Source: Longimicrobiales bacterium (GTDB lineage: Bacteria; Gemmatimonadota; Gemmatimonadetes; Longimicrobiales; Gaopeijiaceae). From it: a stretch of 64,000 nt of DNA. The notes under the pieces are model-generated. The model made no database searches. It had not been told where the DNA came from and saw only the letters and a list, made by a program, of their open reading frames with translations. The DNA lies in contig CBDDCX010000008.1 of the NCBI GenBank assembly GCA_965226375.1, positions 512,001 to 576,000 of the forward strand, read 5' to 3'. How positions within the stretch are numbered: position 1 is the stretch's first letter; every line of letters begins with the position of its first letter. Positions 1 through 64,000 of the stretch are shown here, one piece after another. The position numbers and the translations under genes are program-made.

Positions 1-59
1 AGTATCATGGAATCCGGTCGAGACCCGCCTGATTCAGCAATCCGTTAGGAGGTAGTCTG

Positions 60-1439
60 ATGAGTTTGAGAGATATGTGCGCCCGATTCGGGACCACGAC
101 GCTCTTGGTGGCGTTCATGGTTCTGTGCGCCACGCCGACTACGGCGCAGCACGCGCCAGGCGAGCAAGGTAGCAGCAACGTCCACGTGCTGTCCCACGTT
201 CCCTTGGGTGGTGCCCGGCCCTTGGCGAATTCGGACGCTGCGGGGATCGACTCGTACGGACGGCGGACCGCGGACATCGAGATGGAAGAGGACATGGACC
301 GCCCCTACGTCTACGTGTCCAGTCGCTTCGCACCGAGTGGGTTCTCCATTATCAGTGTTGAGGATCCCGAGAACGCCGAGGTGATCTACAAGTGGGTCGT
401 GGACAACCCGATGCTCCATCAGGGTTCCGGGGCGCTGGACGGTAAGTACTTCAAGTCCGGCGGGCGTTATTACTACATCCAGTCCTTTCAGTTCAGGGCC
501 GGCGGACCGGACTCGGACCTCGGTGCCATTATCTTCGACGTGACCGGCCTACCGGATCCGGCGCAGGTGAGGGAAGTGGGCCGTATGCAGGGCCCGGCGC
601 AGCAGGGCGGATTCCACAACATTTTCGCGTACAAACATTCCGACGGACGCAACCTTCTCTTCGCCACGATCTCCGAGCCTGCGGCTCACGTATACGACCT
701 CGATATGTTCCTGGCCGGTGACCCCGATTTCGGACTCATCGCCCGCGTACCCAATCCCGCGCCTGAGCAGACACGCGGCTACCACGACTACTACGTCGGG
801 TATCACCCCGAGAGCGGTCAGGATCGCTTCTACGGTGCGGGGGGCGGTGGTTACTACGTTTTCGACATCACGGATCTGGACAACCCGGACTTCCTGACGT
901 CGGTAACGAACGTGTCTGGCATCCGGAGCGGTCACACGCTCACCCCGACGCCCGACGGTCGCTACGCCATCGGTGAGACGGAGTACAGGACGGCTCCACT
1001 CCGGATCTTCGATCTGAAGCCGGGCCTCGACGGTGACGTCCCCACGATCACCCGACCGATCGGTGCCTGGACATCGAACTGGAAGAACTTCTCGCACAAC
1101 CATGAGGTTCGGTGGCCCTACGTGTTCGTCGCCGCTCTCGACGACGGGATGCAGGTCTTCAACATGATGGATCCGACCAACCCTTACACGGTCGGCTTCT
1201 ACGACACGTGGGACGGCCCTGACGGCACGCTCGCGAACCCGGCCACGACGTTCCAGGGTGCTTGGGGCGTCGACGTGCGCAACAACGACGGCTTGATCGT
1301 CGTGAGCAGCTTCATCACGGGCCTTTGGGTCATGAGAATGGACGGCTTCGAGGGTTGGAACGGAGAGGATTGGGGCATGCCCAATATCTCCAGCGTGCAG
1401 GACTGGGATAACGGTCCCGTACCGCGGCCCATTTCGTAG
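60..1439 (+). CDS. Secreted LVIVD-repeat-like beta-propeller protein, paralog 1
   Basis: 459-aa ORF with GGAGG RBS and signal peptide (TTA-Q). Repeated blade-like motifs (IFDVT.LP, VFDIT.L.NP, VFNMMDPTNP); FHN/YHD/GHT/HNHE His motifs; similar to three other ORFs here. Confidence 0.75.
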   Translation: MSLRDMCARFGTTTLLVAFMVLCATPTTAQHAPGEQGSSNVHVLSHVPLGGARPLANSDAAGIDSYGRRTADIEMEEDMDRPYVYVSSRFAPSGFSIISVEDPENAEVIYKWVVDNPMLHQGSGALDGKYFKSGGRYYYIQSFQFRAGGPDSDLGAIIFDVTGLPDPAQVREVGRMQGPAQQGGFHNIFAYKHSDGRNLLFATISEPAAHVYDLDMFLAGDPDFGLIARVPNPAPEQTRGYHDYYVGYHPESGQDRFYGAGGGGYYVFDITDLDNPDFLTSVTNVSGIRSGHTLTPTPDGRYAIGETEYRTAPLRIFDLKPGLDGDVPTITRPIGAWTSNWKNFSHNHEVRWPYVFVAALDDGMQVFNMMDPTNPYTVGFYDTWDGPDGTLANPATTFQGAWGVDVRNNDGLIVVSSFITGLWVMRMDGFEGWNGEDWGMPNISSVQDWDNGPVPRPIS

Positions 1440-1497
1440 GATCCCGGAGGTCGCGAGAGGGTGTAGGCGGAAGCTCTCTTCGTACGGAGGAGACCGT

Positions 1498-2892
1498 ATG
1501 TGGGGCAAGAGGACGTGGATGAGAGGGGCCGGTGTCATGCTGGCCGTGGTTCTTTCGGGCGTCTGGGCCGGTGGCGCACTGGCCCAGACGTCTGCCACGC
1601 ATCCTCGCCCGATGGGAATGCAGGGCAGCTCTAACATTCATGTCCTGGCCCACCTCCCCCTCGGACCGAAGTACTCCATCGCCGACATGGAGATCGATCA
1701 GGACATGTCGAGGCCCTTCGCATTCGTATCGCGGAGGGTCGAGGAGATCGGCTACGACGTCCTCAGCCTAGAGGATCCCGAGAACCCCGAGGTGATCTTC
1801 AAGTGGCGCATCGAGAACCCGGAGCTCCATACAGGCGGAGCGATGGATGCGAAGACGTTCAAGCACGAGGGGCGGCATTACTTCGTGCAGGCCACGAGCT
1901 TCGGATCGGGTCGGCCCGACGCGGACGTTGCCGCCATCGTCTTCGACGTGACCGGCCTCCCGGATCCCTCCCTCGTCCGTGAGGTGGGGCGGATCCGACC
2001 GGCCGACGGGAGCGGTGGCTTCCACAACATCTTCATGTACAAACACTCCGATGGGCGGCCGATTTTGCTGGCCACGCACGGCGGCGCTCAGATGTACGAT
2101 CTGGGGAGATTCCTCGCCGGTGAAGCCGACCAGGGTTACATAGGCACGATCGGAGTGCCGCCGGCGCCCGGCGATCTCTCGACGACCTACCACGATCTGT
2201 ACGCCGCGTTCGATCCGGTGACCCAGCAGGACAAGTTCTACGGGGCCGGCGGCGGGGGGTATTACGTATTCGACATCTCTCGTCCGGACAGTCCGGAGCT
2301 ACTGGTCACCATTACGGGCGTGGCGGGCTTCAATTGGGGGCACACGTTCACACCCACTCCGGATGGCCGGTATGCGATAGGTGAGGCCGAGTGGCAGTAT
2401 CAGCCGCTACGCTTCTTCGACTTGAAGCCGGGGCTCGATGCGGCGGCCCGCGGAGAGCTCATAAACATCAACAGACCCATCGGCGCTTGGACCCCGGACT
2501 GGGAGACGGTCCCGCACAACCAGGAGGTCCGATGGCCCTATGTGTTCGTTTCGGGCTATGAGACTGGACTCTCTGTGGTCAACATGATGGACCCGACCAA
2601 CCCGTACACCGTCGGATATTACGACACGTTCGACGGTCCTCACGCCAAGGGCACCTTGGGTGGCGGCGGCGGTGGAAACTACACGTGGCCCGTGTACGAC
2701 GGGGCGTTCGGGATCGATGTCCGCAACGCGGACGGGCTCATCGTGGTCAGCGACTTCACGACGGGCTTCTGGGCGTTCCGCATGGACGGGTTCGACGGTT
2801 GGAACGGAAACGACTGGGGAATGCCGAACAGTTCGAGTGCCCAGGATTGGGACAACGGTCCCGACGGAGTACAGAGGCCCATATCCGAATAG
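1498..2892 (+). CDS. Secreted LVIVD-repeat-like beta-propeller protein, paralog 2
   Basis: 464 aa, GGAGGAG RBS, signal peptide (ALA-Q), same motifs as paralog 1. Confidence 0.75.
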   Translation: MWGKRTWMRGAGVMLAVVLSGVWAGGALAQTSATHPRPMGMQGSSNIHVLAHLPLGPKYSIADMEIDQDMSRPFAFVSRRVEEIGYDVLSLEDPENPEVIFKWRIENPELHTGGAMDAKTFKHEGRHYFVQATSFGSGRPDADVAAIVFDVTGLPDPSLVREVGRIRPADGSGGFHNIFMYKHSDGRPILLATHGGAQMYDLGRFLAGEADQGYIGTIGVPPAPGDLSTTYHDLYAAFDPVTQQDKFYGAGGGGYYVFDISRPDSPELLVTITGVAGFNWGHTFTPTPDGRYAIGEAEWQYQPLRFFDLKPGLDAAARGELININRPIGAWTPDWETVPHNQEVRWPYVFVSGYETGLSVVNMMDPTNPYTVGYYDTFDGPHAKGTLGGGGGGNYTWPVYDGAFGIDVRNADGLIVVSDFTTGFWAFRMDGFDGWNGNDWGMPNSSSAQDWDNGPDGVQRPISE

Positions 2893-2948
2893 TCCGCACC
2901 GCCCGGACGGACGCCAACAGACCCTGTAGCACAACCGGAGGTAGTACC

Positions 2949-4328
2949 ATGTCATCGAGACACATACCGATCATCCATCTGGGCATCGCGGTCAGCTTCG
3001 CGATTGCCCTGGGTATACCTCTCGGAGCCTCCGGCCAAGACCGGTCGACCTATCCGCGAATGCCGGGCATGGCCGGAAGCACCAACATGGAGGTCCTCTC
3101 GCACCTCACGTTGGGCACCGGGACCGTCTCCGACATCGAGGTCGAGCAGGACGCGGATCGGCCGTACGCCTATGTGACCCGCAGGATGGGTGGCTTCGAC
3201 GTGATCAGCCTGGAAGATCCCGAGAACGCCGAGGTCATCTACAGTTGGAGGATCGAGAACGTCGAGCTCCACCAGGGCGGGGGATCGGACACGAAGTACT
3301 TCAAGCACAATGGGCGGTACTACCTCGTGCAGGGTGTCAGCTTCCGGCAGGGTGGGCCCGACGCGGACGTGGCCGCCATCGTCTTCGACGTGACAGGACT
3401 TCCCGACGGATCACAGGTGCGCGAGGTGGGGCGTGTGCGGCCCGAGGGCGGTGGCGGCTTCCACAACATCTTCATGTACAAGCATACCGACGGTCGGCCC
3501 ATCCTCTTGGCGACCCATGCGGGCGCCAAGATGTTCGATATGGGACGGTTCGTTGAGGGTGAAGAGGACCAGGGCTATATCGGCACCATCGGTGTGCCGC
3601 CGGATCCGGGAAACCTGTCCACCGGTTACCACGACCTGTATGCCGCGTTCGATCCAAGCACGCAGCAAGACCGGTTCTATGGCGGCGGCGGCGGCGGATA
3701 CTACGTGTACGACATCTCCAGCCCGGAGAATCCCGAGCTCATCACCACGGTGACCGGCGTGTCAGGATTCAACTGGGGCCACACGTTCACGCCCACTCCA
3801 GACGGTCGTTACGCCGTGGGCGAGGCCGAGTGGCAGTACCAGCCGCTTCGTATCTTCGACCTGAAGCCGGGAACGGACGCTGCGGCTCGAGGTGAACTCC
3901 TGAACATCCGTCGGCCCATCGGCGCGTGGCATGCCGACTACAAGACCGTGGCTCACAACCACGAGGTCCGTTGGCCCTACGTGTTCGTGTCGGGCTACGT
4001 GACGGGCCTGTCGGTCTTCAACATGATGGACCCCACGAACCCCTACACGGTGGGATACTACGACACGTATCCGGGCCCGAACGACAAAGGCGGGGAGGAA
4101 TTGGGTCGGGGCGGTAACTTTACTTGGGACGTCTACGAAGGTGCCTGGGGCATCGACGTACGCAACGTCGACGGGCTCATTGTCATCAGCGACATGACCA
4201 CGGGATTTTGGACCTTCAAGATGGACGGATTCGACGGATGGAATGGGAACGATTGGGGAATGCCGAACAACTCGAGCGCGCAGGACTGGGACAACGGACC
4301 CGACGGGGTACAGAGGCCGATATCCTGA
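2949..4328 (+). CDS. Secreted LVIVD-repeat-like beta-propeller protein, paralog 3
   Basis: Start moved to ATG 2949, which follows GGAGG. Signal peptide (ASG-Q); closest to paralog 2. Confidence 0.75.
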   Translation: MSSRHIPIIHLGIAVSFAIALGIPLGASGQDRSTYPRMPGMAGSTNMEVLSHLTLGTGTVSDIEVEQDADRPYAYVTRRMGGFDVISLEDPENAEVIYSWRIENVELHQGGGSDTKYFKHNGRYYLVQGVSFRQGGPDADVAAIVFDVTGLPDGSQVREVGRVRPEGGGGFHNIFMYKHTDGRPILLATHAGAKMFDMGRFVEGEEDQGYIGTIGVPPDPGNLSTGYHDLYAAFDPSTQQDRFYGGGGGGYYVYDISSPENPELITTVTGVSGFNWGHTFTPTPDGRYAVGEAEWQYQPLRIFDLKPGTDAAARGELLNIRRPIGAWHADYKTVAHNHEVRWPYVFVSGYVTGLSVFNMMDPTNPYTVGYYDTYPGPNDKGGEELGRGGNFTWDVYEGAWGIDVRNVDGLIVISDMTTGFWTFKMDGFDGWNGNDWGMPNNSSAQDWDNGPDGVQRPIS

Positions 4329-6595
4329 GCACGCTTAGACAGCCAAGGCCGATTGGCCACACAGGACGGACCAGCCACACGAAACGGATCAGCCACGCAA
4401 GGCGGATCGGCCACGCAGCTCTCGTGTCGACCTTGCTGGCTGTCGCGTGGCTGCAGCCGGCGGCGGCGCAGGAGGTTGGCAAAGAGGCATCGGGGACCGC
4501 TCCTCAACGAAACAGCGACCGGCTGGCGCCGGCCACCTACGTGGAGAACCGCCCGAGCATCGACGGCGTTCTGGACGAGCCCTTCTGGCAGACCATCGCT
4601 CCCATCAGCGACTTCAAACAGAGGCTTCCGAATGAGGGGGCCGAGCCCACGGAGCGGACCGAGGTACGCATCGCGTACGACGCGGACAATCTGTACTTCG
4701 GGATTACCGCCTTCGACTCGGAACCCGAGAAAATCAAACGCACGATCCTGAAGCGTGAAGGCTTCATTCCCCAGGACGATTTCATCTACATCGCACTCGA
4801 CTCGTACAACGATGACCGGAACGGATACCTGTTCGAGTTGAACTCCTTCGGTACTCAGGGCGACGCGCTGATCACCGACGAGGAACAGGTGTCGTGGAAC
4901 TGGGAGGGTGTCTTCGAGACTCAGGGGCAGGTCAACGATGAGGGGTGGGTGCTCGAGGTCGCGATCCCCTTCAAGACCATCCGCTTCGACCCCAGCGATC
5001 CACTTGAGATGGGTATCGCGTTCGCGCGGGGCATCGTTCGGAAGAACGAACGGGTTTATTGGCCGCTTATCGACTTAGACTACAGGCGCTTTTCCGGGCT
5101 CGCGCACGCGTCCCAGTACGCTACTCTGGTGGGTCTCCAGAACGTCCAACCGGGCCGAAATCTCGAGATCAAGCCGTACCTGCTCGCCGGTGCTCAGAAG
5201 GTCAACCTGGGTGTCGATGGTACAGAGAAGGATACCGACGGGGACTTCGGTCTGGACGTGAAGTACGGGGTCACGTCGAACCTCACGCTCGACATGACCT
5301 ACAACACGGACTTCGCCCAGGTCGAGGCGGACAACGTCCAGGTGAACCTCACCCGTTTCAGCCTTCGTTTTCCGGAGAAACGGGAATTCTTCCTCGAACG
5401 CGCGGGCCTCTTCACATTCGGCACCCAGGGTACGGAGACGTTCTTCAGTCGTCGAATCGGTATCGACAACGACATCCTGGCCGGGGGACGGCTCACCGGG
5501 CAGGCCGGTCCCATCTCGATCGGTGTGCTCGACATTCAGACGAGAGATGAGGTCGACCAGCCGGGTGCGAACTTCGCCGTCGCACGCCTCAGGGCCGATG
5601 TCCTCCCGGGTGTGACGGTCGGAACACTGTTTACCAACCGTGACGCCGGTGCGGACTACAACCGCGCCTTGGGCGGAGATGTCGCCGTTCGCTTCTGGAG
5701 CGGTAGTACGTTCACCGGTTGGCTGACGAACGTCTGGTCCTCAGAGGGAGATGGCTACTCGTCCGCCGGGGCCGCGGACCTGACGATCGATACCGACCTC
5801 TATTTATTCGAGCTGGGTTACCTGAACGTGGAGCACGATTTCGATCCGGGTATCGGGTTCGTTCGCCGTCGAGACATGGTTCGCTATAGCGGCAAGGCGG
5901 GCATTTCTCCCCGCATCGGTCGGGGAGACCGGTTCATTCGTCAGGTTTCACTGACCGCGGGCGGCCACTACATCGAGGGGCAGGACCAGGAGAAGCAGTC
6001 GACGGAGGCGAGGGCCGACTTCTCCTTCTCGCTCGAAAACACCGATCGGGGCGGCGGCGGCGTGAGACGTAACTTCGAGCGTCTCGAAGTCCCGTTCCAC
6101 ATTCGTGACGACGTGACCATCGCTCCGGGCGACTACACGTCTACGACCGGCAGCCTCAACTATCGGCCCAACTGGAGCCGGCCGTTGGCGGGGTCATTAG
6201 CGCTCAGCTACGGCGGATTCTTCGGCGGCACGCGGACAACGATCGGGGGTGGGCCGACCGTCAAGTTCTCCAAGCACTTGGAAGTCCGGCTGACTGTGAA
6301 TCACAACATCATCTCCCTGCCGGTGGAGAATGGTGATTTCACGACCACGATTCTGGGAGCCAACATCCTGACGGCGGTGAATCGGAAGATTTTCGCGGAG
6401 GCGTTGATCCAGTACGACAACAATTCGAACAAGCTGCAGGCGAACCTTCGAATCAACTGGATCCACACACCGGGGTCGGACCTGTTCGTGGTCTTCAACA
6501 CCGGATACTTCTTCAACGACGGGATCGACTTCCGGGAGTCCGCACTGGACCAACGGACCGGGTTGGTGAAGCTGACTTATCTGTGGGCCATTTAG
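4325..6595 (+). CDS. DUF5916-like outer-membrane protein with N-terminal CBM9-like domain
   Basis: IDGVLDEPFW and TEVRIAYD..NLYFG (CBM9-like); LD.T.NTDF.QVEAD..QVNLTRF...FPEKREFFLE signature; aromatic barrel-type C-terminus (KLTYLWAI). Start uncertain (possible CTG overlapping the upstream TGA). Confidence 0.75.
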   Translation: MSTLRQPRPIGHTGRTSHTKRISHARRIGHAALVSTLLAVAWLQPAAAQEVGKEASGTAPQRNSDRLAPATYVENRPSIDGVLDEPFWQTIAPISDFKQRLPNEGAEPTERTEVRIAYDADNLYFGITAFDSEPEKIKRTILKREGFIPQDDFIYIALDSYNDDRNGYLFELNSFGTQGDALITDEEQVSWNWEGVFETQGQVNDEGWVLEVAIPFKTIRFDPSDPLEMGIAFARGIVRKNERVYWPLIDLDYRRFSGLAHASQYATLVGLQNVQPGRNLEIKPYLLAGAQKVNLGVDGTEKDTDGDFGLDVKYGVTSNLTLDMTYNTDFAQVEADNVQVNLTRFSLRFPEKREFFLERAGLFTFGTQGTETFFSRRIGIDNDILAGGRLTGQAGPISIGVLDIQTRDEVDQPGANFAVARLRADVLPGVTVGTLFTNRDAGADYNRALGGDVAVRFWSGSTFTGWLTNVWSSEGDGYSSAGAADLTIDTDLYLFELGYLNVEHDFDPGIGFVRRRDMVRYSGKAGISPRIGRGDRFIRQVSLTAGGHYIEGQDQEKQSTEARADFSFSLENTDRGGGGVRRNFERLEVPFHIRDDVTIAPGDYTSTTGSLNYRPNWSRPLAGSLALSYGGFFGGTRTTIGGGPTVKFSKHLEVRLTVNHNIISLPVENGDFTTTILGANILTAVNRKIFAEALIQYDNNSNKLQANLRINWIHTPGSDLFVVFNTGYFFNDGIDFRESALDQRTGLVKLTYLWAI
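4345..4416 (+). repeat. Four degenerate 18-bp tandem repeats
   Basis: aaggccgattggccacac / aggacggaccagccacac / gaaacggatcagccacgc / aaggcggatcggccacgc. Confidence 0.8.
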
Positions 6596-6783
6596 TGTCC
6601 TGAGTCAGAAGTCCGGCGGAGCGCAGCGTGGGTCTACAAGAGCAAGATCTGTCGGAAGAGTAGAATTCGTTGGACCGCGGCGTGTGCAAGATCCTCACCC
6701 TGGTGCGTCACCCCTTGTACAGAGAGCAGAACGCACTCGGTTCGGGCTCGATACCCACCGATTCTCCATACAAGGGTGACCCA

Positions 6784-8241
6784 ATGCGAAGACTACTCAC
6801 CGTGGCCGCGACCATAACGGCGGTGGCCGTGCCGTACGGCACCACGCCCGCTGCGACCGGCTCGACGCCGGCCGTTCAAGAATCCCCCATCCTCCGTTCC
6901 ACGTCCGCACAGCGTGACGCGGTTTCGATCACCGTATACAACCAGAACTTCGGACTCGTACGCGAGATCCGGACGCTCGATCTCTCGTCGGGTCGCATCG
7001 CATTGGAGTACGGCGATGTGGCGTCCGGTATCCAGCCGGAGACCGTCCACATCCGCCCCCTTGGCGGCGGTTCGCTGCAGGTGCTCGAGCAGAACTACCG
7101 GTTCGATCTGCTCAATCCTCAGAAGCTTCTCGAGAAGTACGTGGGCCGTACCGTGAACGTGTATCGGACCAATCCGCTGACCGGCGAGGACGAGGCGGTC
7201 GAGGCAGAAGTCCTTTCCGTGAACGGAGGGCCGATCCTGAGGATCGACGGGGAGATCACGTTCAACTACCCCGGCCGCTTCGGCTTTCCCTCGGTTCCAG
7301 ACAACCTGATCGCGGAGCCCACGCTGTTGTGGAGGCTCGACTCGACGGGTGGCCAACAGCAGGTCGAGGTCTCGTACCTGACCAGCAGCCTGAACTGGAA
7401 GTCCGACTACGTCATGGTGCTCAACGAGGACGACGACGGGGCCTCGCTCCTGGGCTGGGTGACGCTGACGAACCGTAGCGGGACGGCCTGCGAGAACGCT
7501 CAGCTCCAGCTGGTAGCGGGCGACATCAGGCGAGTACAGGGCAACATGAGGCCCGAGCTGCGATCGAGAATGATGGCAGACGCGGTCGCGGTGCAGGAAA
7601 GCCAGGGTTTCACCGAGAACGCCTTCTTCGAGTACCACCTGTATACGCTCGGTCGTCCCGCAGACCTGATGAACAACGAGCAGAAGCAGGTCACGCTCCT
7701 GGAGTCCGACGACTTCGGCGTGGAGAAGAAGCTTATCTTCCACGGTGCGACGCACTACTACCGGGGCCAATACGGACAGGTCACGACGAACCAAAAGGTC
7801 GGCGTCTTCCTGGACTTCGAGAACAGCGAGCGGAACGGCCTGGGCATGCCGCTCCCGAAGGGCGTCGTGCGGGTCTACAAGCGTGACCACACGGGCGCCC
7901 AGCAGTTCATCGGCGAGGACCTGATCGACCACACGCCGCGTGACGAGACACTGCGCATCAAGATGGGCGAGGCCTTCGACGTGGTCGGTGACCGTCGCCA
8001 GATGGACTACACGGTGATCTCGGGCTGCGTCTCGGAGAGCACGTGGCAGATCGACTTGAGGAACCACAAGGACCAGGACGTGGGCGTCATGCTCGTCGAG
8101 CCGGTGGGCGGCGACTGGCAGATCCTGTCGTCGTCGCACCCGTTCGAGAAGACCGATGCGTGGACGTTCACGCTGACACCCGAAGTCGAAGCGAACGGTG
8201 AGACGCGGGTGGAGTACCGCGTCCGGGTGCGGTGGTGCTGA
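6784..8241 (+). CDS. DUF4139-domain secreted protein
   Basis: Signal peptide; ITVYNQNFGLVRE, EQNY.FDLL...LLEKYVG, SYLT..L.W..DY and FEYHLY.L motifs. Confidence 0.8.
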   Translation: MRRLLTVAATITAVAVPYGTTPAATGSTPAVQESPILRSTSAQRDAVSITVYNQNFGLVREIRTLDLSSGRIALEYGDVASGIQPETVHIRPLGGGSLQVLEQNYRFDLLNPQKLLEKYVGRTVNVYRTNPLTGEDEAVEAEVLSVNGGPILRIDGEITFNYPGRFGFPSVPDNLIAEPTLLWRLDSTGGQQQVEVSYLTSSLNWKSDYVMVLNEDDDGASLLGWVTLTNRSGTACENAQLQLVAGDIRRVQGNMRPELRSRMMADAVAVQESQGFTENAFFEYHLYTLGRPADLMNNEQKQVTLLESDDFGVEKKLIFHGATHYYRGQYGQVTTNQKVGVFLDFENSERNGLGMPLPKGVVRVYKRDHTGAQQFIGEDLIDHTPRDETLRIKMGEAFDVVGDRRQMDYTVISGCVSESTWQIDLRNHKDQDVGVMLVEPVGGDWQILSSSHPFEKTDAWTFTLTPEVEANGETRVEYRVRVRWC

Positions 8242-8266
8242 GTCACCGTTGAGCCGGACGTACAAG

Positions 8267-8301
8267 CGAGAGGGGAGTCCACAACGTGGGCTCCCCTCTC
8301 G
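8267..8301. terminator. Hairpin between convergent genes, possible bidirectional terminator
   Basis: cgagaggggagtccac-aac-gtgggctcccctctcg: 16-bp stem with one G-U pair; no strong U tract. Confidence 0.6.
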
Positions 8302-8326
8302 TATTGACCTCTTCTGACTCAGGACA

Positions 8327-9700
8327 CTAGAACACCGTCGCGCGCTTCGACCCTTCGGGTCCGTTGTCCCAATCCTGGACCGAAGAGATGTTCGGCATTC
8401 CCCAGTCGTTCCCGTTCCAGCCTTGGAAGCCATCCAGGCGGAACGCCCAAAAGCCGGTGGTAAAGTCGGACACGATGATCAGGCCGTCCTCGTTACGGAT
8501 GTCGAGGCCCATGGCACCATTCGCCACCTCTGTGAAGAACGAGGCCCCCCCTCCGTAGGCGATGTTGTCCGGCTGATCGTACGTGTCGAAGCTGGCCACG
8601 GTATAAGGGTTCTCCGGGTCCATCATGTTGAAGACCTGAAGGCCCTCCATGTAGTTGGCCACGAACACGTAAGGCCAGCGCATCTCGAAGTTGTGAGCGT
8701 GCTTCTTCCAGTCGGCCGTCCAGGCTCCGATCGGCCGCGTGATCATGTCGGTGCCGTCCTCCGACTCCATGTCGTACAGTCGGATGGGGCTGTAGCGGAG
8801 GTGCCCTTCGGCAATGCCGTACTTGTGGTCCGGTGTGACCGCGAACGTGTGGTCACGTGTAACGCCCGGGACACACGCTACCGACTTGAGAAGCTCGGGC
8901 TCCTCGGGTCGGGTCACGTCGAACACGTAGGTGCCCACCGGCTGGGACGCCGCGTATGCCTTGTCCTGTCCTGTCTCGGCGTCGAAGGCGATGTAGAAGT
9001 CGTGGTAGGTGTGTGACATTCCGGCGCCCGGGCACGGATTGGTCGGCACGGGCAGCCGCCCGATCAGGCCATGGTCGGGAGCCCCGTCCAGGAACATCTG
9101 CATGTCGTAGATGTTCGCGTGGGGGCCATTCACCGTTGCAAAGAGCAACACCCTGCCGTCGGAATGCTTGTAGGCGAACAGGTTGTGGAATCCGCCCGGG
9201 CTGAGTGGGTCCCTGATCCGTCCCACTTCACGAACCGCTTCCGGGTCGGGTAGCCCCGTCACGTCGAAAACCACCGCACCCAGGTCGGCATCCGGTCCGC
9301 CCTGCTGGAATTGGAGACCCTGCACGTAGTAATAGCGGTCGTTCAGCTTGAAGTACTTCCCGTCGGTCCCACCCGAGCCGCGGTGAAGCTCCGCATTCTC
9401 GATTCGCCATCTGTAGATGATCTGAGAACTCTCGGGTTTGGACACGTCGATGATGTCCACGCCGCCCAGCAGCCAGCGGGAGACATACACGTAGGGCCGT
9501 GAGATTTCTTGCTCGATCTCTATGTCGCCTACGCTGAACGCCTGACCGAGTGGGATATGCGATACCAGTTCTATGTTCGGGGTGCCCTGCTCGATCTTGC
9601 CGTCTGCGGGCGGTGACTGGGCTGATGCGGTCCGAGCGGTGCCAGACATGACGACCAGAGTCAAAGCCGCGAGGCGGGATAGATAACGCATGTGCGGCAT
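8327..9700 (-). CDS. Secreted LVIVD-repeat-like beta-propeller protein, paralog 4
   Basis: Start at 9700 or 9691, signal peptide (ASA-Q). GGFHNLF, YHDFY, DHTF, HAHNFE and the GWNGNDWGMPNISSVQDWDNGP tail. Confidence 0.75.
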   Translation of the reverse strand: MPHMRYLSRLAALTLVVMSGTARTASAQSPPADGKIEQGTPNIELVSHIPLGQAFSVGDIEIEQEISRPYVYVSRWLLGGVDIIDVSKPESSQIIYRWRIENAELHRGSGGTDGKYFKLNDRYYYVQGLQFQQGGPDADLGAVVFDVTGLPDPEAVREVGRIRDPLSPGGFHNLFAYKHSDGRVLLFATVNGPHANIYDMQMFLDGAPDHGLIGRLPVPTNPCPGAGMSHTYHDFYIAFDAETGQDKAYAASQPVGTYVFDVTRPEEPELLKSVACVPGVTRDHTFAVTPDHKYGIAEGHLRYSPIRLYDMESEDGTDMITRPIGAWTADWKKHAHNFEMRWPYVFVANYMEGLQVFNMMDPENPYTVASFDTYDQPDNIAYGGGASFFTEVANGAMGLDIRNEDGLIIVSDFTTGFWAFRLDGFQGWNGNDWGMPNISSVQDWDNGPEGSKRATVF

Positions 9701-9714
9701 CCGAAAGGGGGGCT

Positions 9715-10332
9715 TCAGCAGTTCTCTACCTCGAACGGGCCATGGCCCGATGCGGAGTGCATGAGCCCACTCCGGGAGATCCCCTGCATGAGGATGGGCC
9801 CGGCCCACGCATTCCCCGGTCTCTCGGTATTCTTCGGATCCCACGAGCCCGGCTGCTCCGCCGTGACGAACATGATGAACTTGTTGAAGACCACTTGGCC
9901 CATGAGCTCGAAGTCTTCGTCCAGCACTCCCAGTCTCACGATCGGGCTCAAGTTCGGCGGAGCAACCCACACGGTGTACTCCACCTTGGGTGGTCCCCGG
10001 AGTCCGTCGACAGCGAGGTGGACATCGTAGATGTACCGACCATCCACGGATACGGCGATGCCGAACGGTGACTGAGCGAACGTCTTGGTCACGTATCCTA
10101 CGGCCCCAGGCGCTCTACTCGTGGGCGCCATACGGATGTCGTAGTAGTCGGCAGTGGCGGCCGCATCAGGCGCCGCCATGCAGATGCGTACGACGGGATC
10201 GGGCACGTCGGCAGAAACGGGTTCTACCTGCCACAGCGGCGAGGCGAAGAAAAGCGTGCAAGCCACCAGGAGGGTCGGGACCCGGATACACGGAGCGGTC
10301 AACTCGCCCAGTAGCCGTTTACGCATCGTCAT
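9715..10332 (-). CDS. Secreted hypothetical protein
   Basis: GGAGG RBS before ATG 10332, hydrophobic N-terminus; ends 14 nt before paralog 4. Confidence 0.65.
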   Translation of the reverse strand: MTMRKRLLGELTAPCIRVPTLLVACTLFFASPLWQVEPVSADVPDPVVRICMAAPDAAATADYYDIRMAPTSRAPGAVGYVTKTFAQSPFGIAVSVDGRYIYDVHLAVDGLRGPPKVEYTVWVAPPNLSPIVRLGVLDEDFELMGQVVFNKFIMFVTAEQPGSWDPKNTERPGNAWAGPILMQGISRSGLMHSASGHGPFEVENC

Positions 10333-10428
10333 TCCTCCACAAGAAGCCACACTCAACTCCCCAAAATTACCAAGGTGACTGCAGGGCTGCAAGAGAACGC
10401 CGGGGGGATAGTCCCTGAATTCATAGGG

Positions 10429-11907
10429 TTACGAGTTCTCCGAGGTCTGAAAGAGGCGCTCGACACGCTCGGTCTGAACCGTCGGCCCCACCAACGAGAT
10501 GACCACATAAGTCAGCAGCGAAAGCGCGAGCGCGGGAAAGACCTGGTGAAGCGCCGCCGACCAGGGCGTGTATCGCCAAAGGAACAGAGGCGCCAGTCCC
10601 GCAGCGTACGAACCGATCACGGCTGCTCCGCTTCCTCTTCGCCAGTACAGCCCCAGGACGATGGCTGGAAGGAAGCAAGCACCGTACAGGCTGCCTGAGA
10701 GAGCCGTGAGGGTCACGATGCCCCCGGGCGGATTCAAGGCGATCATGGCGGTCACCAGCGCGAAGACGCCCACGTAGAAACGCGTCGCACGTAACGCCGC
10801 CGTATCGGAGCCTGCGGGTCGAAACACGCCCACGATATCCCGCTCGGTAGTCGACGCCATGACCAGGAGCACGCTGTCCAAGGACGACATGGCGGCGGCG
10901 ACCATTGCCACCAGAAGGAATGCAGCCCCCAGTGAAGAGAACACGCCCTCCGTGGCCAGCAGCGTGGGCACGACCAGGTCCGTGTCTTCGACGTTGCCCG
11001 GGATGATTCGCCGCGCATACAGGCCCACCGGAACGAGCAGGGAGTACACCGCCGCGAAGGTGAGTGTGCTCACCAGCATGCCCGTGCGTGTAGCCTGCGC
11101 GTCTTCGAGGGCGTAGAAGCGAGAGAGCTGACGTGGCTCGACGGCGAACTTGATGGTCCCGGCCACCAGGACACCGAAGAGGGTGGGCACCGCGACCCCG
11201 CCTCCCCAGGTGAAGAGGTGCGACGTCTCGGGAGCTTGACGGACGGTTTCGATGGCGCCGAGGCCGCCGGCCGCGCTCACTGTGCCCGCGAACAGCAGGA
11301 TGGCCGCCGCCGCCATCACGACGCCCTGCACGGCGTCGGTCTTCACCACGGAGATGAAACCGCCGACCGCCGTGTACAACATGACCACCACGAAGACCAG
11401 GGCGATGGACACCTTGTAGGGGATGTCCATGAACGTCTCCAGGAGATTGCCGATCCCCTTGAAGACGGCGGTCATGTAGAAGAGACTCGCGAAGAGCACG
11501 ATGATGGCTGCCAGGAACCGTGCAGCGTTGCTCTCGAAACGGAATCCGATGAAGTCGGGAACCGTAAGGGAATCCAGGGAGCGGGTGAAGGCTCTGAGCC
11601 GGGGGGCGACCACCGTCCACGCGAAGAAGGAAAAGCCCACAATGAAGGGCACGAGCAGGAGCCAAGGTGCTCCCCACGCGTGGGCCTGACCGGAGAACCC
11701 TATGAAGCTGTTGGTGCTCGAATAGGTTGCGAAGAAGGAAAGGCCGAGGACCACCCCTCCCATCCCCCGGCCTCCCACATAGTAGTCGGCCAGATCTTTC
11801 GTTTCCCTTTTTCCGGCGTAGGCGTGGAAGACCAGAAGCGCCGTGTAGAGTGCCAGCAACACATGGACGAGCCAGAACTCGCGCAGGTTGTCGAGAATCG
11901 CGCTCAC
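10429..11907 (-). CDS. Sodium:solute symporter (SSS; PutP/PanF-like)
   Basis: DYYVGGR, ATYSS..SFIG, YTAVGG..SVV.TD.VQG, AAAMSSLDS; many TM helices. Confidence 0.9.
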   Translation of the reverse strand: MSAILDNLREFWLVHVLLALYTALLVFHAYAGKRETKDLADYYVGGRGMGGVVLGLSFFATYSSTNSFIGFSGQAHAWGAPWLLLVPFIVGFSFFAWTVVAPRLRAFTRSLDSLTVPDFIGFRFESNAARFLAAIIVLFASLFYMTAVFKGIGNLLETFMDIPYKVSIALVFVVVMLYTAVGGFISVVKTDAVQGVVMAAAAILLFAGTVSAAGGLGAIETVRQAPETSHLFTWGGGVAVPTLFGVLVAGTIKFAVEPRQLSRFYALEDAQATRTGMLVSTLTFAAVYSLLVPVGLYARRIIPGNVEDTDLVVPTLLATEGVFSSLGAAFLLVAMVAAAMSSLDSVLLVMASTTERDIVGVFRPAGSDTAALRATRFYVGVFALVTAMIALNPPGGIVTLTALSGSLYGACFLPAIVLGLYWRRGSGAAVIGSYAAGLAPLFLWRYTPWSAALHQVFPALALSLLTYVVISLVGPTVQTERVERLFQTSENS

Positions 11908-13526
11908 CGCGAGTCCCCTGATGCAAACAGGGTCTTCAGGTCTTGTTTCTGCACCTTGCCCATGCTGTTACGCGGGAGTTGTTCGACGATCTTGAGGTCT
12001 CCTGGCACCTTGTACGGAGCGAGTCGGTCTCGAGCCCAGGCCAGCAGCGCCTGGACGTCGAGGGCTGTCTTGTCCACCGGAACGACGGCCCCGCAGAGGC
12101 GCTCCCCCAACTCGGGGTCGGGCACACCCACCACCGCGCAGTCTTCAATGTCCCGGTGCTCTCTCAACGTCTCCTCGACCTGTAGGGCCGACACCTTGTA
12201 GCCGCTCGTCTTGATGATGTCCACAGACAGCCGGCCGAGGAGACGGTAGTAACCGTCCTCTTCGACCGCCAGGTCTCCGGTGCGGAACCAGTCGTCCCGG
12301 AACGCCTGAGCCGTTTCTTCGGGGCGACGCCAATACTCCGAGAAGACACCTGGCCCTCGGACCTCCAGCTCCCCGGGGACACCCGGGTCCGAGACCATGA
12401 CGCCCTCGTCGTCGACACGACGTATCTCCACGGCCGGAAGGGGTTGGCCCACGTGGCCCGGCCGTCTCTCTCCCCGAAGGGGATTCGAGAGGCCCATGCC
12501 GATCTCGGTCATTCCGTACCGCTCCAGCAGCACCTGGCCGGTGACTTCCCGCCATCGCTCGAGGACGCTGATCGGGAGAGCCGCCGAGCCGGACACCATG
12601 AGACGCATCTTTCGGGCTCCTTCGCTCCACCGCTCCCGGTCCTCCGGGTCTGCTTCATCCCAGGCCCGGAGGAGCCGGACGAAGACGGTGGGCACGGCCA
12701 TGAACAGAGTGATATCACCGCGAGCGAAGCGCTCCCACGTTTCGGTGGCGTCGAAGCGGGGCAATATCTGGCAGCAGGCACCCGACCACAGGGCGCACGT
12801 GACCACATTGACGATCCCGTGCACATGATGGAGCGGCAACACGAGCAGGATGTGGTCCCTCTCGCTCCATGCCCACGCGCGGACCAGGGAGCCGACCTGC
12901 GCGTTCACGTTCGCATGAGTCGTGACCACGCCCTTCGGGCGGCCGGTGGTACCGCTGGTGTAGATCATCAGGGCTCGCCGGTTCTCGGAAACCTCGAGAG
13001 GGTCTGATCCGTCCGGGCGAGCATGGGTTGCCTCCGCCGCATCGTTGGATACCACCGTGGCACACAGCTCTCCCGAGTCCAGGACGGGCAGTCCTCTCTG
13101 CTTGGCAAGCGTAACCACTCGCTCGGCCAGCGACGGATGTACTACCACCGCCGCGGGCTCGGCGTCGTCGAGCACGTAGGCCAACTCGGGTGTCGGGTGC
13201 GAGATCGCCAGCGGGACGGCGACGCCTCCTGCTCGCCAGATTCCCCACTGAACCGCCACGTGCTCGAACCCGGGCGGGATCAGGTAGGCGATCCGGGCCT
13301 CCGTGAGATCTCTAACGCCACGAGGGGCCAACTCTCCAACGGGCGCCGGCAGGCCCGGGACGGTCGTCAACAGACGGTCGGCAACATGGTGGGACGCCGA
13401 GAGCAAATCCCCGTACGTGAAGACGCCTTCGGGACCGAGGATAGCGATCCGGTCGCCGTGAGCGCGTGCCCGGCGGACGAGCGTAGGTTCCTGCGACGGA
13501 GACATGTGTGGCGGGTTCGAGATCAT
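11904..13526 (-). CDS. Acyl-CoA synthetase, malonyl-CoA synthetase (MatB/ACSF3)-like
   Basis: YTSGTTGRPKG, LPLHHVHG, ERYGMTE, FRTGD, PRNSMGKVQK. Confidence 0.85.
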   Translation of the reverse strand: MISNPPHMSPSQEPTLVRRARAHGDRIAILGPEGVFTYGDLLSASHHVADRLLTTVPGLPAPVGELAPRGVRDLTEARIAYLIPPGFEHVAVQWGIWRAGGVAVPLAISHPTPELAYVLDDAEPAAVVVHPSLAERVVTLAKQRGLPVLDSGELCATVVSNDAAEATHARPDGSDPLEVSENRRALMIYTSGTTGRPKGVVTTHANVNAQVGSLVRAWAWSERDHILLVLPLHHVHGIVNVVTCALWSGACCQILPRFDATETWERFARGDITLFMAVPTVFVRLLRAWDEADPEDRERWSEGARKMRLMVSGSAALPISVLERWREVTGQVLLERYGMTEIGMGLSNPLRGERRPGHVGQPLPAVEIRRVDDEGVMVSDPGVPGELEVRGPGVFSEYWRRPEETAQAFRDDWFRTGDLAVEEDGYYRLLGRLSVDIIKTSGYKVSALQVEETLREHRDIEDCAVVGVPDPELGERLCGAVVPVDKTALDVQALLAWARDRLAPYKVPGDLKIVEQLPRNSMGKVQKQDLKTLFASGDSR

Positions 13527-13564
13527 CGGAGGCCGAAGCTAGGGTCCGATGTCCCACGCGGCCA

Positions 13565-14599
13565 TCACATGGCGGTGTGGGCCAGGTTCCTCCTCCACCG
13601 GCGGCCGCCGAGCAGGCCCGGAACGGTGGAGTCCTCAGCGATCGACGACCTTCCACCACCGCGCCAGTCCGACATGACCGACACGTTGAGCGCGCCGAGG
13701 AGCCCATCTATCGCGTGCCGACCCCGGCCCAGGGCGAACCGATAGAGCTTCCTGAACAGAAACCGTGACGTTCCCCCGAGCGCCCCTCCACCCAGGAGAC
13801 CCAGCGCACCCACCAGTGGCACGAGTCCTAGTGTGCCCAGGCCCAAGGCCGTGGCCACAGCCACTCCCCCTCCGACCCCCCCCGCCAGCCCGCCGAATCC
13901 GGCAGCGGCACCCGTCAGGGTCCCGAAGATTCCGCCGGCGATTCGCTGTCCGGCTCGCAGCGGACATCGTACGACGACCCGACAGGACTCTTCATCCACC
14001 GGATGGATGGAGACCATGATCTGCTTGATGCCCGGGTGGGACATGTCGTGCTCAAAGGGGGTGTAGCTCAGGGGCATGGCGGCAGGCACGTCAAAGACCA
14101 TGACACCCCCGTCCGACATGTCGCCCTGGATGTCACGTACCGCGAGATTATAGGGCGCGTTCGGAAAAACGCCCTGCATGGTCTCGTAAATGGCATCGGG
14201 GGTTGCTGCCATGATCCGCTGGACCTCGAGGAACTCCGGAGGGCTCCCGAGCAACCTCTCCGCGACCCTGTTCAGCACGGACCTCTCGTGATGCCCGACG
14301 GCATTTTGTGCAGTGACCTCTGCGAGGGCCGCATCCACGAACTCCCCGGCGATGCCGGCCTCCTCCGCGGCCTGCCGCACATGATCCAGGGCATATCCTG
14401 CAGTGTCCGGTTCAGAGACATCGGGTTCAGCCTCGAGCAGAGACGTCTTTTCGATTCGCCGGGCCGCCTCAGACTGCAACTCTGCCGCCCGCTGCCACAG
14501 ACGGGCCGCCATCTCCTCGCTCAAACGCTGTTGTTCGTCGTTGCTCATTTCACACTGCGCATGGTCGCCGGGACTCCGTTCCGCAGATTCTGTCTCCAA
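13565..14599 (-). CDS. Hypothetical membrane protein
   Basis: 344-aa ORF with helical N-terminus (RAAELQ...AAEEAGI) and Gly-rich TM hairpin; start uncertain. Confidence 0.6.
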   Translation of the reverse strand: METESAERSPGDHAQCEMSNDEQQRLSEEMAARLWQRAAELQSEAARRIEKTSLLEAEPDVSEPDTAGYALDHVRQAAEEAGIAGEFVDAALAEVTAQNAVGHHERSVLNRVAERLLGSPPEFLEVQRIMAATPDAIYETMQGVFPNAPYNLAVRDIQGDMSDGGVMVFDVPAAMPLSYTPFEHDMSHPGIKQIMVSIHPVDEESCRVVVRCPLRAGQRIAGGIFGTLTGAAAGFGGLAGGVGGGVAVATALGLGTLGLVPLVGALGLLGGGALGGTSRFLFRKLYRFALGRGRHAIDGLLGALNVSVMSDWRGGGRSSIAEDSTVPGLLGGRRWRRNLAHTAM

Positions 14600-14750
14600 G
14601 CAAGATACGTGGAAGCCTTCTCACAAATTCCTATTACCGCAGGCGCTTCCGGAAGCAGTATACGTATAGTTGTATCGTGACCATACGTACGCCCCCGGTT
14701 CACACGTACGACCCACCCCAACACCCTCCCGCCCCAGCCTGCGCGAAAAG

Positions 14751-14907
14751 GGGAGTAGGGTGATCCGCCATCGGAATGTTGGGGGAGCGAGGCGCCGTGA
14801 CCTCTCCCGGACCCGTCTGCCGCGAAGCGGTGGTAGCGTAGCGGGGTTCGGGAGAGGTCACGGCGCCTCACTCCCGTCCACCACGAGTGAAGGATCACCC
14901 GACTCCC
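14751..14907 (-). repeat. Structured palindromic element, copy A
   Basis: 16-bp outer stem and 32-bp inner stem; 57-nt core 53/57 identical to the element at 41569-41724. Confidence 0.85.
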
Positions 14908-14912
14908 AGCGA

Positions 14913-15503
14913 CTAATCCGCGCCCTCGAAGAACGGGTTCTCTCCGGACGCGTGGTCCGTCACGTCGTGGATGACCGTGATCTCCGGAACCGCCTGGCGC
15001 ACCATGCGCTCCACGCCCTGACGGAGCGTCATGCGTGACATGGCGCATCCCTGGCAGCCGCCGCCCATCTCCAGGTAGATCTCGGTGTCTTGGACGTCTA
15101 CCAGGGTGATGACGCCGCCGTGTGAGGCGATGGCGGGGTTGATCTGGTCCTCGAGGATCTCGCGGACCTTCTGCGCCAAGGCGCCTGTGGGCGTGGTGGC
15201 GGGGGTGGTGGGGCCGGCCGCCAGCCGTACCTCGAATCCGCTTTCGTTCACCCTCTCGACGAAGTCCACCGTGGCATCTTCTAGACGCGGAGCCGTCCCC
15301 TCGTTGACCACGATCGTGAGACCGCTCACATCCAACTCGATCTCGTCGCCGTGAATCTCGTCGGATCCCACCAGGGTCAGCTCGAACTCGGGCGCTGAAG
15401 GAGTGCCACCGGAGACGGCGATTCGCAGTGCCGTGAGCTCACCGCCGCTCTGGTCCAAGTAGCTGCGCACCATTTCGAGGGCTCTGTCCGTCAGCGTCAT
15501 CAT
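14913..15503 (-). CDS. nfuA: Fe-S biogenesis protein, NfuA-like
   Basis: Cys-less A-type-carrier N-domain plus NifU domain (INPAIASHGG, GGCQGC, DVTDH..GENPF). Confidence 0.85.
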   Translation of the reverse strand: MMTLTDRALEMVRSYLDQSGGELTALRIAVSGGTPSAPEFELTLVGSDEIHGDEIELDVSGLTIVVNEGTAPRLEDATVDFVERVNESGFEVRLAAGPTTPATTPTGALAQKVREILEDQINPAIASHGGVITLVDVQDTEIYLEMGGGCQGCAMSRMTLRQGVERMVRQAVPEITVIHDVTDHASGENPFFEGAD

Positions 15504-15706
15504 CGAAGAACACTCCTGCCGGTTACGGATCCGGGCTTTCCGGGTTGGGTCGGCGCGGTATACCCGCGAATCTTTCCGGGGTTCTCCTGTCGGTTGATGA
15601 GGCGAGGGGGCGTGTCTAGCTTCCACCTCCTCGCAGGACCACCGCCGCGCCTATCGGATCGACCCAACGTCTTGGTGGCTCGCGAACTTCGGAAACGGAA
15701 CAGTAG

Positions 15707-17029
15707 ATGGCCGACGCTCAATTGATGGATAAGCTCACGTCCCTGGCCAAGCGCCGGGGATTCATCTTCCAGTCCTCCGAGATCTATGGAGGAACGGGTG
15801 CCGTTTGGGACTACGGACCCCTAGGAGTCGAGCTCAAGCGCAACGTCAAAGATCGCTGGTGGAGCACCATGGTCCATCAGCGCGACGACGTCGAGGGACT
15901 GGATGCCTCCATCCTGATGAATCCCAAGGTATGGGAGGCTTCGGGCCATGTGGACGGATTCACGGACCCGCTGGTCGAGTGCTCGGCCTGTCACCGGCGT
16001 TTCCGGGCCGATCTCCCCGAGGTGGAGAACGGACAATGTCCCACGTGCGGGACCAAGGAAGCGTTCGGTGAGCCGCGCTTGTTCAACCTCATGTTCAAGA
16101 CCTTCATGGGGCCGGTCGAGGAAGACGCGGCCGTCATCTACCTTCGCCCAGAGACGGCTCAGGGGTCGTACGTCAACTTCCTGAACGTGCAGACGTCGTC
16201 GCGGCAGAAGATCCCTTTCGGGATCGCCCAGATCGGGAAGGCGTTCCGGAACGAGATCACGCCCGGAAACTTCATCTTCCGGACCCGCGAGTTCGAACAG
16301 ATGGAGCTTCAGTTCTTCGTGGAGCCCGGTGAGGACGACGAGTGGTTAGATTACTGGATGCACGCGCGCATGGATTGGCACCTCTCCCTCGGGATCCGCA
16401 AGGAAAAACTCCGCTTCCACGAACATGGACCCGACGAGCTGGCCCACTATGCGAAGAAGGCCTTCGACATCGAGTACGAGTATCCCTTCGGCTGGAAGGA
16501 GTTCGAGGGCATCCACAACCGGACCGACTTCGATCTCTCGCGTCATCAGGAACACTCCGGCAAGAGGCTGGAGTACATCGATCCGGCCGAGGGCAAGAGG
16601 TTTGTGCCGTACGTGGTGGAGACGGCGGTTGGGGTGGACCGGACCGTTCTCGTGGCTCTGGTGGACGCCTACCGTGAGGAAGAGATCGAAGGTGACACGA
16701 GAGTGCTGCTGGCCCTGGATCCGGGATTGGCGCCGATCAAGGTTGCCGTGTTCCCCTTGGTAAAGAAGGATGGTCTCCCCGAGGTCGCCAAGAAGCTCGA
16801 TGCCGATCTTCGCGGGGCTGCGATTCCGTCGTTCTATGACGCCGCTGGGTCGATCGGGAAGCGCTACAGACGGCAGGATGAAGCGGGGACTCCGTGGTGC
16901 GTTACGGTGGACGGGCAGACCCTGGAAGACGGCACCGTCACCGTGCGTGACCGGGACACGCTGGAGCAAGTGCGCGTGAGTGCCGAGTCGGTGCCGGAAT
17001 GGGTGCGAGGACGGCTGTCCGGATCCTGA
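15707..17029 (+). CDS. glyQS: Glycine--tRNA ligase (alpha2 type)
   Basis: YLRPETAQG, FRNEITPGNFIFRTREFEQME, SIGKRYRRQDEAGTP. Confidence 0.95.
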   Translation: MADAQLMDKLTSLAKRRGFIFQSSEIYGGTGAVWDYGPLGVELKRNVKDRWWSTMVHQRDDVEGLDASILMNPKVWEASGHVDGFTDPLVECSACHRRFRADLPEVENGQCPTCGTKEAFGEPRLFNLMFKTFMGPVEEDAAVIYLRPETAQGSYVNFLNVQTSSRQKIPFGIAQIGKAFRNEITPGNFIFRTREFEQMELQFFVEPGEDDEWLDYWMHARMDWHLSLGIRKEKLRFHEHGPDELAHYAKKAFDIEYEYPFGWKEFEGIHNRTDFDLSRHQEHSGKRLEYIDPAEGKRFVPYVVETAVGVDRTVLVALVDAYREEEIEGDTRVLLALDPGLAPIKVAVFPLVKKDGLPEVAKKLDADLRGAAIPSFYDAAGSIGKRYRRQDEAGTPWCVTVDGQTLEDGTVTVRDRDTLEQVRVSAESVPEWVRGRLSGS

Positions 17030-17149
17030 CCGGACTCCTGTCAGGAGTGGACGGGTCGACGAAGGGCGCTCCGGCTCCCATGTTACCCGCTTGCTCGGAG
17101 AGGGCCTGGGCGCGCTAGAGGGCTCTTCAACCTGAATCCGGAGGCGTCG

Positions 17150-18694
17150 TTGTCTTCCAAGTCCGAAGTCTTCAGTTCTCGCTGGGGCATGCTCCTGGCC
17201 ATGCTGGGCATGGCCGTGGGCACCGGAAATATCTGGCGCTTCCCCCGTATCGCCGCGTCGAACGGTGGCGGGTCGTTCCTGGTGGCTTGGGTGGTCTTTC
17301 TCCTGCTCTGGTCGGTCCCTCTGCTGATCCTGGAGTTCGGGATGGGCAAGGCCACCCGGTCGGGCACGATCGGGGCGTTCGTGAAGACCATCGGGCCCAA
17401 GTTCGCCTGGATGGGTGCATGGGTGGCCTTCGTTGCCACCGCCATCATGTTCTACTACAGCGTTGTCATGGGATGGACCATCCGGTTCTTCCTGGCGGCG
17501 ATTATGGGAGACATCCCGTCGGCCGTTCCCGAGGCGTTCTGGGATGGCTTCGCGGGTACGCCTTGGGCTCTCGTAACGCACGTGGTTGCCATGGGGCTGG
17601 GGTTATTCGTGGTGTCCAAGGGAGTGAAGGGCATCGAGACGGCAGCCAAGATCCTGATCCCCAGCCTAATTATTCTGGTCGTCATTCTGGCCATTCGGGC
17701 GGTGACGTTGCCGGGAGCGTCCGCCGGCCTGGCATTCCTCTTCACGCCGCACTGGGCCGATCTTGCAGACTCCAAGATCTGGCTCGAGGCGCTGACCCAG
17801 AATGCATGGGACACGGGCGCCGGGTGGGGTCTGGTCCTGACGTACGCCATCTACATGAGGAGCCAGGAAGACACCGCCCTCAACGCCTTCGTGATCGGCT
17901 TCGGCAACAACTCCATGTCGCTCTTGGCCGGCATCATGGTGCTGGCGACCGTGTTTTCCGTAATGCCCGACGCTGCCGATCAGATCGTGGGCGCGGGCAA
18001 CGAGGGGCTGACCTTCATTTGGGTCCCCCAGCTGTTCGCGCTCATTCCGGGTGGGCGCTTCTTCATGTCGCTCTTCTTCCTGGCTCTCGTGTTCGCCGCC
18101 TGGACGTCACTCGTGGCCATGATCGAGCTCGCCAGCCGGATTCTGATCGATCTGGGCATGACCCGCGGCCGGGCCATCACTTTGGTAGGGACCGCAGGGA
18201 TACTTTTCGGCGCACCCAGCGCACTCAACTGGTCAGACACAGCAGGAGCCGGGCCGTTCTTCGCCAACCAGGACTGGGTGTGGGGTGTGGGGCTGATGCT
18301 CTCGGGCTTCTTCTTCGCGTTCGCCGTTCTTAAGTACGGCGTCACGCGGTGGAGAGAGCAGTTCATCAACACGGGCGACTCGGACATCCATATCGGAGCC
18401 TGGTGGGACTGGACAATCCGCTTGGTGATCGTCGAGTCGATCATTCTCATGGGCTGGTGGTTGTACCAGGCTCAAGGGGGGTCGTTCGTCGAGACATGGA
18501 CCCTGTTCTCCGCTTTCAACGTGGGCTCGGTCCTGATCCAGTGGGTGATCGCTCTCGGCCTCCTCTATTTCCTGAACGGCTGGTTGGTGGCGCGGCTTCC
18601 GGGTGCAGCCCTCGCGACCGAAGCGGGCACCGGTGGCCCTGGTCCGGTCGGGGATAGCCCGGATGCCGGTGGTGGAGGCCCGGAGGTCGGGTAG
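17150..18694 (+). CDS. Sodium-dependent transporter (NSS/SNF family)
   Basis: F.SRWG...GMAVGTGNIWRFP, GLTFIW.PQLF. Confidence 0.9.
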   Translation: MSSKSEVFSSRWGMLLAMLGMAVGTGNIWRFPRIAASNGGGSFLVAWVVFLLLWSVPLLILEFGMGKATRSGTIGAFVKTIGPKFAWMGAWVAFVATAIMFYYSVVMGWTIRFFLAAIMGDIPSAVPEAFWDGFAGTPWALVTHVVAMGLGLFVVSKGVKGIETAAKILIPSLIILVVILAIRAVTLPGASAGLAFLFTPHWADLADSKIWLEALTQNAWDTGAGWGLVLTYAIYMRSQEDTALNAFVIGFGNNSMSLLAGIMVLATVFSVMPDAADQIVGAGNEGLTFIWVPQLFALIPGGRFFMSLFFLALVFAAWTSLVAMIELASRILIDLGMTRGRAITLVGTAGILFGAPSALNWSDTAGAGPFFANQDWVWGVGLMLSGFFFAFAVLKYGVTRWREQFINTGDSDIHIGAWWDWTIRLVIVESIILMGWWLYQAQGGSFVETWTLFSAFNVGSVLIQWVIALGLLYFLNGWLVARLPGAALATEAGTGGPGPVGDSPDAGGGGPEVG

Positions 18695-18711
18695 GCCGGG
18701 CTTCGGCACTC

Positions 18712-19362
18712 ATGGCGAGGGAGTCCAGGAAGGCTAAGACGGAACGCGCAGCGGAGGTCTTCTCCCTGCTGGTGAACGAGTATCCGGATGCCCATTGTGC
18801 GCTCGATCATCTCGGCGCCTACCAGCTCGGTGTCGCGACCATCCTCTCTGCCCAGACCACGGACGAGCGGGTCAACATGGTCACGCCGGCTCTGTTCGAG
18901 CGGTACCCCACGCCCCGGGATCTGGCGAGCGCCGACCAGGCAGACGTAGAGGAGATCATCCGCTCCACCGGGTTCTTCAGAAACAAGGCCAAGAACATCA
19001 TCGGTTTTGCCCTCGGTGTGACCGAGGAGCACAACGGCGAGGTTCCCCGCACCATGGCGGATCTCAACGCGCTGCCCGGCGTCGGACGAAAGACCGCCAA
19101 CGTCATATTGGGCAATGCTTTCGGGATCGATGAGGGTGTGGTGGTAGACACGCACGTCAAGCGTATCTCGAGCCTGCTCGGATTCACTCAGGAGAAGACA
19201 CCGGAGAAGATCGAGCAGGATCTCATGGGACTCTTTCCCAGGGATAGGTGGACACTGCTTTCCCATCTCGTGATCTTCCACGGCCGGCAGGTGTGTGACG
19301 CCAGGAAACCGCGCTGCGAGGCGTGCTCCCTTTCCCACCTGTGCCCGTCGTCTAGAGTCTGA
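18712..19362 (+). CDS. nth: Endonuclease III
   Basis: LSAQTTD, LPGVGRKTAN, VDTHV and a C-x6-C-x2-C-x5-C Fe-S motif. Confidence 0.95.
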   Translation: MARESRKAKTERAAEVFSLLVNEYPDAHCALDHLGAYQLGVATILSAQTTDERVNMVTPALFERYPTPRDLASADQADVEEIIRSTGFFRNKAKNIIGFALGVTEEHNGEVPRTMADLNALPGVGRKTANVILGNAFGIDEGVVVDTHVKRISSLLGFTQEKTPEKIEQDLMGLFPRDRWTLLSHLVIFHGRQVCDARKPRCEACSLSHLCPSSRV

Positions 19363-19574
19363 CAAACGGGCCATGGGCCTCCGGCAAGAAATGGAGAACT
19401 CGGGCGTAGGAGTTAGTCGACCGGGATGTCGGAGTCAGTCGGCCTGCTTGACCCGTGCGGCTCGACGGTGGGAGCTTTGGAATGGGCCAGGGCGCCCCAT
19501 CGGCTTATGCACCCCGGGAACTGTTTCCCCATGACCCTCGATTGGACCACTGGGAGTACACGTTGAGCGAAACA

Positions 19575-20141
19575 ATGCCCGACCGGGCCGACGCGCTGGC
19601 GCTCCTCGAGAGCTGGGTAGAGAACGAAGGGCTCAGAAAGCACATGCTGGGCGTGGAGGCCACGGTGCGTCACTACGCCCGTATGCACGACGAGGACGAA
19701 GATCTGTGGGGCATGACCGGACTACTTCACGACCTGGATTGGGAAAGGTACCCGGACGAGCATCCGCATCGAGGGCTGAGGGAGCTCGAGGAACGAGGTT
19801 ATCCGATGGAGATCATTCGTGCGGTGGAGACACACGCACCCAACCGCACGGGCAAGGAGCCCGAGTCTCTTCTCGAGCGTGTTTTGTTCGCCTGTGACGA
19901 GCTCTCCGGACTCGTCTATGCGTGCTGCCTGGTCAGGCCCAACGGAATCGACGACCTGAGCCCCAAGTCGGTGACCAAGAAGCTGAAGGACAAGGCGTTC
20001 GCCGCCGGAGTCGACCGTGACGACGTTGCGCGCGGTGTGGAGCTTCTGGGAATCGAGCGGGCGGAGCACATCCAGAACGTTATCGACGGGATGAGGACCA
20101 TCGGCGACGTTCTGGGGATCCGAGCGGAGGACAAGGTCTAG
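19575..20141 (+). CDS. HD-domain phosphohydrolase
   Basis: LRKHML, GLLHDLD, LFACDELSG, KKLKDKAFAAGV.R. Confidence 0.85.
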   Translation: MPDRADALALLESWVENEGLRKHMLGVEATVRHYARMHDEDEDLWGMTGLLHDLDWERYPDEHPHRGLRELEERGYPMEIIRAVETHAPNRTGKEPESLLERVLFACDELSGLVYACCLVRPNGIDDLSPKSVTKKLKDKAFAAGVDRDDVARGVELLGIERAEHIQNVIDGMRTIGDVLGIRAEDKV

Positions 20142-22756
20142 TGTCCCGTCCGCTGGGCTCCTTCGGCAGAACACGAGTGTGCCGTAGGCTTCTCCCGCTT
20201 GTCACGCCCTTCGCCGCGCTTCTTCACGGCCAGGTCGCTGCCCAGGACGTAGAGATGCTGGCCCGCGAATACGGCACCCCCATTCCCGAAGGCTATTACA
20301 CGGAGCTTCAGCGAGATCCGAATGCTTATCGGTTCGGACGGGGCTGGCGTCCCGAAGCACGAGTCGACGCTCCTCGGCTACTCCGTAACCGTGACTCTCG
20401 CGGCGCGGCCACTTTGGGCCGCCGTGGGGGAGGTGTGAGCGGGACGTTCACGTTCCCACTCATCCTGGGGCTCTACCTGGACACGCCGGGTATCCCCAGC
20501 GGCAAGGTGGGGTGCCGCGCACCCTGTACCGTGGGCCCCCCGGCCGAGCCGCTCACGCGTGAGATCATCCAGCGCGAATTCTTCGATGGCCCCAACAGCA
20601 TTCTCAGCACGATCCCCGAGTTCTACACGGAGGTCTCGGGGGGCCGGGTAACCCTTGTGGGAGACAGCCACGACTGGTTCCAGACCAGCCTTACGGGGGC
20701 CCAGGTGACGGGAGACAGTGACGGCCTCAGCAGCACGGATATGGTCGGAGAATTCATCATCGAGATTCTCGTGAGACTCGATGACGGAGCCGTAGACTGG
20801 GGGCAGTATGACAACGACGGGCCCGATGGGGTTCCGAACTCCGGCGACGACGACGGCTTCGTAGACGTGCTCACGGTCATGCACCCGACGGCAGGAGGAG
20901 AGTGTTTCGTCAGTGGCGTTGGACGCGTCTGGTCCCACCGTTGGCAGCTCTCCGCTTCGGCCGCAGCCGCCGTAGATCCGATCTTTCACGCTTACGTGAC
21001 TCAGACTGCCTCTGCTAACGGAGGCCAGATCCTGGTCGACGACTATGCCATTGTGGCGGCGCTAGGGTGCGATGCGCAGCACGTCAACCAGATCGGTATT
21101 TTTGCGCATGAGCTGGGCCACGGATTCGGCCTTCCCGACCTGTACGCGGTGGGCGGTAGCCACGCCGGTGTGGGACGATGGGGCCTCATGGGCTCGGGCG
21201 CGTGGGGCTGCACCGGCGGGATTCCCGCGATTCCCTGCCACATGACGGCTTGGAGCAAAGAAGCTCTCGGGTGGGCCAACGTGACGACGCTCGCTCCGGA
21301 CGCCGATCTGGGTGTGATAACACTGGACCCCGTGGAAACCTCGGGAGACATCATTCGAATCGAGGCCGGGGACGGGAGCGGGGACTACCTGTTATTGGAG
21401 AATCGCCAACCCATCGGGTTCGACGTCAACCTCTTCTCGCCGGGCCTACTCGTCTGGCAGATCGACGAGGACATGGTGTCCAGCCGATGGGCCTCCAATA
21501 CCGTCAACTCGTCCTCCGGGCGTATGGGTGTCTGGCTGCGGCAGGGGGACGGCGAGAACGATTTGGCACTGGGCACGCAACGGGGCGATTCCGGTGATCC
21601 CTTCCCGGGCTCGTCGGGCCAAGACCAGTTCACGGCGGGGTCCGCTCCGGCGGCCTTTACGTTCGACGGCCTCAACGGCCAGGATGGAGTGCCCCAGGGC
21701 AGGGCTGCAGGCATAACGCTGCTCGACATCCAGCAGGTGGGTGACCAGGTGCGATTCCGCGCTCTTACCCGGTACCAGACTCTCACGCTCCAGGCTACCG
21801 GTGCGTTGGGACCCGTGCCGTTCCGGGTGGACGGGGTGGAGACCGGCGACAACCCTGCCAGCGTCGTGTCGGCACCGTTCCAGAGACATGTGATCGAGGC
21901 GGCGGGCGGAGAGGAATCGGTGGACGGCTTCCGCAACGGGTTCGTCGCATGGGACGACGGTGCTGAACGAAACCGTGAATGGACCACGGAGCTCTCCGAC
22001 GTGACGCTCATCGCGACGTACGGGAATCCTGAGGTGCGTTTCGACCTGACCCTCCAGCGTCCCGTGCCGGGAGTCGACGCCGGTCGCATCGTTACGAACC
22101 CCCCATCGGAACCGGGGTGGCTACAGCTCGGTGCAGAAGTGAGCATCGGTGTCGATACCAACATCGGCTTCGCCTTCCGGGAGTGGACTGGAGCGCTAGC
22201 CGGTCAGCCGAACCCGGCACTGATCACACTCACCGAGCCGGCGGTGGCCGGTGCCGAGTTCGACATCACGTTCGGGCTCGCCGGGGCACCCACGCTGAAC
22301 TTCGATTTCGATGGGGCTACGCCGACCTCCCTCAGGATTTCCGTGGAGAACGGAAACCCACCCGTCACCTGGCAACAGTTCGGAGAGCTTCCCTCCGGGA
22401 TGCATTCGCATGCCAACCGGGGTGTGGTCCACGGTACTCCGCGCGAGATGGGGGAATTCGATGTGACGCTGTGGGCCACGGACGCCATCGGCCTCACCGC
22501 TTCGGCTGCGCTCAGCATCTCGGTGGGCCCACCCAGCTCCGGTCTCCGGGAAATGGCCAACCAATTTCTCCTCGAACCGATGGACCCCAACCTTGCAGAC
22601 TTCCTGGACTATCAAGGCGATCGGGACGGCGAGTACGACCTGGGGGATTTTCGGGCCTGGATCGTAGGCCACCCAGAGCACCCCGCGACGCAGATGATGC
22701 GAGCCGCGGATCCCATCGTCGTCCCCCTCTTCCTCCGGAAGGAGGAGTCACGATGA
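20141..22756 (+). CDS. M6-family (immune inhibitor A-like) metalloprotease with C-terminal beta-sandwich domains
   Basis: HELGHGFGLPDLY zinc motif, WGLMGSG Met-turn, AWSKEALGW, YLLLENRQ, GLLVWQIDE. Confidence 0.85.
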   Translation: MSRPLGSFGRTRVCRRLLPLVTPFAALLHGQVAAQDVEMLAREYGTPIPEGYYTELQRDPNAYRFGRGWRPEARVDAPRLLRNRDSRGAATLGRRGGGVSGTFTFPLILGLYLDTPGIPSGKVGCRAPCTVGPPAEPLTREIIQREFFDGPNSILSTIPEFYTEVSGGRVTLVGDSHDWFQTSLTGAQVTGDSDGLSSTDMVGEFIIEILVRLDDGAVDWGQYDNDGPDGVPNSGDDDGFVDVLTVMHPTAGGECFVSGVGRVWSHRWQLSASAAAAVDPIFHAYVTQTASANGGQILVDDYAIVAALGCDAQHVNQIGIFAHELGHGFGLPDLYAVGGSHAGVGRWGLMGSGAWGCTGGIPAIPCHMTAWSKEALGWANVTTLAPDADLGVITLDPVETSGDIIRIEAGDGSGDYLLLENRQPIGFDVNLFSPGLLVWQIDEDMVSSRWASNTVNSSSGRMGVWLRQGDGENDLALGTQRGDSGDPFPGSSGQDQFTAGSAPAAFTFDGLNGQDGVPQGRAAGITLLDIQQVGDQVRFRALTRYQTLTLQATGALGPVPFRVDGVETGDNPASVVSAPFQRHVIEAAGGEESVDGFRNGFVAWDDGAERNREWTTELSDVTLIATYGNPEVRFDLTLQRPVPGVDAGRIVTNPPSEPGWLQLGAEVSIGVDTNIGFAFREWTGALAGQPNPALITLTEPAVAGAEFDITFGLAGAPTLNFDFDGATPTSLRISVENGNPPVTWQQFGELPSGMHSHANRGVVHGTPREMGEFDVTLWATDAIGLTASAALSISVGPPSSGLREMANQFLLEPMDPNLADFLDYQGDRDGEYDLGDFRAWIVGHPEHPATQMMRAADPIVVPLFLRKEESR

Positions 22757-23133
22757 GGCGGGCGCTCGTTATGGTAGCGTTGGCCTCCGGGGTGCTGGTC
22801 GGCGCATGTGACTCGGGCCCCAAGGGTCCCGGACAGCTCACCGGCAGACTGCGGTCGGGGCCGATCCCGGTGGGTGCGATTGTGCTGGAGTTTACGGGTA
22901 CCGGTATCACGGGCTTCTCCGGTGTGGGGGCGACCAAGGTTTTCTTCGCCGAGAATGAGCCCGGTGTATTCCGGGTCGTCATGGTGACTCCGACCGCGGG
23001 CGAAATGAACTTCCTGATTAGCGTCGAGGACTTGGAGGCTCCCTTGCCCACCGTCAATTCCGTCGAGGCGGTCGATTCCAACAACGGAGGCCTCGGCGAC
23101 CTCACCGGAATCTCGGTCGAGGTGAAGCATTAG
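22753..23133 (+). CDS. Small lipoprotein
   Basis: ATGA overlap with the protease stop, AGGAGG RBS, lipobox VGA-C, beta-rich body. Confidence 0.75.
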   Translation: MRRALVMVALASGVLVGACDSGPKGPGQLTGRLRSGPIPVGAIVLEFTGTGITGFSGVGATKVFFAENEPGVFRVVMVTPTAGEMNFLISVEDLEAPLPTVNSVEAVDSNNGGLGDLTGISVEVKH

Positions 23134-23169
23134 CTTGCGTCCCGAGCTTGTCGGTCTGAGAATACGCTC

Positions 23170-23280
23170 ATGACTACATCCACTGTGATCACCATGGTTC
23201 TGGTCTTGGGCTTCGTCTGGGGCGGCTTCGCGTTCTTCCTTTTGACGGCGGTCCGCAAGGAGTCCGATAAGGGCGATTGA
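23170..23280 (+). CDS. MetS-like NSS transporter small subunit (36 aa)
   Basis: MTTSTVITMVLVLGFVWGGFAFFLLTAVRKESDKGD: one TM helix with WGG and a charged tail; below the ORF-track length cut-off. Confidence 0.7.
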   Translation: MTTSTVITMVLVLGFVWGGFAFFLLTAVRKESDKGD

Positions 23281-23427
23281 GCGGGCCTCGAGACCACCCG
23301 CGGCGCCTCCCCCAGCCGCCTTGTGCTGCATCGCCAGATCCGACACCTTTCGCCGCGATGTACGCTCCGCTTTTCCTACCGTGGACCCGCCCCGCTCGTG
23401 GCGGCCCAACCCCCCCCTGTTCAGCCA

Positions 23428-26731
<3,304 letters not shown>

Positions 26732-26739
<8 letters not shown>

Positions 26740-27706
26740 TCCTACTCCGGTAGGATTCCTCCTCCACCCGGCGTCACCCCTCCATGATACCGGCTGGGGA
26801 CACCCCGAACATCAGGGCCGTCTCAGGTCCCTCGCTTCTGCCGTGGGTCAGGATCTGCTCGCGCTCCACGACAGGGTCATCCAGGTCGAGGCCGGCGAGG
26901 CCACGGAAGAGGACCTGCTGCGTGTGCACTCCACGGCTCATGTGGAACTCATCCGTACTGCCGCCGAGCGAGCGGAGCGAGAGGCCACGCTGATCCGGCT
27001 CGATCCCGACACCGTCGTTTCCCCGGCCTCTTGGCGAGCGGCGACCGGCTCGTCGGGTGCGCTTCTTACGGCGGCAGAGGCAGTTTCGGCCGGAACGCTG
27101 GCGTCCGCGTTCGTGGCGACCCGTCCGCCCGGCCACCACGCCACTCCAGACAAGGCCATGGGGTTCTGTCTCATCAACCACGTGGCTGTTGCCACCCGGT
27201 GGCTTCAGGCGACCGGGCGAGCGGAGCGTGTGCTCATCGTGGACTGGGACGTACACCATGGCAACGGCACCCAGGACGTCTTCTATGCCGACGGCAGCGT
27301 ATTCTATCTGTCCTTGCACCAATGGCCCCACTATCCGGGCTCAGGAGCGAGCGACGAGAGAGGTGTGGGCGAAGGAGAGGGGTGGACGCTCAACGTGCCA
27401 CTGCCGGCGGCGACACCTGCGGACGAGTACAGACGCCACTTCTGCGAAGCTCTGACCCAGGCACTGCAAGTGTGTAATCCGGACTTCGTATTGATTTCCG
27501 CCGGATTCGACGTCATGGCCGGCGACCCGCTCGGAGGCATGTTGTTGGAGCCGGCAGACCTCCACTCGCTGACGCGCGCCGTCATGGATCGGATCGAGGA
27601 CGGCGTCGGACTCGTGGCGGCTCTGGAAGGCGGGTACGATCCCAAACGGACCGGTCTCGGCACGGCCCAGGTGCTCAGAGCGCTAGCCGGCATCGATCTG
27701 GATTAA
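26732..27706 (+). CDS. Histone deacetylase-family protein
   Basis: HPE...[34 protein letters not shown]. Confidence 0.92.
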
Positions 27707-27799
27707 GACGATCGTCGGGTGGGCTCCTTTCCAGGCCCCCGGGGGTAGTTCATAGGATAGCTAATCCACGCTCGCACCCCGATCAGTGAAGGCATCGCG

Positions 27800-28315
27800 A
27801 TGCTGAGAACTCTCCGGACCTGTGCCCTAGTAGTAGTCGCGGCCCTCGGCACATCGATGGTTCCCCTGGCGGCCCAGGACGGAGACGAGGCCCTGAGGAA
27901 TCCTGTCGAGCCCCATCCAGTTGCCGACGAGGCTATCTCGCGCCTCAAGTCTCCCTACTGCCCGGGTCTCATGCTCGAGGTATGCACGTCGTATCAGGGG
28001 GCTCTGCTCAGGGACAGCCTTCAGGCCATGGCACGCGAGGGTGGGAGTACGGATGATCTCGTGGATTGGGTCCTCTCCCGTCATGGCGAGGAGTACCTAG
28101 CCTATCCGCGCGCGTCCGGCCGAGGGCTCCTCGCCTGGCTCGTCCCGCCGGGGGCGCTGCTTCTGGGAGTCGGAGTGGTCATCGTGGCACTCCGCCACAT
28201 GCGAGATCCCACGCGCTTCGGAGCGGAGGTGGAGCAAGAGTTGTCCGCCGAGGATGAAGACAGGCTGAGAGAAGCACTTCGGGAAATGGATGCGGCGGAG
28301 GAGCCGATCTTCTAG
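27800..28315 (+). CDS. ccmH: Cytochrome c biogenesis protein, CcmH-like
   Basis: Signal peptide, Cys pair (SPYCPGLMLEVC), V..HGE..L..P....LLAWLVP plus TM helix. Confidence 0.7.
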   Translation: MLRTLRTCALVVVAALGTSMVPLAAQDGDEALRNPVEPHPVADEAISRLKSPYCPGLMLEVCTSYQGALLRDSLQAMAREGGSTDDLVDWVLSRHGEEYLAYPRASGRGLLAWLVPPGALLLGVGVVIVALRHMRDPTRFGAEVEQELSAEDEDRLREALREMDAAEEPIF

Positions 28316-28366
28316 GGCCTCGGGAGGTACATTGGCCCCCCGAGTGACGCCGATCTACGTTCCCGC

Positions 28367-29347
28367 ATGACTCCGGACATCAACGGTCGAGAACGAGTTG
28401 CTGGGGGCGTGCCGTCTATGCTCGACCTGCTCCACCTGAGCAAGAGACCCTTATTCCCGCCGGGCGGCCTGGAGCTCTACCGCCAGATCGCTCTGCTTGC
28501 CGAGATGCGGCCCGACCACGAGGTCTTGGTGGTGCCGTCGGGTCTCGCCGTCACCCTCGAGTACTTCGTCGACGAGTACGACGTCCATGGCTCGGGCGTG
28601 GAAGATGACCCGCACTTGCTCGAGCGAGCCGAAGAGCGTCTACGGGGACTCGGATTGTTGGACCGGGTACACGTTCAGCTGGGCGAGATGGACAGCCTTC
28701 CGTTCCGCGACGGCATTTTCGACGTGGTCGTCGCGGAGCTCGGCCTGACATCTCACGTTGAGCCCGAGTCCGCCGTCGAGGAGTTGGTGAGGGTGGCCAA
28801 GCCCGGCGCCACCGTGGTGGTTGTTCAGCCGGTCTGGAAGGCACCGGTGGACCCGGAGCGGAGGGCGGTGTTGTCCGATCACTTCGGGTGCCGGCCGCTC
28901 ATGCTCGTGGAGTGGAAGAGGATTTTGAGAGCTTCGGGCCTGGAGCGTCTTCACACCGAGGACTGGTCCGACGAAGGAACTTCGTTTCGTCCTCAGATCG
29001 CGAAGCCGTTCCCCGACTTCGCGGAGTTGTTCAGCCCGGGAGAAAAGTTGGGAATTTGGCGGCGGGCGCGACGGAGGTGGGGGTGGGGGGGGTTGTGGGC
29101 GGCTATGGCCAGGGAACGGGAGGTGCACAAGGTTCTCACGCGGGAGCGCATCCTGGGGCTCGACCTGGTCAAGGGTGTCAAAGCGGGGACGGCGCCGGGC
29201 GCCACTTTCCCCGCCTCGACCGACACCGAGCGGCCCGCCTCGGCGGGCCCGGAGACGCCCACTACCGAAGAAGAAGACGGCAGCCCGGAAGAGGAACAGG
29301 TTACCGGACTGCCCCTGTTCGGTGACGAGGCGGACGCCGATGCCTGA
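28367..29347 (+). CDS. Class I SAM-dependent methyltransferase-like protein
   Basis: PGGLEL, LPF.D..FDVV, E..RV.KPG; motif I is degenerate. Confidence 0.7.
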   Translation: MTPDINGRERVAGGVPSMLDLLHLSKRPLFPPGGLELYRQIALLAEMRPDHEVLVVPSGLAVTLEYFVDEYDVHGSGVEDDPHLLERAEERLRGLGLLDRVHVQLGEMDSLPFRDGIFDVVVAELGLTSHVEPESAVEELVRVAKPGATVVVVQPVWKAPVDPERRAVLSDHFGCRPLMLVEWKRILRASGLERLHTEDWSDEGTSFRPQIAKPFPDFAELFSPGEKLGIWRRARRRWGWGGLWAAMAREREVHKVLTRERILGLDLVKGVKAGTAPGATFPASTDTERPASAGPETPTTEEEDGSPEEEQVTGLPLFGDEADADA

Positions 29348-29373
29348 CAACAACCCAAAGCGATGGGAGTGAC

Positions 29374-30570
29374 GTGAGCAAGATTGCACCGATGACCGAT
29401 CCGGAGCAGGTGGCCAAGGTCCAGGAGGCCCTCAAGGCCGGCGGCATGGACGGGTGGCTCTTCTTCGACTTCCGTGGCCTAAACCCGATAGCGAGTGCCA
29501 TGGTGGGCCTGGGTTGGACCACGCGCCGCTCCTTCACGTTGGTGCCCGCCGAGGGGGAGCCGGTCGCCCTGATCCACGCCATCGAGCACTCCTCATGGCG
29601 CCATTGGCCCTGGGCCAAGCAGGACTATTCGGGCTGGCGGGAAATGGAGTCGAAACTCGCGGAGCTGGTCGAGGGGCGCACGCGCTTGGCCATGGAGGTC
29701 TCCTCGCGATCGAGCGTTCCCACTCTAGATCGCGTCCCGGCAAGGATGCTGGAGCTGTTTAAGGAGGTCGGGGTCGAGCCCGTGAGCTCCGGCGATCTGG
29801 TCTCCGCCTTCTACTCCGTGTGGTCCGAAGAGCAACTCGAGGAGCACAGGGGCTCGGCCGAGACGGTGCGCCAGGTTGCCCTCGACGCCTTTGCCAGGGC
29901 TGCGGATCACATCAGCCAGGGCGCTCCCCTTCTCGAGGGCCAACTGGGCGCTTGGATCCGATCGGAACTCACGGCCCGGGGCGTAGGAGTCGACACGGAT
30001 ACTCATGTGGCGATCGGTCCCAATGCCGCCGATCCGCACTACGATCCGCGTGACGCCGGTGCTTTGATCGAAGAGGGCGAGGTGTTACTCATCGATCTGT
30101 GGGGCAAGCAGACGGAGGATGGTGTGCCCGCGGACCAGACCTGGATGGGGATACTGGCGCACTCCGTGCCCGAGCGCGTGCAGACGATCTGGGAGGCAGT
30201 CCGCGGCTCTCGCGAGGCCGGTATCGGATTCCTTCAGGAGTGCCATGCCGAGGGACGTGATGTGCACGGCTTCGAAGTGGACGACGTGTGCCGACAGTTC
30301 CTTGTCGAGTCAGGCTTTGGCGACTTCTTCGTGCACCGTACCGGTCACTCGATGGATCTGGAGCTGCACGGCAGCGGGCCCAATCTGGACAACCTGGAGA
30401 CCCGCGACGACCGCCTGCTGGTTCAGGGAGTCGGCTTCTCCATCGAGCCCGGCGTCTATATGGCGAACGATGTGGGCATCCGGAGTGAGATAAACGTGCA
30501 CTTTGGAGCGGATGGCCCGGAGGTCACGCCTCTGGAGCGGCAGGACGAGATTCTACTGTTGTTGGACTGA
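29374..30570 (+). CDS. M24-family Xaa-Pro peptidase
   Basis: PHY, LIDLW, ADQT, HRTGHS, FSIEPGVY, GIRSE. Confidence 0.9.
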   Translation: MSKIAPMTDPEQVAKVQEALKAGGMDGWLFFDFRGLNPIASAMVGLGWTTRRSFTLVPAEGEPVALIHAIEHSSWRHWPWAKQDYSGWREMESKLAELVEGRTRLAMEVSSRSSVPTLDRVPARMLELFKEVGVEPVSSGDLVSAFYSVWSEEQLEEHRGSAETVRQVALDAFARAADHISQGAPLLEGQLGAWIRSELTARGVGVDTDTHVAIGPNAADPHYDPRDAGALIEEGEVLLIDLWGKQTEDGVPADQTWMGILAHSVPERVQTIWEAVRGSREAGIGFLQECHAEGRDVHGFEVDDVCRQFLVESGFGDFFVHRTGHSMDLELHGSGPNLDNLETRDDRLLVQGVGFSIEPGVYMANDVGIRSEINVHFGADGPEVTPLERQDEILLLLD

Positions 30571-30596
30571 CCCCACCCTCGGTACCTCTGGCATCC

Positions 30597-33053
30597 GTGA
30601 GCTCATCACCTTCATTCGTCCAAGTGGCTTTGCCACTCCCCTTGGACCAGACCTTCACGTACTCCACGTCGGGTCCGGTCCCTGAGGCAGGGACAAGGGT
30701 TCTCGTGCCGTTCCGACGGGAGGAGCGCATCGGGTTCGTTGTCGGGGCGGCCGACAGTGAGGGCCGAAAGGGCATCCGGCCCATTCTCGCGGTCCTGGAC
30801 CTCGAACCCGTGGTACCACCCGCTCAACTGCGCTTGGCCCGGTGGATGGCGGACTACTACATCGCGCCCCTGGGTATCGCCCTGAGAACGATGCTCCCGG
30901 CGGTCCTCTCTGATGCGTCTCGTGACGTCGTAGCTCTGACGGAGAACGAGATGGGGAGCCTCAAGCCGAGGGAGCGTCGACTGGTCGAGGCGATGGCAGC
31001 AGGAGGCCGCTCGCAGAGTGTTCGGGGTCTCCGCCGGGGGCTCGACATGGGCTCCATCTGGCCGGAGATCCGCGCGCTCTCGGCGCGGGGAATCCTGAGT
31101 CATGAGACTCTTCCCCCCCGGTCTCCGCCGGTGAAGACGGAGAGGGTCGTGCGGCTGGACCGGTGGATCGAGGATCTCGATGAGCTCGATCGTCTCTTCG
31201 GACGAGCACGGCGTCAGGCCGAGGCCTACCAGGCGCTGACGGCGTCCGGAGGCAACGTGGAGTTGGCGCATCTCACGGGTCAGGCAGGCTTCAGCCGGAG
31301 CGTGATTCAGGGGCTGGAGGACAAGGGACTCGCCGTAGTCGAGGACCGTGAGGTGCACCGTGACCCCTGCGCGCAGATTCCGGTGGAGGAGGAGGCCAGA
31401 CACGAACCCACCGCCCGACAGGCTGCGGCGATCCGGACCCTCATCGACACCTTCGACGGTGGACCTTCGGAGCCGTTCCTGCTTCACGGCGTGACCGGGT
31501 CGGGCAAGACGCTCGTCTACATCGAACTGCTGAGTCACGTGCTGGCCCAGGGCAGGGGCGCGATCGTGCTCGTGCCCGAGATCTCCCTGACGCCCCAGAC
31601 CGTGGCCCGCTTCCGGGCCCGCTTCGGCGACGAGGTCGCGGTGCTCCATTCGGCCCTCTCGGACGGCGAGCGCTACGATGCTTGGCGACAGCTACGCGAG
31701 GGCCACCGACGCATTGCGGTGGGAGCCCGCTCAGCCCTTTTCGCACCGGTGGCCGATCTGGGCGTCATCGTGGTGGACGAGGAGCACGACGGTAGCTACA
31801 AACAATCCGAGGCTCCCCGGTATCACGCTCGGGATATGGCGGTCCTGAGGGCCTTCCAGCAAGGCGCGCTGTGTGTCCTGGGCAGCGCCACTCCTTCCCT
31901 GGAGAGCTGGCACAACGTGGAGCGCGGGAAGTTCAGCCGCATCTCCCTTCCGGATCGGGTCGGGGGAGCTCGGCTACCGCCGGTCCGACTGGTGGACCTG
32001 CGAGCGGAGCGCCGGGCAGCGAAGGGCACCGACGGGGCCGCAAGAAGTGAAGGCGGTGTCGTGCTGACGTCACCGCTCGTGGAGGCCGTACGCCTGCGAA
32101 TCGAGCGGAGCGAACAGACGATTCTTTTGCTGAATCGTCGAGGATACTCGTCCTTTATCCAGTGTCGTGAGTGCGGAGACGTGGAGACCTGCTCCGACTG
32201 TTCCATCTCGATGACCTACCATCGTGTGGCGAACCGCCTCGTGTGCCATCACTGCCGAGCGGAGGCGCCGGCACCCTCGCGCTGCCCGCGGTGCGGCTCC
32301 GATGATCTCTCGTTCCGGGGACTCGGCACCGAGCAGGTGGAAAAGGTGGTCTCCGAGACGTTCCCCAGTGCTCGGATTGCGCGTATGGACGTGGATACGA
32401 CCTCTGGTAAGTGGTCCCATCACGAGATCCTGGGTCGCGTGGAGCGAGGCGAAGTAGATATTCTTCTCGGTACTCAGATGATCGCGAAGGGTCTCGACTT
32501 CCCGCGGGTGACGCTCGTGGGGGTGGTGAACGCCGACGTGGGTATCCACCTGCCCGACTTCAGGGCGAGCGAGCGGACCTTTCAGCTCCTAAGTCAGGTG
32601 GCAGGCCGTGCCGGACGCGGCGAGCTTGGAGGCGAAGTGCTCGTTCAGACGTCCCTCCCCGATCACTATGCCATTCAAGCGGTGTTGGACCACGACTATG
32701 TAGGGTTCGCCTCTCGCGAGATGGCCGAGCGGCGTCACCCGGCGTACCCGCCCGTCGTGCGTCTCGTGAACGTCGTCGTCAGTAGCCCGAACGCCGACGA
32801 TGCAGCCCGCAACGCAGAGGCGGCGACGCGCTGGCTCAGGGGACGCCTCCCTCCGGCCTCAGGCGTGGAGCTGATCGGGCCGGCACCCTCGCCCATCGAA
32901 CGCCTGCATCGACGGTGGCGGTGGCACTTCATGCTCCGGAGCGCGTCCGCGAAGGCACTTGGAGATGCGTCGCGTATGCTTCACAACGGATTCCGTCCCC
33001 GAGGTTCGGACGTGCGCATGGCCATAGACCGGGATCCTACCGCACTCTTGTGA
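30597..33053 (+). CDS. priA: Primosomal protein N'
   Basis: GVTGSGKT, VPEISLTPQ, DEEH, four CxxC motifs, GTQMIAKGLDFP, QVAGRAGR. Confidence 0.97.
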   Translation: MSSSPSFVQVALPLPLDQTFTYSTSGPVPEAGTRVLVPFRREERIGFVVGAADSEGRKGIRPILAVLDLEPVVPPAQLRLARWMADYYIAPLGIALRTMLPAVLSDASRDVVALTENEMGSLKPRERRLVEAMAAGGRSQSVRGLRRGLDMGSIWPEIRALSARGILSHETLPPRSPPVKTERVVRLDRWIEDLDELDRLFGRARRQAEAYQALTASGGNVELAHLTGQAGFSRSVIQGLEDKGLAVVEDREVHRDPCAQIPVEEEARHEPTARQAAAIRTLIDTFDGGPSEPFLLHGVTGSGKTLVYIELLSHVLAQGRGAIVLVPEISLTPQTVARFRARFGDEVAVLHSALSDGERYDAWRQLREGHRRIAVGARSALFAPVADLGVIVVDEEHDGSYKQSEAPRYHARDMAVLRAFQQGALCVLGSATPSLESWHNVERGKFSRISLPDRVGGARLPPVRLVDLRAERRAAKGTDGAARSEGGVVLTSPLVEAVRLRIERSEQTILLLNRRGYSSFIQCRECGDVETCSDCSISMTYHRVANRLVCHHCRAEAPAPSRCPRCGSDDLSFRGLGTEQVEKVVSETFPSARIARMDVDTTSGKWSHHEILGRVERGEVDILLGTQMIAKGLDFPRVTLVGVVNADVGIHLPDFRASERTFQLLSQVAGRAGRGELGGEVLVQTSLPDHYAIQAVLDHDYVGFASREMAERRHPAYPPVVRLVNVVVSSPNADDAARNAEAATRWLRGRLPPASGVELIGPAPSPIERLHRRWRWHFMLRSASAKALGDASRMLHNGFRPRGSDVRMAIDRDPTALL

Positions 33054-33099
33054 GCGGGTCCGTGCTCGTGTTGATCTAGTGTCCTGTCCCAGAAATACG

Positions 33100-33116
33100 C
33101 TGGCATTGATCTCGCT
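33100..33116 (+). promoter_or_regulatory. Possible sigma54 -24/-12 promoter
   Basis: CTGGCATTGATCTCGCT with GG-N10-GC spacing, upstream of the HNH gene; could be a chance match. Confidence 0.25.
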
Positions 33117-33269
33117 ACGCTGCGATCGTCTCGCGGTCAACTCGGCACTCAAATGAAGCGTGGAGGTCGCTCTAGCGGTTGTGGGCGTGTCATCATATCT
33201 GTTCAGGGGGTCTTGGTGTGCCAGGGAGGCGTGCCCCCCATGGGAATCGTCGGTGAGGGGAATGCCAGA

Positions 33270-33845
33270 ATGGGTTGCCTGGCCCTGAACGCGTCATACG
33301 AGCCGCTGACCATCATCCCGGCTCGCCGGGCTATTCGGTTGGTGCTCGATCGAAAAGCGGAGATCCTGGAGGCTGACGACCATCGTGCCTTCCGATCGCC
33401 GCGAAGAGCACTGCCTTTCCCGACGGTCATTCGTTTGGTCCGCTACGTACACGTGCCGAAGGGATTCCGACGGCAGGTCACCAACACTTTCCTGTTCGCG
33501 CGCGACAACTACCAATGCCAGTACTGTGGACGTCACCGTGGTCAGCTCAAGGGTCGGCAGTTTCTGACCAGGGACCATGTCCTCCCCATGTCCCGGGGTG
33601 GGGACAACTCATGGCAGAATGTGGTGACGTCGTGTTCGCCCTGTAACAACCGGAAGGGCGATCGTCTGCCCCGGGAGGCGGGCATGGCGCTCTTGGTGCA
33701 GCCTACGGAACCGAACTACGTCCGCCTCGTTTGGACGGTCCGTCGTGTGACGGAGGCACAGGCGAAGTACATCCGCATGTTCTATGGTGAGGATGTGCTC
33801 TCAACACTCAGGGCGGGACGCATAACGGTGCGCGAACAGGCCTGA
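33270..33845 (+). CDS. HNH endonuclease (McrA-like)
   Basis: LALNASYEPL, RDNYQCQYCG, DHVLP.SRGG..SW.N.V..C..CN..K. Confidence 0.9.
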   Translation: MGCLALNASYEPLTIIPARRAIRLVLDRKAEILEADDHRAFRSPRRALPFPTVIRLVRYVHVPKGFRRQVTNTFLFARDNYQCQYCGRHRGQLKGRQFLTRDHVLPMSRGGDNSWQNVVTSCSPCNNRKGDRLPREAGMALLVQPTEPNYVRLVWTVRRVTEAQAKYIRMFYGEDVLSTLRAGRITVREQA

Positions 33846-33916
33846 GCCTCGTCGCGGATGCGCCCATCGGAGTGAGGGTGCTCTCGGGTCTCTTCCGGCG
33901 CGCCAGATAAGAGCGG

Positions 33917-34393
33917 CTAGTCGTCCAACCAGGCGTAGGGTCGTTCGTAGAACTGACCCGAGCCACGCACCGTTCCGGCCTCGGTGTGTTCTTTCCACCG
34001 GATGATCCAGCCCCGGTTCTCGTCCTGAATGACCTTGAAAGAGAAGCCCGGAAGCTCCTGACGCTCGGCGAGGAATCGAGCGAGTGGGGCCGGCAGGTTG
34101 GAGACTCCCTCCACCTCGGCATGCTGGTGGTCCGCCATGATCTCCTCACGGATCTTCGACTCGCTCAACTTGAGCGCCCGAATGGCTTCCTCCACCGCCC
34201 CGGCGACTTCGGACAGACCTTCGTCTGGTGAACTTCCGGTCCGCCGCCGGATGGACCGGATTATCGCCCCTGTCCCGGGAGCGGAAAGATCATCACGGAT
34301 CTGCTGAAGTTGTCGGAGGAGGCGTGCGTGCAGATGTAATAGTTGCCCGTACTCTCGCTTCGCCTCAGCTGTCTTGGGGGTACTTCCGGTCAT
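33917..34393 (-). CDS. Hypothetical protein
   Basis: Helical N-half and aromatic C-terminus (RGW..RWKE...GQFYERPYAWLDD); fills the gap between neighbours. Confidence 0.6.
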   Translation of the reverse strand: MTGSTPKTAEAKREYGQLLHLHARLLRQLQQIRDDLSAPGTGAIIRSIRRRTGSSPDEGLSEVAGAVEEAIRALKLSESKIREEIMADHQHAEVEGVSNLPAPLARFLAERQELPGFSFKVIQDENRGWIIRWKEHTEAGTVRGSGQFYERPYAWLDD

Positions 34394-34524
34394 TCGCTCA
34401 TCTGATTGATCGGGCGGTGGTGGCATCGCGAACCCCGTAAGATGGCCACGAATCAGGACATAAGTCGAGAGTTTCGTACTCGACCGTTTGGGAGGGGCAT
34501 TGGCGAACCCGGGCCGACGGGACC

Positions 34525-35106
34525 ATGTTCAGGTCCATGGACAGTAGCGATGTACCGAACGAAGAGGGTGTGGGGCCGAAGCCCACGCCGATAAGGGAGG
34601 TGGTAGGAGAGCCACGCCCTAACCCCCGCCGGCGCGCGGACGAGCCCCATGTCGGAGATTCGCCAGAGCAGCGTGCGCGGGGTCAGCGAGAGCGCCCGAA
34701 GGGCTCCCGCGACAAGGGGCGTTCGGTAGGGAGGGGAAGAGATCGAGGGCAGGGGCGGACCGCGCCTCGTTCGGTGCGTGCCGGGTTGGACGGCCAGGCC
34801 TCGAAACCGACCGCGGTGCAAGATCTCCCGTCGCGTGAGTTCGTGAGCGAGGGCGTCGAATGGATCCTCCGTCTCTCTGGCCGGAGTTCAACGGGGTCGC
34901 CGTCCGATCCAGGGGCTCCGTTGCTCCATCTCATGTTCTACAGAGCTGATGAGCCACTAGTAGAGGTATGTGAGGCTCTGATTCCGGGTGATTCGATCGA
35001 TCGCCTTTTTGAGGCGGATCTGGCCGCGGTGGTCGAATCGGCGAGGAAAGCGACAATGCCGGAGGAGCCCTCGAAGGTCCCTCCGACACCCAGTCCCAGC
35101 GAGTAA
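34525..35106 (+). CDS. Hypothetical protein
   Basis: Disordered Arg-rich N-half and globular-looking C-half; start uncertain. Confidence 0.5.
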   Translation: MFRSMDSSDVPNEEGVGPKPTPIREVVGEPRPNPRRRADEPHVGDSPEQRARGQRERPKGSRDKGRSVGRGRDRGQGRTAPRSVRAGLDGQASKPTAVQDLPSREFVSEGVEWILRLSGRSSTGSPSDPGAPLLHLMFYRADEPLVEVCEALIPGDSIDRLFEADLAAVVESARKATMPEEPSKVPPTPSPSE

Positions 35107-35331
35107 GGCCTCATTCGAGACCAGTCTGCTCGTTGGCAAGCTCGAGGTCGTCGTAACCGATTCGGTGTTCCCAGTTAACAATTCCGTGTCTCGCTGACTC
35201 ACATAGGCGCGTCAGGACCTGGTGGGGGCGGGGCCTCGGACACAGGGCTCAGGGTTTTGCACCGAAACCTCGCTTTCGTGAGATTCAGGAAGACGCAGGG
35301 ACTCAACACCAGGGGCGGTGGCGGTGTCTCC

Positions 35332-35907
35332 ATGGATGTGACCGAACAAGTGCCAGACGTAGATCTGGTCCGCCGGGCGTGCGCCGGTGACGGTGCAGCC
35401 TTCGGAGGGCTCGTCGAGCGTTACATGCGAGCCGCCTACGCCGTGGCGCTATCGGTGACCGGAAGACACGAGGATGCTGAAGACGCCGCACAGGAAGCCT
35501 TTATGGTGGCGCTCGAGCGGATCGAAGAGTGCAGGAGCCCCGATCGGTTCGCGGGGTGGCTCATGACCATCGTCAGGAATCGGTCCCGCAACCTCGTTCG
35601 GAGGGAAGTGCTAAGGGGAACGGATGAGGTGCCAGATGGGGCTTCGGCAAAGGGGCCGACGCCCGAGCGGGCTGCCGAGCAGATCGAGCTCGAGGAGCGG
35701 CTGTCGAAGGCCCTTGGAGAGCTGCCGGAGGTCCAGAGAGAGATTGTGTTGCTGCACGACCTCGAGGGGTGGAAGCATAGGGAGATCGCCGAACGGTTGG
35801 AAATTCCATCCGGCACGGTGCGCTCCCATCTCCACTTCGCGAGGAAAGCGCTACAAAAGGATTTGAGCCTGTCCGAACATAGGACGGATACTAGGGAGAG
35901 AGCATGA
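35332..35907 (+). CDS. ECF sigma-70 factor
   Basis: D..AF..LVERY, DAEDAAQEAF, F.GWL..I.RN, EIA..L.IP.GTVRS.LH.AR. Confidence 0.9.
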   Translation: MDVTEQVPDVDLVRRACAGDGAAFGGLVERYMRAAYAVALSVTGRHEDAEDAAQEAFMVALERIEECRSPDRFAGWLMTIVRNRSRNLVRREVLRGTDEVPDGASAKGPTPERAAEQIELEERLSKALGELPEVQREIVLLHDLEGWKHREIAERLEIPSGTVRSHLHFARKALQKDLSLSEHRTDTRERA

Positions 35908-36320
35908 CGAACAACGGTCGAGGGAGCGGTCCGGGCCTTCACGGGGACGAGGGGCCTTTGGCATCCCGCTACGACCTCGGAGTACTCGATCCGGGCCGCA
36001 CAGACCCCGGGTATTGGGCCCGATTCCGGTCACATGTGATGACGAGGGCCGCAGACGAACTCGCCAGACGACGTGTAATGGCGGACATCACAGTGCTGGA
36101 GCTTGCGCAGTCGTGGGCCAGGGTACTGGTGCCGGCAGCGGCCGTTGCCGCGGCGGTGGGGGCGGTGATGCTTTCCCAAGGTCGTGTACCCGGGTCACTG
36201 GCGATCGCAGGTCCAGAAGAAGTCCTGACCCAGGAGCTCGAGGATCGGACCCTGCCCGACTTCATGGCACTGGAAGAAGCGGAAGAGGGCGCCTTCCTGT
36301 TGGCTGGAGGGACCTACTGA
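35904..36320 (+). CDS. Putative anti-sigma factor
   Basis: ATGA overlap with the sigma gene; single TM helix. Confidence 0.6.
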   Translation: MTNNGRGSGPGLHGDEGPLASRYDLGVLDPGRTDPGYWARFRSHVMTRAADELARRRVMADITVLELAQSWARVLVPAAAVAAAVGAVMLSQGRVPGSLAIAGPEEVLTQELEDRTLPDFMALEEAEEGAFLLAGGTY

Positions 36321-36739
36321 TGCCGATTAGAAGAATGTTGCGGGCAAAGGTAGTGGCGGGAGCCGCTTTGACGCTGCTCTTTGGAAGCGGCGTTGTGGTT
36401 GGTCTGGCGTGGGACGAGACGGCCAGCGCCAGCACTCCCGAGGCGACACGCACGGAGGAACCGGAGACGGACCGCGACCGAAACAACGGAAGGGTCATCG
36501 ATAGGGTCGGGCTCAGCGAGGTACAGAATGCGTCTGTCGACTCGCTCGTGGCCTACTATCGGGGACCGATGCGGGACTTGAATGCCGAGTTCAGGCCTCG
36601 CTACCGAGCCGTCATCGGTGACCTCAGGGAAGCGATCAAAGAGATCCTGACCGACGAGCAGCGCGCGATGTACGAAGTGCTTCTTGAAGAGCACGACGCG
36701 AAGCACCACTCACGGCGCTCGAGGGACTCGAAACAGTAA
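36320..36739 (+). CDS. Periplasmic helical protein (Spy/CpxP-like)
   Basis: TGATG coupling, N-terminal TM, LSEVQ and ILTDEQR (LTxxQ-like) motifs. Confidence 0.6.
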   Translation: MPIRRMLRAKVVAGAALTLLFGSGVVVGLAWDETASASTPEATRTEEPETDRDRNNGRVIDRVGLSEVQNASVDSLVAYYRGPMRDLNAEFRPRYRAVIGDLREAIKEILTDEQRAMYEVLLEEHDAKHHSRRSRDSKQ

Positions 36740-36744
36740 TCCTC

Positions 36745-38055
36745 ATGACCATTCGATTGACACTTACGCTCGGCGCCTTGATGGCCCTGAGCACGCCGGG
36801 GAGCGCGCAGGAGCGGCCTCTCCTCGATCCGGGGGTGACCCGGGTAACTCTGGACGATGCCATTGCCCAGGCTCTGATACTGAGCCCGCTGATGGCCCAG
36901 TCCGAGCAGTCGGTCATCAACGCGGGGGAGTCCAAGAGAACGGCTGTTGGAGCGTTCATCCCAACGTTGTCCACGAGCTCCGGTATGTCGGTCCGAAGCG
37001 CGGACCAGTTCGACCCGGGAACGAATCGGCTCGTTTCGGGGAGCGCGAGCTCCTATAACGCAGGCCTCAACGCGCGCTACGACATCTTCCGTGGTGGCCA
37101 GCGATTCTCGGACCTCAGTCGGGCCAGGGCCGACCTGACGGCTGCCGAGTCACGCCGCCAGGATCAGCGATTCGGTGTCATTCTACAGACCAAGAACCTG
37201 TTCTTCCAGGCACTGCGGCAGGCAGAGCTTCTAGAGGTGGCACGGCGCCGAATTGCGCAGGCGAACCAGAGCCTCGAGATGACCCGGGCCCAAGTTCTCG
37301 TGGGCGCGGGGACCGTGTCGGACACCTTGAGGGCTCGCCTCGAGTACATCAACGCCCGTCAGGCGGTACTCCGCGCCGAGGTGGCGACGCGGGCCGCTCG
37401 CTTTGGTCTTGGACGACAGATCGGAGAAGCTGCGCCCGTAATTCCCGAGGCCCCCGGTGACCTTTCTCCCCGTCCGCTTCCCATGGTCGAGGCTGAGGTA
37501 CTGCAGATCGCCGAGTCCCTGGCTCCGTCGGTCATGGCCGCCCAAGCAGCCACGTTGGCGGCCCAACAGGCCTACTCTTCGTCCAAGAGTGTCTATATCC
37601 CGACCGTGAGCCTGAGCAGCGGGTACAACTGGTCGAATCAGCAAGCTTCGTTCGGTGGTGGACGGACGAGCTGGAACCTGAATTTCAACCTCAGCTACCC
37701 GCTTTTCAACGGGTTCAGCCGTGAAGCGAGCGTTGTGCGGGCTGAGTATTCGACACGGCTCGCGCGTATCCAAGAGGACGATGCCCGGCTGGGTTCGCGC
37801 CAAGCGACCGACGCCGCATTGAGAGATTTGGAGACGGCGGAGTTGGCAATCGATATTGCGCAGGAAGCGGTGGCTGTTGCGGACGAGGACCTGAGGGTCA
37901 CTCGGGCGAGGTATGAAGCGGACGTGGCGATCATCCTGGACGTCATCACGAGTCAGGTCGCCTCTGATCAGGCGAGGGTGGACCTCGTGAACGCGCGCTA
38001 CGACTACGGCCTGGCTCGCGCGGAACTCGAGGCGATTCTGGGGAGGGAACTGTGA
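36745..38055 (+). CDS. TolC-family outer membrane protein
   Basis: Signal peptide, TLDDAI..AL, duplicated outer-membrane-efflux helical repeats. Confidence 0.9.
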
Positions 38056-38759
38056 GCGATCTGATCATTCGCACCAAGGGGCTCAAGAAGTACTACGTCT
38101 TGGGTGCCGAGACGGTGCGAGCGCTGAGGGGGGTGGATCTGGATATCCGCCCGGGCGAATTCGTTGCGATCATGGGGCCCTCGGGGAGCGGCAAGTCGAC
38201 GTTCATGAACCTGATCGGATGCCTCGACACCCCGACGGAAGGCGAGTACTGGCTAAACGGCGTTCCGGTCAGTGACCTCTCCGACGACGAGCTCGCACGC
38301 ATTCGCAACCGGGAGATCGGATTCGTCTTCCAAACCTTCAACCTTCTGCCGAGGGCCACGGCACTTCACAACGTGGAGCTCCCGCTCATCTACGCCGGAG
38401 TCGCCGCCAAGGAGCGCAGGCAGCGGGCCGAGGATAAACTCGAGCTTGTCGGTCTGGCAGATCGGATGGATCACCGCCCGCCGGAGCTTTCGGGTGGGCA
38501 GAGACAGAGGGTGGCCGTGGCGAGGGCGTTGGTAAACAACCCAGCGCTTCTCCTCGCGGATGAGCCGACCGGCAACCTCGACTCGGTGACGAGCGAGGAG
38601 ATCATGGCCGTGTTCGTTGAGTTGAACAGACAGGGCCAGACCCTCATCATCGTCACGCACGAACATGACATCGCAGAATATACCAAGCGGCAGGTCCACC
38701 TTCACGACGGCATAATCGCCAAGGACTTCCTGCACGAGCCGACGGGGATACACGTATGA
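38052..38759 (+). CDS. ABC transporter ATPase (MacB/LolD-like)
   Basis: [35 protein letters not shown]. Confidence 0.93.
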
Positions 38760-40339
38760 CCGCCTCCAGAATCATGAGATCTTGGGGAGCCGTGCTCGCC
38801 CTACCGCTCGCTCTCGCGTGCGGAACCACCGAGGCTGAAGAGGCCCCGACCGTACAGACCGCCGTGGTCGAGCGCGGAGACCTGATGATCACCGCCGAGG
38901 CGACCGGCAACGTGGAGCCTGTCCGCAAGGTCGAGGTCAAGTCCAAGGCGTCCGGCGAGATCTTGCGACTCCATGTCGACATCGGCGACCAGGTCGAGCC
39001 TGGAGCCCTCCTTGCAGAGGTCGACCCCAGGGACGTCCGGAACGCATCAGCGCAGGCTGAGGCCGATCTGGAGGTGTCCCAGGCCCGGCTGGACATCGCC
39101 CTGGCCCAGCTCGGACGTTCCGAAGAGCTCCTGGCTTCCGGCGTGATCTCGATGCAGGAGCATGAGAGCAAGAACCTGGAGTTCGCCAACGCCCAAGCTA
39201 CGCACGTGAAGGCGCTGACAAACCACGAGTTGGCTCAGCTTCGTCTACAGGACGTGACGATTCGGGCGCCGATGGCCGGGACCATCCTCGAGAAGAACGT
39301 CGAGGAAGGTCAGGTCATCCAGTCGGCTTCTCAGAACGTGTCGGGTGGCACGGTGCTTCTGATCATGGCTAATCTGCAAGAAATGCAGGTACGGACGCTC
39401 GTAGACGAGACGGATATGGGGGAGATCCGTGCCGGTATGCGGGCCGTGGTCACGGTCGAGGCTTACCCGGACCGGCCCTTCGTTGGAGAGGTTGAGAAAA
39501 TCGAGCCTCAGGCCGTGGTCCAGCAGAACGTGACCATGTTTCCCGTCATCGTTCGGCTGGACAACGGGTCCGGGCTCCTCAAGCCCGGAATGAACGCCGA
39601 GGTCGAAGTGGAGATCGCCGAGGCTCCGTCGGTGCTGCTGATCCCCAACGCTGCCGTGGTTACCCCGCAGGAGGCGGTGCCCGCGGCAATGGTCCTCGGG
39701 CTTCCGGAGGACGCGGTCGACATGCGGGGTATGTTTGCCGGCATGGGCGGCGGCCGAGGTGGCCCCGGGTTCGGTGGGCAGCGCTCTGGGCAGGGTGGTG
39801 ACGCCCGTGGAGAAAGAGGCGGCCGACAGGGTGCCACACCCGGAGCGGGAACAGGGGCTGCGCGCCCAGATGGTGGACAAGGGCGGCCGGGCGCGGGGAT
39901 CGCTGGTGGGGACCGGGCCGGTCTGGACTCGATCCGAGCCCGGGTGGCGAGGGGTGAGATTTCCCAAGACTCGGCACGAGCGATATTCCAGCGAAGACGA
40001 GCAGCTACGGGTGAGGGGACTGGCGGGCCCGGCCAGGGTTTCGGACGCCTGCCCGGAGATCAAGGCCCTGGCGAGGCCCCACTGCAGCAGTCACGGCGTG
40101 CCGTCGTCTTCGTGATGATGCAGGACGGGACGATCGAACCGCGTGCGGTGATGATCGGATTGAACGACTGGGACTACACTCAGGTGGTGATTGGGGTCGA
40201 GGAGGGTGAGCAGGTGGCCCTCATCGGCGCCGCCCAATTGAGGGCGACGCAGGACGCGTTCCTGGAGCGGATTCGGTCCCGGACGTCCCCCTTCGGGGGC
40301 GGTGGCCCCGGAAGTGGCGGCGGCCGCGGGCGACGGTAG
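38756..40339 (+). CDS. Efflux periplasmic adaptor (MacA-like lipoprotein)
   Basis: Lipobox ALA-C, IRAPMAG, LKPGMNA; Gly/Arg-rich insertion. Confidence 0.88.
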
Positions 40340-40342
40340 TCC

Positions 40343-41557
40343 ATGCTCATCCGAGAGATCCTCTGGGTAGCGTTGGGTGCGGTTCGGGCGAACGCGCTCC
40401 GCTCCTTCTTGACCACGCTGGGCATCATCATCGGCGTCTCAGCCGTGATCGCCATGGTGGCGCTGGGTGAGGGGGCTCAGCGTCGAGTCGAAGAGCAGAT
40501 ATCGAGGATGGGCACGAACGTGCTCACGATCAGCCCGGGGCAGCGGTATTTCGGTGGTGTCTCCACGGGTGATACGGAGGACCTCACCGTGGAGGATGCC
40601 GAGGCCCTTCGGGACGAGAGCGGCGGGCTGCTGAGCATCTCTCCGATGGTGAGCTCCCGTGTTCAAATCGCCTATCTCCGCTGGAATTCGAGCAACCAGG
40701 TCCGAGGGATTTGGCCGGCCTACTTCGACATGTACAGCCTGCATGTTGAACACGGCGAGGCCTTCAACCGGGGGCACGTCCAGGGAAGGCGCCGTGTGGC
40801 GGTGCTGGGGTATGCCGTTCCCGAGTCATTGGGGACGCCGGCGGCCGTGCTCGTAGGCAAGAGGATCCAGATCCGTGGGCAGCCGTTCGAGGTGGTAGGC
40901 GTCATGGAAGAGAAGGGCGACGCCGGCTTCTTCCGTCCGGACGACGAGGTCTTCATTCCGACCTCGACCGCTCAGTTCCGGGTGGGCGGTGGACGCCGCA
41001 GGCTTTCTTCTATCTACGCCCAGGTACCATCCACCGACGCCATGGACCGCGCCTTTGCCGAGATCGACCGCATCCTGCGGCGTGAGCACAGGGTTAGGCC
41101 CGGAGAGAACACCGACTTCAGTATCCGGAACTCGAGCGATCTTGTCGCCACGTTCAACGAGACCACCCAGACATTCACGATGCTTCTCGCGGGCATCGCG
41201 GCCATCAGCCTGATCGTGGGCGGCATCGGCATCATGAACATCATGCTGGTGAGCGTTACCGAGCGGACCCGCGAGATCGGTGTCCGGAAGGCACTCGGCG
41301 CCACGCGGAGGGCGATCCTCTTCCAGTTCCTCATCGAGGCCCTGGTTCTGTGCATCCTGGGGGGCATCCTGGGCGTCCTCGTGGGTGTGGGTGGGGCGGA
41401 GGCCCTTACGCGCTTCGCCGACTGGGAGACTGCCGTGGCAGTTGAGTCGGTCGTGTTGGCTCTGGCCTTTTCCGCCGGCATCGGCCTGTTCTTCGGAATT
41501 TGGCCCGCCCAGCGAGCGGCCAAGTTGGATCCCATCGACGCCTTACGCCACGAATAG
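40343..41557 (+). CDS. MacB-type ABC permease
   Basis: RSFLT.LGIIIGV, GGIGIMNIMLVSVTERTREIG.RKALGA, A..LDPIDALR.E. Confidence 0.93.
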   Translation: MLIREILWVALGAVRANALRSFLTTLGIIIGVSAVIAMVALGEGAQRRVEEQISRMGTNVLTISPGQRYFGGVSTGDTEDLTVEDAEALRDESGGLLSISPMVSSRVQIAYLRWNSSNQVRGIWPAYFDMYSLHVEHGEAFNRGHVQGRRRVAVLGYAVPESLGTPAAVLVGKRIQIRGQPFEVVGVMEEKGDAGFFRPDDEVFIPTSTAQFRVGGGRRRLSSIYAQVPSTDAMDRAFAEIDRILRREHRVRPGENTDFSIRNSSDLVATFNETTQTFTMLLAGIAAISLIVGGIGIMNIMLVSVTERTREIGVRKALGATRRAILFQFLIEALVLCILGGILGVLVGVGGAEALTRFADWETAVAVESVVLALAFSAGIGLFFGIWPAQRAAKLDPIDALRHE

Positions 41558-41568
41558 ACTGCGCCGCA

Positions 41569-41724
41569 GGGGGGCGGCGACCTCGCTTTGGCATGGTAGG
41601 TCGTTGGGAGGAGATATGGCCTCTCCCGAACCCCGCTTCGGTACCACCGCTTCGCGGCAGATGGGTTCGGGAGAGGCCATATCTCCTCCCAACGCGGGCT
41701 TTAGTCGCGAGGACCCCGCTCCCC
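41569..41724 (+). repeat. Structured palindromic element, copy B
   Basis: Perfect 32-bp inverted repeat (41602-41633 / 41663-41694), imperfect 18-bp outer stem, core shared with copy A. Confidence 0.85.
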
Positions 41725-41792
41725 AGCGGCTTATGGAAGGCTTGGGCTGGGTAGGTGGCTGAGCAGCCGGCAAACGTCCTCCCTGCCAGCTC

Positions 41793-41910
41793 CGCGGTAG
41801 CATCAAGCTGGAGGCGTGTGCGTCACCCTCCGGAGACGGTCCGCGGCAACGCCGTGGAGCGAAGCGTCGGCTCAGGAGGGTGACGCACACACCTCCAGCC
41901 GCCTACCGCG
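41793..41910 (-). repeat. Long hairpin, probably related to elements A/B
   Basis: 25-bp arms 41807-41831 / 41875-41899 (1 mismatch), outer cgcggtag/ctaccgcg pair; minus-strand loop is cgcttcgctccac plus a small hairpin. Confidence 0.7.
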
Positions 41911-43414
41911 ATAGCGTTACCAGGTGCGGTTGGCCTTTGCGGACCAGGGAGAGGATGGCGCTGCGCTCTCGGGCGTACACACCCTCTAGTGCCGAACGCA
42001 AAGCCACCAGGCTCCCGACGTTCTCGCTTCCGACCCTGACGACTACATCGCCCGGGACCAGGCCCGCGTTGAACGCGGGCGTGCCTCTCAGTACATCGAT
42101 GACGAGCACGCCCCGGTCGGTGCCGAAGTACTCGGACAACTCGGGATTCAAGTCGCTGAATTGGGCGCCGCCCACGAAGTTGCGACCGACCAGACCTGCG
42201 CTCACGGGCCTTATTCGTACCAGCGGAGGTGTTGCGACAGTGCCGGCGGCACGAGCGCGCTCCCTTCTCTCGAGAGAACCCACCTCGGCGAGTCTCGCCG
42301 CAACTTGTGAAAGCTCCTCCGAGACCCGGTCGTTGTCGGACCTCAACCTGTTGAGCTGAACGTCCGTTTCCCCGAGTGCCCTAGCCTGTCGCGTGATGAT
42401 CGTGACGATTTCCCGCTCACGGGTACGCGTTGCTTCGTTCAGCGTGTGCAACTCGGTCCGAAGTCGGATGACCGCCGTCTTCAACGAGTCCGCCTCCTGA
42501 GAAGACAGAAGGAGGTACTCGAACGGGAGCGCCGACTCCGCGCTCAAGACCACCGAGTAGCGACCACGGGCCTCTACGTTGGGAGCTACCAGCACCGGCT
42601 CTGAGCTCGACCAGCCCCGCACCGAGTCGCTTCCGAAGCTCCACAAGAACCCGCCCGGCCCGAGCGTGACGGAGATGTCGCCTAGTGAGGGCGGCTCCGG
42701 CGGCCTTGCGAAGGCAAGGTCGGGTGACGGCTCTCTCGATCGCGATCGAAAGCTGAACGCGACCGCATTTCTCCTCGCCTGGTCCAGGATCCGATTCGAT
42801 ACCTCCTCGATGGAGTCCCCGGATATGAGCAATCTCACGTGATCGCGGCTCGCCCAAACACCCCGTCCCGATTCCAATCGCGCCTCGAACGACTCGCGAA
42901 CGGCTTCCAGCCGCTCCGACACGTCGGAGGGCAGTGTGAAGTCGGGGCGTGCTCCGGCGGTGAGCGACACGGTACGATGCCGATTATCGCGGCCCTGCAC
43001 CCCGAAGTGGACTTCGTCGCCGATCTCGAGGCTGCCCGTGAGCCGCTCCCATGCCGAGAGTGTCAGCGGCTCTCCATGGATACGCTGGATGACGTCACCC
43101 GGCATCATGCCGGCCAACGCAGCGGGGCTTCCGTCAACGGTCCTCACGACCCGAATGACCGTCTCTCCGGGACCAGTTCCGTCCCTCGTTACCGAGATGT
43201 TGATGCTGACACCCATCCATCCCCGGTCCAAGTGCCCCATGACGATGGTTGGTCGGACCTGCGTCCTGACGTTGCTGCCTGTGCCCACCTGGGCCCGTGC
43301 CTGAGGTGGAGAGAGGACGATCGCCACCGACATGGCGATCAAAACCACCGGACGAGGGGTCCGGAGCCACCTACGGAGACTCGGCATCGTCATTTCGGAT
43401 CGGAGGGGCCGCAT
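41903..43414 (-). CDS. Secreted double-PDZ-domain protein
   Basis: Signal peptide (ARA-Q); GWMGVSI..GSPA..AG..PGDVI and GVLV..V..GTPA..AGL.PGDV; coiled-coil linker; no protease domain recognised. Confidence 0.8.
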   Translation of the reverse strand: MRPLRSEMTMPSLRRWLRTPRPVVLIAMSVAIVLSPPQARAQVGTGSNVRTQVRPTIVMGHLDRGWMGVSINISVTRDGTGPGETVIRVVRTVDGSPAALAGMMPGDVIQRIHGEPLTLSAWERLTGSLEIGDEVHFGVQGRDNRHRTVSLTAGARPDFTLPSDVSERLEAVRESFEARLESGRGVWASRDHVRLLISGDSIEEVSNRILDQARRNAVAFSFRSRSREPSPDLAFARPPEPPSLGDISVTLGPGGFLWSFGSDSVRGWSSSEPVLVAPNVEARGRYSVVLSAESALPFEYLLLSSQEADSLKTAVIRLRTELHTLNEATRTREREIVTIITRQARALGETDVQLNRLRSDNDRVSEELSQVAARLAEVGSLERRERARAAGTVATPPLVRIRPVSAGLVGRNFVGGAQFSDLNPELSEYFGTDRGVLVIDVLRGTPAFNAGLVPGDVVVRVGSENVGSLVALRSALEGVYARERSAILSLVRKGQPHLVTLSR

Positions 43415-44085
43415 CAGAACCAGTTGTCTCCACCGCTCACGGAGATCTGCCTCAGCGTTTCTTGACGTTCAGCGAGCACGTTGACCAGGAACCCGTTGAA
43501 CACCGGATCGGCAGGGGCGAGGCGTAGAGCTTCCTGGCTTGCGGCGAGGAGCCCCTCGAGCGCCGCGACACGGCTCAGCGGATCCTCGAATCGGGTCTGG
43601 TTATCACCGCCCGCCAACTGACGGAAACGCACCAGGGCCTGCATGTAGGTTTGCTCCGCGAACTGGACGGCTTGGGCCGCCTCATCGGCCGTGGAGATCT
43701 GCGATACCGGGACCATCATGCTCTCGAGGGAGAAGGGATCGACCGCTCCGTTGTGAGTGGTCACCGCGAGCCCGAAACCGGTCCCGCCCAGGAAAAGTAC
43801 GACGGCCGCGGCAGCCTGCATCCATGCCGGGGCTGCGGCAAAGCCGAAGCGACGGAAGCTCTCTTCGGTCCGAATCAGACCCTCGCTCACCAAACGCGCC
43901 TCCAGCGACCCCCAGTCACCCGGAGGTGGCCGGATGGCTGTGAGCTCTCCCAGGCTCTCCGATTGGAGCCTGAATGCCCGAAGCTCCTCGGCGCACTGCG
44001 TGCATGAGTGTAGATGCTCCCGCTCGTCCGGATTGGGACGCTCGTCGACGAGGCGGGCCAGAGTTTCGCTTGTCAGATGCTCCAT
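43414..44085 (-). CDS. Zinc-binding anti-sigma factor (zf-HC2)
   Basis: HLT...EHLHSCTQC motif and a TM helix. Confidence 0.8.
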   Translation of the reverse strand: MEHLTSETLARLVDERPNPDEREHLHSCTQCAEELRAFRLQSESLGELTAIRPPPGDWGSLEARLVSEGLIRTEESFRRFGFAAAPAWMQAAAAVVLFLGGTGFGLAVTTHNGAVDPFSLESMMVPVSQISTADEAAQAVQFAEQTYMQALVRFRQLAGGDNQTRFEDPLSRVAALEGLLAASQEALRLAPADPVFNGFLVNVLAERQETLRQISVSGGDNWF

Positions 44086-44303
44086 GCTTCCAATTCCTCT
44101 CGGTCATCCGGCGTATTCAACGCCTTCAGCAACTCTCTCATCTTCCCCCGCGCCTTGAACAGTTGGGACTTCGATGTCCCCGACGCCGTTCCCAACAACT
44201 CACCGATCTCATCGTGCGTATAACCCTCCACGTCGTGGAGGATCAGGACCTTTCGCATGCGCTCAGGCAGACGGTCCAGCGCCCACTCCAGTTTTTGGCC
44301 CAG

Positions 44304-45370
44304 ATGGGGTATTGCCTTAAGTCCACCGCCCACTACATGTTGTGGTCATGGCGGTTCCGGCTTCTCAGCTCCGTGGCGGCGTGGACTATCCCCGTACGCG
44401 GCTGGAGTTGGACGAGTTCTTCCCCGACGATGCGGCATGCCTGGAGTACGTGGAGGGTCTGCGCTGGCCGGAAGGGTTTGTGTGCGTGGGCTGTGGCGGG
44501 TTGGGAGAGGTCTGGCGAGCATCGCGGGGGCGTCTCGTCTGCCCACACTGTCGAAGGCAGACCTCGGTGCTGGCGGGAACCGTGTTCCACCGCACGCGCT
44601 CGCCCCTGCGTCTGTGGTTTCTCGCTGCCTGGGAGCTCACGAGCCAGAAATACGGAGCCAATGCTCTCGGGCTCCAGCGCGTGCTCGGACTGGGAAGCTA
44701 CAAGACAGCGTGGGTCTGGCTCCACAAGCTCCGCCGGGCCATGGTCCGACCGGATCGCGACCAGCTGAGCGGCGTTGTGCAAGTGGACGAGAGCTATGTC
44801 GGGGGCGTGGAGGCTGGAGTGCGGGGCCGCGAGACGATCAAGAAGGCCATCGTCGCGATCGCCGCCGAGGTCGACGGACGCAAGATCGGGAGAATACGGC
44901 TGCGTTGGGTGCCCGACCTCTCCGCTCCGGTTCTGCGAGGCTTCGTCAAGGATAGCATCGCACCGGCAAGCACGGTGCATACCGACGGATGGCCAAGCTA
45001 TCAGGGACTCGCCAAACTGGGCTTTCGCCACACGGTCACGAACCTCTCGACCTCCGGCGATCCCGCTCACGTGCTCATGTCGGCCGTACATCGGGTGGCG
45101 TCTCTCCTCAAGCGCTGGGTCCTCGGAACCCTCCAAGGAGGGATCGCCCGCGAACACCTCCCCTACTATCTGGACGAGTTCACCTTTCGCTTCAACCGAC
45201 GCACATCCCGGGCTCGCGGCCTGTTGTTCTACCGCTTGCTTGAGCAGGCTGTTCAGTGTGCTCCCACGCCAGCTTCGGCCCTTTACCTCGGCACCGGACG
45301 TGGGAAACGGCCCGCAGAGCCCCGGTAACCACTATATCTTGGGGTCGGTGGACTTAAGGGAATACCCCCT
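44304..45370 (+). mobile_element. IS1595-family element, copy 1 (1067 bp)
   Basis: Terminal IRs ATGGGGTATTGCCTTAAGTCCACCG / CGGTGGACTTAAGGGAATACCCCCT; 9-bp TSD TTGGCCCAG. Confidence 0.95.
44342..45328 (+). CDS. IS1595-family transposase (ISSod11-like)
   Basis: Zn ribbon CVGC/CPHC, VDESYVGG, TDGW.SY, VHRVASLLKRW, YLDEF.FRFNRR. Confidence 0.92.
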   Translation: MVMAVPASQLRGGVDYPRTRLELDEFFPDDAACLEYVEGLRWPEGFVCVGCGGLGEVWRASRGRLVCPHCRRQTSVLAGTVFHRTRSPLRLWFLAAWELTSQKYGANALGLQRVLGLGSYKTAWVWLHKLRRAMVRPDRDQLSGVVQVDESYVGGVEAGVRGRETIKKAIVAIAAEVDGRKIGRIRLRWVPDLSAPVLRGFVKDSIAPASTVHTDGWPSYQGLAKLGFRHTVTNLSTSGDPAHVLMSAVHRVASLLKRWVLGTLQGGIAREHLPYYLDEFTFRFNRRTSRARGLLFYRLLEQAVQCAPTPASALYLGTGRGKRPAEPR

Positions 45371-45812
45371 TTGGCCCAGAAGGGCGTCGGTCCGAGGCGG
45401 AGGCACAGCGATCGTCTCCGGCATAGGTGCCTCACGCTTCTCACGGGTCTCAGCGCGCCTCACGGCCTGGAGCGCCGAGTTCACCGCGATACGGTGGAGC
45501 CACGTGGAAAAACGTGAGTCTCCTCGGAAGGTGGGAAGAGCACGGATCGCTCTGATCCACGCTTCCTGAGCGTAGTCGTGTGCCAGATCGTCATCGGCCG
45601 CAATTCGGCGGACGACTGCATAGACCCGAGGGGAATACCGCTCATACAGCGAGCGAACGGCCTGGCCATCCCCCTGGACGGCTTTTCGTATCAGCTGAGC
45701 TTCGTTCATGCCTTCAAAGCTTGGAGGTGCACCTCTAACGGTCTGTGCCTTTGACGTTGGCACCGAGCTCTAGGGTTGCCCGAAAGGTGTGGGTTGGCAT
45801 ACGGTGCCGTCC

Positions 45813-46535
45813 ATGATCGAGTTCCAGGGCCTCACCAAAACGTATGGCCGCCTCAAGGCGGTCGACCGACTTTCTCTGCGCGTCGAGCCTGGAGAAGTAT
45901 ACGCCCTACTCGGCCCCAACGGAGCAGGAAAGACCACGGCGCTCCGCTGTTTGGCTTCCCTGATCGTTCCCACTTCCGGCACGGCGTCCGTGGGTGACGC
46001 CGATGTCGAGCGCGAACCTCTCGAGGTGCGCAAGCGCATAGGATTCCTGGCAGCGTCCATGGGGCTATATGAGCGGCTCACACCGGTGGAGTTGCTCACC
46101 TACTTCGGTCGCCTACACGGGGTCGGCGAGCCGGAGCTCGAACGTCGCGTGTCCCGGCTCGTGGAGATCTTCGGAATCGCGGACTTCTCGAACCAGCGCT
46201 GTGGTACGCTTTCCACCGGTCAGCGGCAGCGGGTCTCTGTTGCACGGGCCCTCGTTCACGATCCTCCGGCCCTGATTCTGGATGAACCGACCATGGGCCT
46301 GGACGTGCTGAGTGGTGAGGTGATCTACCGCTTCATCGAGAAGGAGAGGGAGCGAGGCAAGGCGATACTCTTCTCGACCCACCAGATGGCCGAGGTAGAG
46401 CTCCTCGCCGACCGAATCGGGGTGTTGAGCGCCGGGCGTCTGGTCGCCGAGGGCACTCCGGCTTCGCTCATCGAGCAGACAGGGCAGACGAGCCTCGCCC
46501 GGGCCTTCTTGTCGCTGGTGGAGGAGCGGACGTGA
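45813..46535 (+). CDS. ABC transporter ATPase (NatA-like)
   Basis: GPNGAGKTT, LSTGQRQR, LDEPT.GLDV. Confidence 0.88.
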   Translation: MIEFQGLTKTYGRLKAVDRLSLRVEPGEVYALLGPNGAGKTTALRCLASLIVPTSGTASVGDADVEREPLEVRKRIGFLAASMGLYERLTPVELLTYFGRLHGVGEPELERRVSRLVEIFGIADFSNQRCGTLSTGQRQRVSVARALVHDPPALILDEPTMGLDVLSGEVIYRFIEKERERGKAILFSTHQMAEVELLADRIGVLSAGRLVAEGTPASLIEQTGQTSLARAFLSLVEERT

Positions 46536-48613
46536 ACATCGCTTGGGTCGTGTTCCAAAAGGAGCTGCGGGAGACGCTGAGAGATCGGCGCACCCTCATG
46601 ATGATGGTGGCCGTGCCGGTGCTCCTCTATCCCATCCTCATGATCTCCGCTGAGCAGCTCACGCTCATGGGAATGCGACAGCTCGAGGCCGAGCCTTCCT
46701 TGATTGGTGTGTCTGGGCCGGATGCCGGGACGGCCCGGGAATATCTCGACGGACTCGAGGATCTGACGGTGCTCGAGGTGACCGATCCGGTAGAGGCCGT
46801 CCGATCCGACTCGGTGCACGCGGTGGTGTTGTTCGCGGCATCACCGGTGACCGATTCGACCCGGAGGGTCACGATTGTCTACGACGCCGCCGACGAGCGC
46901 TCCCAGCGGGCCCGCGGACTGTTGGCTCGGGCATTACGGGATTGGGGGGACACGCTCGTCGCCGGCCGTTTGTTGGAGCGCGGTCTGCCGAGCGGGTTCG
47001 CGCAACCTCTGTCGGTGGCGGATTCGTCCGTCGCCCGGGCCGAGGAGCTCGGTGGGTACGCGCTGGGGCGATTCCTTCCCATGCTACTGATCCTGATGAC
47101 GTTGCTCGGCACCTTCTATCCCGCAATCGATCTGGCGGCGGGCGAGAAGGAGCGTGGCACCCTCGAGACGCTTCTCACCGCACCCGTTCCGGCGCGTGAC
47201 ATCGTCGCCGGAAAGTTTCTCACGGTCGCCCTCATCGGAATCGTCGCGGCGGCTCTCAACCTGGCCAGCATGCTTCTCACTTTTCAGACTGGCCTCTTTC
47301 AACTGGGCGACGCCTTCGACATCGACTTCGCGCTCCCCCTAGGGGCCGTCGCCATCATCTTCGTGACCTTGGTGCCCCTTGCGGTCCTGTTCGGGTCGCT
47401 GTTCTTGGGAGTGGCGCTCCGTTCGAGATCCTTCAAAGAAGCCCAGAATGCTCTGACGCCCATCTATCTGGCGGTCATCATCCCGGCGTTACTTCCGGTC
47501 TTTCCCGGAATCGACTTCACGGTTGCCCTGGCGGCCGTGCCAGTGGCGGGGGTCGGGCTGTTCTTTCGGGAGTTGATGGCGGGTAGCCCGGCCGTAGTTC
47601 CATCTCTCGTAGCGGTGGCGACGACCCTACTGTGGGCCTGGGCGGCCCTGGCTTTTGCGGCGGTGTCGTTCGGTAGGGAACAGGTGCTGTTCGGCGAGGG
47701 CGACGGGAGGGTCGAGGCCGGGAGCCGAGGCCTCAGGGCGCAACTCCGGGCTTGGATCGGTCCCCGCGGTGCCACCCCGCAGCCGGTCCACGCTCTGGTC
47801 TTCATTCTGGTCGTCGGCGCGATTTTCTTCTACCTGGGTTTTCCGCTCCAGGCGCGATTGGGCGAGACGGGCCTGTTCCTCTCCGAGTGGTTGCTGCTAC
47901 TCACCCCTGCGGTGCTGTTCGTTGCGCTGGCGGGTTTCGACGCCCGTGCGACGCTGTCCCTGCGACGACCCAGGGGTCGACAGTTGGGGGCGGCGCTACT
48001 CCTCATTGCCGGCGCCATGCCACTCGGTTGGTTTCTGGCGTGGATACAGGGCTTCGTGATCCCGATTCCCTGGGAGCTGTTGGAAGGGCTCGATGAGCTG
48101 CTCACGGCGGAGAGTACGCCCAGACTCTTGTGGTTGCTCGTGATCTTCGCGGTCACACCCGCGCTCTGCGAGGAGTTCGTCTTCAGGGGGGTCTTTCTCG
48201 GCGGAACCCGCGGGAACGGGTCGGTCATCCGGGTCGCCCTCCTCAACGGACTGGTGTTCGGCGTCTTCCACGTCTCGTTCGAGTCGGTCTTTCGGTTTCT
48301 TCCCACGGCCTGGCTGGGGGTCGTGCTGGCCTGGGCCGTCCTTACGACTTCATCCATCTGGGTCGGGGTGCTCATGCACTTTGTCAATAATGGTGCGATT
48401 GTGCTGATCGTCTCCGTGCCGGCACTCCGCGCCTGGTTCGAGGCCGGGGGTGACGCTCCCCCGTGGCTACTGCTCCCCCCCGCCGTGATATCCATGGGCT
48501 TGGGCGTGAGGCTGCTCCGAGATGGCGAGAACAAGGGCGACCCGGGGTTTCCAGCGGAACCGGGTGTCCTATCTTCATCGCGTGAACCCACCTCTACACT
48601 GAGAGATAGATGA
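46532..48613 (+). CDS. NatB-like ABC permease fused to a CPBP (CAAX/Abi) intramembrane protease
   Basis: KELR..LRDRRTL, AGEKERGTLETLL; C-terminal EEFVFRG, FGVFH, H.VNN. Confidence 0.85.
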   Translation: MNIAWVVFQKELRETLRDRRTLMMMVAVPVLLYPILMISAEQLTLMGMRQLEAEPSLIGVSGPDAGTAREYLDGLEDLTVLEVTDPVEAVRSDSVHAVVLFAASPVTDSTRRVTIVYDAADERSQRARGLLARALRDWGDTLVAGRLLERGLPSGFAQPLSVADSSVARAEELGGYALGRFLPMLLILMTLLGTFYPAIDLAAGEKERGTLETLLTAPVPARDIVAGKFLTVALIGIVAAALNLASMLLTFQTGLFQLGDAFDIDFALPLGAVAIIFVTLVPLAVLFGSLFLGVALRSRSFKEAQNALTPIYLAVIIPALLPVFPGIDFTVALAAVPVAGVGLFFRELMAGSPAVVPSLVAVATTLLWAWAALAFAAVSFGREQVLFGEGDGRVEAGSRGLRAQLRAWIGPRGATPQPVHALVFILVVGAIFFYLGFPLQARLGETGLFLSEWLLLLTPAVLFVALAGFDARATLSLRRPRGRQLGAALLLIAGAMPLGWFLAWIQGFVIPIPWELLEGLDELLTAESTPRLLWLLVIFAVTPALCEEFVFRGVFLGGTRGNGSVIRVALLNGLVFGVFHVSFESVFRFLPTAWLGVVLAWAVLTTSSIWVGVLMHFVNNGAIVLIVSVPALRAWFEAGGDAPPWLLLPPAVISMGLGVRLLRDGENKGDPGFPAEPGVLSSSREPTSTLRDR

Positions 48614-49800
48614 GCGACCCATCAAGGCCCCTGGCCGGTGCCACCCACCTCGAATGCACCGCCACCGGGGAGACCGTTGAAAGTGAGGCCCTTCACGGCC
48701 TTTCCAGGGCTGGTAAGCCCTACTTCGCCCGTTACGACCTCGACTCCCTGCGGTCCGAGTTTCAGCCCTCTCACCTGCCGACGCGGCGTGCCGATCTCTG
48801 GCGTTATGAAGAAGTCCTGCCCGTCCGTGATCGGGCCTTTCAGGTCAGCTTGGGGGAGGGGTGGACTCCTCTCCTGGACGCTCCCCGCCTCGCCTCTCGG
48901 ATGGGTGTGGGACGGATTTGGGTGAAGGACGAGGGGCAGAACCCGACGGGTAGCTTCAAGGATCGAGGCCTTTGTCTGGCCGTTTCGAGGGCGAAAGAAC
49001 TCGGGGCCACGGAACTGGCGCTGCCGTCGGCGGGCAACGCAGGTGGGGCTGCCGCTGCATACGGCGCGGCGGCCGGTCTTCCGGTCCACGTTGTCGTGCC
49101 CATGGACACCCCCGCCCCCATCCTGGCCGAGATGAGGGCGCTCGGCGCCGATCTCCAGCTTCTGGACGGGTTGATTACCGACTGCGGCAAGGTGGTGAAG
49201 CAGGGTGTAGAGGAGCACGGCTGGTTCGATCTCTCCACGCTCAAGGAGCCGTACCGGGTGGAGGGCAAGAAGACCATGGGTTACGAGATCTTCGAGCAGC
49301 TCGGGGGACGTCTTCCGGACGGCATCGTGTATCCCACGGGCGGGGGGACGGGCCTCATCGGTATGTGGAAGGCCTTCGACGAGATGGAGCGTCTCGGCTG
49401 GATCGGGTCGGAGCGCCCCAAGATGTTCTCGGTTCAGGCCGAGGGGTGTGCGCCCATGGTTCGCGCCTGGGAGAGTGGCGCCACCGAGGCGGAGATGTGG
49501 CAAGACGCTACGACCTACGCGTCGGGCCTCAGAGTTCCCGGTGCGGTCGGTGACTTCCTGATACTGGGGGCTGTACGAGAGTCAGGAGGGGCGGCCGTCG
49601 CGATTCCGGATCAGGACATGGCGGACTGGGTGGGCTTTCTAGGACAGGACACCGGCATATTCGCCGCCCCCGAGGGTGGGGCCGTAGCGGCCGCGGTTCC
49701 GGCGCTCCTGGAGATGGGGGCGCTGGACTCCGAGGATGAGGTCGTGCTGTTCAATACGGGAAGCGGACTGAAGTATGTCGGGATGTCCCCCGTCTCCTGA
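48610..49800 (+). CDS. thrC: Threonine synthase-family PLP enzyme
   Basis: SLGEG.TPL, NPTGSFKDRG, SAGNAG, EGKKT, PTGGG, NTGSGLKY. Confidence 0.85.
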   Translation: MSDPSRPLAGATHLECTATGETVESEALHGLSRAGKPYFARYDLDSLRSEFQPSHLPTRRADLWRYEEVLPVRDRAFQVSLGEGWTPLLDAPRLASRMGVGRIWVKDEGQNPTGSFKDRGLCLAVSRAKELGATELALPSAGNAGGAAAAYGAAAGLPVHVVVPMDTPAPILAEMRALGADLQLLDGLITDCGKVVKQGVEEHGWFDLSTLKEPYRVEGKKTMGYEIFEQLGGRLPDGIVYPTGGGTGLIGMWKAFDEMERLGWIGSERPKMFSVQAEGCAPMVRAWESGATEAEMWQDATTYASGLRVPGAVGDFLILGAVRESGGAAVAIPDQDMADWVGFLGQDTGIFAAPEGGAVAAAVPALLEMGALDSEDEVVLFNTGSGLKYVGMSPVS

Positions 49801-49805
49801 CCATC

Positions 49806-50057
49806 ATGCGCTTCGCCTGGCCGGCACTCTGGTTCCTCCTCGGTGGCCTCGTGGTCTACGCCTGGGTCTCGATGCGGCTCAAGATCCGGAAAGCGCTGGA
49901 GGTGCCCCTGCCCAATCTTGACGATGAGGCGGTTCGTCGAATCGAAGAGATGGGCACGCTGGTCACCGACGACCCGCCGCCGCTCGACCTGGAACAGATC
50001 CGTGAAAAGGAGGACGAGTTCTGGGAGCAGACCTGGGATGAGGCCGAAGAACTCTAG
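49806..50057 (+). CDS. Small membrane-anchored acidic protein
   Basis: 83 aa, N-terminal TM, acidic Trp-containing tail; 5 nt after thrC. Confidence 0.6.
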   Translation: MRFAWPALWFLLGGLVVYAWVSMRLKIRKALEVPLPNLDDEAVRRIEEMGTLVTDDPPPLDLEQIREKEDEFWEQTWDEAEEL

Positions 50058-50064
50058 AAGAACT

Positions 50065-50640
50065 CTAGGGCTTTGCCCGATAGTAGAAGCCCGGGAGGGG
50101 GATCGGCCGATGGCTGATGGGAGTGTCGTCCAACGGATCCCCGCGTTGTATCAAAAGACCCTCATTGAGGGCTAGGCTTGCGCCGAGGAAGTGATCTCCA
50201 GCCAGATTCCAGTCGGCCCCCAACGGAATTCTGAGGAGAAGCGTCTTACCGGTTCGCTGCGTCGGATCCTCCGGTGAAGCCGCAAGGCCCCAGAGTCCGA
50301 TGCCCAGGAAGGGCTGCAGGTCCCCGCCGCCGAAATACTGCTTTCCGGTGACCGCCAGGCTCACGTCTTTGAAGCTGAACGTGGCCAGGTTCGTGTCTAT
50401 ACTCCGATCACCCCACCGGAACTCGAAGGAGAGCCCCACCAGCCCGATTCCTCCTGCAGTGACGCCAATGCGGAACTCCATGTCGTCGTTCCCTGCCGAC
50501 GACTGGGCTCGGACGGGCGACGGTGCGAGTGCCAGAAGGCCCGAAGCGGTCGAGAGTAGGAGGAGTCGCCCAATACTCCCGGACGAATGCCGAGAAGAGC
50601 GGAGGCGATCGGGGGGGGCGGAAGAGAAGCGAGAACTCAT
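50065..50640 (-). CDS. Secreted or small beta-barrel hypothetical protein
   Basis: Signal peptide (VRA-Q) and amphipathic strands. Confidence 0.6.
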   Translation of the reverse strand: MSSRFSSAPPDRLRSSRHSSGSIGRLLLLSTASGLLALAPSPVRAQSSAGNDDMEFRIGVTAGGIGLVGLSFEFRWGDRSIDTNLATFSFKDVSLAVTGKQYFGGGDLQPFLGIGLWGLAASPEDPTQRTGKTLLLRIPLGADWNLAGDHFLGASLALNEGLLIQRGDPLDDTPISHRPIPLPGFYYRAKP

Positions 50641-50774
50641 GGAGCCGGAGTATAGAGTAATCGATCATGGGGGGCTATCCTGTTGGCCCTGTTGCGAGTG
50701 ACTCCCGTGGGGCTTGGGGATAAACGAATTTACGCGCGAGGAGCCGGCCGGTGGAGGATGGTGGGGCACGAAGG

Positions 50775-51695
50775 GTGACGAATTACCTGCGGCTGCCGGC
50801 TCTGGGTCTCTCGATGATCGTCGTGGCGTCGTCGTGTGCTCCTCCGGACCGGCCGGTGCGGTCGGTCGAGCGGCTCCCTCAGGCTCTGTTGACCTATCTC
50901 GAGCCTGACACGGTACGAAGTCGTTTCGTTCAGGACGGGCTCGACTACCACTACGTCTGGTCGCCCAAGGGCCCATGGGCGGTTCACCTGTTGAAGCTCG
51001 ACCTGGAGCGCTGCGATCTTGGACTGGCCGTGCTCCCGGCTGGTTATGAGGAGCCGCCCGACCCGGGCCTCGCCACCGTCTCGGTGTTGGTGGAATCCGG
51101 CCATGATGGGATTATCGCGGCTGTAAACGGAGACTTCTTCACACCAGAAGGACAGCCGTTGGGGCCCGAGGTCGCGAATGGCCTGCTCCTGCGGTCCCGT
51201 CCACGCCCTGCCTTTTCCTGGAGACCCGGTAACGATCCTTGGATCGGAATGAGCCGTGTAGGAGAGGCAGGGGGGCTGCAGGCGGGGTTCTGGATCTCTG
51301 GTGACCCGAACTTGCACGCTCAGGTGGTGGGTGGATTCCCAGAGCTGCTGGATGAGGGTCACCACGTCGCGGCGGCCGCGCTCGACCCCACGCAGAGTTT
51401 TGCGGCGTTTCGTCATCCTCGCACCGCCATTGGGTATGACCCGGAGGCTCGTCGACTGTGGCTCTTGGTCGTTGACGGAAGGCAGGGCGCTTACTCGTCC
51501 GGGATGACGTTGGTCGAGCTTACCGAGGCCCTGTCGGCCGTGGGCGCCACCGAGGCCCTCAACCTCGATGGTGGTGGCTCGTCCATAATGGTCGTGGGGG
51601 ACAGAGTCCTCAGTCACCCGTCGGATGAAGATGGCGAGCGGAGCGTTCGAAATGCCTTGGCCGTGGTCGTCGCTCCGGAGTATTGCAGCCGTTAA
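50775..51695 (+). CDS. Phosphodiester glycosidase-family (NAGPA/DUF2233) lipoprotein
   Basis: AAVNGDFF, RHPRTAIG, VVDGR, ALNLDGGGSS, ERSV.NAL. Confidence 0.88.
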   Translation: MTNYLRLPALGLSMIVVASSCAPPDRPVRSVERLPQALLTYLEPDTVRSRFVQDGLDYHYVWSPKGPWAVHLLKLDLERCDLGLAVLPAGYEEPPDPGLATVSVLVESGHDGIIAAVNGDFFTPEGQPLGPEVANGLLLRSRPRPAFSWRPGNDPWIGMSRVGEAGGLQAGFWISGDPNLHAQVVGGFPELLDEGHHVAAAALDPTQSFAAFRHPRTAIGYDPEARRLWLLVVDGRQGAYSSGMTLVELTEALSAVGATEALNLDGGGSSIMVVGDRVLSHPSDEDGERSVRNALAVVVAPEYCSR

Positions 51696-51725
51696 CGTAG
51701 TGCCGCAGGACTTCCACGAACTACC

Positions 51726-53837
51726 CTAGAACGCCGCGCTGATCCCCGCGAAGAAGGCTCTACCCGGCCCGGGCTCGTAGTACCGCCCGCCGAACGCGTT
51801 CACCGCGACGGCCGCGGCGTATGTCTTGTCGAAGAGGTTGGCGACCCCGACGAACGGCGAGACCTCCATACGGCCGACCCGAGCGGCGGCAAAGCCGGTG
51901 CGTGCCTCCCAAAGCGAATAGGCGCTCGCGTACTCACTGTTCGAGTCGTTCACCGCAATGCTGCCGACGTAATCCCCCCTCACCTCGCTGAACCAGGGAC
52001 CGCGTGTCAGCCTCAGGGACCCATCCAGACGGTGTCTGGTCAGTCCGGGGATGTCGTTGCCGTCGAACACCTCACCATCCACCACGAAGTCGGTGAAGGT
52101 CGCGTCGACGTAGGTGTAGGTGAGCTGAGCCTGGACCCCCTCCGGAAGGACCGCGCGCACCGATCCCTCGAAGCCTTGGTACTTGGACGATCCGCTGTTC
52201 CGGAAGAACGTGCGGCCCGGCTGGGTCTCGTCTTCGAAGGGCACGAGCTCGTCCGTACTCTCCGTGACGAAGATGCTGGCCTCGTAGGACACTCGGTTAC
52301 GGAGCTGCCCCCTCAGGCCCAGCTCTCCACTCACACCTCGCTGGGGATCCAAATCGGGATTGAACCCACCTCCGCCATCGGGGCGATTGACCAGCTCCGT
52401 GGTGGACGGCGTGTCGAGGGACGTGGCCACATTGCCAAAGAGCACGAGTTCCGGGCGGATCTCCACGAACAGGCCCAAGGTGGGGCTCAGGGCGTCCATG
52501 GTTCGTACACCCGATTCGTCGGGGTCCTCGGGGGTGATCAGGTGATCCTCAGCCTCGAACTGGAAGCGATCATAACGAAGTCCACCCATGGCCCAGAGCC
52601 GGGCGGAGAGGGGTGCCCGCACCTGGGCGAAGAGACCGGTCGCCGAGACGGTCTCGAACTGATCCAGCGTGAGTGTTCCCCTGCTGCCGCCGTCGTTTTC
52701 GAAGTTCAGGCGGTTGTCACGCTGAAGGTCCAGATCGATCCCCACCGTCCACGTGAGGTCACCGGAGTTGCCGGGGGTTTGCGTGGTGATCGCGGCGCGG
52801 GCGCCGAAGGCCGTTCGCTCCAGGTCGATGATCCTTGGCGGGATGGGGTTATCCATGTTCCGGAACAGGCCCCACCCCGAAAACTGAGCGCTCACTCCAC
52901 CCAAGGGACCGGACCAGGCGACTCCCAACTGTCCCTGGTGGACTGCCTTGCTAGAACCCTGCTTCACATTGAACGATCGTGCCGTCAGCACGCCCGCCTC
53001 CAAGTCATCCTGATTGAGTTGCCCGGCGTTCTCCCCGTCGAGGTCGAAGAAATTGCCCGTTATCCGCAAGGATCCCCCGGCGAGCTCGGTTCGCACCTGC
53101 GCATTGGTGTTTAGGCGATCGGCCCCACCGAAGAGGTCGGACGGATCGTCCGGGTGTGTTCGGAAGCCGTCGTAGGAGAGATGGGCCAGGTTGACAAGGT
53201 ATGCGGCTCTACCCGCGGTTCCGGACGTCGTGCTCTGTAGTCGTACCAGGCCGTCGTTCCCGAAGACGCCTTTGGCTTCTTGGCGGATAGGCACCTCGGG
53301 CGGCTGCGCTGTCTCGAAGCTCAGGACGCCTCCTCCTCCGTTCCCGTACATGGCCGAGGCGGGACCGCGCAGGATCTCTGCTCGGCCTAGAGACCCGATG
53401 TCGAGGTGGTCCAGAGTGGACTGCCCGTCCGCCAGGGTCGCTGGAATCCCGTCGACCAGCACCTTTAGGCCGCGCACCCCGAACTGGGCTCGAGCCCCGG
53501 CGCCCCTAATAGAGATCCGCTCGCCGACCGTGTAGTTGTAGCGGTTCTGGACCTGCACGCCCGGAATCCCCTGCAGGGCCTCTTCGAGTGAGAGGCCGGT
53601 GTTGCCGAGTTGGAGATTCCGTTGACTCTGCACGGAAACGGCGAAGGGGGTGCGCCCCAGCTCATCCGAACCGCGGGTTACCGTGACCAAGACGGAGTCG
53701 AGGGGGACGACGCTGTCAGGAAGCTCCTGTGCCCCTAGGCCAGAGGCGATCGAGGGCAGCACTATCAATGCGTTTACCAGGGCTCGAACACTTCTCTGAG
53801 CGGGAGTTCTCGATAGAGTAACCGACGTCGTCATCAT
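51726..53837 (-). CDS. TonB-dependent receptor
   Basis: TonB-box-like DSVLVT, ISIRG.G, EILRGP.SAMYG, NLFDK.Y, C-terminal Phe. Confidence 0.92.
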   Translation of the reverse strand: MMTTSVTLSRTPAQRSVRALVNALIVLPSIASGLGAQELPDSVVPLDSVLVTVTRGSDELGRTPFAVSVQSQRNLQLGNTGLSLEEALQGIPGVQVQNRYNYTVGERISIRGAGARAQFGVRGLKVLVDGIPATLADGQSTLDHLDIGSLGRAEILRGPASAMYGNGGGGVLSFETAQPPEVPIRQEAKGVFGNDGLVRLQSTTSGTAGRAAYLVNLAHLSYDGFRTHPDDPSDLFGGADRLNTNAQVRTELAGGSLRITGNFFDLDGENAGQLNQDDLEAGVLTARSFNVKQGSSKAVHQGQLGVAWSGPLGGVSAQFSGWGLFRNMDNPIPPRIIDLERTAFGARAAITTQTPGNSGDLTWTVGIDLDLQRDNRLNFENDGGSRGTLTLDQFETVSATGLFAQVRAPLSARLWAMGGLRYDRFQFEAEDHLITPEDPDESGVRTMDALSPTLGLFVEIRPELVLFGNVATSLDTPSTTELVNRPDGGGGFNPDLDPQRGVSGELGLRGQLRNRVSYEASIFVTESTDELVPFEDETQPGRTFFRNSGSSKYQGFEGSVRAVLPEGVQAQLTYTYVDATFTDFVVDGEVFDGNDIPGLTRHRLDGSLRLTRGPWFSEVRGDYVGSIAVNDSNSEYASAYSLWEARTGFAAARVGRMEVSPFVGVANLFDKTYAAAVAVNAFGGRYYEPGPGRAFFAGISAAF

Positions 53838-53928
53838 CACCCTTCTTGGAGTCACGGCTGGCAGAACCCTCACGATTAAGCCTCCCCAGCATATCCGTGT
53901 GCTGAGGGACCTACCAGGGGCGGGGTCT

Positions 53929-54393
53929 CTACTGTCGAGCCATCTTCCAGACTCCGAGGGCGTTGAACGTGACCACGTAGGCCGTCGCGCTTCCGCCCAC
54001 TGTGATCGTGCCGGTCCCCGTGAGCCCGCACTCCCTACAGACTCCACGCCCGGAGAAGCTGAGGCTGTCACCGGTGAATCCCATACTCATCGTCGCGATC
54101 TTGAAGTCCGTGCCTTCTCCCAGCTCCATGGTTCGCAGCGTGTCCGTAGAGGTCCGGATCATCAGGCTGCGATCGGTGGTGTTCACGACGAGGCTCACGG
54201 GCGATCGCCGTTGAATCGCAAACGCACGCGTGAGGGATACGTGCGTGCCGACCACACGAGCGGCTCGTTCGGGTCCGACGCGACCGAGGTACGCCCCGTA
54301 TTGTCCGGCGGCGACCGTGGTCATGACCGACAGGATCAGCATCACCATCAGCAATTCCACGAGCGTGAATCCGGCCTCCCTGTGCATTCGCAT
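53929..54393 (-). CDS. FimT/GspH-like minor pilin
   Basis: Prepilin site G|FTLVELL; GGAGG RBS 6 nt before ATG 54393. Confidence 0.85.
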   Translation of the reverse strand: MRMHREAGFTLVELLMVMLILSVMTTVAAGQYGAYLGRVGPERAARVVGTHVSLTRAFAIQRRSPVSLVVNTTDRSLMIRTSTDTLRTMELGEGTDFKIATMSMGFTGDSLSFSGRGVCRECGLTGTGTITVGGSATAYVVTFNALGVWKMARQ

Positions 54394-54642
54394 GGTCAAC
54401 CTCCTACGCTTTCATCGAGCCTGCTTTCGGCAAGCCCTTTGGCGAAGGCTGCCTCCCAGGTGAAGCCGGAGTCGATGTACGACTCCGCCAAGTCCGTCAG
54501 GAACCGGGCTTCGATCTCGGGCGTCGCTCCAGGGAAGTGCAAGTACTTCGAGATGCTCTGGGAGGATCGAGCCAGGAGCTCCTGGGTCTCCTCATCGGTG
54601 GAAGCAAAGACGTGAAGTGGAGCCCCGAACAGGATGAGCCCA

Positions 54643-55709
54643 ATGGGGTATTGCCTTAAGTCCACCGCCCACTACATGTTGTGGTCATGGCGGTTCCGGC
54701 TTCTCAGCTCCGTGGCGGCGTGGACTATCCCCGTACGCGGCTGGAGCTGGACGAGTTCTTCCCCGACGATGCGGCATGCCTGGAGTACGTGGAGGGTCTG
54801 CGCTGGCCGGAAGGGTTTGTGTGCGTGGGCTGTGGCGGGTTGGGAGAGGTCTGGCGAGCATCGCGGGGGCGTCTCGTCTGCCCACACTGTCGAAGGCAGA
54901 CCTCGGTGCTGGCGGGAACCGTGTTCCACCGCACGCGCTCGCCCCTGCGTCTGTGGTTTCTCGCTGCCTGGGAGCTCACGAGCCAGAAATACGGAGCCAA
55001 TGCTCTCGGGCTCCAGCGCGTGCTCGGACTGGGAAGCTACAAGACAGCGTGGGTCTGGCTCCACAAGCTCCGCCGGGCCATGGTCCGACCGGATCGCGAC
55101 CAGCTGAGCGGCGTTGTGCAAGTGGACGAGAGCTATGTCGGGGGCGTGGAGGCTGGAGTGCGGGGCCGCGAGACGATCAAGAAGGCCATCGTCGCGATCG
55201 CCGCCGAGGTCGACGGACGCAAGATCGGGAGAATACGGCTGCGTTGGGTGCCCGACCTCTCCGCTCCGGTTCTGCGAGGCTTCGTCAAGGATAGCATCGC
55301 ACCGGCAAGCACGGTGCATACCGACGGATGGCCAAGCTATCAGGGACTCGCCAAACTGGGCTTTCGCCACACGGTCACGAACCTCTCGACCTCCGGCGAT
55401 CCCGCTCACGTGCTCATGTCGGCCGTACATCGGGTGGCGTCTCTCCTCAAGCGCTGGGTCCTCGGAACCCTCCAAGGAGGGATCGCCCGCGAACACCTCC
55501 CCTACTATCTGGACGAGTTCACCTTTCGCTTCAACCGACGCACATCCCGGGCTCGCGGCCTGTTGTTCTACCGCTTGCTTGAGCAGGCTGTTCAGTGTGC
55601 TCCCACGCCAGCTTCGGCCCTTTACCTCGGCACCGGACGTGGGAAACGGCCCGCAGAGCCCCGGTAACCACTATATCTTGGGGTCGGTGGACTTAAGGGA
55701 ATACCCCCT
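54643..55709 (+). mobile_element. IS1595-family element, copy 2 (1067 bp)
   Basis: Same IRs as copy 1; 8-bp TSD TGAGCCCA. Confidence 0.95.
54681..55667 (+). CDS. IS1595-family transposase
   Basis: Protein identical to copy 1. Confidence 0.92.
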   Translation: MVMAVPASQLRGGVDYPRTRLELDEFFPDDAACLEYVEGLRWPEGFVCVGCGGLGEVWRASRGRLVCPHCRRQTSVLAGTVFHRTRSPLRLWFLAAWELTSQKYGANALGLQRVLGLGSYKTAWVWLHKLRRAMVRPDRDQLSGVVQVDESYVGGVEAGVRGRETIKKAIVAIAAEVDGRKIGRIRLRWVPDLSAPVLRGFVKDSIAPASTVHTDGWPSYQGLAKLGFRHTVTNLSTSGDPAHVLMSAVHRVASLLKRWVLGTLQGGIAREHLPYYLDEFTFRFNRRTSRARGLLFYRLLEQAVQCAPTPASALYLGTGRGKRPAEPR

Positions 55710-58078
55710 TGAGCCCATTATCGTCGGTACTGATCTTAGCCCCGCGCCCCAGGTTGGCCACCTCTTCGGGCCCCATGCGCGCCTGGGCCAGCACATCGGA
55801 GAGTCGAGTGAAGCCTAGCCGTGCGAGGTCCTCCCGAACGGCCGGGGCTGTCCAGGCCTGGCCCATGCGCGCCACATTCAAGTCGATCGGCTCGGCTGAT
55901 CCCACCAGAATCAGGTCTCTCCTGCTCAACGGTTGGAAAACATAGACGTTCGGAAACACCGTTTGGAACGTAGCGATCACCGAACGAAGCAGGCCCGGGT
56001 CCAGGTTGTACATCTGGAGCCACTGTCCGAAGATTCCTCCCTGAGCGAGACGATCGGCTCCGATCTGAAAGAACTCCCGCGTGAACAAGTTTGCAGGACC
56101 GGCCATCCAAGGGTTGGACGGCTCAGAGATGATCACGTCGTACTGTTCATCGGTCGCCAGGAGGTAGCTCCGGGCGTCAGCGAACTTGAGCGTGGTTCTC
56201 GGATCGTCCAGAGGCCGTCCGTTGACGAAATCGAAGAGACGCGTGCCGGGCACGGAAGCCGGCTCGATCTCGACGATATCGAGTTTGTCGAGGGGGTGGG
56301 TGAGGGCGGAGCCGGCGGTCGTCCCGCTGGCCAGGCCGATCACCAGGGCGTTCTTTGGGTTCCGGTGGAGTAGCAGCGGGCCATGGGCAAGCATGACCTG
56401 AGTGTGCATGTCGCTCACCGAGGAAGCGTCGGCCTTACCGTCCGTGAGGTACACGACGTTGGCCGTCTCGACGCCGCCCAGCAGACGGGTCCGGTTCTTC
56501 TGCCACATGACGGACACCGTGGAGGCTGCTCCTTCACGGTAGTAAAGAATCTCCCAGTCGCTGCGGAGGAAATCTTGATATTCCTCCCGATCGAATCCGT
56601 GCCCCAGGTCTTGGACGTACTCGAAGACGCCGCTGGTCATGGCGAGCGGATCCCACTTGGGTGCGACGGCGACGGCGCCCAGGCCCAGAGCCGCAACCAC
56701 GGAACCGCGTGCCAGCCTGGGAAGCAAGCGCGGGACTCCGGTGAATGCCCCGAACGTCGCTCCGACCGCGATATAGATGAAAACGGCGAGGTGGATGGTG
56801 CCACTGATGCCGAGCGCCGGAATGAGCAGGAATCCCGCTGCGGCAGCTCCCAGGACGCCCCCGGCGGCGTTCCCGGCGTAGAGGCGACCCACGGAGGATC
56901 CGACACGATCCCGGGACAGCCCCGCCGCGGCCAACCCCGCCGGGAAGAGCCCGCCCATGGCCAGGGTGGGCAGGATCAGGGCTGCCGCGCTCACGGCCGC
57001 CTCGATGGCGAACAGGGCTCCTCCCCCCAGCTCGCCTCCCCACTCATAGAAGAGGATCGCGAACAGGTACGGAAGCTCGCCCGCGATCGACAGCGTGGCG
57101 ATCGTGAGCAGGCCCGAGGCCACGGACAGCATCCAGAACGTCCGAACCCCGTCCCAGCGCCACCTGTCGAGTGCCCAGGAGAAGAAAAGGCTGCCCAGGG
57201 ACAGTCCGATCAAGAAGGTGGCCAGCATGATGCTGAAGGCGTACACCGACGGGCCCACTACGAGGGACAGCGTGCGTGTCCATCCGACCTCCAGCGCCAT
57301 AGCAGCGAAGCCGGTGAGCGCCAGGGCAACAACGGTAGTGGCCTCCCGTTCGGTCATCCGAGGCGTGGGTGCGGTGGCCGTCGCCACCGAGCCCGGATCG
57401 GCCTCGGCACTCGATCCGAGAGCCGTCTGCGGCTCCTCGAAACGCGAGGACAGGTAGAACGCGATCACGCCCACCAACCCGTTGACGAACACCGCGATGA
57501 AGATCGTGTTGCGGTACCCGACCAGGGGAAGCAGGAAGAACCCCGTGACGACCACGCCCACGACCGCGCCCAAAGTGTTGATCCCGTAAAGGGTGCCGAT
57601 TCCCCTTACCAGTGCATCGCTGCGTTGACCCCAGAACTGCGCGATCACCGGGAGCGTACCCCCCATGAGAACCGTCGGGGGCAGCAGAACGGCGAAGCAG
57701 ATCAGAAAACGAACGGCAGCGAAGGCCAGCGGACTCGATTCGAGTGATGTCCACGCGAGGCGAAGGAGCGGGGTCAACGCCGTGAAAAGCAGGGGCATTA
57801 ACAGGGCGTAGAGTCCGACCGAGATCTCGAGCCAGCCGTACGTGCGAAGCGGCCGCGCCCACCGCCCTATTTGCCGTGCGAAAGCGTAGCTACCGAGAGC
57901 GAGACCGGCCATGAAGGCCGCCAACACCGTCGCCGCCGCCTGGCCGCTGCCTCCGAAGATCAACTCCAGAGAGCGCAACCACGCGACCTGATACGCCAGG
58001 CTGGCCGCTCCGGAGAGGAGAAAGCAGAGGTACAAAGCGAGCATGATCGAGGATTCTCGGGCTCAGCTCAGGAGCTCT

Positions 58079-58103
58079 TGGACTTCCCCTGGGGGGAGGT
58101 CCA
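58079..58103. terminator. Intergenic stem-loop inside the pilin locus
   Basis: tggacttcccc-tgg-ggggaggtcca. Confidence 0.35.
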
Positions 58104-58136
58104 TAGGCTGCTGGCCCGTCGAGCCGTAGGCGTCCA

Positions 58137-59477
58137 TCAGTTACCGCTGATCTCGCGCCAGAGCCCGTCTCGGGGTTCCATGATCATCATCCGGTGCCAC
58201 GATTGTGCGATCTCGCAAGGGCGGTACTTCATGTCGTTGTGATCACCGTCCAGATTGCTTCGGCAGTCGCCGTCCGTCACTTCCTGTTCGGTGCACCCGA
58301 GTCCGGCGATGGCGGCCCCCTTCACGTGGATGTGCGCGCCGTCCTGGGTGGTGATCGTACCTCCCACCAGGATGATGCCCGTCCACTCGAGCTTGTCGTT
58401 CGTCACTATGATGTCGCCATCGACGATGAGGATCCCGTATCCCTTGACGCGCTGGTCGGTGGTCAGATCACCCGTGTATCGGACGATGGGCCATTCAGAG
58501 GCGGACTTCCAAGCGGCAGCGTCGCCTGATTCGAACATGTCCATCAGGTCGCCGGAGTCGTTCAAAGCGACGACGCCCGTGACTCCGCTGTAGAACGAAC
58601 TGCTCAGCATCTCGGTCCAGTCTATGCCCATGTCGGCTTTGATTGCCGCGGCGGTGGTGAAGGTGCTGTCCACATCCGCGGGGGAGGACACTCCCTTGCT
58701 GTGCCACTTGTACGGGCAGTTTTTGCCGCCGGGGCAGTCAGCGTCGGGGAGGGGAAGATCCCACTGCCCCAGGGGGACCGTGAGGTTCGGAATCGGCACT
58801 TCGGTTCCGCATGCACCATCCTTGCCCGCCTTCGCCTTGCCATCGAAGTGATAGTGGTCGTCGGCGTCACCCCCGAACTCGATACCGCCCACCGAGGTGA
58901 ACACAGCGTTGATGTCGAAGGGGGGAGAGAGAGCCCCGTACATGGCCAGGAGCCGCGTGGTCGAGAGGGAAACGTCCCGTGAATCGGTCACCGTGGAGTG
59001 CGCGAACAGCTCGTAGATCGGAGTGGTCCCATTGTTCATGATGAATTCGGCAGTCACGATGACGGAGGCATCTAGAAAGTCGTCCGCTTGGGGCGGCGGA
59101 GTGGTCATCTCGAGGTCCTCAAGCAATTCCTCCTCCTCATTGTCGTCGTCTGCCGCACACGTATCCTGCTCTGCCTGCGTCGGGTACAGGAGTGTGTCCG
59201 CACACGGATCCGCGTAGTACTCGAAGGTCATGTCGATGGAGTCGCTCTGGAGGCGGGCCGCGAAGTAACGCGCGAATCCCGCTTCGGCCGTGTACAGCGC
59301 CCGTGAGGCTTGGGCGTATCCCTGGGCGGCGCTGTATTCGGCACGTGAGAGCCAGAAGCCCGCGGTGGCGAACACCGTGATCAGCAGAAGTATGAGGACG
59401 GCGGACACTAGGGCTCCGCCCATCTCACTCGAGACGTGGGCCTCTCGCGGGAGGCGCTCCCGACACGTATAAATCAT
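58137..59477 (-). CDS. PilX-like minor pilin
   Basis: G|ALVSAVLILLLI (no E5), ALY.AEAG, C-terminal G.GILIVDGD repeats. Confidence 0.75.
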   Translation of the reverse strand: MIYTCRERLPREAHVSSEMGGALVSAVLILLLITVFATAGFWLSRAEYSAAQGYAQASRALYTAEAGFARYFAARLQSDSIDMTFEYYADPCADTLLYPTQAEQDTCAADDDNEEEELLEDLEMTTPPPQADDFLDASVIVTAEFIMNNGTTPIYELFAHSTVTDSRDVSLSTTRLLAMYGALSPPFDINAVFTSVGGIEFGGDADDHYHFDGKAKAGKDGACGTEVPIPNLTVPLGQWDLPLPDADCPGGKNCPYKWHSKGVSSPADVDSTFTTAAAIKADMGIDWTEMLSSSFYSGVTGVVALNDSGDLMDMFESGDAAAWKSASEWPIVRYTGDLTTDQRVKGYGILIVDGDIIVTNDKLEWTGIILVGGTITTQDGAHIHVKGAAIAGLGCTEQEVTDGDCRSNLDGDHNDMKYRPCEIAQSWHRMMIMEPRDGLWREISGN

Positions 59478-59480
59478 TCT

Positions 59481-60547
59481 AGGGGGTATTCCCTTAAGTC
59501 CACCGACCCCAAGATATAGTGGTTACCGGGGCTCTGCGGGCCGTTTCCCACGTCCGGTGCCGAGGTAAAGGGCCGAAGCTGGCGTGGGAGCACACTGAAC
59601 AGCCTGCTCAAGCAAGCGGTAGAACAACAGGCCGCGAGCCCGGGATGTGCGTCGGTTGAAGCGAAAGGTGAACTCGTCCAGATAGTAGGGGAGGTGTTCG
59701 CGGGCGATCCCTCCTTGGAGGGTTCCGAGGACCCAGCGCTTGAGGAGAGACGCCACCCGATGTACGGCCGACATGAGCACGTGAGCGGGATCGCCGGAGG
59801 TCGAGAGGTTCGTGACCGTGTGGCGAAAGCCCAGTTTGGCGAGTCCCTGATAGCTTGGCCATCCGTCGGTATGCACCGTGCTTGCCGGTGCGATGCTATC
59901 CTTGACGAAGCCTCGCAGAACCGGAGCGGAGAGGTCGGGCACCCAACGCAGCCGTATTCTCCCGATCTTGCGTCCGTCGACCTCGGCGGCGATCGCGACG
60001 ATGGCCTTCTTGATCGTCTCGCGGCCCCGCACTCCAGCCTCCACGCCCCCGACATAGCTCTCGTCCACTTGCACAACGCCGCTCAGCTGGTCGCGATCCG
60101 GTCGGACCATGGCCCGGCGGAGCTTGTGGAGCCAGACCCACGCTGTCTTGTAGCTTCCCAGTCCGAGCACGCGCTGGAGCCCGAGAGCATTGGCTCCGTA
60201 TTTCTGGCTCGTGAGCTCCCAGGCAGCGAGAAACCACAGACGCAGGGGCGAGCGCGTGCGGTGGAACACGGTTCCCGCCAGCACCGAGGTCTGCCTTCGA
60301 CAGTGTGGGCAGACGAGACGCCCCCGCGATGCTCGCCAGACCTCTCCCAACCCGCCACAGCCCACGCACACAAACCCTTCCGGCCAGCGCAGACCCTCCA
60401 CGTACTCCAGGCATGCCGCATCGTCGGGGAAGAACTCGTCCAGCTCCAGCCGCGTACGGGGATAGTCCACGCCGCCACGGAGCTGAGAAGCCGGAACCGC
60501 CATGACCACAACATGTAGTGGGCGGTGGACTTAAGGCAATACCCCAT
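59481..60547 (-). mobile_element. IS1595-family element, copy 3 (1067 bp)
   Basis: Same IRs, inverted orientation; 8-bp TSD ATCATTCT. Confidence 0.95.
59523..60509 (-). CDS. IS1595-family transposase
   Basis: Protein identical to copies 1 and 2. Confidence 0.92.
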   Translation of the reverse strand: MVMAVPASQLRGGVDYPRTRLELDEFFPDDAACLEYVEGLRWPEGFVCVGCGGLGEVWRASRGRLVCPHCRRQTSVLAGTVFHRTRSPLRLWFLAAWELTSQKYGANALGLQRVLGLGSYKTAWVWLHKLRRAMVRPDRDQLSGVVQVDESYVGGVEAGVRGRETIKKAIVAIAAEVDGRKIGRIRLRWVPDLSAPVLRGFVKDSIAPASTVHTDGWPSYQGLAKLGFRHTVTNLSTSGDPAHVLMSAVHRVASLLKRWVLGTLQGGIAREHLPYYLDEFTFRFNRRTSRARGLLFYRLLEQAVQCAPTPASALYLGTGRGKRPAEPR

Positions 60548-60554
60548 ATCATTC

Positions 60555-61514
60555 TTATCCTCCAACGTTGCGCAGCGGCACGTTCACCGTCGCGTCGTAT
60601 TCCAGTGATCTGATGGTCCCTGAGGCGTTGGTCTCTGTGTAGCCCAGCGCCTTGATGCGCACTGTAACCACGTTCTTGTGCTGCCCCGCCGGCACGGTGG
60701 TCACCACATTCCCGTTCGCCAACACGTACTCGAAGCCCGCTCCGTTCGCGAAGAGCCCCGTGAGCTCCTGTGAAGCGCCCGGCATGTTCCGGAAGAGTGC
60801 TCGGGTGCCCGGCTCGAAGACGGAAGCCCCGAATGTATAAGTGATGTCGCTGTATACGATGAACTCTGAGGCGGCTACGGGAGCGGATCCGGTCCCAGTC
60901 GCAAAAGCGTTGAAGCGGGGGTAGTCCACGTTGGCCGTGTCGGCAAACTGATTGACGGTGCCATCTTTGTTATACGTGGTCGTAGCCTGGAACTTTGCTC
61001 CGGCGCCCTCTTTGCATAGAAAGCTGGTCGCTGCCACCAAAGAGTCATCCCACTTGGAGTCCGACTCTTCGAAATACGCCCAGTCCTCGTCCGGCTCCCT
61101 GACTCCGTAACCGGACTGTACCTGGTCCGCGAAGAGTGCGTCTTCCGCGGCTCGCAGAAACATCTCAGCTCCGGTCCCGTCCAGGGCTTCACCACAGATT
61201 AGCCCCCATTGGATGGGATAATGGACGGAAATGGAGTCCGGCGTCCCGAGCACCAGCCCTAGGGGAGGCACCGTCCGGAGCTCTCCGGCCACAAGGTCGA
61301 CGGACGCGCGGATGCTCCTCTGGAGCGCCATGCGGTCGGCTTGGATGTCGTAGAGAGTCCTCTGAGACATCATCAGGCCCACGGTGCTGGCGATGATGAT
61401 GCCGAACAGTGTGAACGCAATCAGGAACTCGATAAGCGTGAAGCCGGGCTGTTTCCCGTCGGCTGGACCCTCGCCCTCGACCGATGCCGGTGGTTGGTGC
61501 GGATGATGCATCAC
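60555..61514 (-). CDS. PilW-like minor pilin
   Basis: G|FTLIEFLIA prepilin motif; overlaps the pilV-like stop. Confidence 0.8.
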   Translation of the reverse strand: MMHHPHQPPASVEGEGPADGKQPGFTLIEFLIAFTLFGIIIASTVGLMMSQRTLYDIQADRMALQRSIRASVDLVAGELRTVPPLGLVLGTPDSISVHYPIQWGLICGEALDGTGAEMFLRAAEDALFADQVQSGYGVREPDEDWAYFEESDSKWDDSLVAATSFLCKEGAGAKFQATTTYNKDGTVNQFADTANVDYPRFNAFATGTGSAPVAASEFIVYSDITYTFGASVFEPGTRALFRNMPGASQELTGLFANGAGFEYVLANGNVVTTVPAGQHKNVVTVRIKALGYTETNASGTIRSLEYDATVNVPLRNVGG

Positions 61515-61930
61515 AACCCCTGATCGTAGATGTAGGTTTCGAACCGCTCGAGGTTGTTCCGGTCCAGATTACCGCCGCCCGAGTACACTACGATCTGGTA
61601 GAGTTGGGCGGGGGCCTGGACGCTCAGTTGAGAGCTGACGTCGGTGAGGGTCGAGAGGACCACATAGTCCTGACTGCCCAGGTCGATCGTGTCGACGTTC
61701 AATCCGAGTGGGAGCGAGTCGAAGGGCATGACCATATAGCTGTCCAGAATCTGCTGGGCGGCGAGCGTGGAGTTCGTGAGGTTGAAGCCCATGCGCACCT
61801 GGGTAACCGACGAAGCAGCCATGCTAGTGACTGCGAGCACGCCGATGCTGAGCACCACGAGGGCCACAAGAACTTCTACCAAGCTGAAGCCCCCTTCGGA
61901 ACCCGTGGTTCGTGGACGCATGTTTTTCAT
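61511..61930 (-). CDS. PilV-like minor pilin
   Basis: G|FSLVEVLVALVVLSIGVL. Confidence 0.85.
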   Translation of the reverse strand: MKNMRPRTTGSEGGFSLVEVLVALVVLSIGVLAVTSMAASSVTQVRMGFNLTNSTLAAQQILDSYMVMPFDSLPLGLNVDTIDLGSQDYVVLSTLTDVSSQLSVQAPAQLYQIVVYSGGGNLDRNNLERFETYIYDQGL

Positions 61931-62261
61931 TGCCTACCTACCTGGGTATGACTGAGCCGTCCATGTGGACAGCGAGTGGGTGGCTAGCCGTGCAAGGCTC
62001 ATGCCTTTCGGCACCCATACCCTGTCGTCGTTGCCGCGAAAGGGTAAACAGGCATCGCGGTAGGGCACTTCGGGGCTGTTCACGGTGACAAATAATGTCC
62101 CGAAACGGAAAAAAGTGCCCATTCCTTTCGTCTTTTATTCGGGTCCTGAGAGAGCCACTACTCCATTTGTTTACACACAATAGTATCGAGGAAGCGCGAA
62201 GCGCCACACTCATGAACGTGAGCCCCGGTTGGTTGAAACCCGACAGGCAGCTTGGCGGATG

Positions 62262-62286
62262 TGTGGATAACTATGGATGTGGATAA
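62262..62286 (-). promoter_or_regulatory. Two perfect DnaA-box matches
   Basis: TGTGGATAA (reverse complement TTATCCACA) at 62262-62270 and 62278-62286. Confidence 0.6.
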
Positions 62287-62678
62287 CTATCAGGGCCGAC
62301 TCTTGATAGGGCGCTGATGACTGAAGGCTCGCCGACGGCCCCATGAGCACGTCGGTTACCGCCCTCCCCCCCAAACGTCTTCTCGAGCGCCGCGAGCGCT
62401 CCGCACTTCTCGGCTTTTTCCAGCTGGTCGGCAGCGCCTGAGACCGCGATGATGGCCGCACGAGGGTCGTGCGCGAGCAGGTCCTGGATGAGTTGAAGCC
62501 CGTCCACGTTGGGCATCCTGAGATCCGTGATCACCACGTCGATGTCATTTTCCTGATAGACACGTAACGCGGCCTCACCATCCTTCGCGAAGCAAGGTGC
62601 GTGCCCGGCGTCCTCGACAATCCTTGTCTCCAGGAGCCGATCCATCTCCACGTCGTCTACTATCAGTAGGTTCGCCAT
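62271..62678 (-). CDS. Single-domain response regulator (C-terminus possibly damaged)
   Basis: LLIVDD, VITDLRMP.VDG, AVSG, then K with no following P or helix 5. Confidence 0.8.
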   Translation of the reverse strand: MANLLIVDDVEMDRLLETRIVEDAGHAPCFAKDGEAALRVYQENDIDVVITDLRMPNVDGLQLIQDLLAHDPRAAIIAVSGAADQLEKAEKCGALAALEKTFGGEGGNRRAHGAVGEPSVISALSRVGPDSYPHP

Positions 62679-62815
62679 AGTACATGAAGTCCCATGGGGG
62701 GGGTCGATCCTACACTCTCTCTACCGTAATAGAGTGATGGGTGAAGAGGCAAGCGCAAAGCTTGACGCGGGGAGGCGTCGGCTCGCGGCCTCATTCCCGC
62801 ATGATCCGAGGAGGC

Positions 62816-64000
62816 CTATCCCCCCGAAGGGGCCGTCATGTCCTTCTGAACGACCACGGTCATCCCCGGGAAGCGCCAGCGTTCGGACCGCGTCTCCTGC
62901 CCGTTGTACTCGACCGAGACTTGCAGCCAACGGTCTCTCGGAAGTCCGCACACGGCGAAAAGGCCGTCATCCCGCGCGACGTCCGCTTCCGCCTCGATGT
63001 CGCGCCTCTGGAAGCCACCGGGCACGGCGCGAATCTCTTGCCAACCGATTTTGAGGCGGGCTCCGGGGGCCGGTTCACCTGAAACCTGACGCACGTGGCC
63101 CGTAATGATACCTCCACCCACCCTGGATTCGTGCGGGCCACAAACGGGTGTGAGGGCCGCAACCACCCCGGGAAACTCGAGTCGGATAGAAGATACTTTG
63201 CCGGGAATCGACTCCACATACGTCGTAGGGGAGGCGAGTCCCAGAGCGTCCAGCTCGGGATTGGACACGCTGATCCCGTAATTGCCTGCGGGCAGCGACG
63301 TGAAGCGAAAGCGACCCTCTTCATCGGTGGTAGCCTGGTCGGATGCATCAAGCAGGACGACGGCCCCGGTCACAGGCCCTCGCCCCGTCGAGTCCACCAC
63401 GACGCCCTCCAAGATACCCGCTCGCGAGTCCAGAACGATCTCACCCCCGACGTTGCTGACCCGGACTATGAGTCCGCCCTCTTCCTTGATGCCCTCCAGG
63501 TTCACTCGCGTGCCGCCCCGTTCCAACTGAGTGATCGACAGCAACGGCATGCGGATGGTCCATTCCCGGACGATCCACGTTCCGTTGGGCAGCCCCTCGA
63601 AGCTTACCCGACCACCAAGACGGTCCCGATTGGGCACGTCGAGCTCCTCGTAGCCGTAGTCCAGCCACTTGAGCCGGCCGTTGGACGGGTCGACCCAGAG
63701 CGTACCGCTGATCTCCGTGATGCCGCGGTCCTCCACGGGCTCGAAGGCGAGCCCGATCAGGCCTTCCGACTCGTCCTTCCCTTCGGTCAGGCGCATGCAG
63801 TGCGTGTCGAGGAACGGGTCCGAGAGGAGCACGTCCGCATCGGGTGCGTAGTAGACACTCCCATCGCCATCGGGTCGCACGAATCCGCCGGTCAAGAGGT
63901 CGTCTACGGGCAGGCTCTTCCACGGATTGGGCGTCAACTGTCGATCGATCCGACTCTCCTCCTTCAGCACACGCCGCCCCCGTGCGTCGAGTTCCCGCTC
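62816..64000 (-). CDS. Carboxypeptidase-regulatory-like domain protein (5' partial)
   Basis: G.VVDS...PV.GA.V...TDEEGRFRF..LPAG.Y and G.F.VCGLP; frame runs to the window edge. Confidence 0.7.
   Translation of the reverse strand, partial: ERELDARGRRVLKEESRIDRQLTPNPWKSLPVDDLLTGGFVRPDGDGSVYYAPDADVLLSDPFLDTHCMRLTEGKDESEGLIGLAFEPVEDRGITEISGTLWVDPSNGRLKWLDYGYEELDVPNRDRLGGRVSFEGLPNGTWIVREWTIRMPLLSITQLERGGTRVNLEGIKEEGGLIVRVSNVGGEIVLDSRAGILEGVVVDSTGRGPVTGAVVLLDASDQATTDEEGRFRFTSLPAGNYGISVSNPELDALGLASPTTYVESIPGKVSSIRLEFPGVVAALTPVCGPHESRVGGGIITGHVRQVSGEPAPGARLKIGWQEIRAVPGGFQRRDIEAEADVARDDGLFAVCGLPRDRWLQVSVEYNGQETRSERWRFPGMTVVVQKDMTAPSGG

Follow-up and report, generated by a model that had tools for sequence, protein, structure and literature searches.

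A lineage-restricted hairpin family at gene 3' ends with its best pairing opposite the mRNA strand and a likely spread as single-stranded DNA

Long hairpins that stand sense-wise directly behind stop codons raise the question of whether they act in the transcript, as structured 3'-UTR RNAs, or belong to a mobile DNA repeat. The sequence-only reading of the window (the whole 64,000-nt stretch of Longimicrobiales DNA analyzed here) had described two such elements and considered both interpretations. We reproduced the coordinates of both (157 nt on the minus strand after the nfuA stop, 156 nt on the plus strand after a permease stop) and found a third copy, facing the second, that had been overlooked. 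The three modules, named A, B and C, and their surroundings are as follows.

14722..14740, minus strand: G/T-rich tail motif behind module A, common to the family
14751..14907, minus strand: module A, whole long hairpin in the mRNA-strand reading, 157 nt; its wobble pairs and GNA loops fit the plus strand
14783..14875, no strand assigned: inner stem (32 bp) plus head of module A, equal to G000:C8:526783-526875
14815..14843, plus strand: head of module A, folding strand; a 7-bp ear with a GAA loop and a 2-bp ear with a GTA loop form a three-way junction
14913..15503, minus strand: nfuA (NifU and Fe-S_biosyn), host gene of module A
40343..41557, plus strand: MacB/FtsX ABC permease, host gene of module B
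41569..41724, plus strand: module B, whole long hairpin in the mRNA-strand reading, 156 nt
41596-41599: GTAG, two bases ahead of the stem foot of module B
41602..41694, no strand assigned: inner stem, a perfect 32 bp, plus head of module B
41634..41662, minus strand: head of module B, folding strand, with GAA ear loops
41738..41758, plus strand: tail motif behind module B
41793-41796 and 41907-41910: CGCG flanks of module C
41797..41906, minus strand: module C, the third copy, facing B, bounded by GTAG...CTAC
41807-41899: stem of module C
41839-41867: head of module C
41903..43414, minus strand: PDZ-domain protein, host gene of module C

Module A begins 5 nt past the stop codon of nfuA (NifU/NfuA), module B begins 11 nt past that of the MacB/FtsX permease gene, and module C contains the stop codon of the PDZ gene. 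A and B share the architecture described earlier, with 29-nt heads on 32-bp inner stems and with outer stems and internal loops that fold as claimed; two of the 32 inner pairs of A are non-Watson-Crick, and B is fully paired. Their 57-nt cores are indeed identical at 53 of 57 positions, and the similar motifs reported behind the two elements were located at the positions listed. The small hairpin seen in the head is present, together with a second mini-hairpin that had escaped notice. Covariation of the stems was borne out: over nine copies of the same subtype, 18 of 26 pairs are altered on both sides, which 0 of 500 shuffles matched, a count that is not a probability because the copies are related. 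The sense RNAs of A and B fold with z ~ -10, and 0 of 200 shuffles folded equally well. No U-tail terminator (a U run behind a short GC stem) was found at A, B or C. Comparison with Rfam gave no match above the gathering threshold in the window, only generic hairpins, all below threshold, at 41540-41920.

Further copies exist: this genome (G000) holds 11 and the relative G011 holds 45, counts of related sequences and not of independent events. The exact head pattern occurs eight times in the genome, and its reversed control does not occur. Among 150 genomes of a single Longimicrobiales-related family, 23 have matches, and no match was found in the 149 other genomes of the phylum or in the viral contigs searched; 11 pattern matches outside Gemmatimonadota had no flanking stem (score <=6.5) and were discarded as chance. 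Within genus g10, G011 carries 45 strong copies, ten congeners carry 2-22 and one carries none. In G000, eight of nine sites lie within 535 kb (P ~3e-5). Copies at the core genes tuf, rpoC, secA, dnaK, nfuA and the permease gene persist across genera, which suggests host selection. Each unit has a stem of 20-32 bp, the sequence of which varies and covaries, and two conserved mini-hairpins (ears) as its cap; the inner hairpin measures 79-131 nt (median 91) and the whole unit up to ~200 nt.

The pairing of the long hairpin had been recognized correctly on the mRNA strand, but the better pairing on the other strand had been missed. The larger ear was compared over 36 diverse heads: without exception, its 252 cells pair on the strand opposite the mRNA, with a head search pattern that permitted pairing on either strand. 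At one position of this ear we counted 23 GU, 10 GC and 3 AU combinations, so that the G.T pair is the commonest and A.C is absent. Over 182 modules, the ear mismatches comprise 186 G.T pairs on the opposite strand versus 2 on the mRNA-like strand. The long stems of the young subfamilies R and S show the same preference (16 versus 1 and 11 versus 1 distinct wobble events, respectively); L-type long stems gave 10 versus 7 distinct events between strands, and those of old copies are without strand bias (20 versus 18). Among young copies, 30 of 31 fold better on the opposite strand than composition would predict, as do 14 of 20 old ones. On this strand, the ears are GC-GNA-GC mini-hairpins with the loops GAA (141), GCA (17), GTA (8), GGA (1) and others (12), numbers that are partly dictated by the search patterns; in the sense strand, the loops read UUC, UAC or UGC. 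The GCGNAGC mini-hairpin is described as stable in DNA in the available text of PMC13037366. Between the arms, 27 and 23 cells are compensated, compared to ~3.5 and 2.5 expected under independence. We conclude that pairing of the hairpin is best on the antisense strand of the host gene. A possible origin of the inner arm from the end of the host gene, copied in inverted orientation, was considered and dropped, being visible only at module C and weakly at tuf.

The copies are arranged as inward-facing dimers in short 3' gaps, nested atop older stems and present at sites that are filled in some genomes and empty in others. In G011, 30 of 45 copies form 15 inward-facing pairs 215-471 bp apart, no pair in this range faces outward, and eight dimer pairs fill a convergent gap. 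Ten of 36 R-type outer ends abut the top of another module's stem, a tally from which 3 of 13 flagged rows had been removed as host sequence. A GT[AG]G motif marks the stem foot of most R (47 of 50) and L (50 of 60) modules, of 1 of 16 S modules and of 13 of 54 others (control for the latter: 33 of 432 windows); it lies on the strand opposite the wobble pairs and was found on the folding strand in only 11 of 180 cases.

Orientation relative to genes, proposed earlier as a check, gave a divided answer. In G000, 10 of the 11 copies face a stop codon within 110 nt, and 82 of the 109 modules that could be assigned do so, but 25 of the 109 are oriented toward a gene start, and in G011 12 of the 45 modules face no stop, three of these being located between divergent genes. 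The nfuA site is filled in G000, G002 (degenerate), G338 and G266, is empty in G001 and carries a reversed copy in L147. The permease site has an orthologous module in G001, G002, G338 and genus g10, with outer stems conserved through compensation; module C is missing at the PDZ site in G001 and G002, and the tufA site has no module in either genome. In congeners that share the neighbor gene, the gaps orthologous to those filled by young copies in G011 are empty and measure 0-32 nt (6 of 6 and 3 of 3 congeners). CGCG(G) surrounds module C, and two filled/empty comparisons in G011 showed no target duplication. The copies A, B and C of the window are old, locus-fixed members of the family. Taken together, dimers, filled and empty sites and short 3' gaps speak for the REP/MITE-like branch of the earlier interpretation.

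A RAYT/TnpA or GIY-YIG gene flanked by copies, which had been suggested as a further sign, was not found. Y1_Tnp is absent from G000, G001, G002, G011 and G309. Within genus g10, 11 of the 12 genomes lack it, and the single match is an IS200 without modules. A Pfam scan of neighbor proteins, covering 150 of 189 clusters (those of up to 430 aa), gave no HUH, RT or nuclease, and an HUH-like motif regex gave no hit in the G000 gene calls. Several other candidates were rejected: GIY-YIG matched only in open frames of 409-917 aa, UvrC-like by size, and never as a stand-alone protein; one DUF559 match is a Vsr-type gene adjoining a methylase, and the second is weak; tyrosine recombinases are numerous, none stood out, and an XerC/D-like gene is merely a host gene. 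G011 has seven identical IS91-type Y2 elements, the ends of which are unrelated to the modules, and 12 Y2 loci and 15 IS110 loci inspected for IS91/ISCR or IS110 ends had no module.

The family is likely an undescribed, lineage-restricted, REP/BIME-like mobile ssDNA-hairpin family that spread as ssDNA. We favor, with somewhat more confidence than doubt, a non-autonomous repeat of this kind whose antisense-strand hairpin presents its head to a predicted enzyme. The protein-recognized loop proposed earlier fits this reading, since the two-eared head is conserved and probably read by a protein, predicted to be a DNA-processing enzyme. By analogy with HUH-type proteins, this enzyme would act in trans, cut and join ssDNA, and may carry units of one or two modules into short gaps between genes. 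Surviving insertions would be those that spare the coding sequence and the next promoter, and for this reason the nearer module would always stand sense-wise after a stop. The arms were likely kept complementary by arm-to-arm copying together with selection on the fold. Entry of two-ended units into short 3' gaps would thus mostly explain the sense-after-stop placement, rather than a 3'-UTR RNA. A secondary influence at the 3' end of the mRNA may have kept the window copies in place, which is conceivable for A and B since old long stems have no strand bias. Several observations speak against the mobile-repeat reading: the enzyme searches were empty, target duplication is not consistent, the GT[AG]G foot lies opposite the wobble pairs, the strand bias of long stems is small in L-type and absent in old copies, and copies persist at core genes across genera.

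A more far-reaching version, which we regard as tentative and rather doubtful, is a RAYT-independent class of mobile ssDNA that is made up of sheared G.A motifs on the template strand (the two GNA ears and a GNA/GGA internal loop) and moved by a novel enzyme. Such an enzyme would cut stem tops and target its own older copies and gene 3' gaps; one arm would be regenerated from the other, and the 3' gaps would become hot spots for passenger genes.

Four other explanations have to be weighed against the mobile repeat. A primary role as structured 3'-UTR RNA in the sense transcript (stabilizer, processing site or terminator substitute), the other branch of the sequence-only reading, draws on the predominance of stop-facing modules (82 of 109, and 10 of 11 in G000), highly expressed genes among the hosts, the compensated outer stems of the permease orthologues, the strong sense fold and the unbiased old stems. 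We consider it unlikely: the ear wobbles lie on the other strand, with UUC, UAC or UGC as sense loops, many modules do not face a stop (12 of 45 in G011, three between divergent genes), the nfuA site of L147 carries a reversed copy, A, B and C have neither a U-tail terminator nor an Rfam family, and sites are filled or empty among congeners. The folding strand could instead serve the host directly, as a signal for priming (like a single-strand origin) or for topoisomerase or helicase loading where strongly transcribed genes end, with gene conversion and not a selfish enzyme as its means of spread. GNA mini-hairpins do occur at natural priming hairpins and N4 promoter hairpins (PMC13037366, in the available text), a CS-6 hexamer is present in the folding-strand head of 21 of 181 modules, A among them, and both the long retention at core genes and the clustering of eight of nine G000 sites would fit. 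This, too, is improbable given that CS-6 is missing from 160 of 181 modules, that the repeat is missing from 127 of 150 genomes of the bacterial family and 149 of 149 others of the phylum, that one genus ranges from 0 to 45 copies, and that there is no lagging-strand template bias on C8 (4 versus 6).

Spread could also have proceeded with no dedicated enzyme, if palindromes break at the hairpin and microhomology repair from other copies produces mosaics, nests and arm duplications. Recurrent stem-top junctions with short shared letters, tandem duplication of outer arms, dimer collapse via central deletion, the replacement of module C by a short fold-back join (one contig, run X6, depth 4) and the empty enzyme searches all agree with this. 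The fold-back join was the sole one across module C in contigs from four runs and is too weak to carry weight. It leaves unexplained both the entry into formerly empty gaps without homology and the conserved, strand-specific head, and we regard it as quite unlikely. Finally, the sense transcript may template a cDNA hairpin made by a reverse transcriptase, similar to retron msDNA or to UG27, which would account for sense placement and antisense folding together; the available text on UG27 (bioRxiv 10.64898/2026.09.22.753630) describes ~150-nt, sequence-diverse and structure-conserved units that template cDNA hairpins, and reverse transcriptases are present in 4 of 5 carrier genomes. However, no RVT_1 candidate was detected in G011, whose genome is a single contig and whose copies are the most numerous and the youngest, no module adjoins any of the five RT loci tested, the copies are dispersed without an RT array, and some lie between divergent genes. 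This explanation is very improbable.

Among known systems, the mobile repeat comes closest to REP/BIME/REPIN elements, which are GTAG- or CGTC-tagged and have published consensus families GTAG-1..24 and CGTC-1..4. As far as the available text of PMC3733652 and PMC6006769 goes, these are likewise extragenic palindromes that occur singly, as inverted dimers or in mosaics near 3' ends and in convergent gaps, sometimes provide the stop codon and lose dimer centers by deletion. Many copies of the present family have GT[AG]G close to the foot of the stem. PMC3733652 places conv-REPs <20 bp from both 3' ends, with a TAG stop often supplied by GTAG. The family also has the BIME/REPIN organization: it forms mosaics and inverted dimers, and these lie near 3' ends in gaps that are unidirectional or convergent. 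In contrast to REPs, described in that text as 20-40 bp palindromes, the unit of the family is 79-131 nt (inner hairpin) to ~200 nt long; it has a branched, two-eared head on stems that vary between copies, its GT[AG]G foot and its wobble pairs are on different strands, unlike in canonical REPs, where a GT[AG]G or CGTC tag stands 5' at the foot of the folding strand, and its carriers have no Y1 transposase (RAYT/TnpA-REP) gene.

Bacterial MITEs (ERIC, YPAL, NEMIS, RUP and Bcr1) resemble the family in being 70-300 bp long, non-coding, near coding ends and polymorphic between filled and empty sites, according to the same part of PMC3733652. In the family, however, the center is conserved and the arms vary, conserved 15-30 bp terminal inverted repeats are absent, the two dimer ends differ and target duplication is not consistent. 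Like integron attC sites, it keeps structure over sequence, folds on the bottom (antisense) strand as ssDNA and stands directly after stop codons. An attC site is defined by R-box ends, with AAC/GTT at the stem base, in a cassette array with an integron integrase. The family has no such R-box by eye, a branched head, and core genes as hosts without a cassette array. The TwoAYGGAY motif (RF01731) is also multi-copy with two hairpins on a basal stem, but its loops are different and there is no Rfam match. UG27 RT units share length (~150 nt), sequence diversity and conserved structure in the text of bioRxiv 10.64898/2026.09.22.753630 at hand, and differ in that neither an RT nor an array accompanies the family. 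Plasmid single-strand origins with CS-6, as presented in the accessible text of PMC10378824, share the long ssDNA hairpin and, in one subtype, the apical hexamer; the family is chromosomal and multi-copy, with the hexamer in 21 of 181 modules and no rep/dso.

A literature search found no description of this hairpin family. REP-like repeats that lack a known transposase are an open problem; the CGTC REPs are such a case in the available text of PMC3733652. The family offers a sharply defined substrate for it, a branched ssDNA fold of known strand, and with closely related genomes of 0-45 copies and filled and empty alleles, pull-down and profiling can be used to look for the missing enzyme. The family also illustrates clearly how a covarying hairpin can resemble a 3'-UTR RNA while its wobble pairs assign the structure to the opposite strand of the DNA, and the wobble-strand test is cheap and reusable in RNA-motif surveys.

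The two hairpin elements that a sequence-only reading had reported in the window, 157 and 156 nt long with 53/57 core identity, lie exactly where it had placed them, and our covariance model of the family matched the window at exactly three places, including a further copy:

Module A, 14751-14907, minus strand, after nfuA
Module B, 41569-41724, plus strand, after a MacB/FtsX permease gene
Module C, 41797-41906, minus strand, after a convergent PDZ gene, facing module B

Modules A and B fold at z of about -10 (equally stable shuffles: 0/200 for each). Module C spans GTAG...CTAC between two CGCG and contains the stop codon of the PDZ gene, and GT[AG]G is present near the foot of all three copies. 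No U-tailed terminator was found at A, B or C. The proposed novelty held against Rfam, where no match reached the gathering score within the window and the hits around B were generic hairpins, all sub-threshold. The window also encodes an IS1595-family transposase (44342-45328), 1 kb from the host gene of C, with no visible link to the modules. A palindromic TACGTA-N16-TACGTA at 14659-14689 looks like a transcription-factor operator; about 14 similar sites occur in the window's genome, mostly intergenic and upstream of genes, and the motif also lies inside some mosaics (loci L043, L079, L088, L106 and L280). A depth-4 contig of run X6 passes from 41791 straight to 41903 through five letters that match the reverse strand, a fold-back deletion of C (41792-41902); another contig of this run retains C.

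Each unit consists of a 20-32 bp stem, nearly perfect and different in sequence from copy to copy, with a conserved head of two mini-hairpins, or ears (7-8 bp and 2 bp), as its cap. A looser outer stem often extends it, and a G/T-rich tail lies behind (pattern matched in 49/116 modules). The window's genome has 11 copies: by our own gene calls, ten stand behind tuf (twice), rpoC, secA, dnaK, nfuA, the permease, PDZ and peptidase S51 genes and one unnamed gene, and the remaining one faces a gene start. We take the tuf, rpoC, secA and dnaK identities from recognisable sequence, without a database call. The covariance model matches 23/150 genomes (13/81 genera) of the bacterial family, with 0 to 45 copies per genome in genus g10, and 0/149 other genomes drawn from the phylum. 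In an all-species scan, the named records with true copies among the matches listed were Longimicrobiales/Gemmatimonadota, and 11 listed pattern hits from other phyla had no stems. A metagenome search yielded 66 loci; the viral contigs searched yielded none. Ten of the 11 copies in the window's genome (4.2 Mb) lie in one 535-kb stretch of the window's contig (C8:250000-786000), a region with ribosomal operons and, by GC skew and dnaA, away from the origin. The sequences that follow the two tuf genes (C8:716370-716720 and 737430-737780), module included, are identical over about 350 bp; congeners lack this stretch at tufA, so the identity reflects gene conversion from tufB or assembly collapse.

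In the larger ear, every cell pairs on the strand opposite the mRNA-sense strand: G.T, G-C and A-T alternate at two positions, and A.C does not occur. Ear mismatches in 182 modules fit the opposite strand in 186 cases and the sense strand in 2. Counted as distinct mismatch contexts, the long stems favour the opposite strand by 16 to 1 in subfamily R and by 11 to 1 in S; L leans the same way only slightly (10 vs 7), and old and other copies are unbiased (20 vs 18). An earlier pooled count (52 vs 26, opposite strand favoured) tolerated both mismatch classes. Energy relative to shuffles favours the opposite strand in 30/31 young and 14/20 old copies. On it, in the majority subtype, the internal loop beneath the head sets GNA against GGA, a combination predicted to form tandem G.A pairs. 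The ears read GC-GNA-GC, with small-ear loops GAA (96), GTA (12) and GCA (3) of 116, partly imposed by the search patterns. PMC13037366 describes GCGNAGC as an exceptionally stable DNA mini-hairpin, its tested RNA counterpart being much weaker, and names phage priming sites and N4 promoters as places where such motifs occur. Behind a stop codon the folding strand is the template strand, which makes single-stranded DNA the simplest reading of the structure.

The claim that structure is kept while stem sequence drifts was borne out by real and unusually clean covariation: in nine A/B-subtype copies (truncated copy L296 left out), both partners have changed in 18/26 stem pairs, 60 cells in all, and one-sided changes are few. 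In the young R and L subfamilies, compensated cells number 27 and 23, against about 3.5 and 2.5 expected under independent change. Kinship of the copies inflates all these counts. Most uncompensated changes fall on the outer arm (40 vs 14 in R, 24 vs 4 in L). Since arm-to-arm copying fits this pattern as well as selection does, covariation alone does not demonstrate an RNA.

In G011, a 45-copy relative from g10, 30/45 modules are arranged as 15 pairs that face inward at a distance of 215-471 bp, usually one L with one R; eight of the pairs take up the whole space between two convergent stop codons. At two filled loci, the gap is empty (0-32 nt) in all congeners sharing the neighbour gene (6/6 and 3/3), and at a third the one such congener has a single module. 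No target duplication was seen at two G011 sites. In the window's genus, G001 and G002 both have an empty tufA site and no copy of C; behind nfuA, G001 carries no module and G002 a degenerate one. Mosaics at one locus vary from genome to genome, and in 10/36 cases the outer end of an R module is fused to the top of an older stem (3 host-sequence rows dropped). In the permease/PDZ gap, the inward-facing modules enclose varying passengers, namely cyclase and pilin-like genes, a GNAT pair, an IS256 and an AAA ATPase. Toxin-antitoxin pairs recur beside modules (L079, L080, L113, L127, L128 and L341), suggesting that module-bearing gaps are insertion hot spots.

The envisaged RAYT or GIY-YIG gene linked to copies was not found. 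Five carrier genomes and 11/12 g10 genomes have no Y1 transposase, the single g10 hit being an IS200 without modules, and searches for GIY-YIG, DUF559, RT, IS91 and IS110 revealed nothing linked. Pfam analysis of 150/189 neighbour clusters returned toxin-antitoxin pairs, two unrelated IS transposases and otherwise housekeeping or accessory genes. Since these searches gave no linked enzyme, the step in which one would move the modules is a prediction. Elsewhere, L195 (G002:C3:198610) encodes a 413-aa reverse transcriptase that stands alone, has low GC and does not look like an intron type; no module lies beside it. G011 carries seven identical tyrosine-recombinase plus Y2 (IS91-type) elements (L352, L355, L357, L359-L362) with GTTAG, an attC-like junction, directly at their right end.

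Sense-wise placement after stop codons describes the majority but not all copies: of the 109 modules that could be assigned, 82 point to a stop no more than 110 nt away, two to a more distant stop and 25 to a start. In G011, 33/45 face a stop and three singles lie between divergent genes. PMC3733652 reports the same placement at gene 3' ends for REPs. To produce this bias, it is enough that two-ended units enter short 3' gaps. Three points stand against a simple selfish reading: several genera retain copies at the same core genes, the stems changed in sequence yet still paired; 10/11 copies in the window's genome are sense-wise; and old stems show no strand bias. The window copies may therefore also act, secondarily, on the 3' ends of mRNAs or as a DNA signal for the host.

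Other repeats were noticed in the window's genome. A separate CTAG-bounded MITE family (100-170 bp, 22-27 bp terminal repeats, internal deletions) and another MITE-like family with CTGTTGAAG-type ends (many copies in g10, 11 ends in the window's genome) are exemplified by:

CTAG-bounded MITE: C8:105872, C8:1746866, C5:229714, C2:39443
CTGTTGAAG-type repeat: L037:1928-1970; C8:135856, C8:802591

An identical 128-bp inverted-repeat stretch at more than 30 sites (e.g. C8:9255, C8:42178), at the edge of a high-copy gene, is probably one insertion-sequence family. Long post-stop hairpins with unrelated heads (C8:958932 and C8:959209, an inward-facing pair; C6:220402, C2:48469, C8:45109) may represent additional families of the module type.

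The sequence-only reading had left a choice between a 3'-UTR RNA and a REP/MITE-like element. The strand that folds speaks against the former as the primary role, and a REP/BIME-like element is the best reading. By membership tests, the family was assigned to none of MITE, attC, terminator, Rfam RNA or IS end. It is real and, as far as searched, previously undescribed: no description was found in the running text of the literature searched, and the published REP consensus sequences could bear on novelty. The modules differ from REPs, as defined in PMC3733652 and PMC6006769, in size, head shape, strand of the GT[AG]G tag and lack of a linked transposase in the genomes searched; they share with REP/BIME the placement, dimers, mosaics and, in many copies, GT[AG]G near the foot. 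With moderate confidence, we read them as REP/BIME-like mobile single-stranded DNA hairpins with a distinctive two-ear head.
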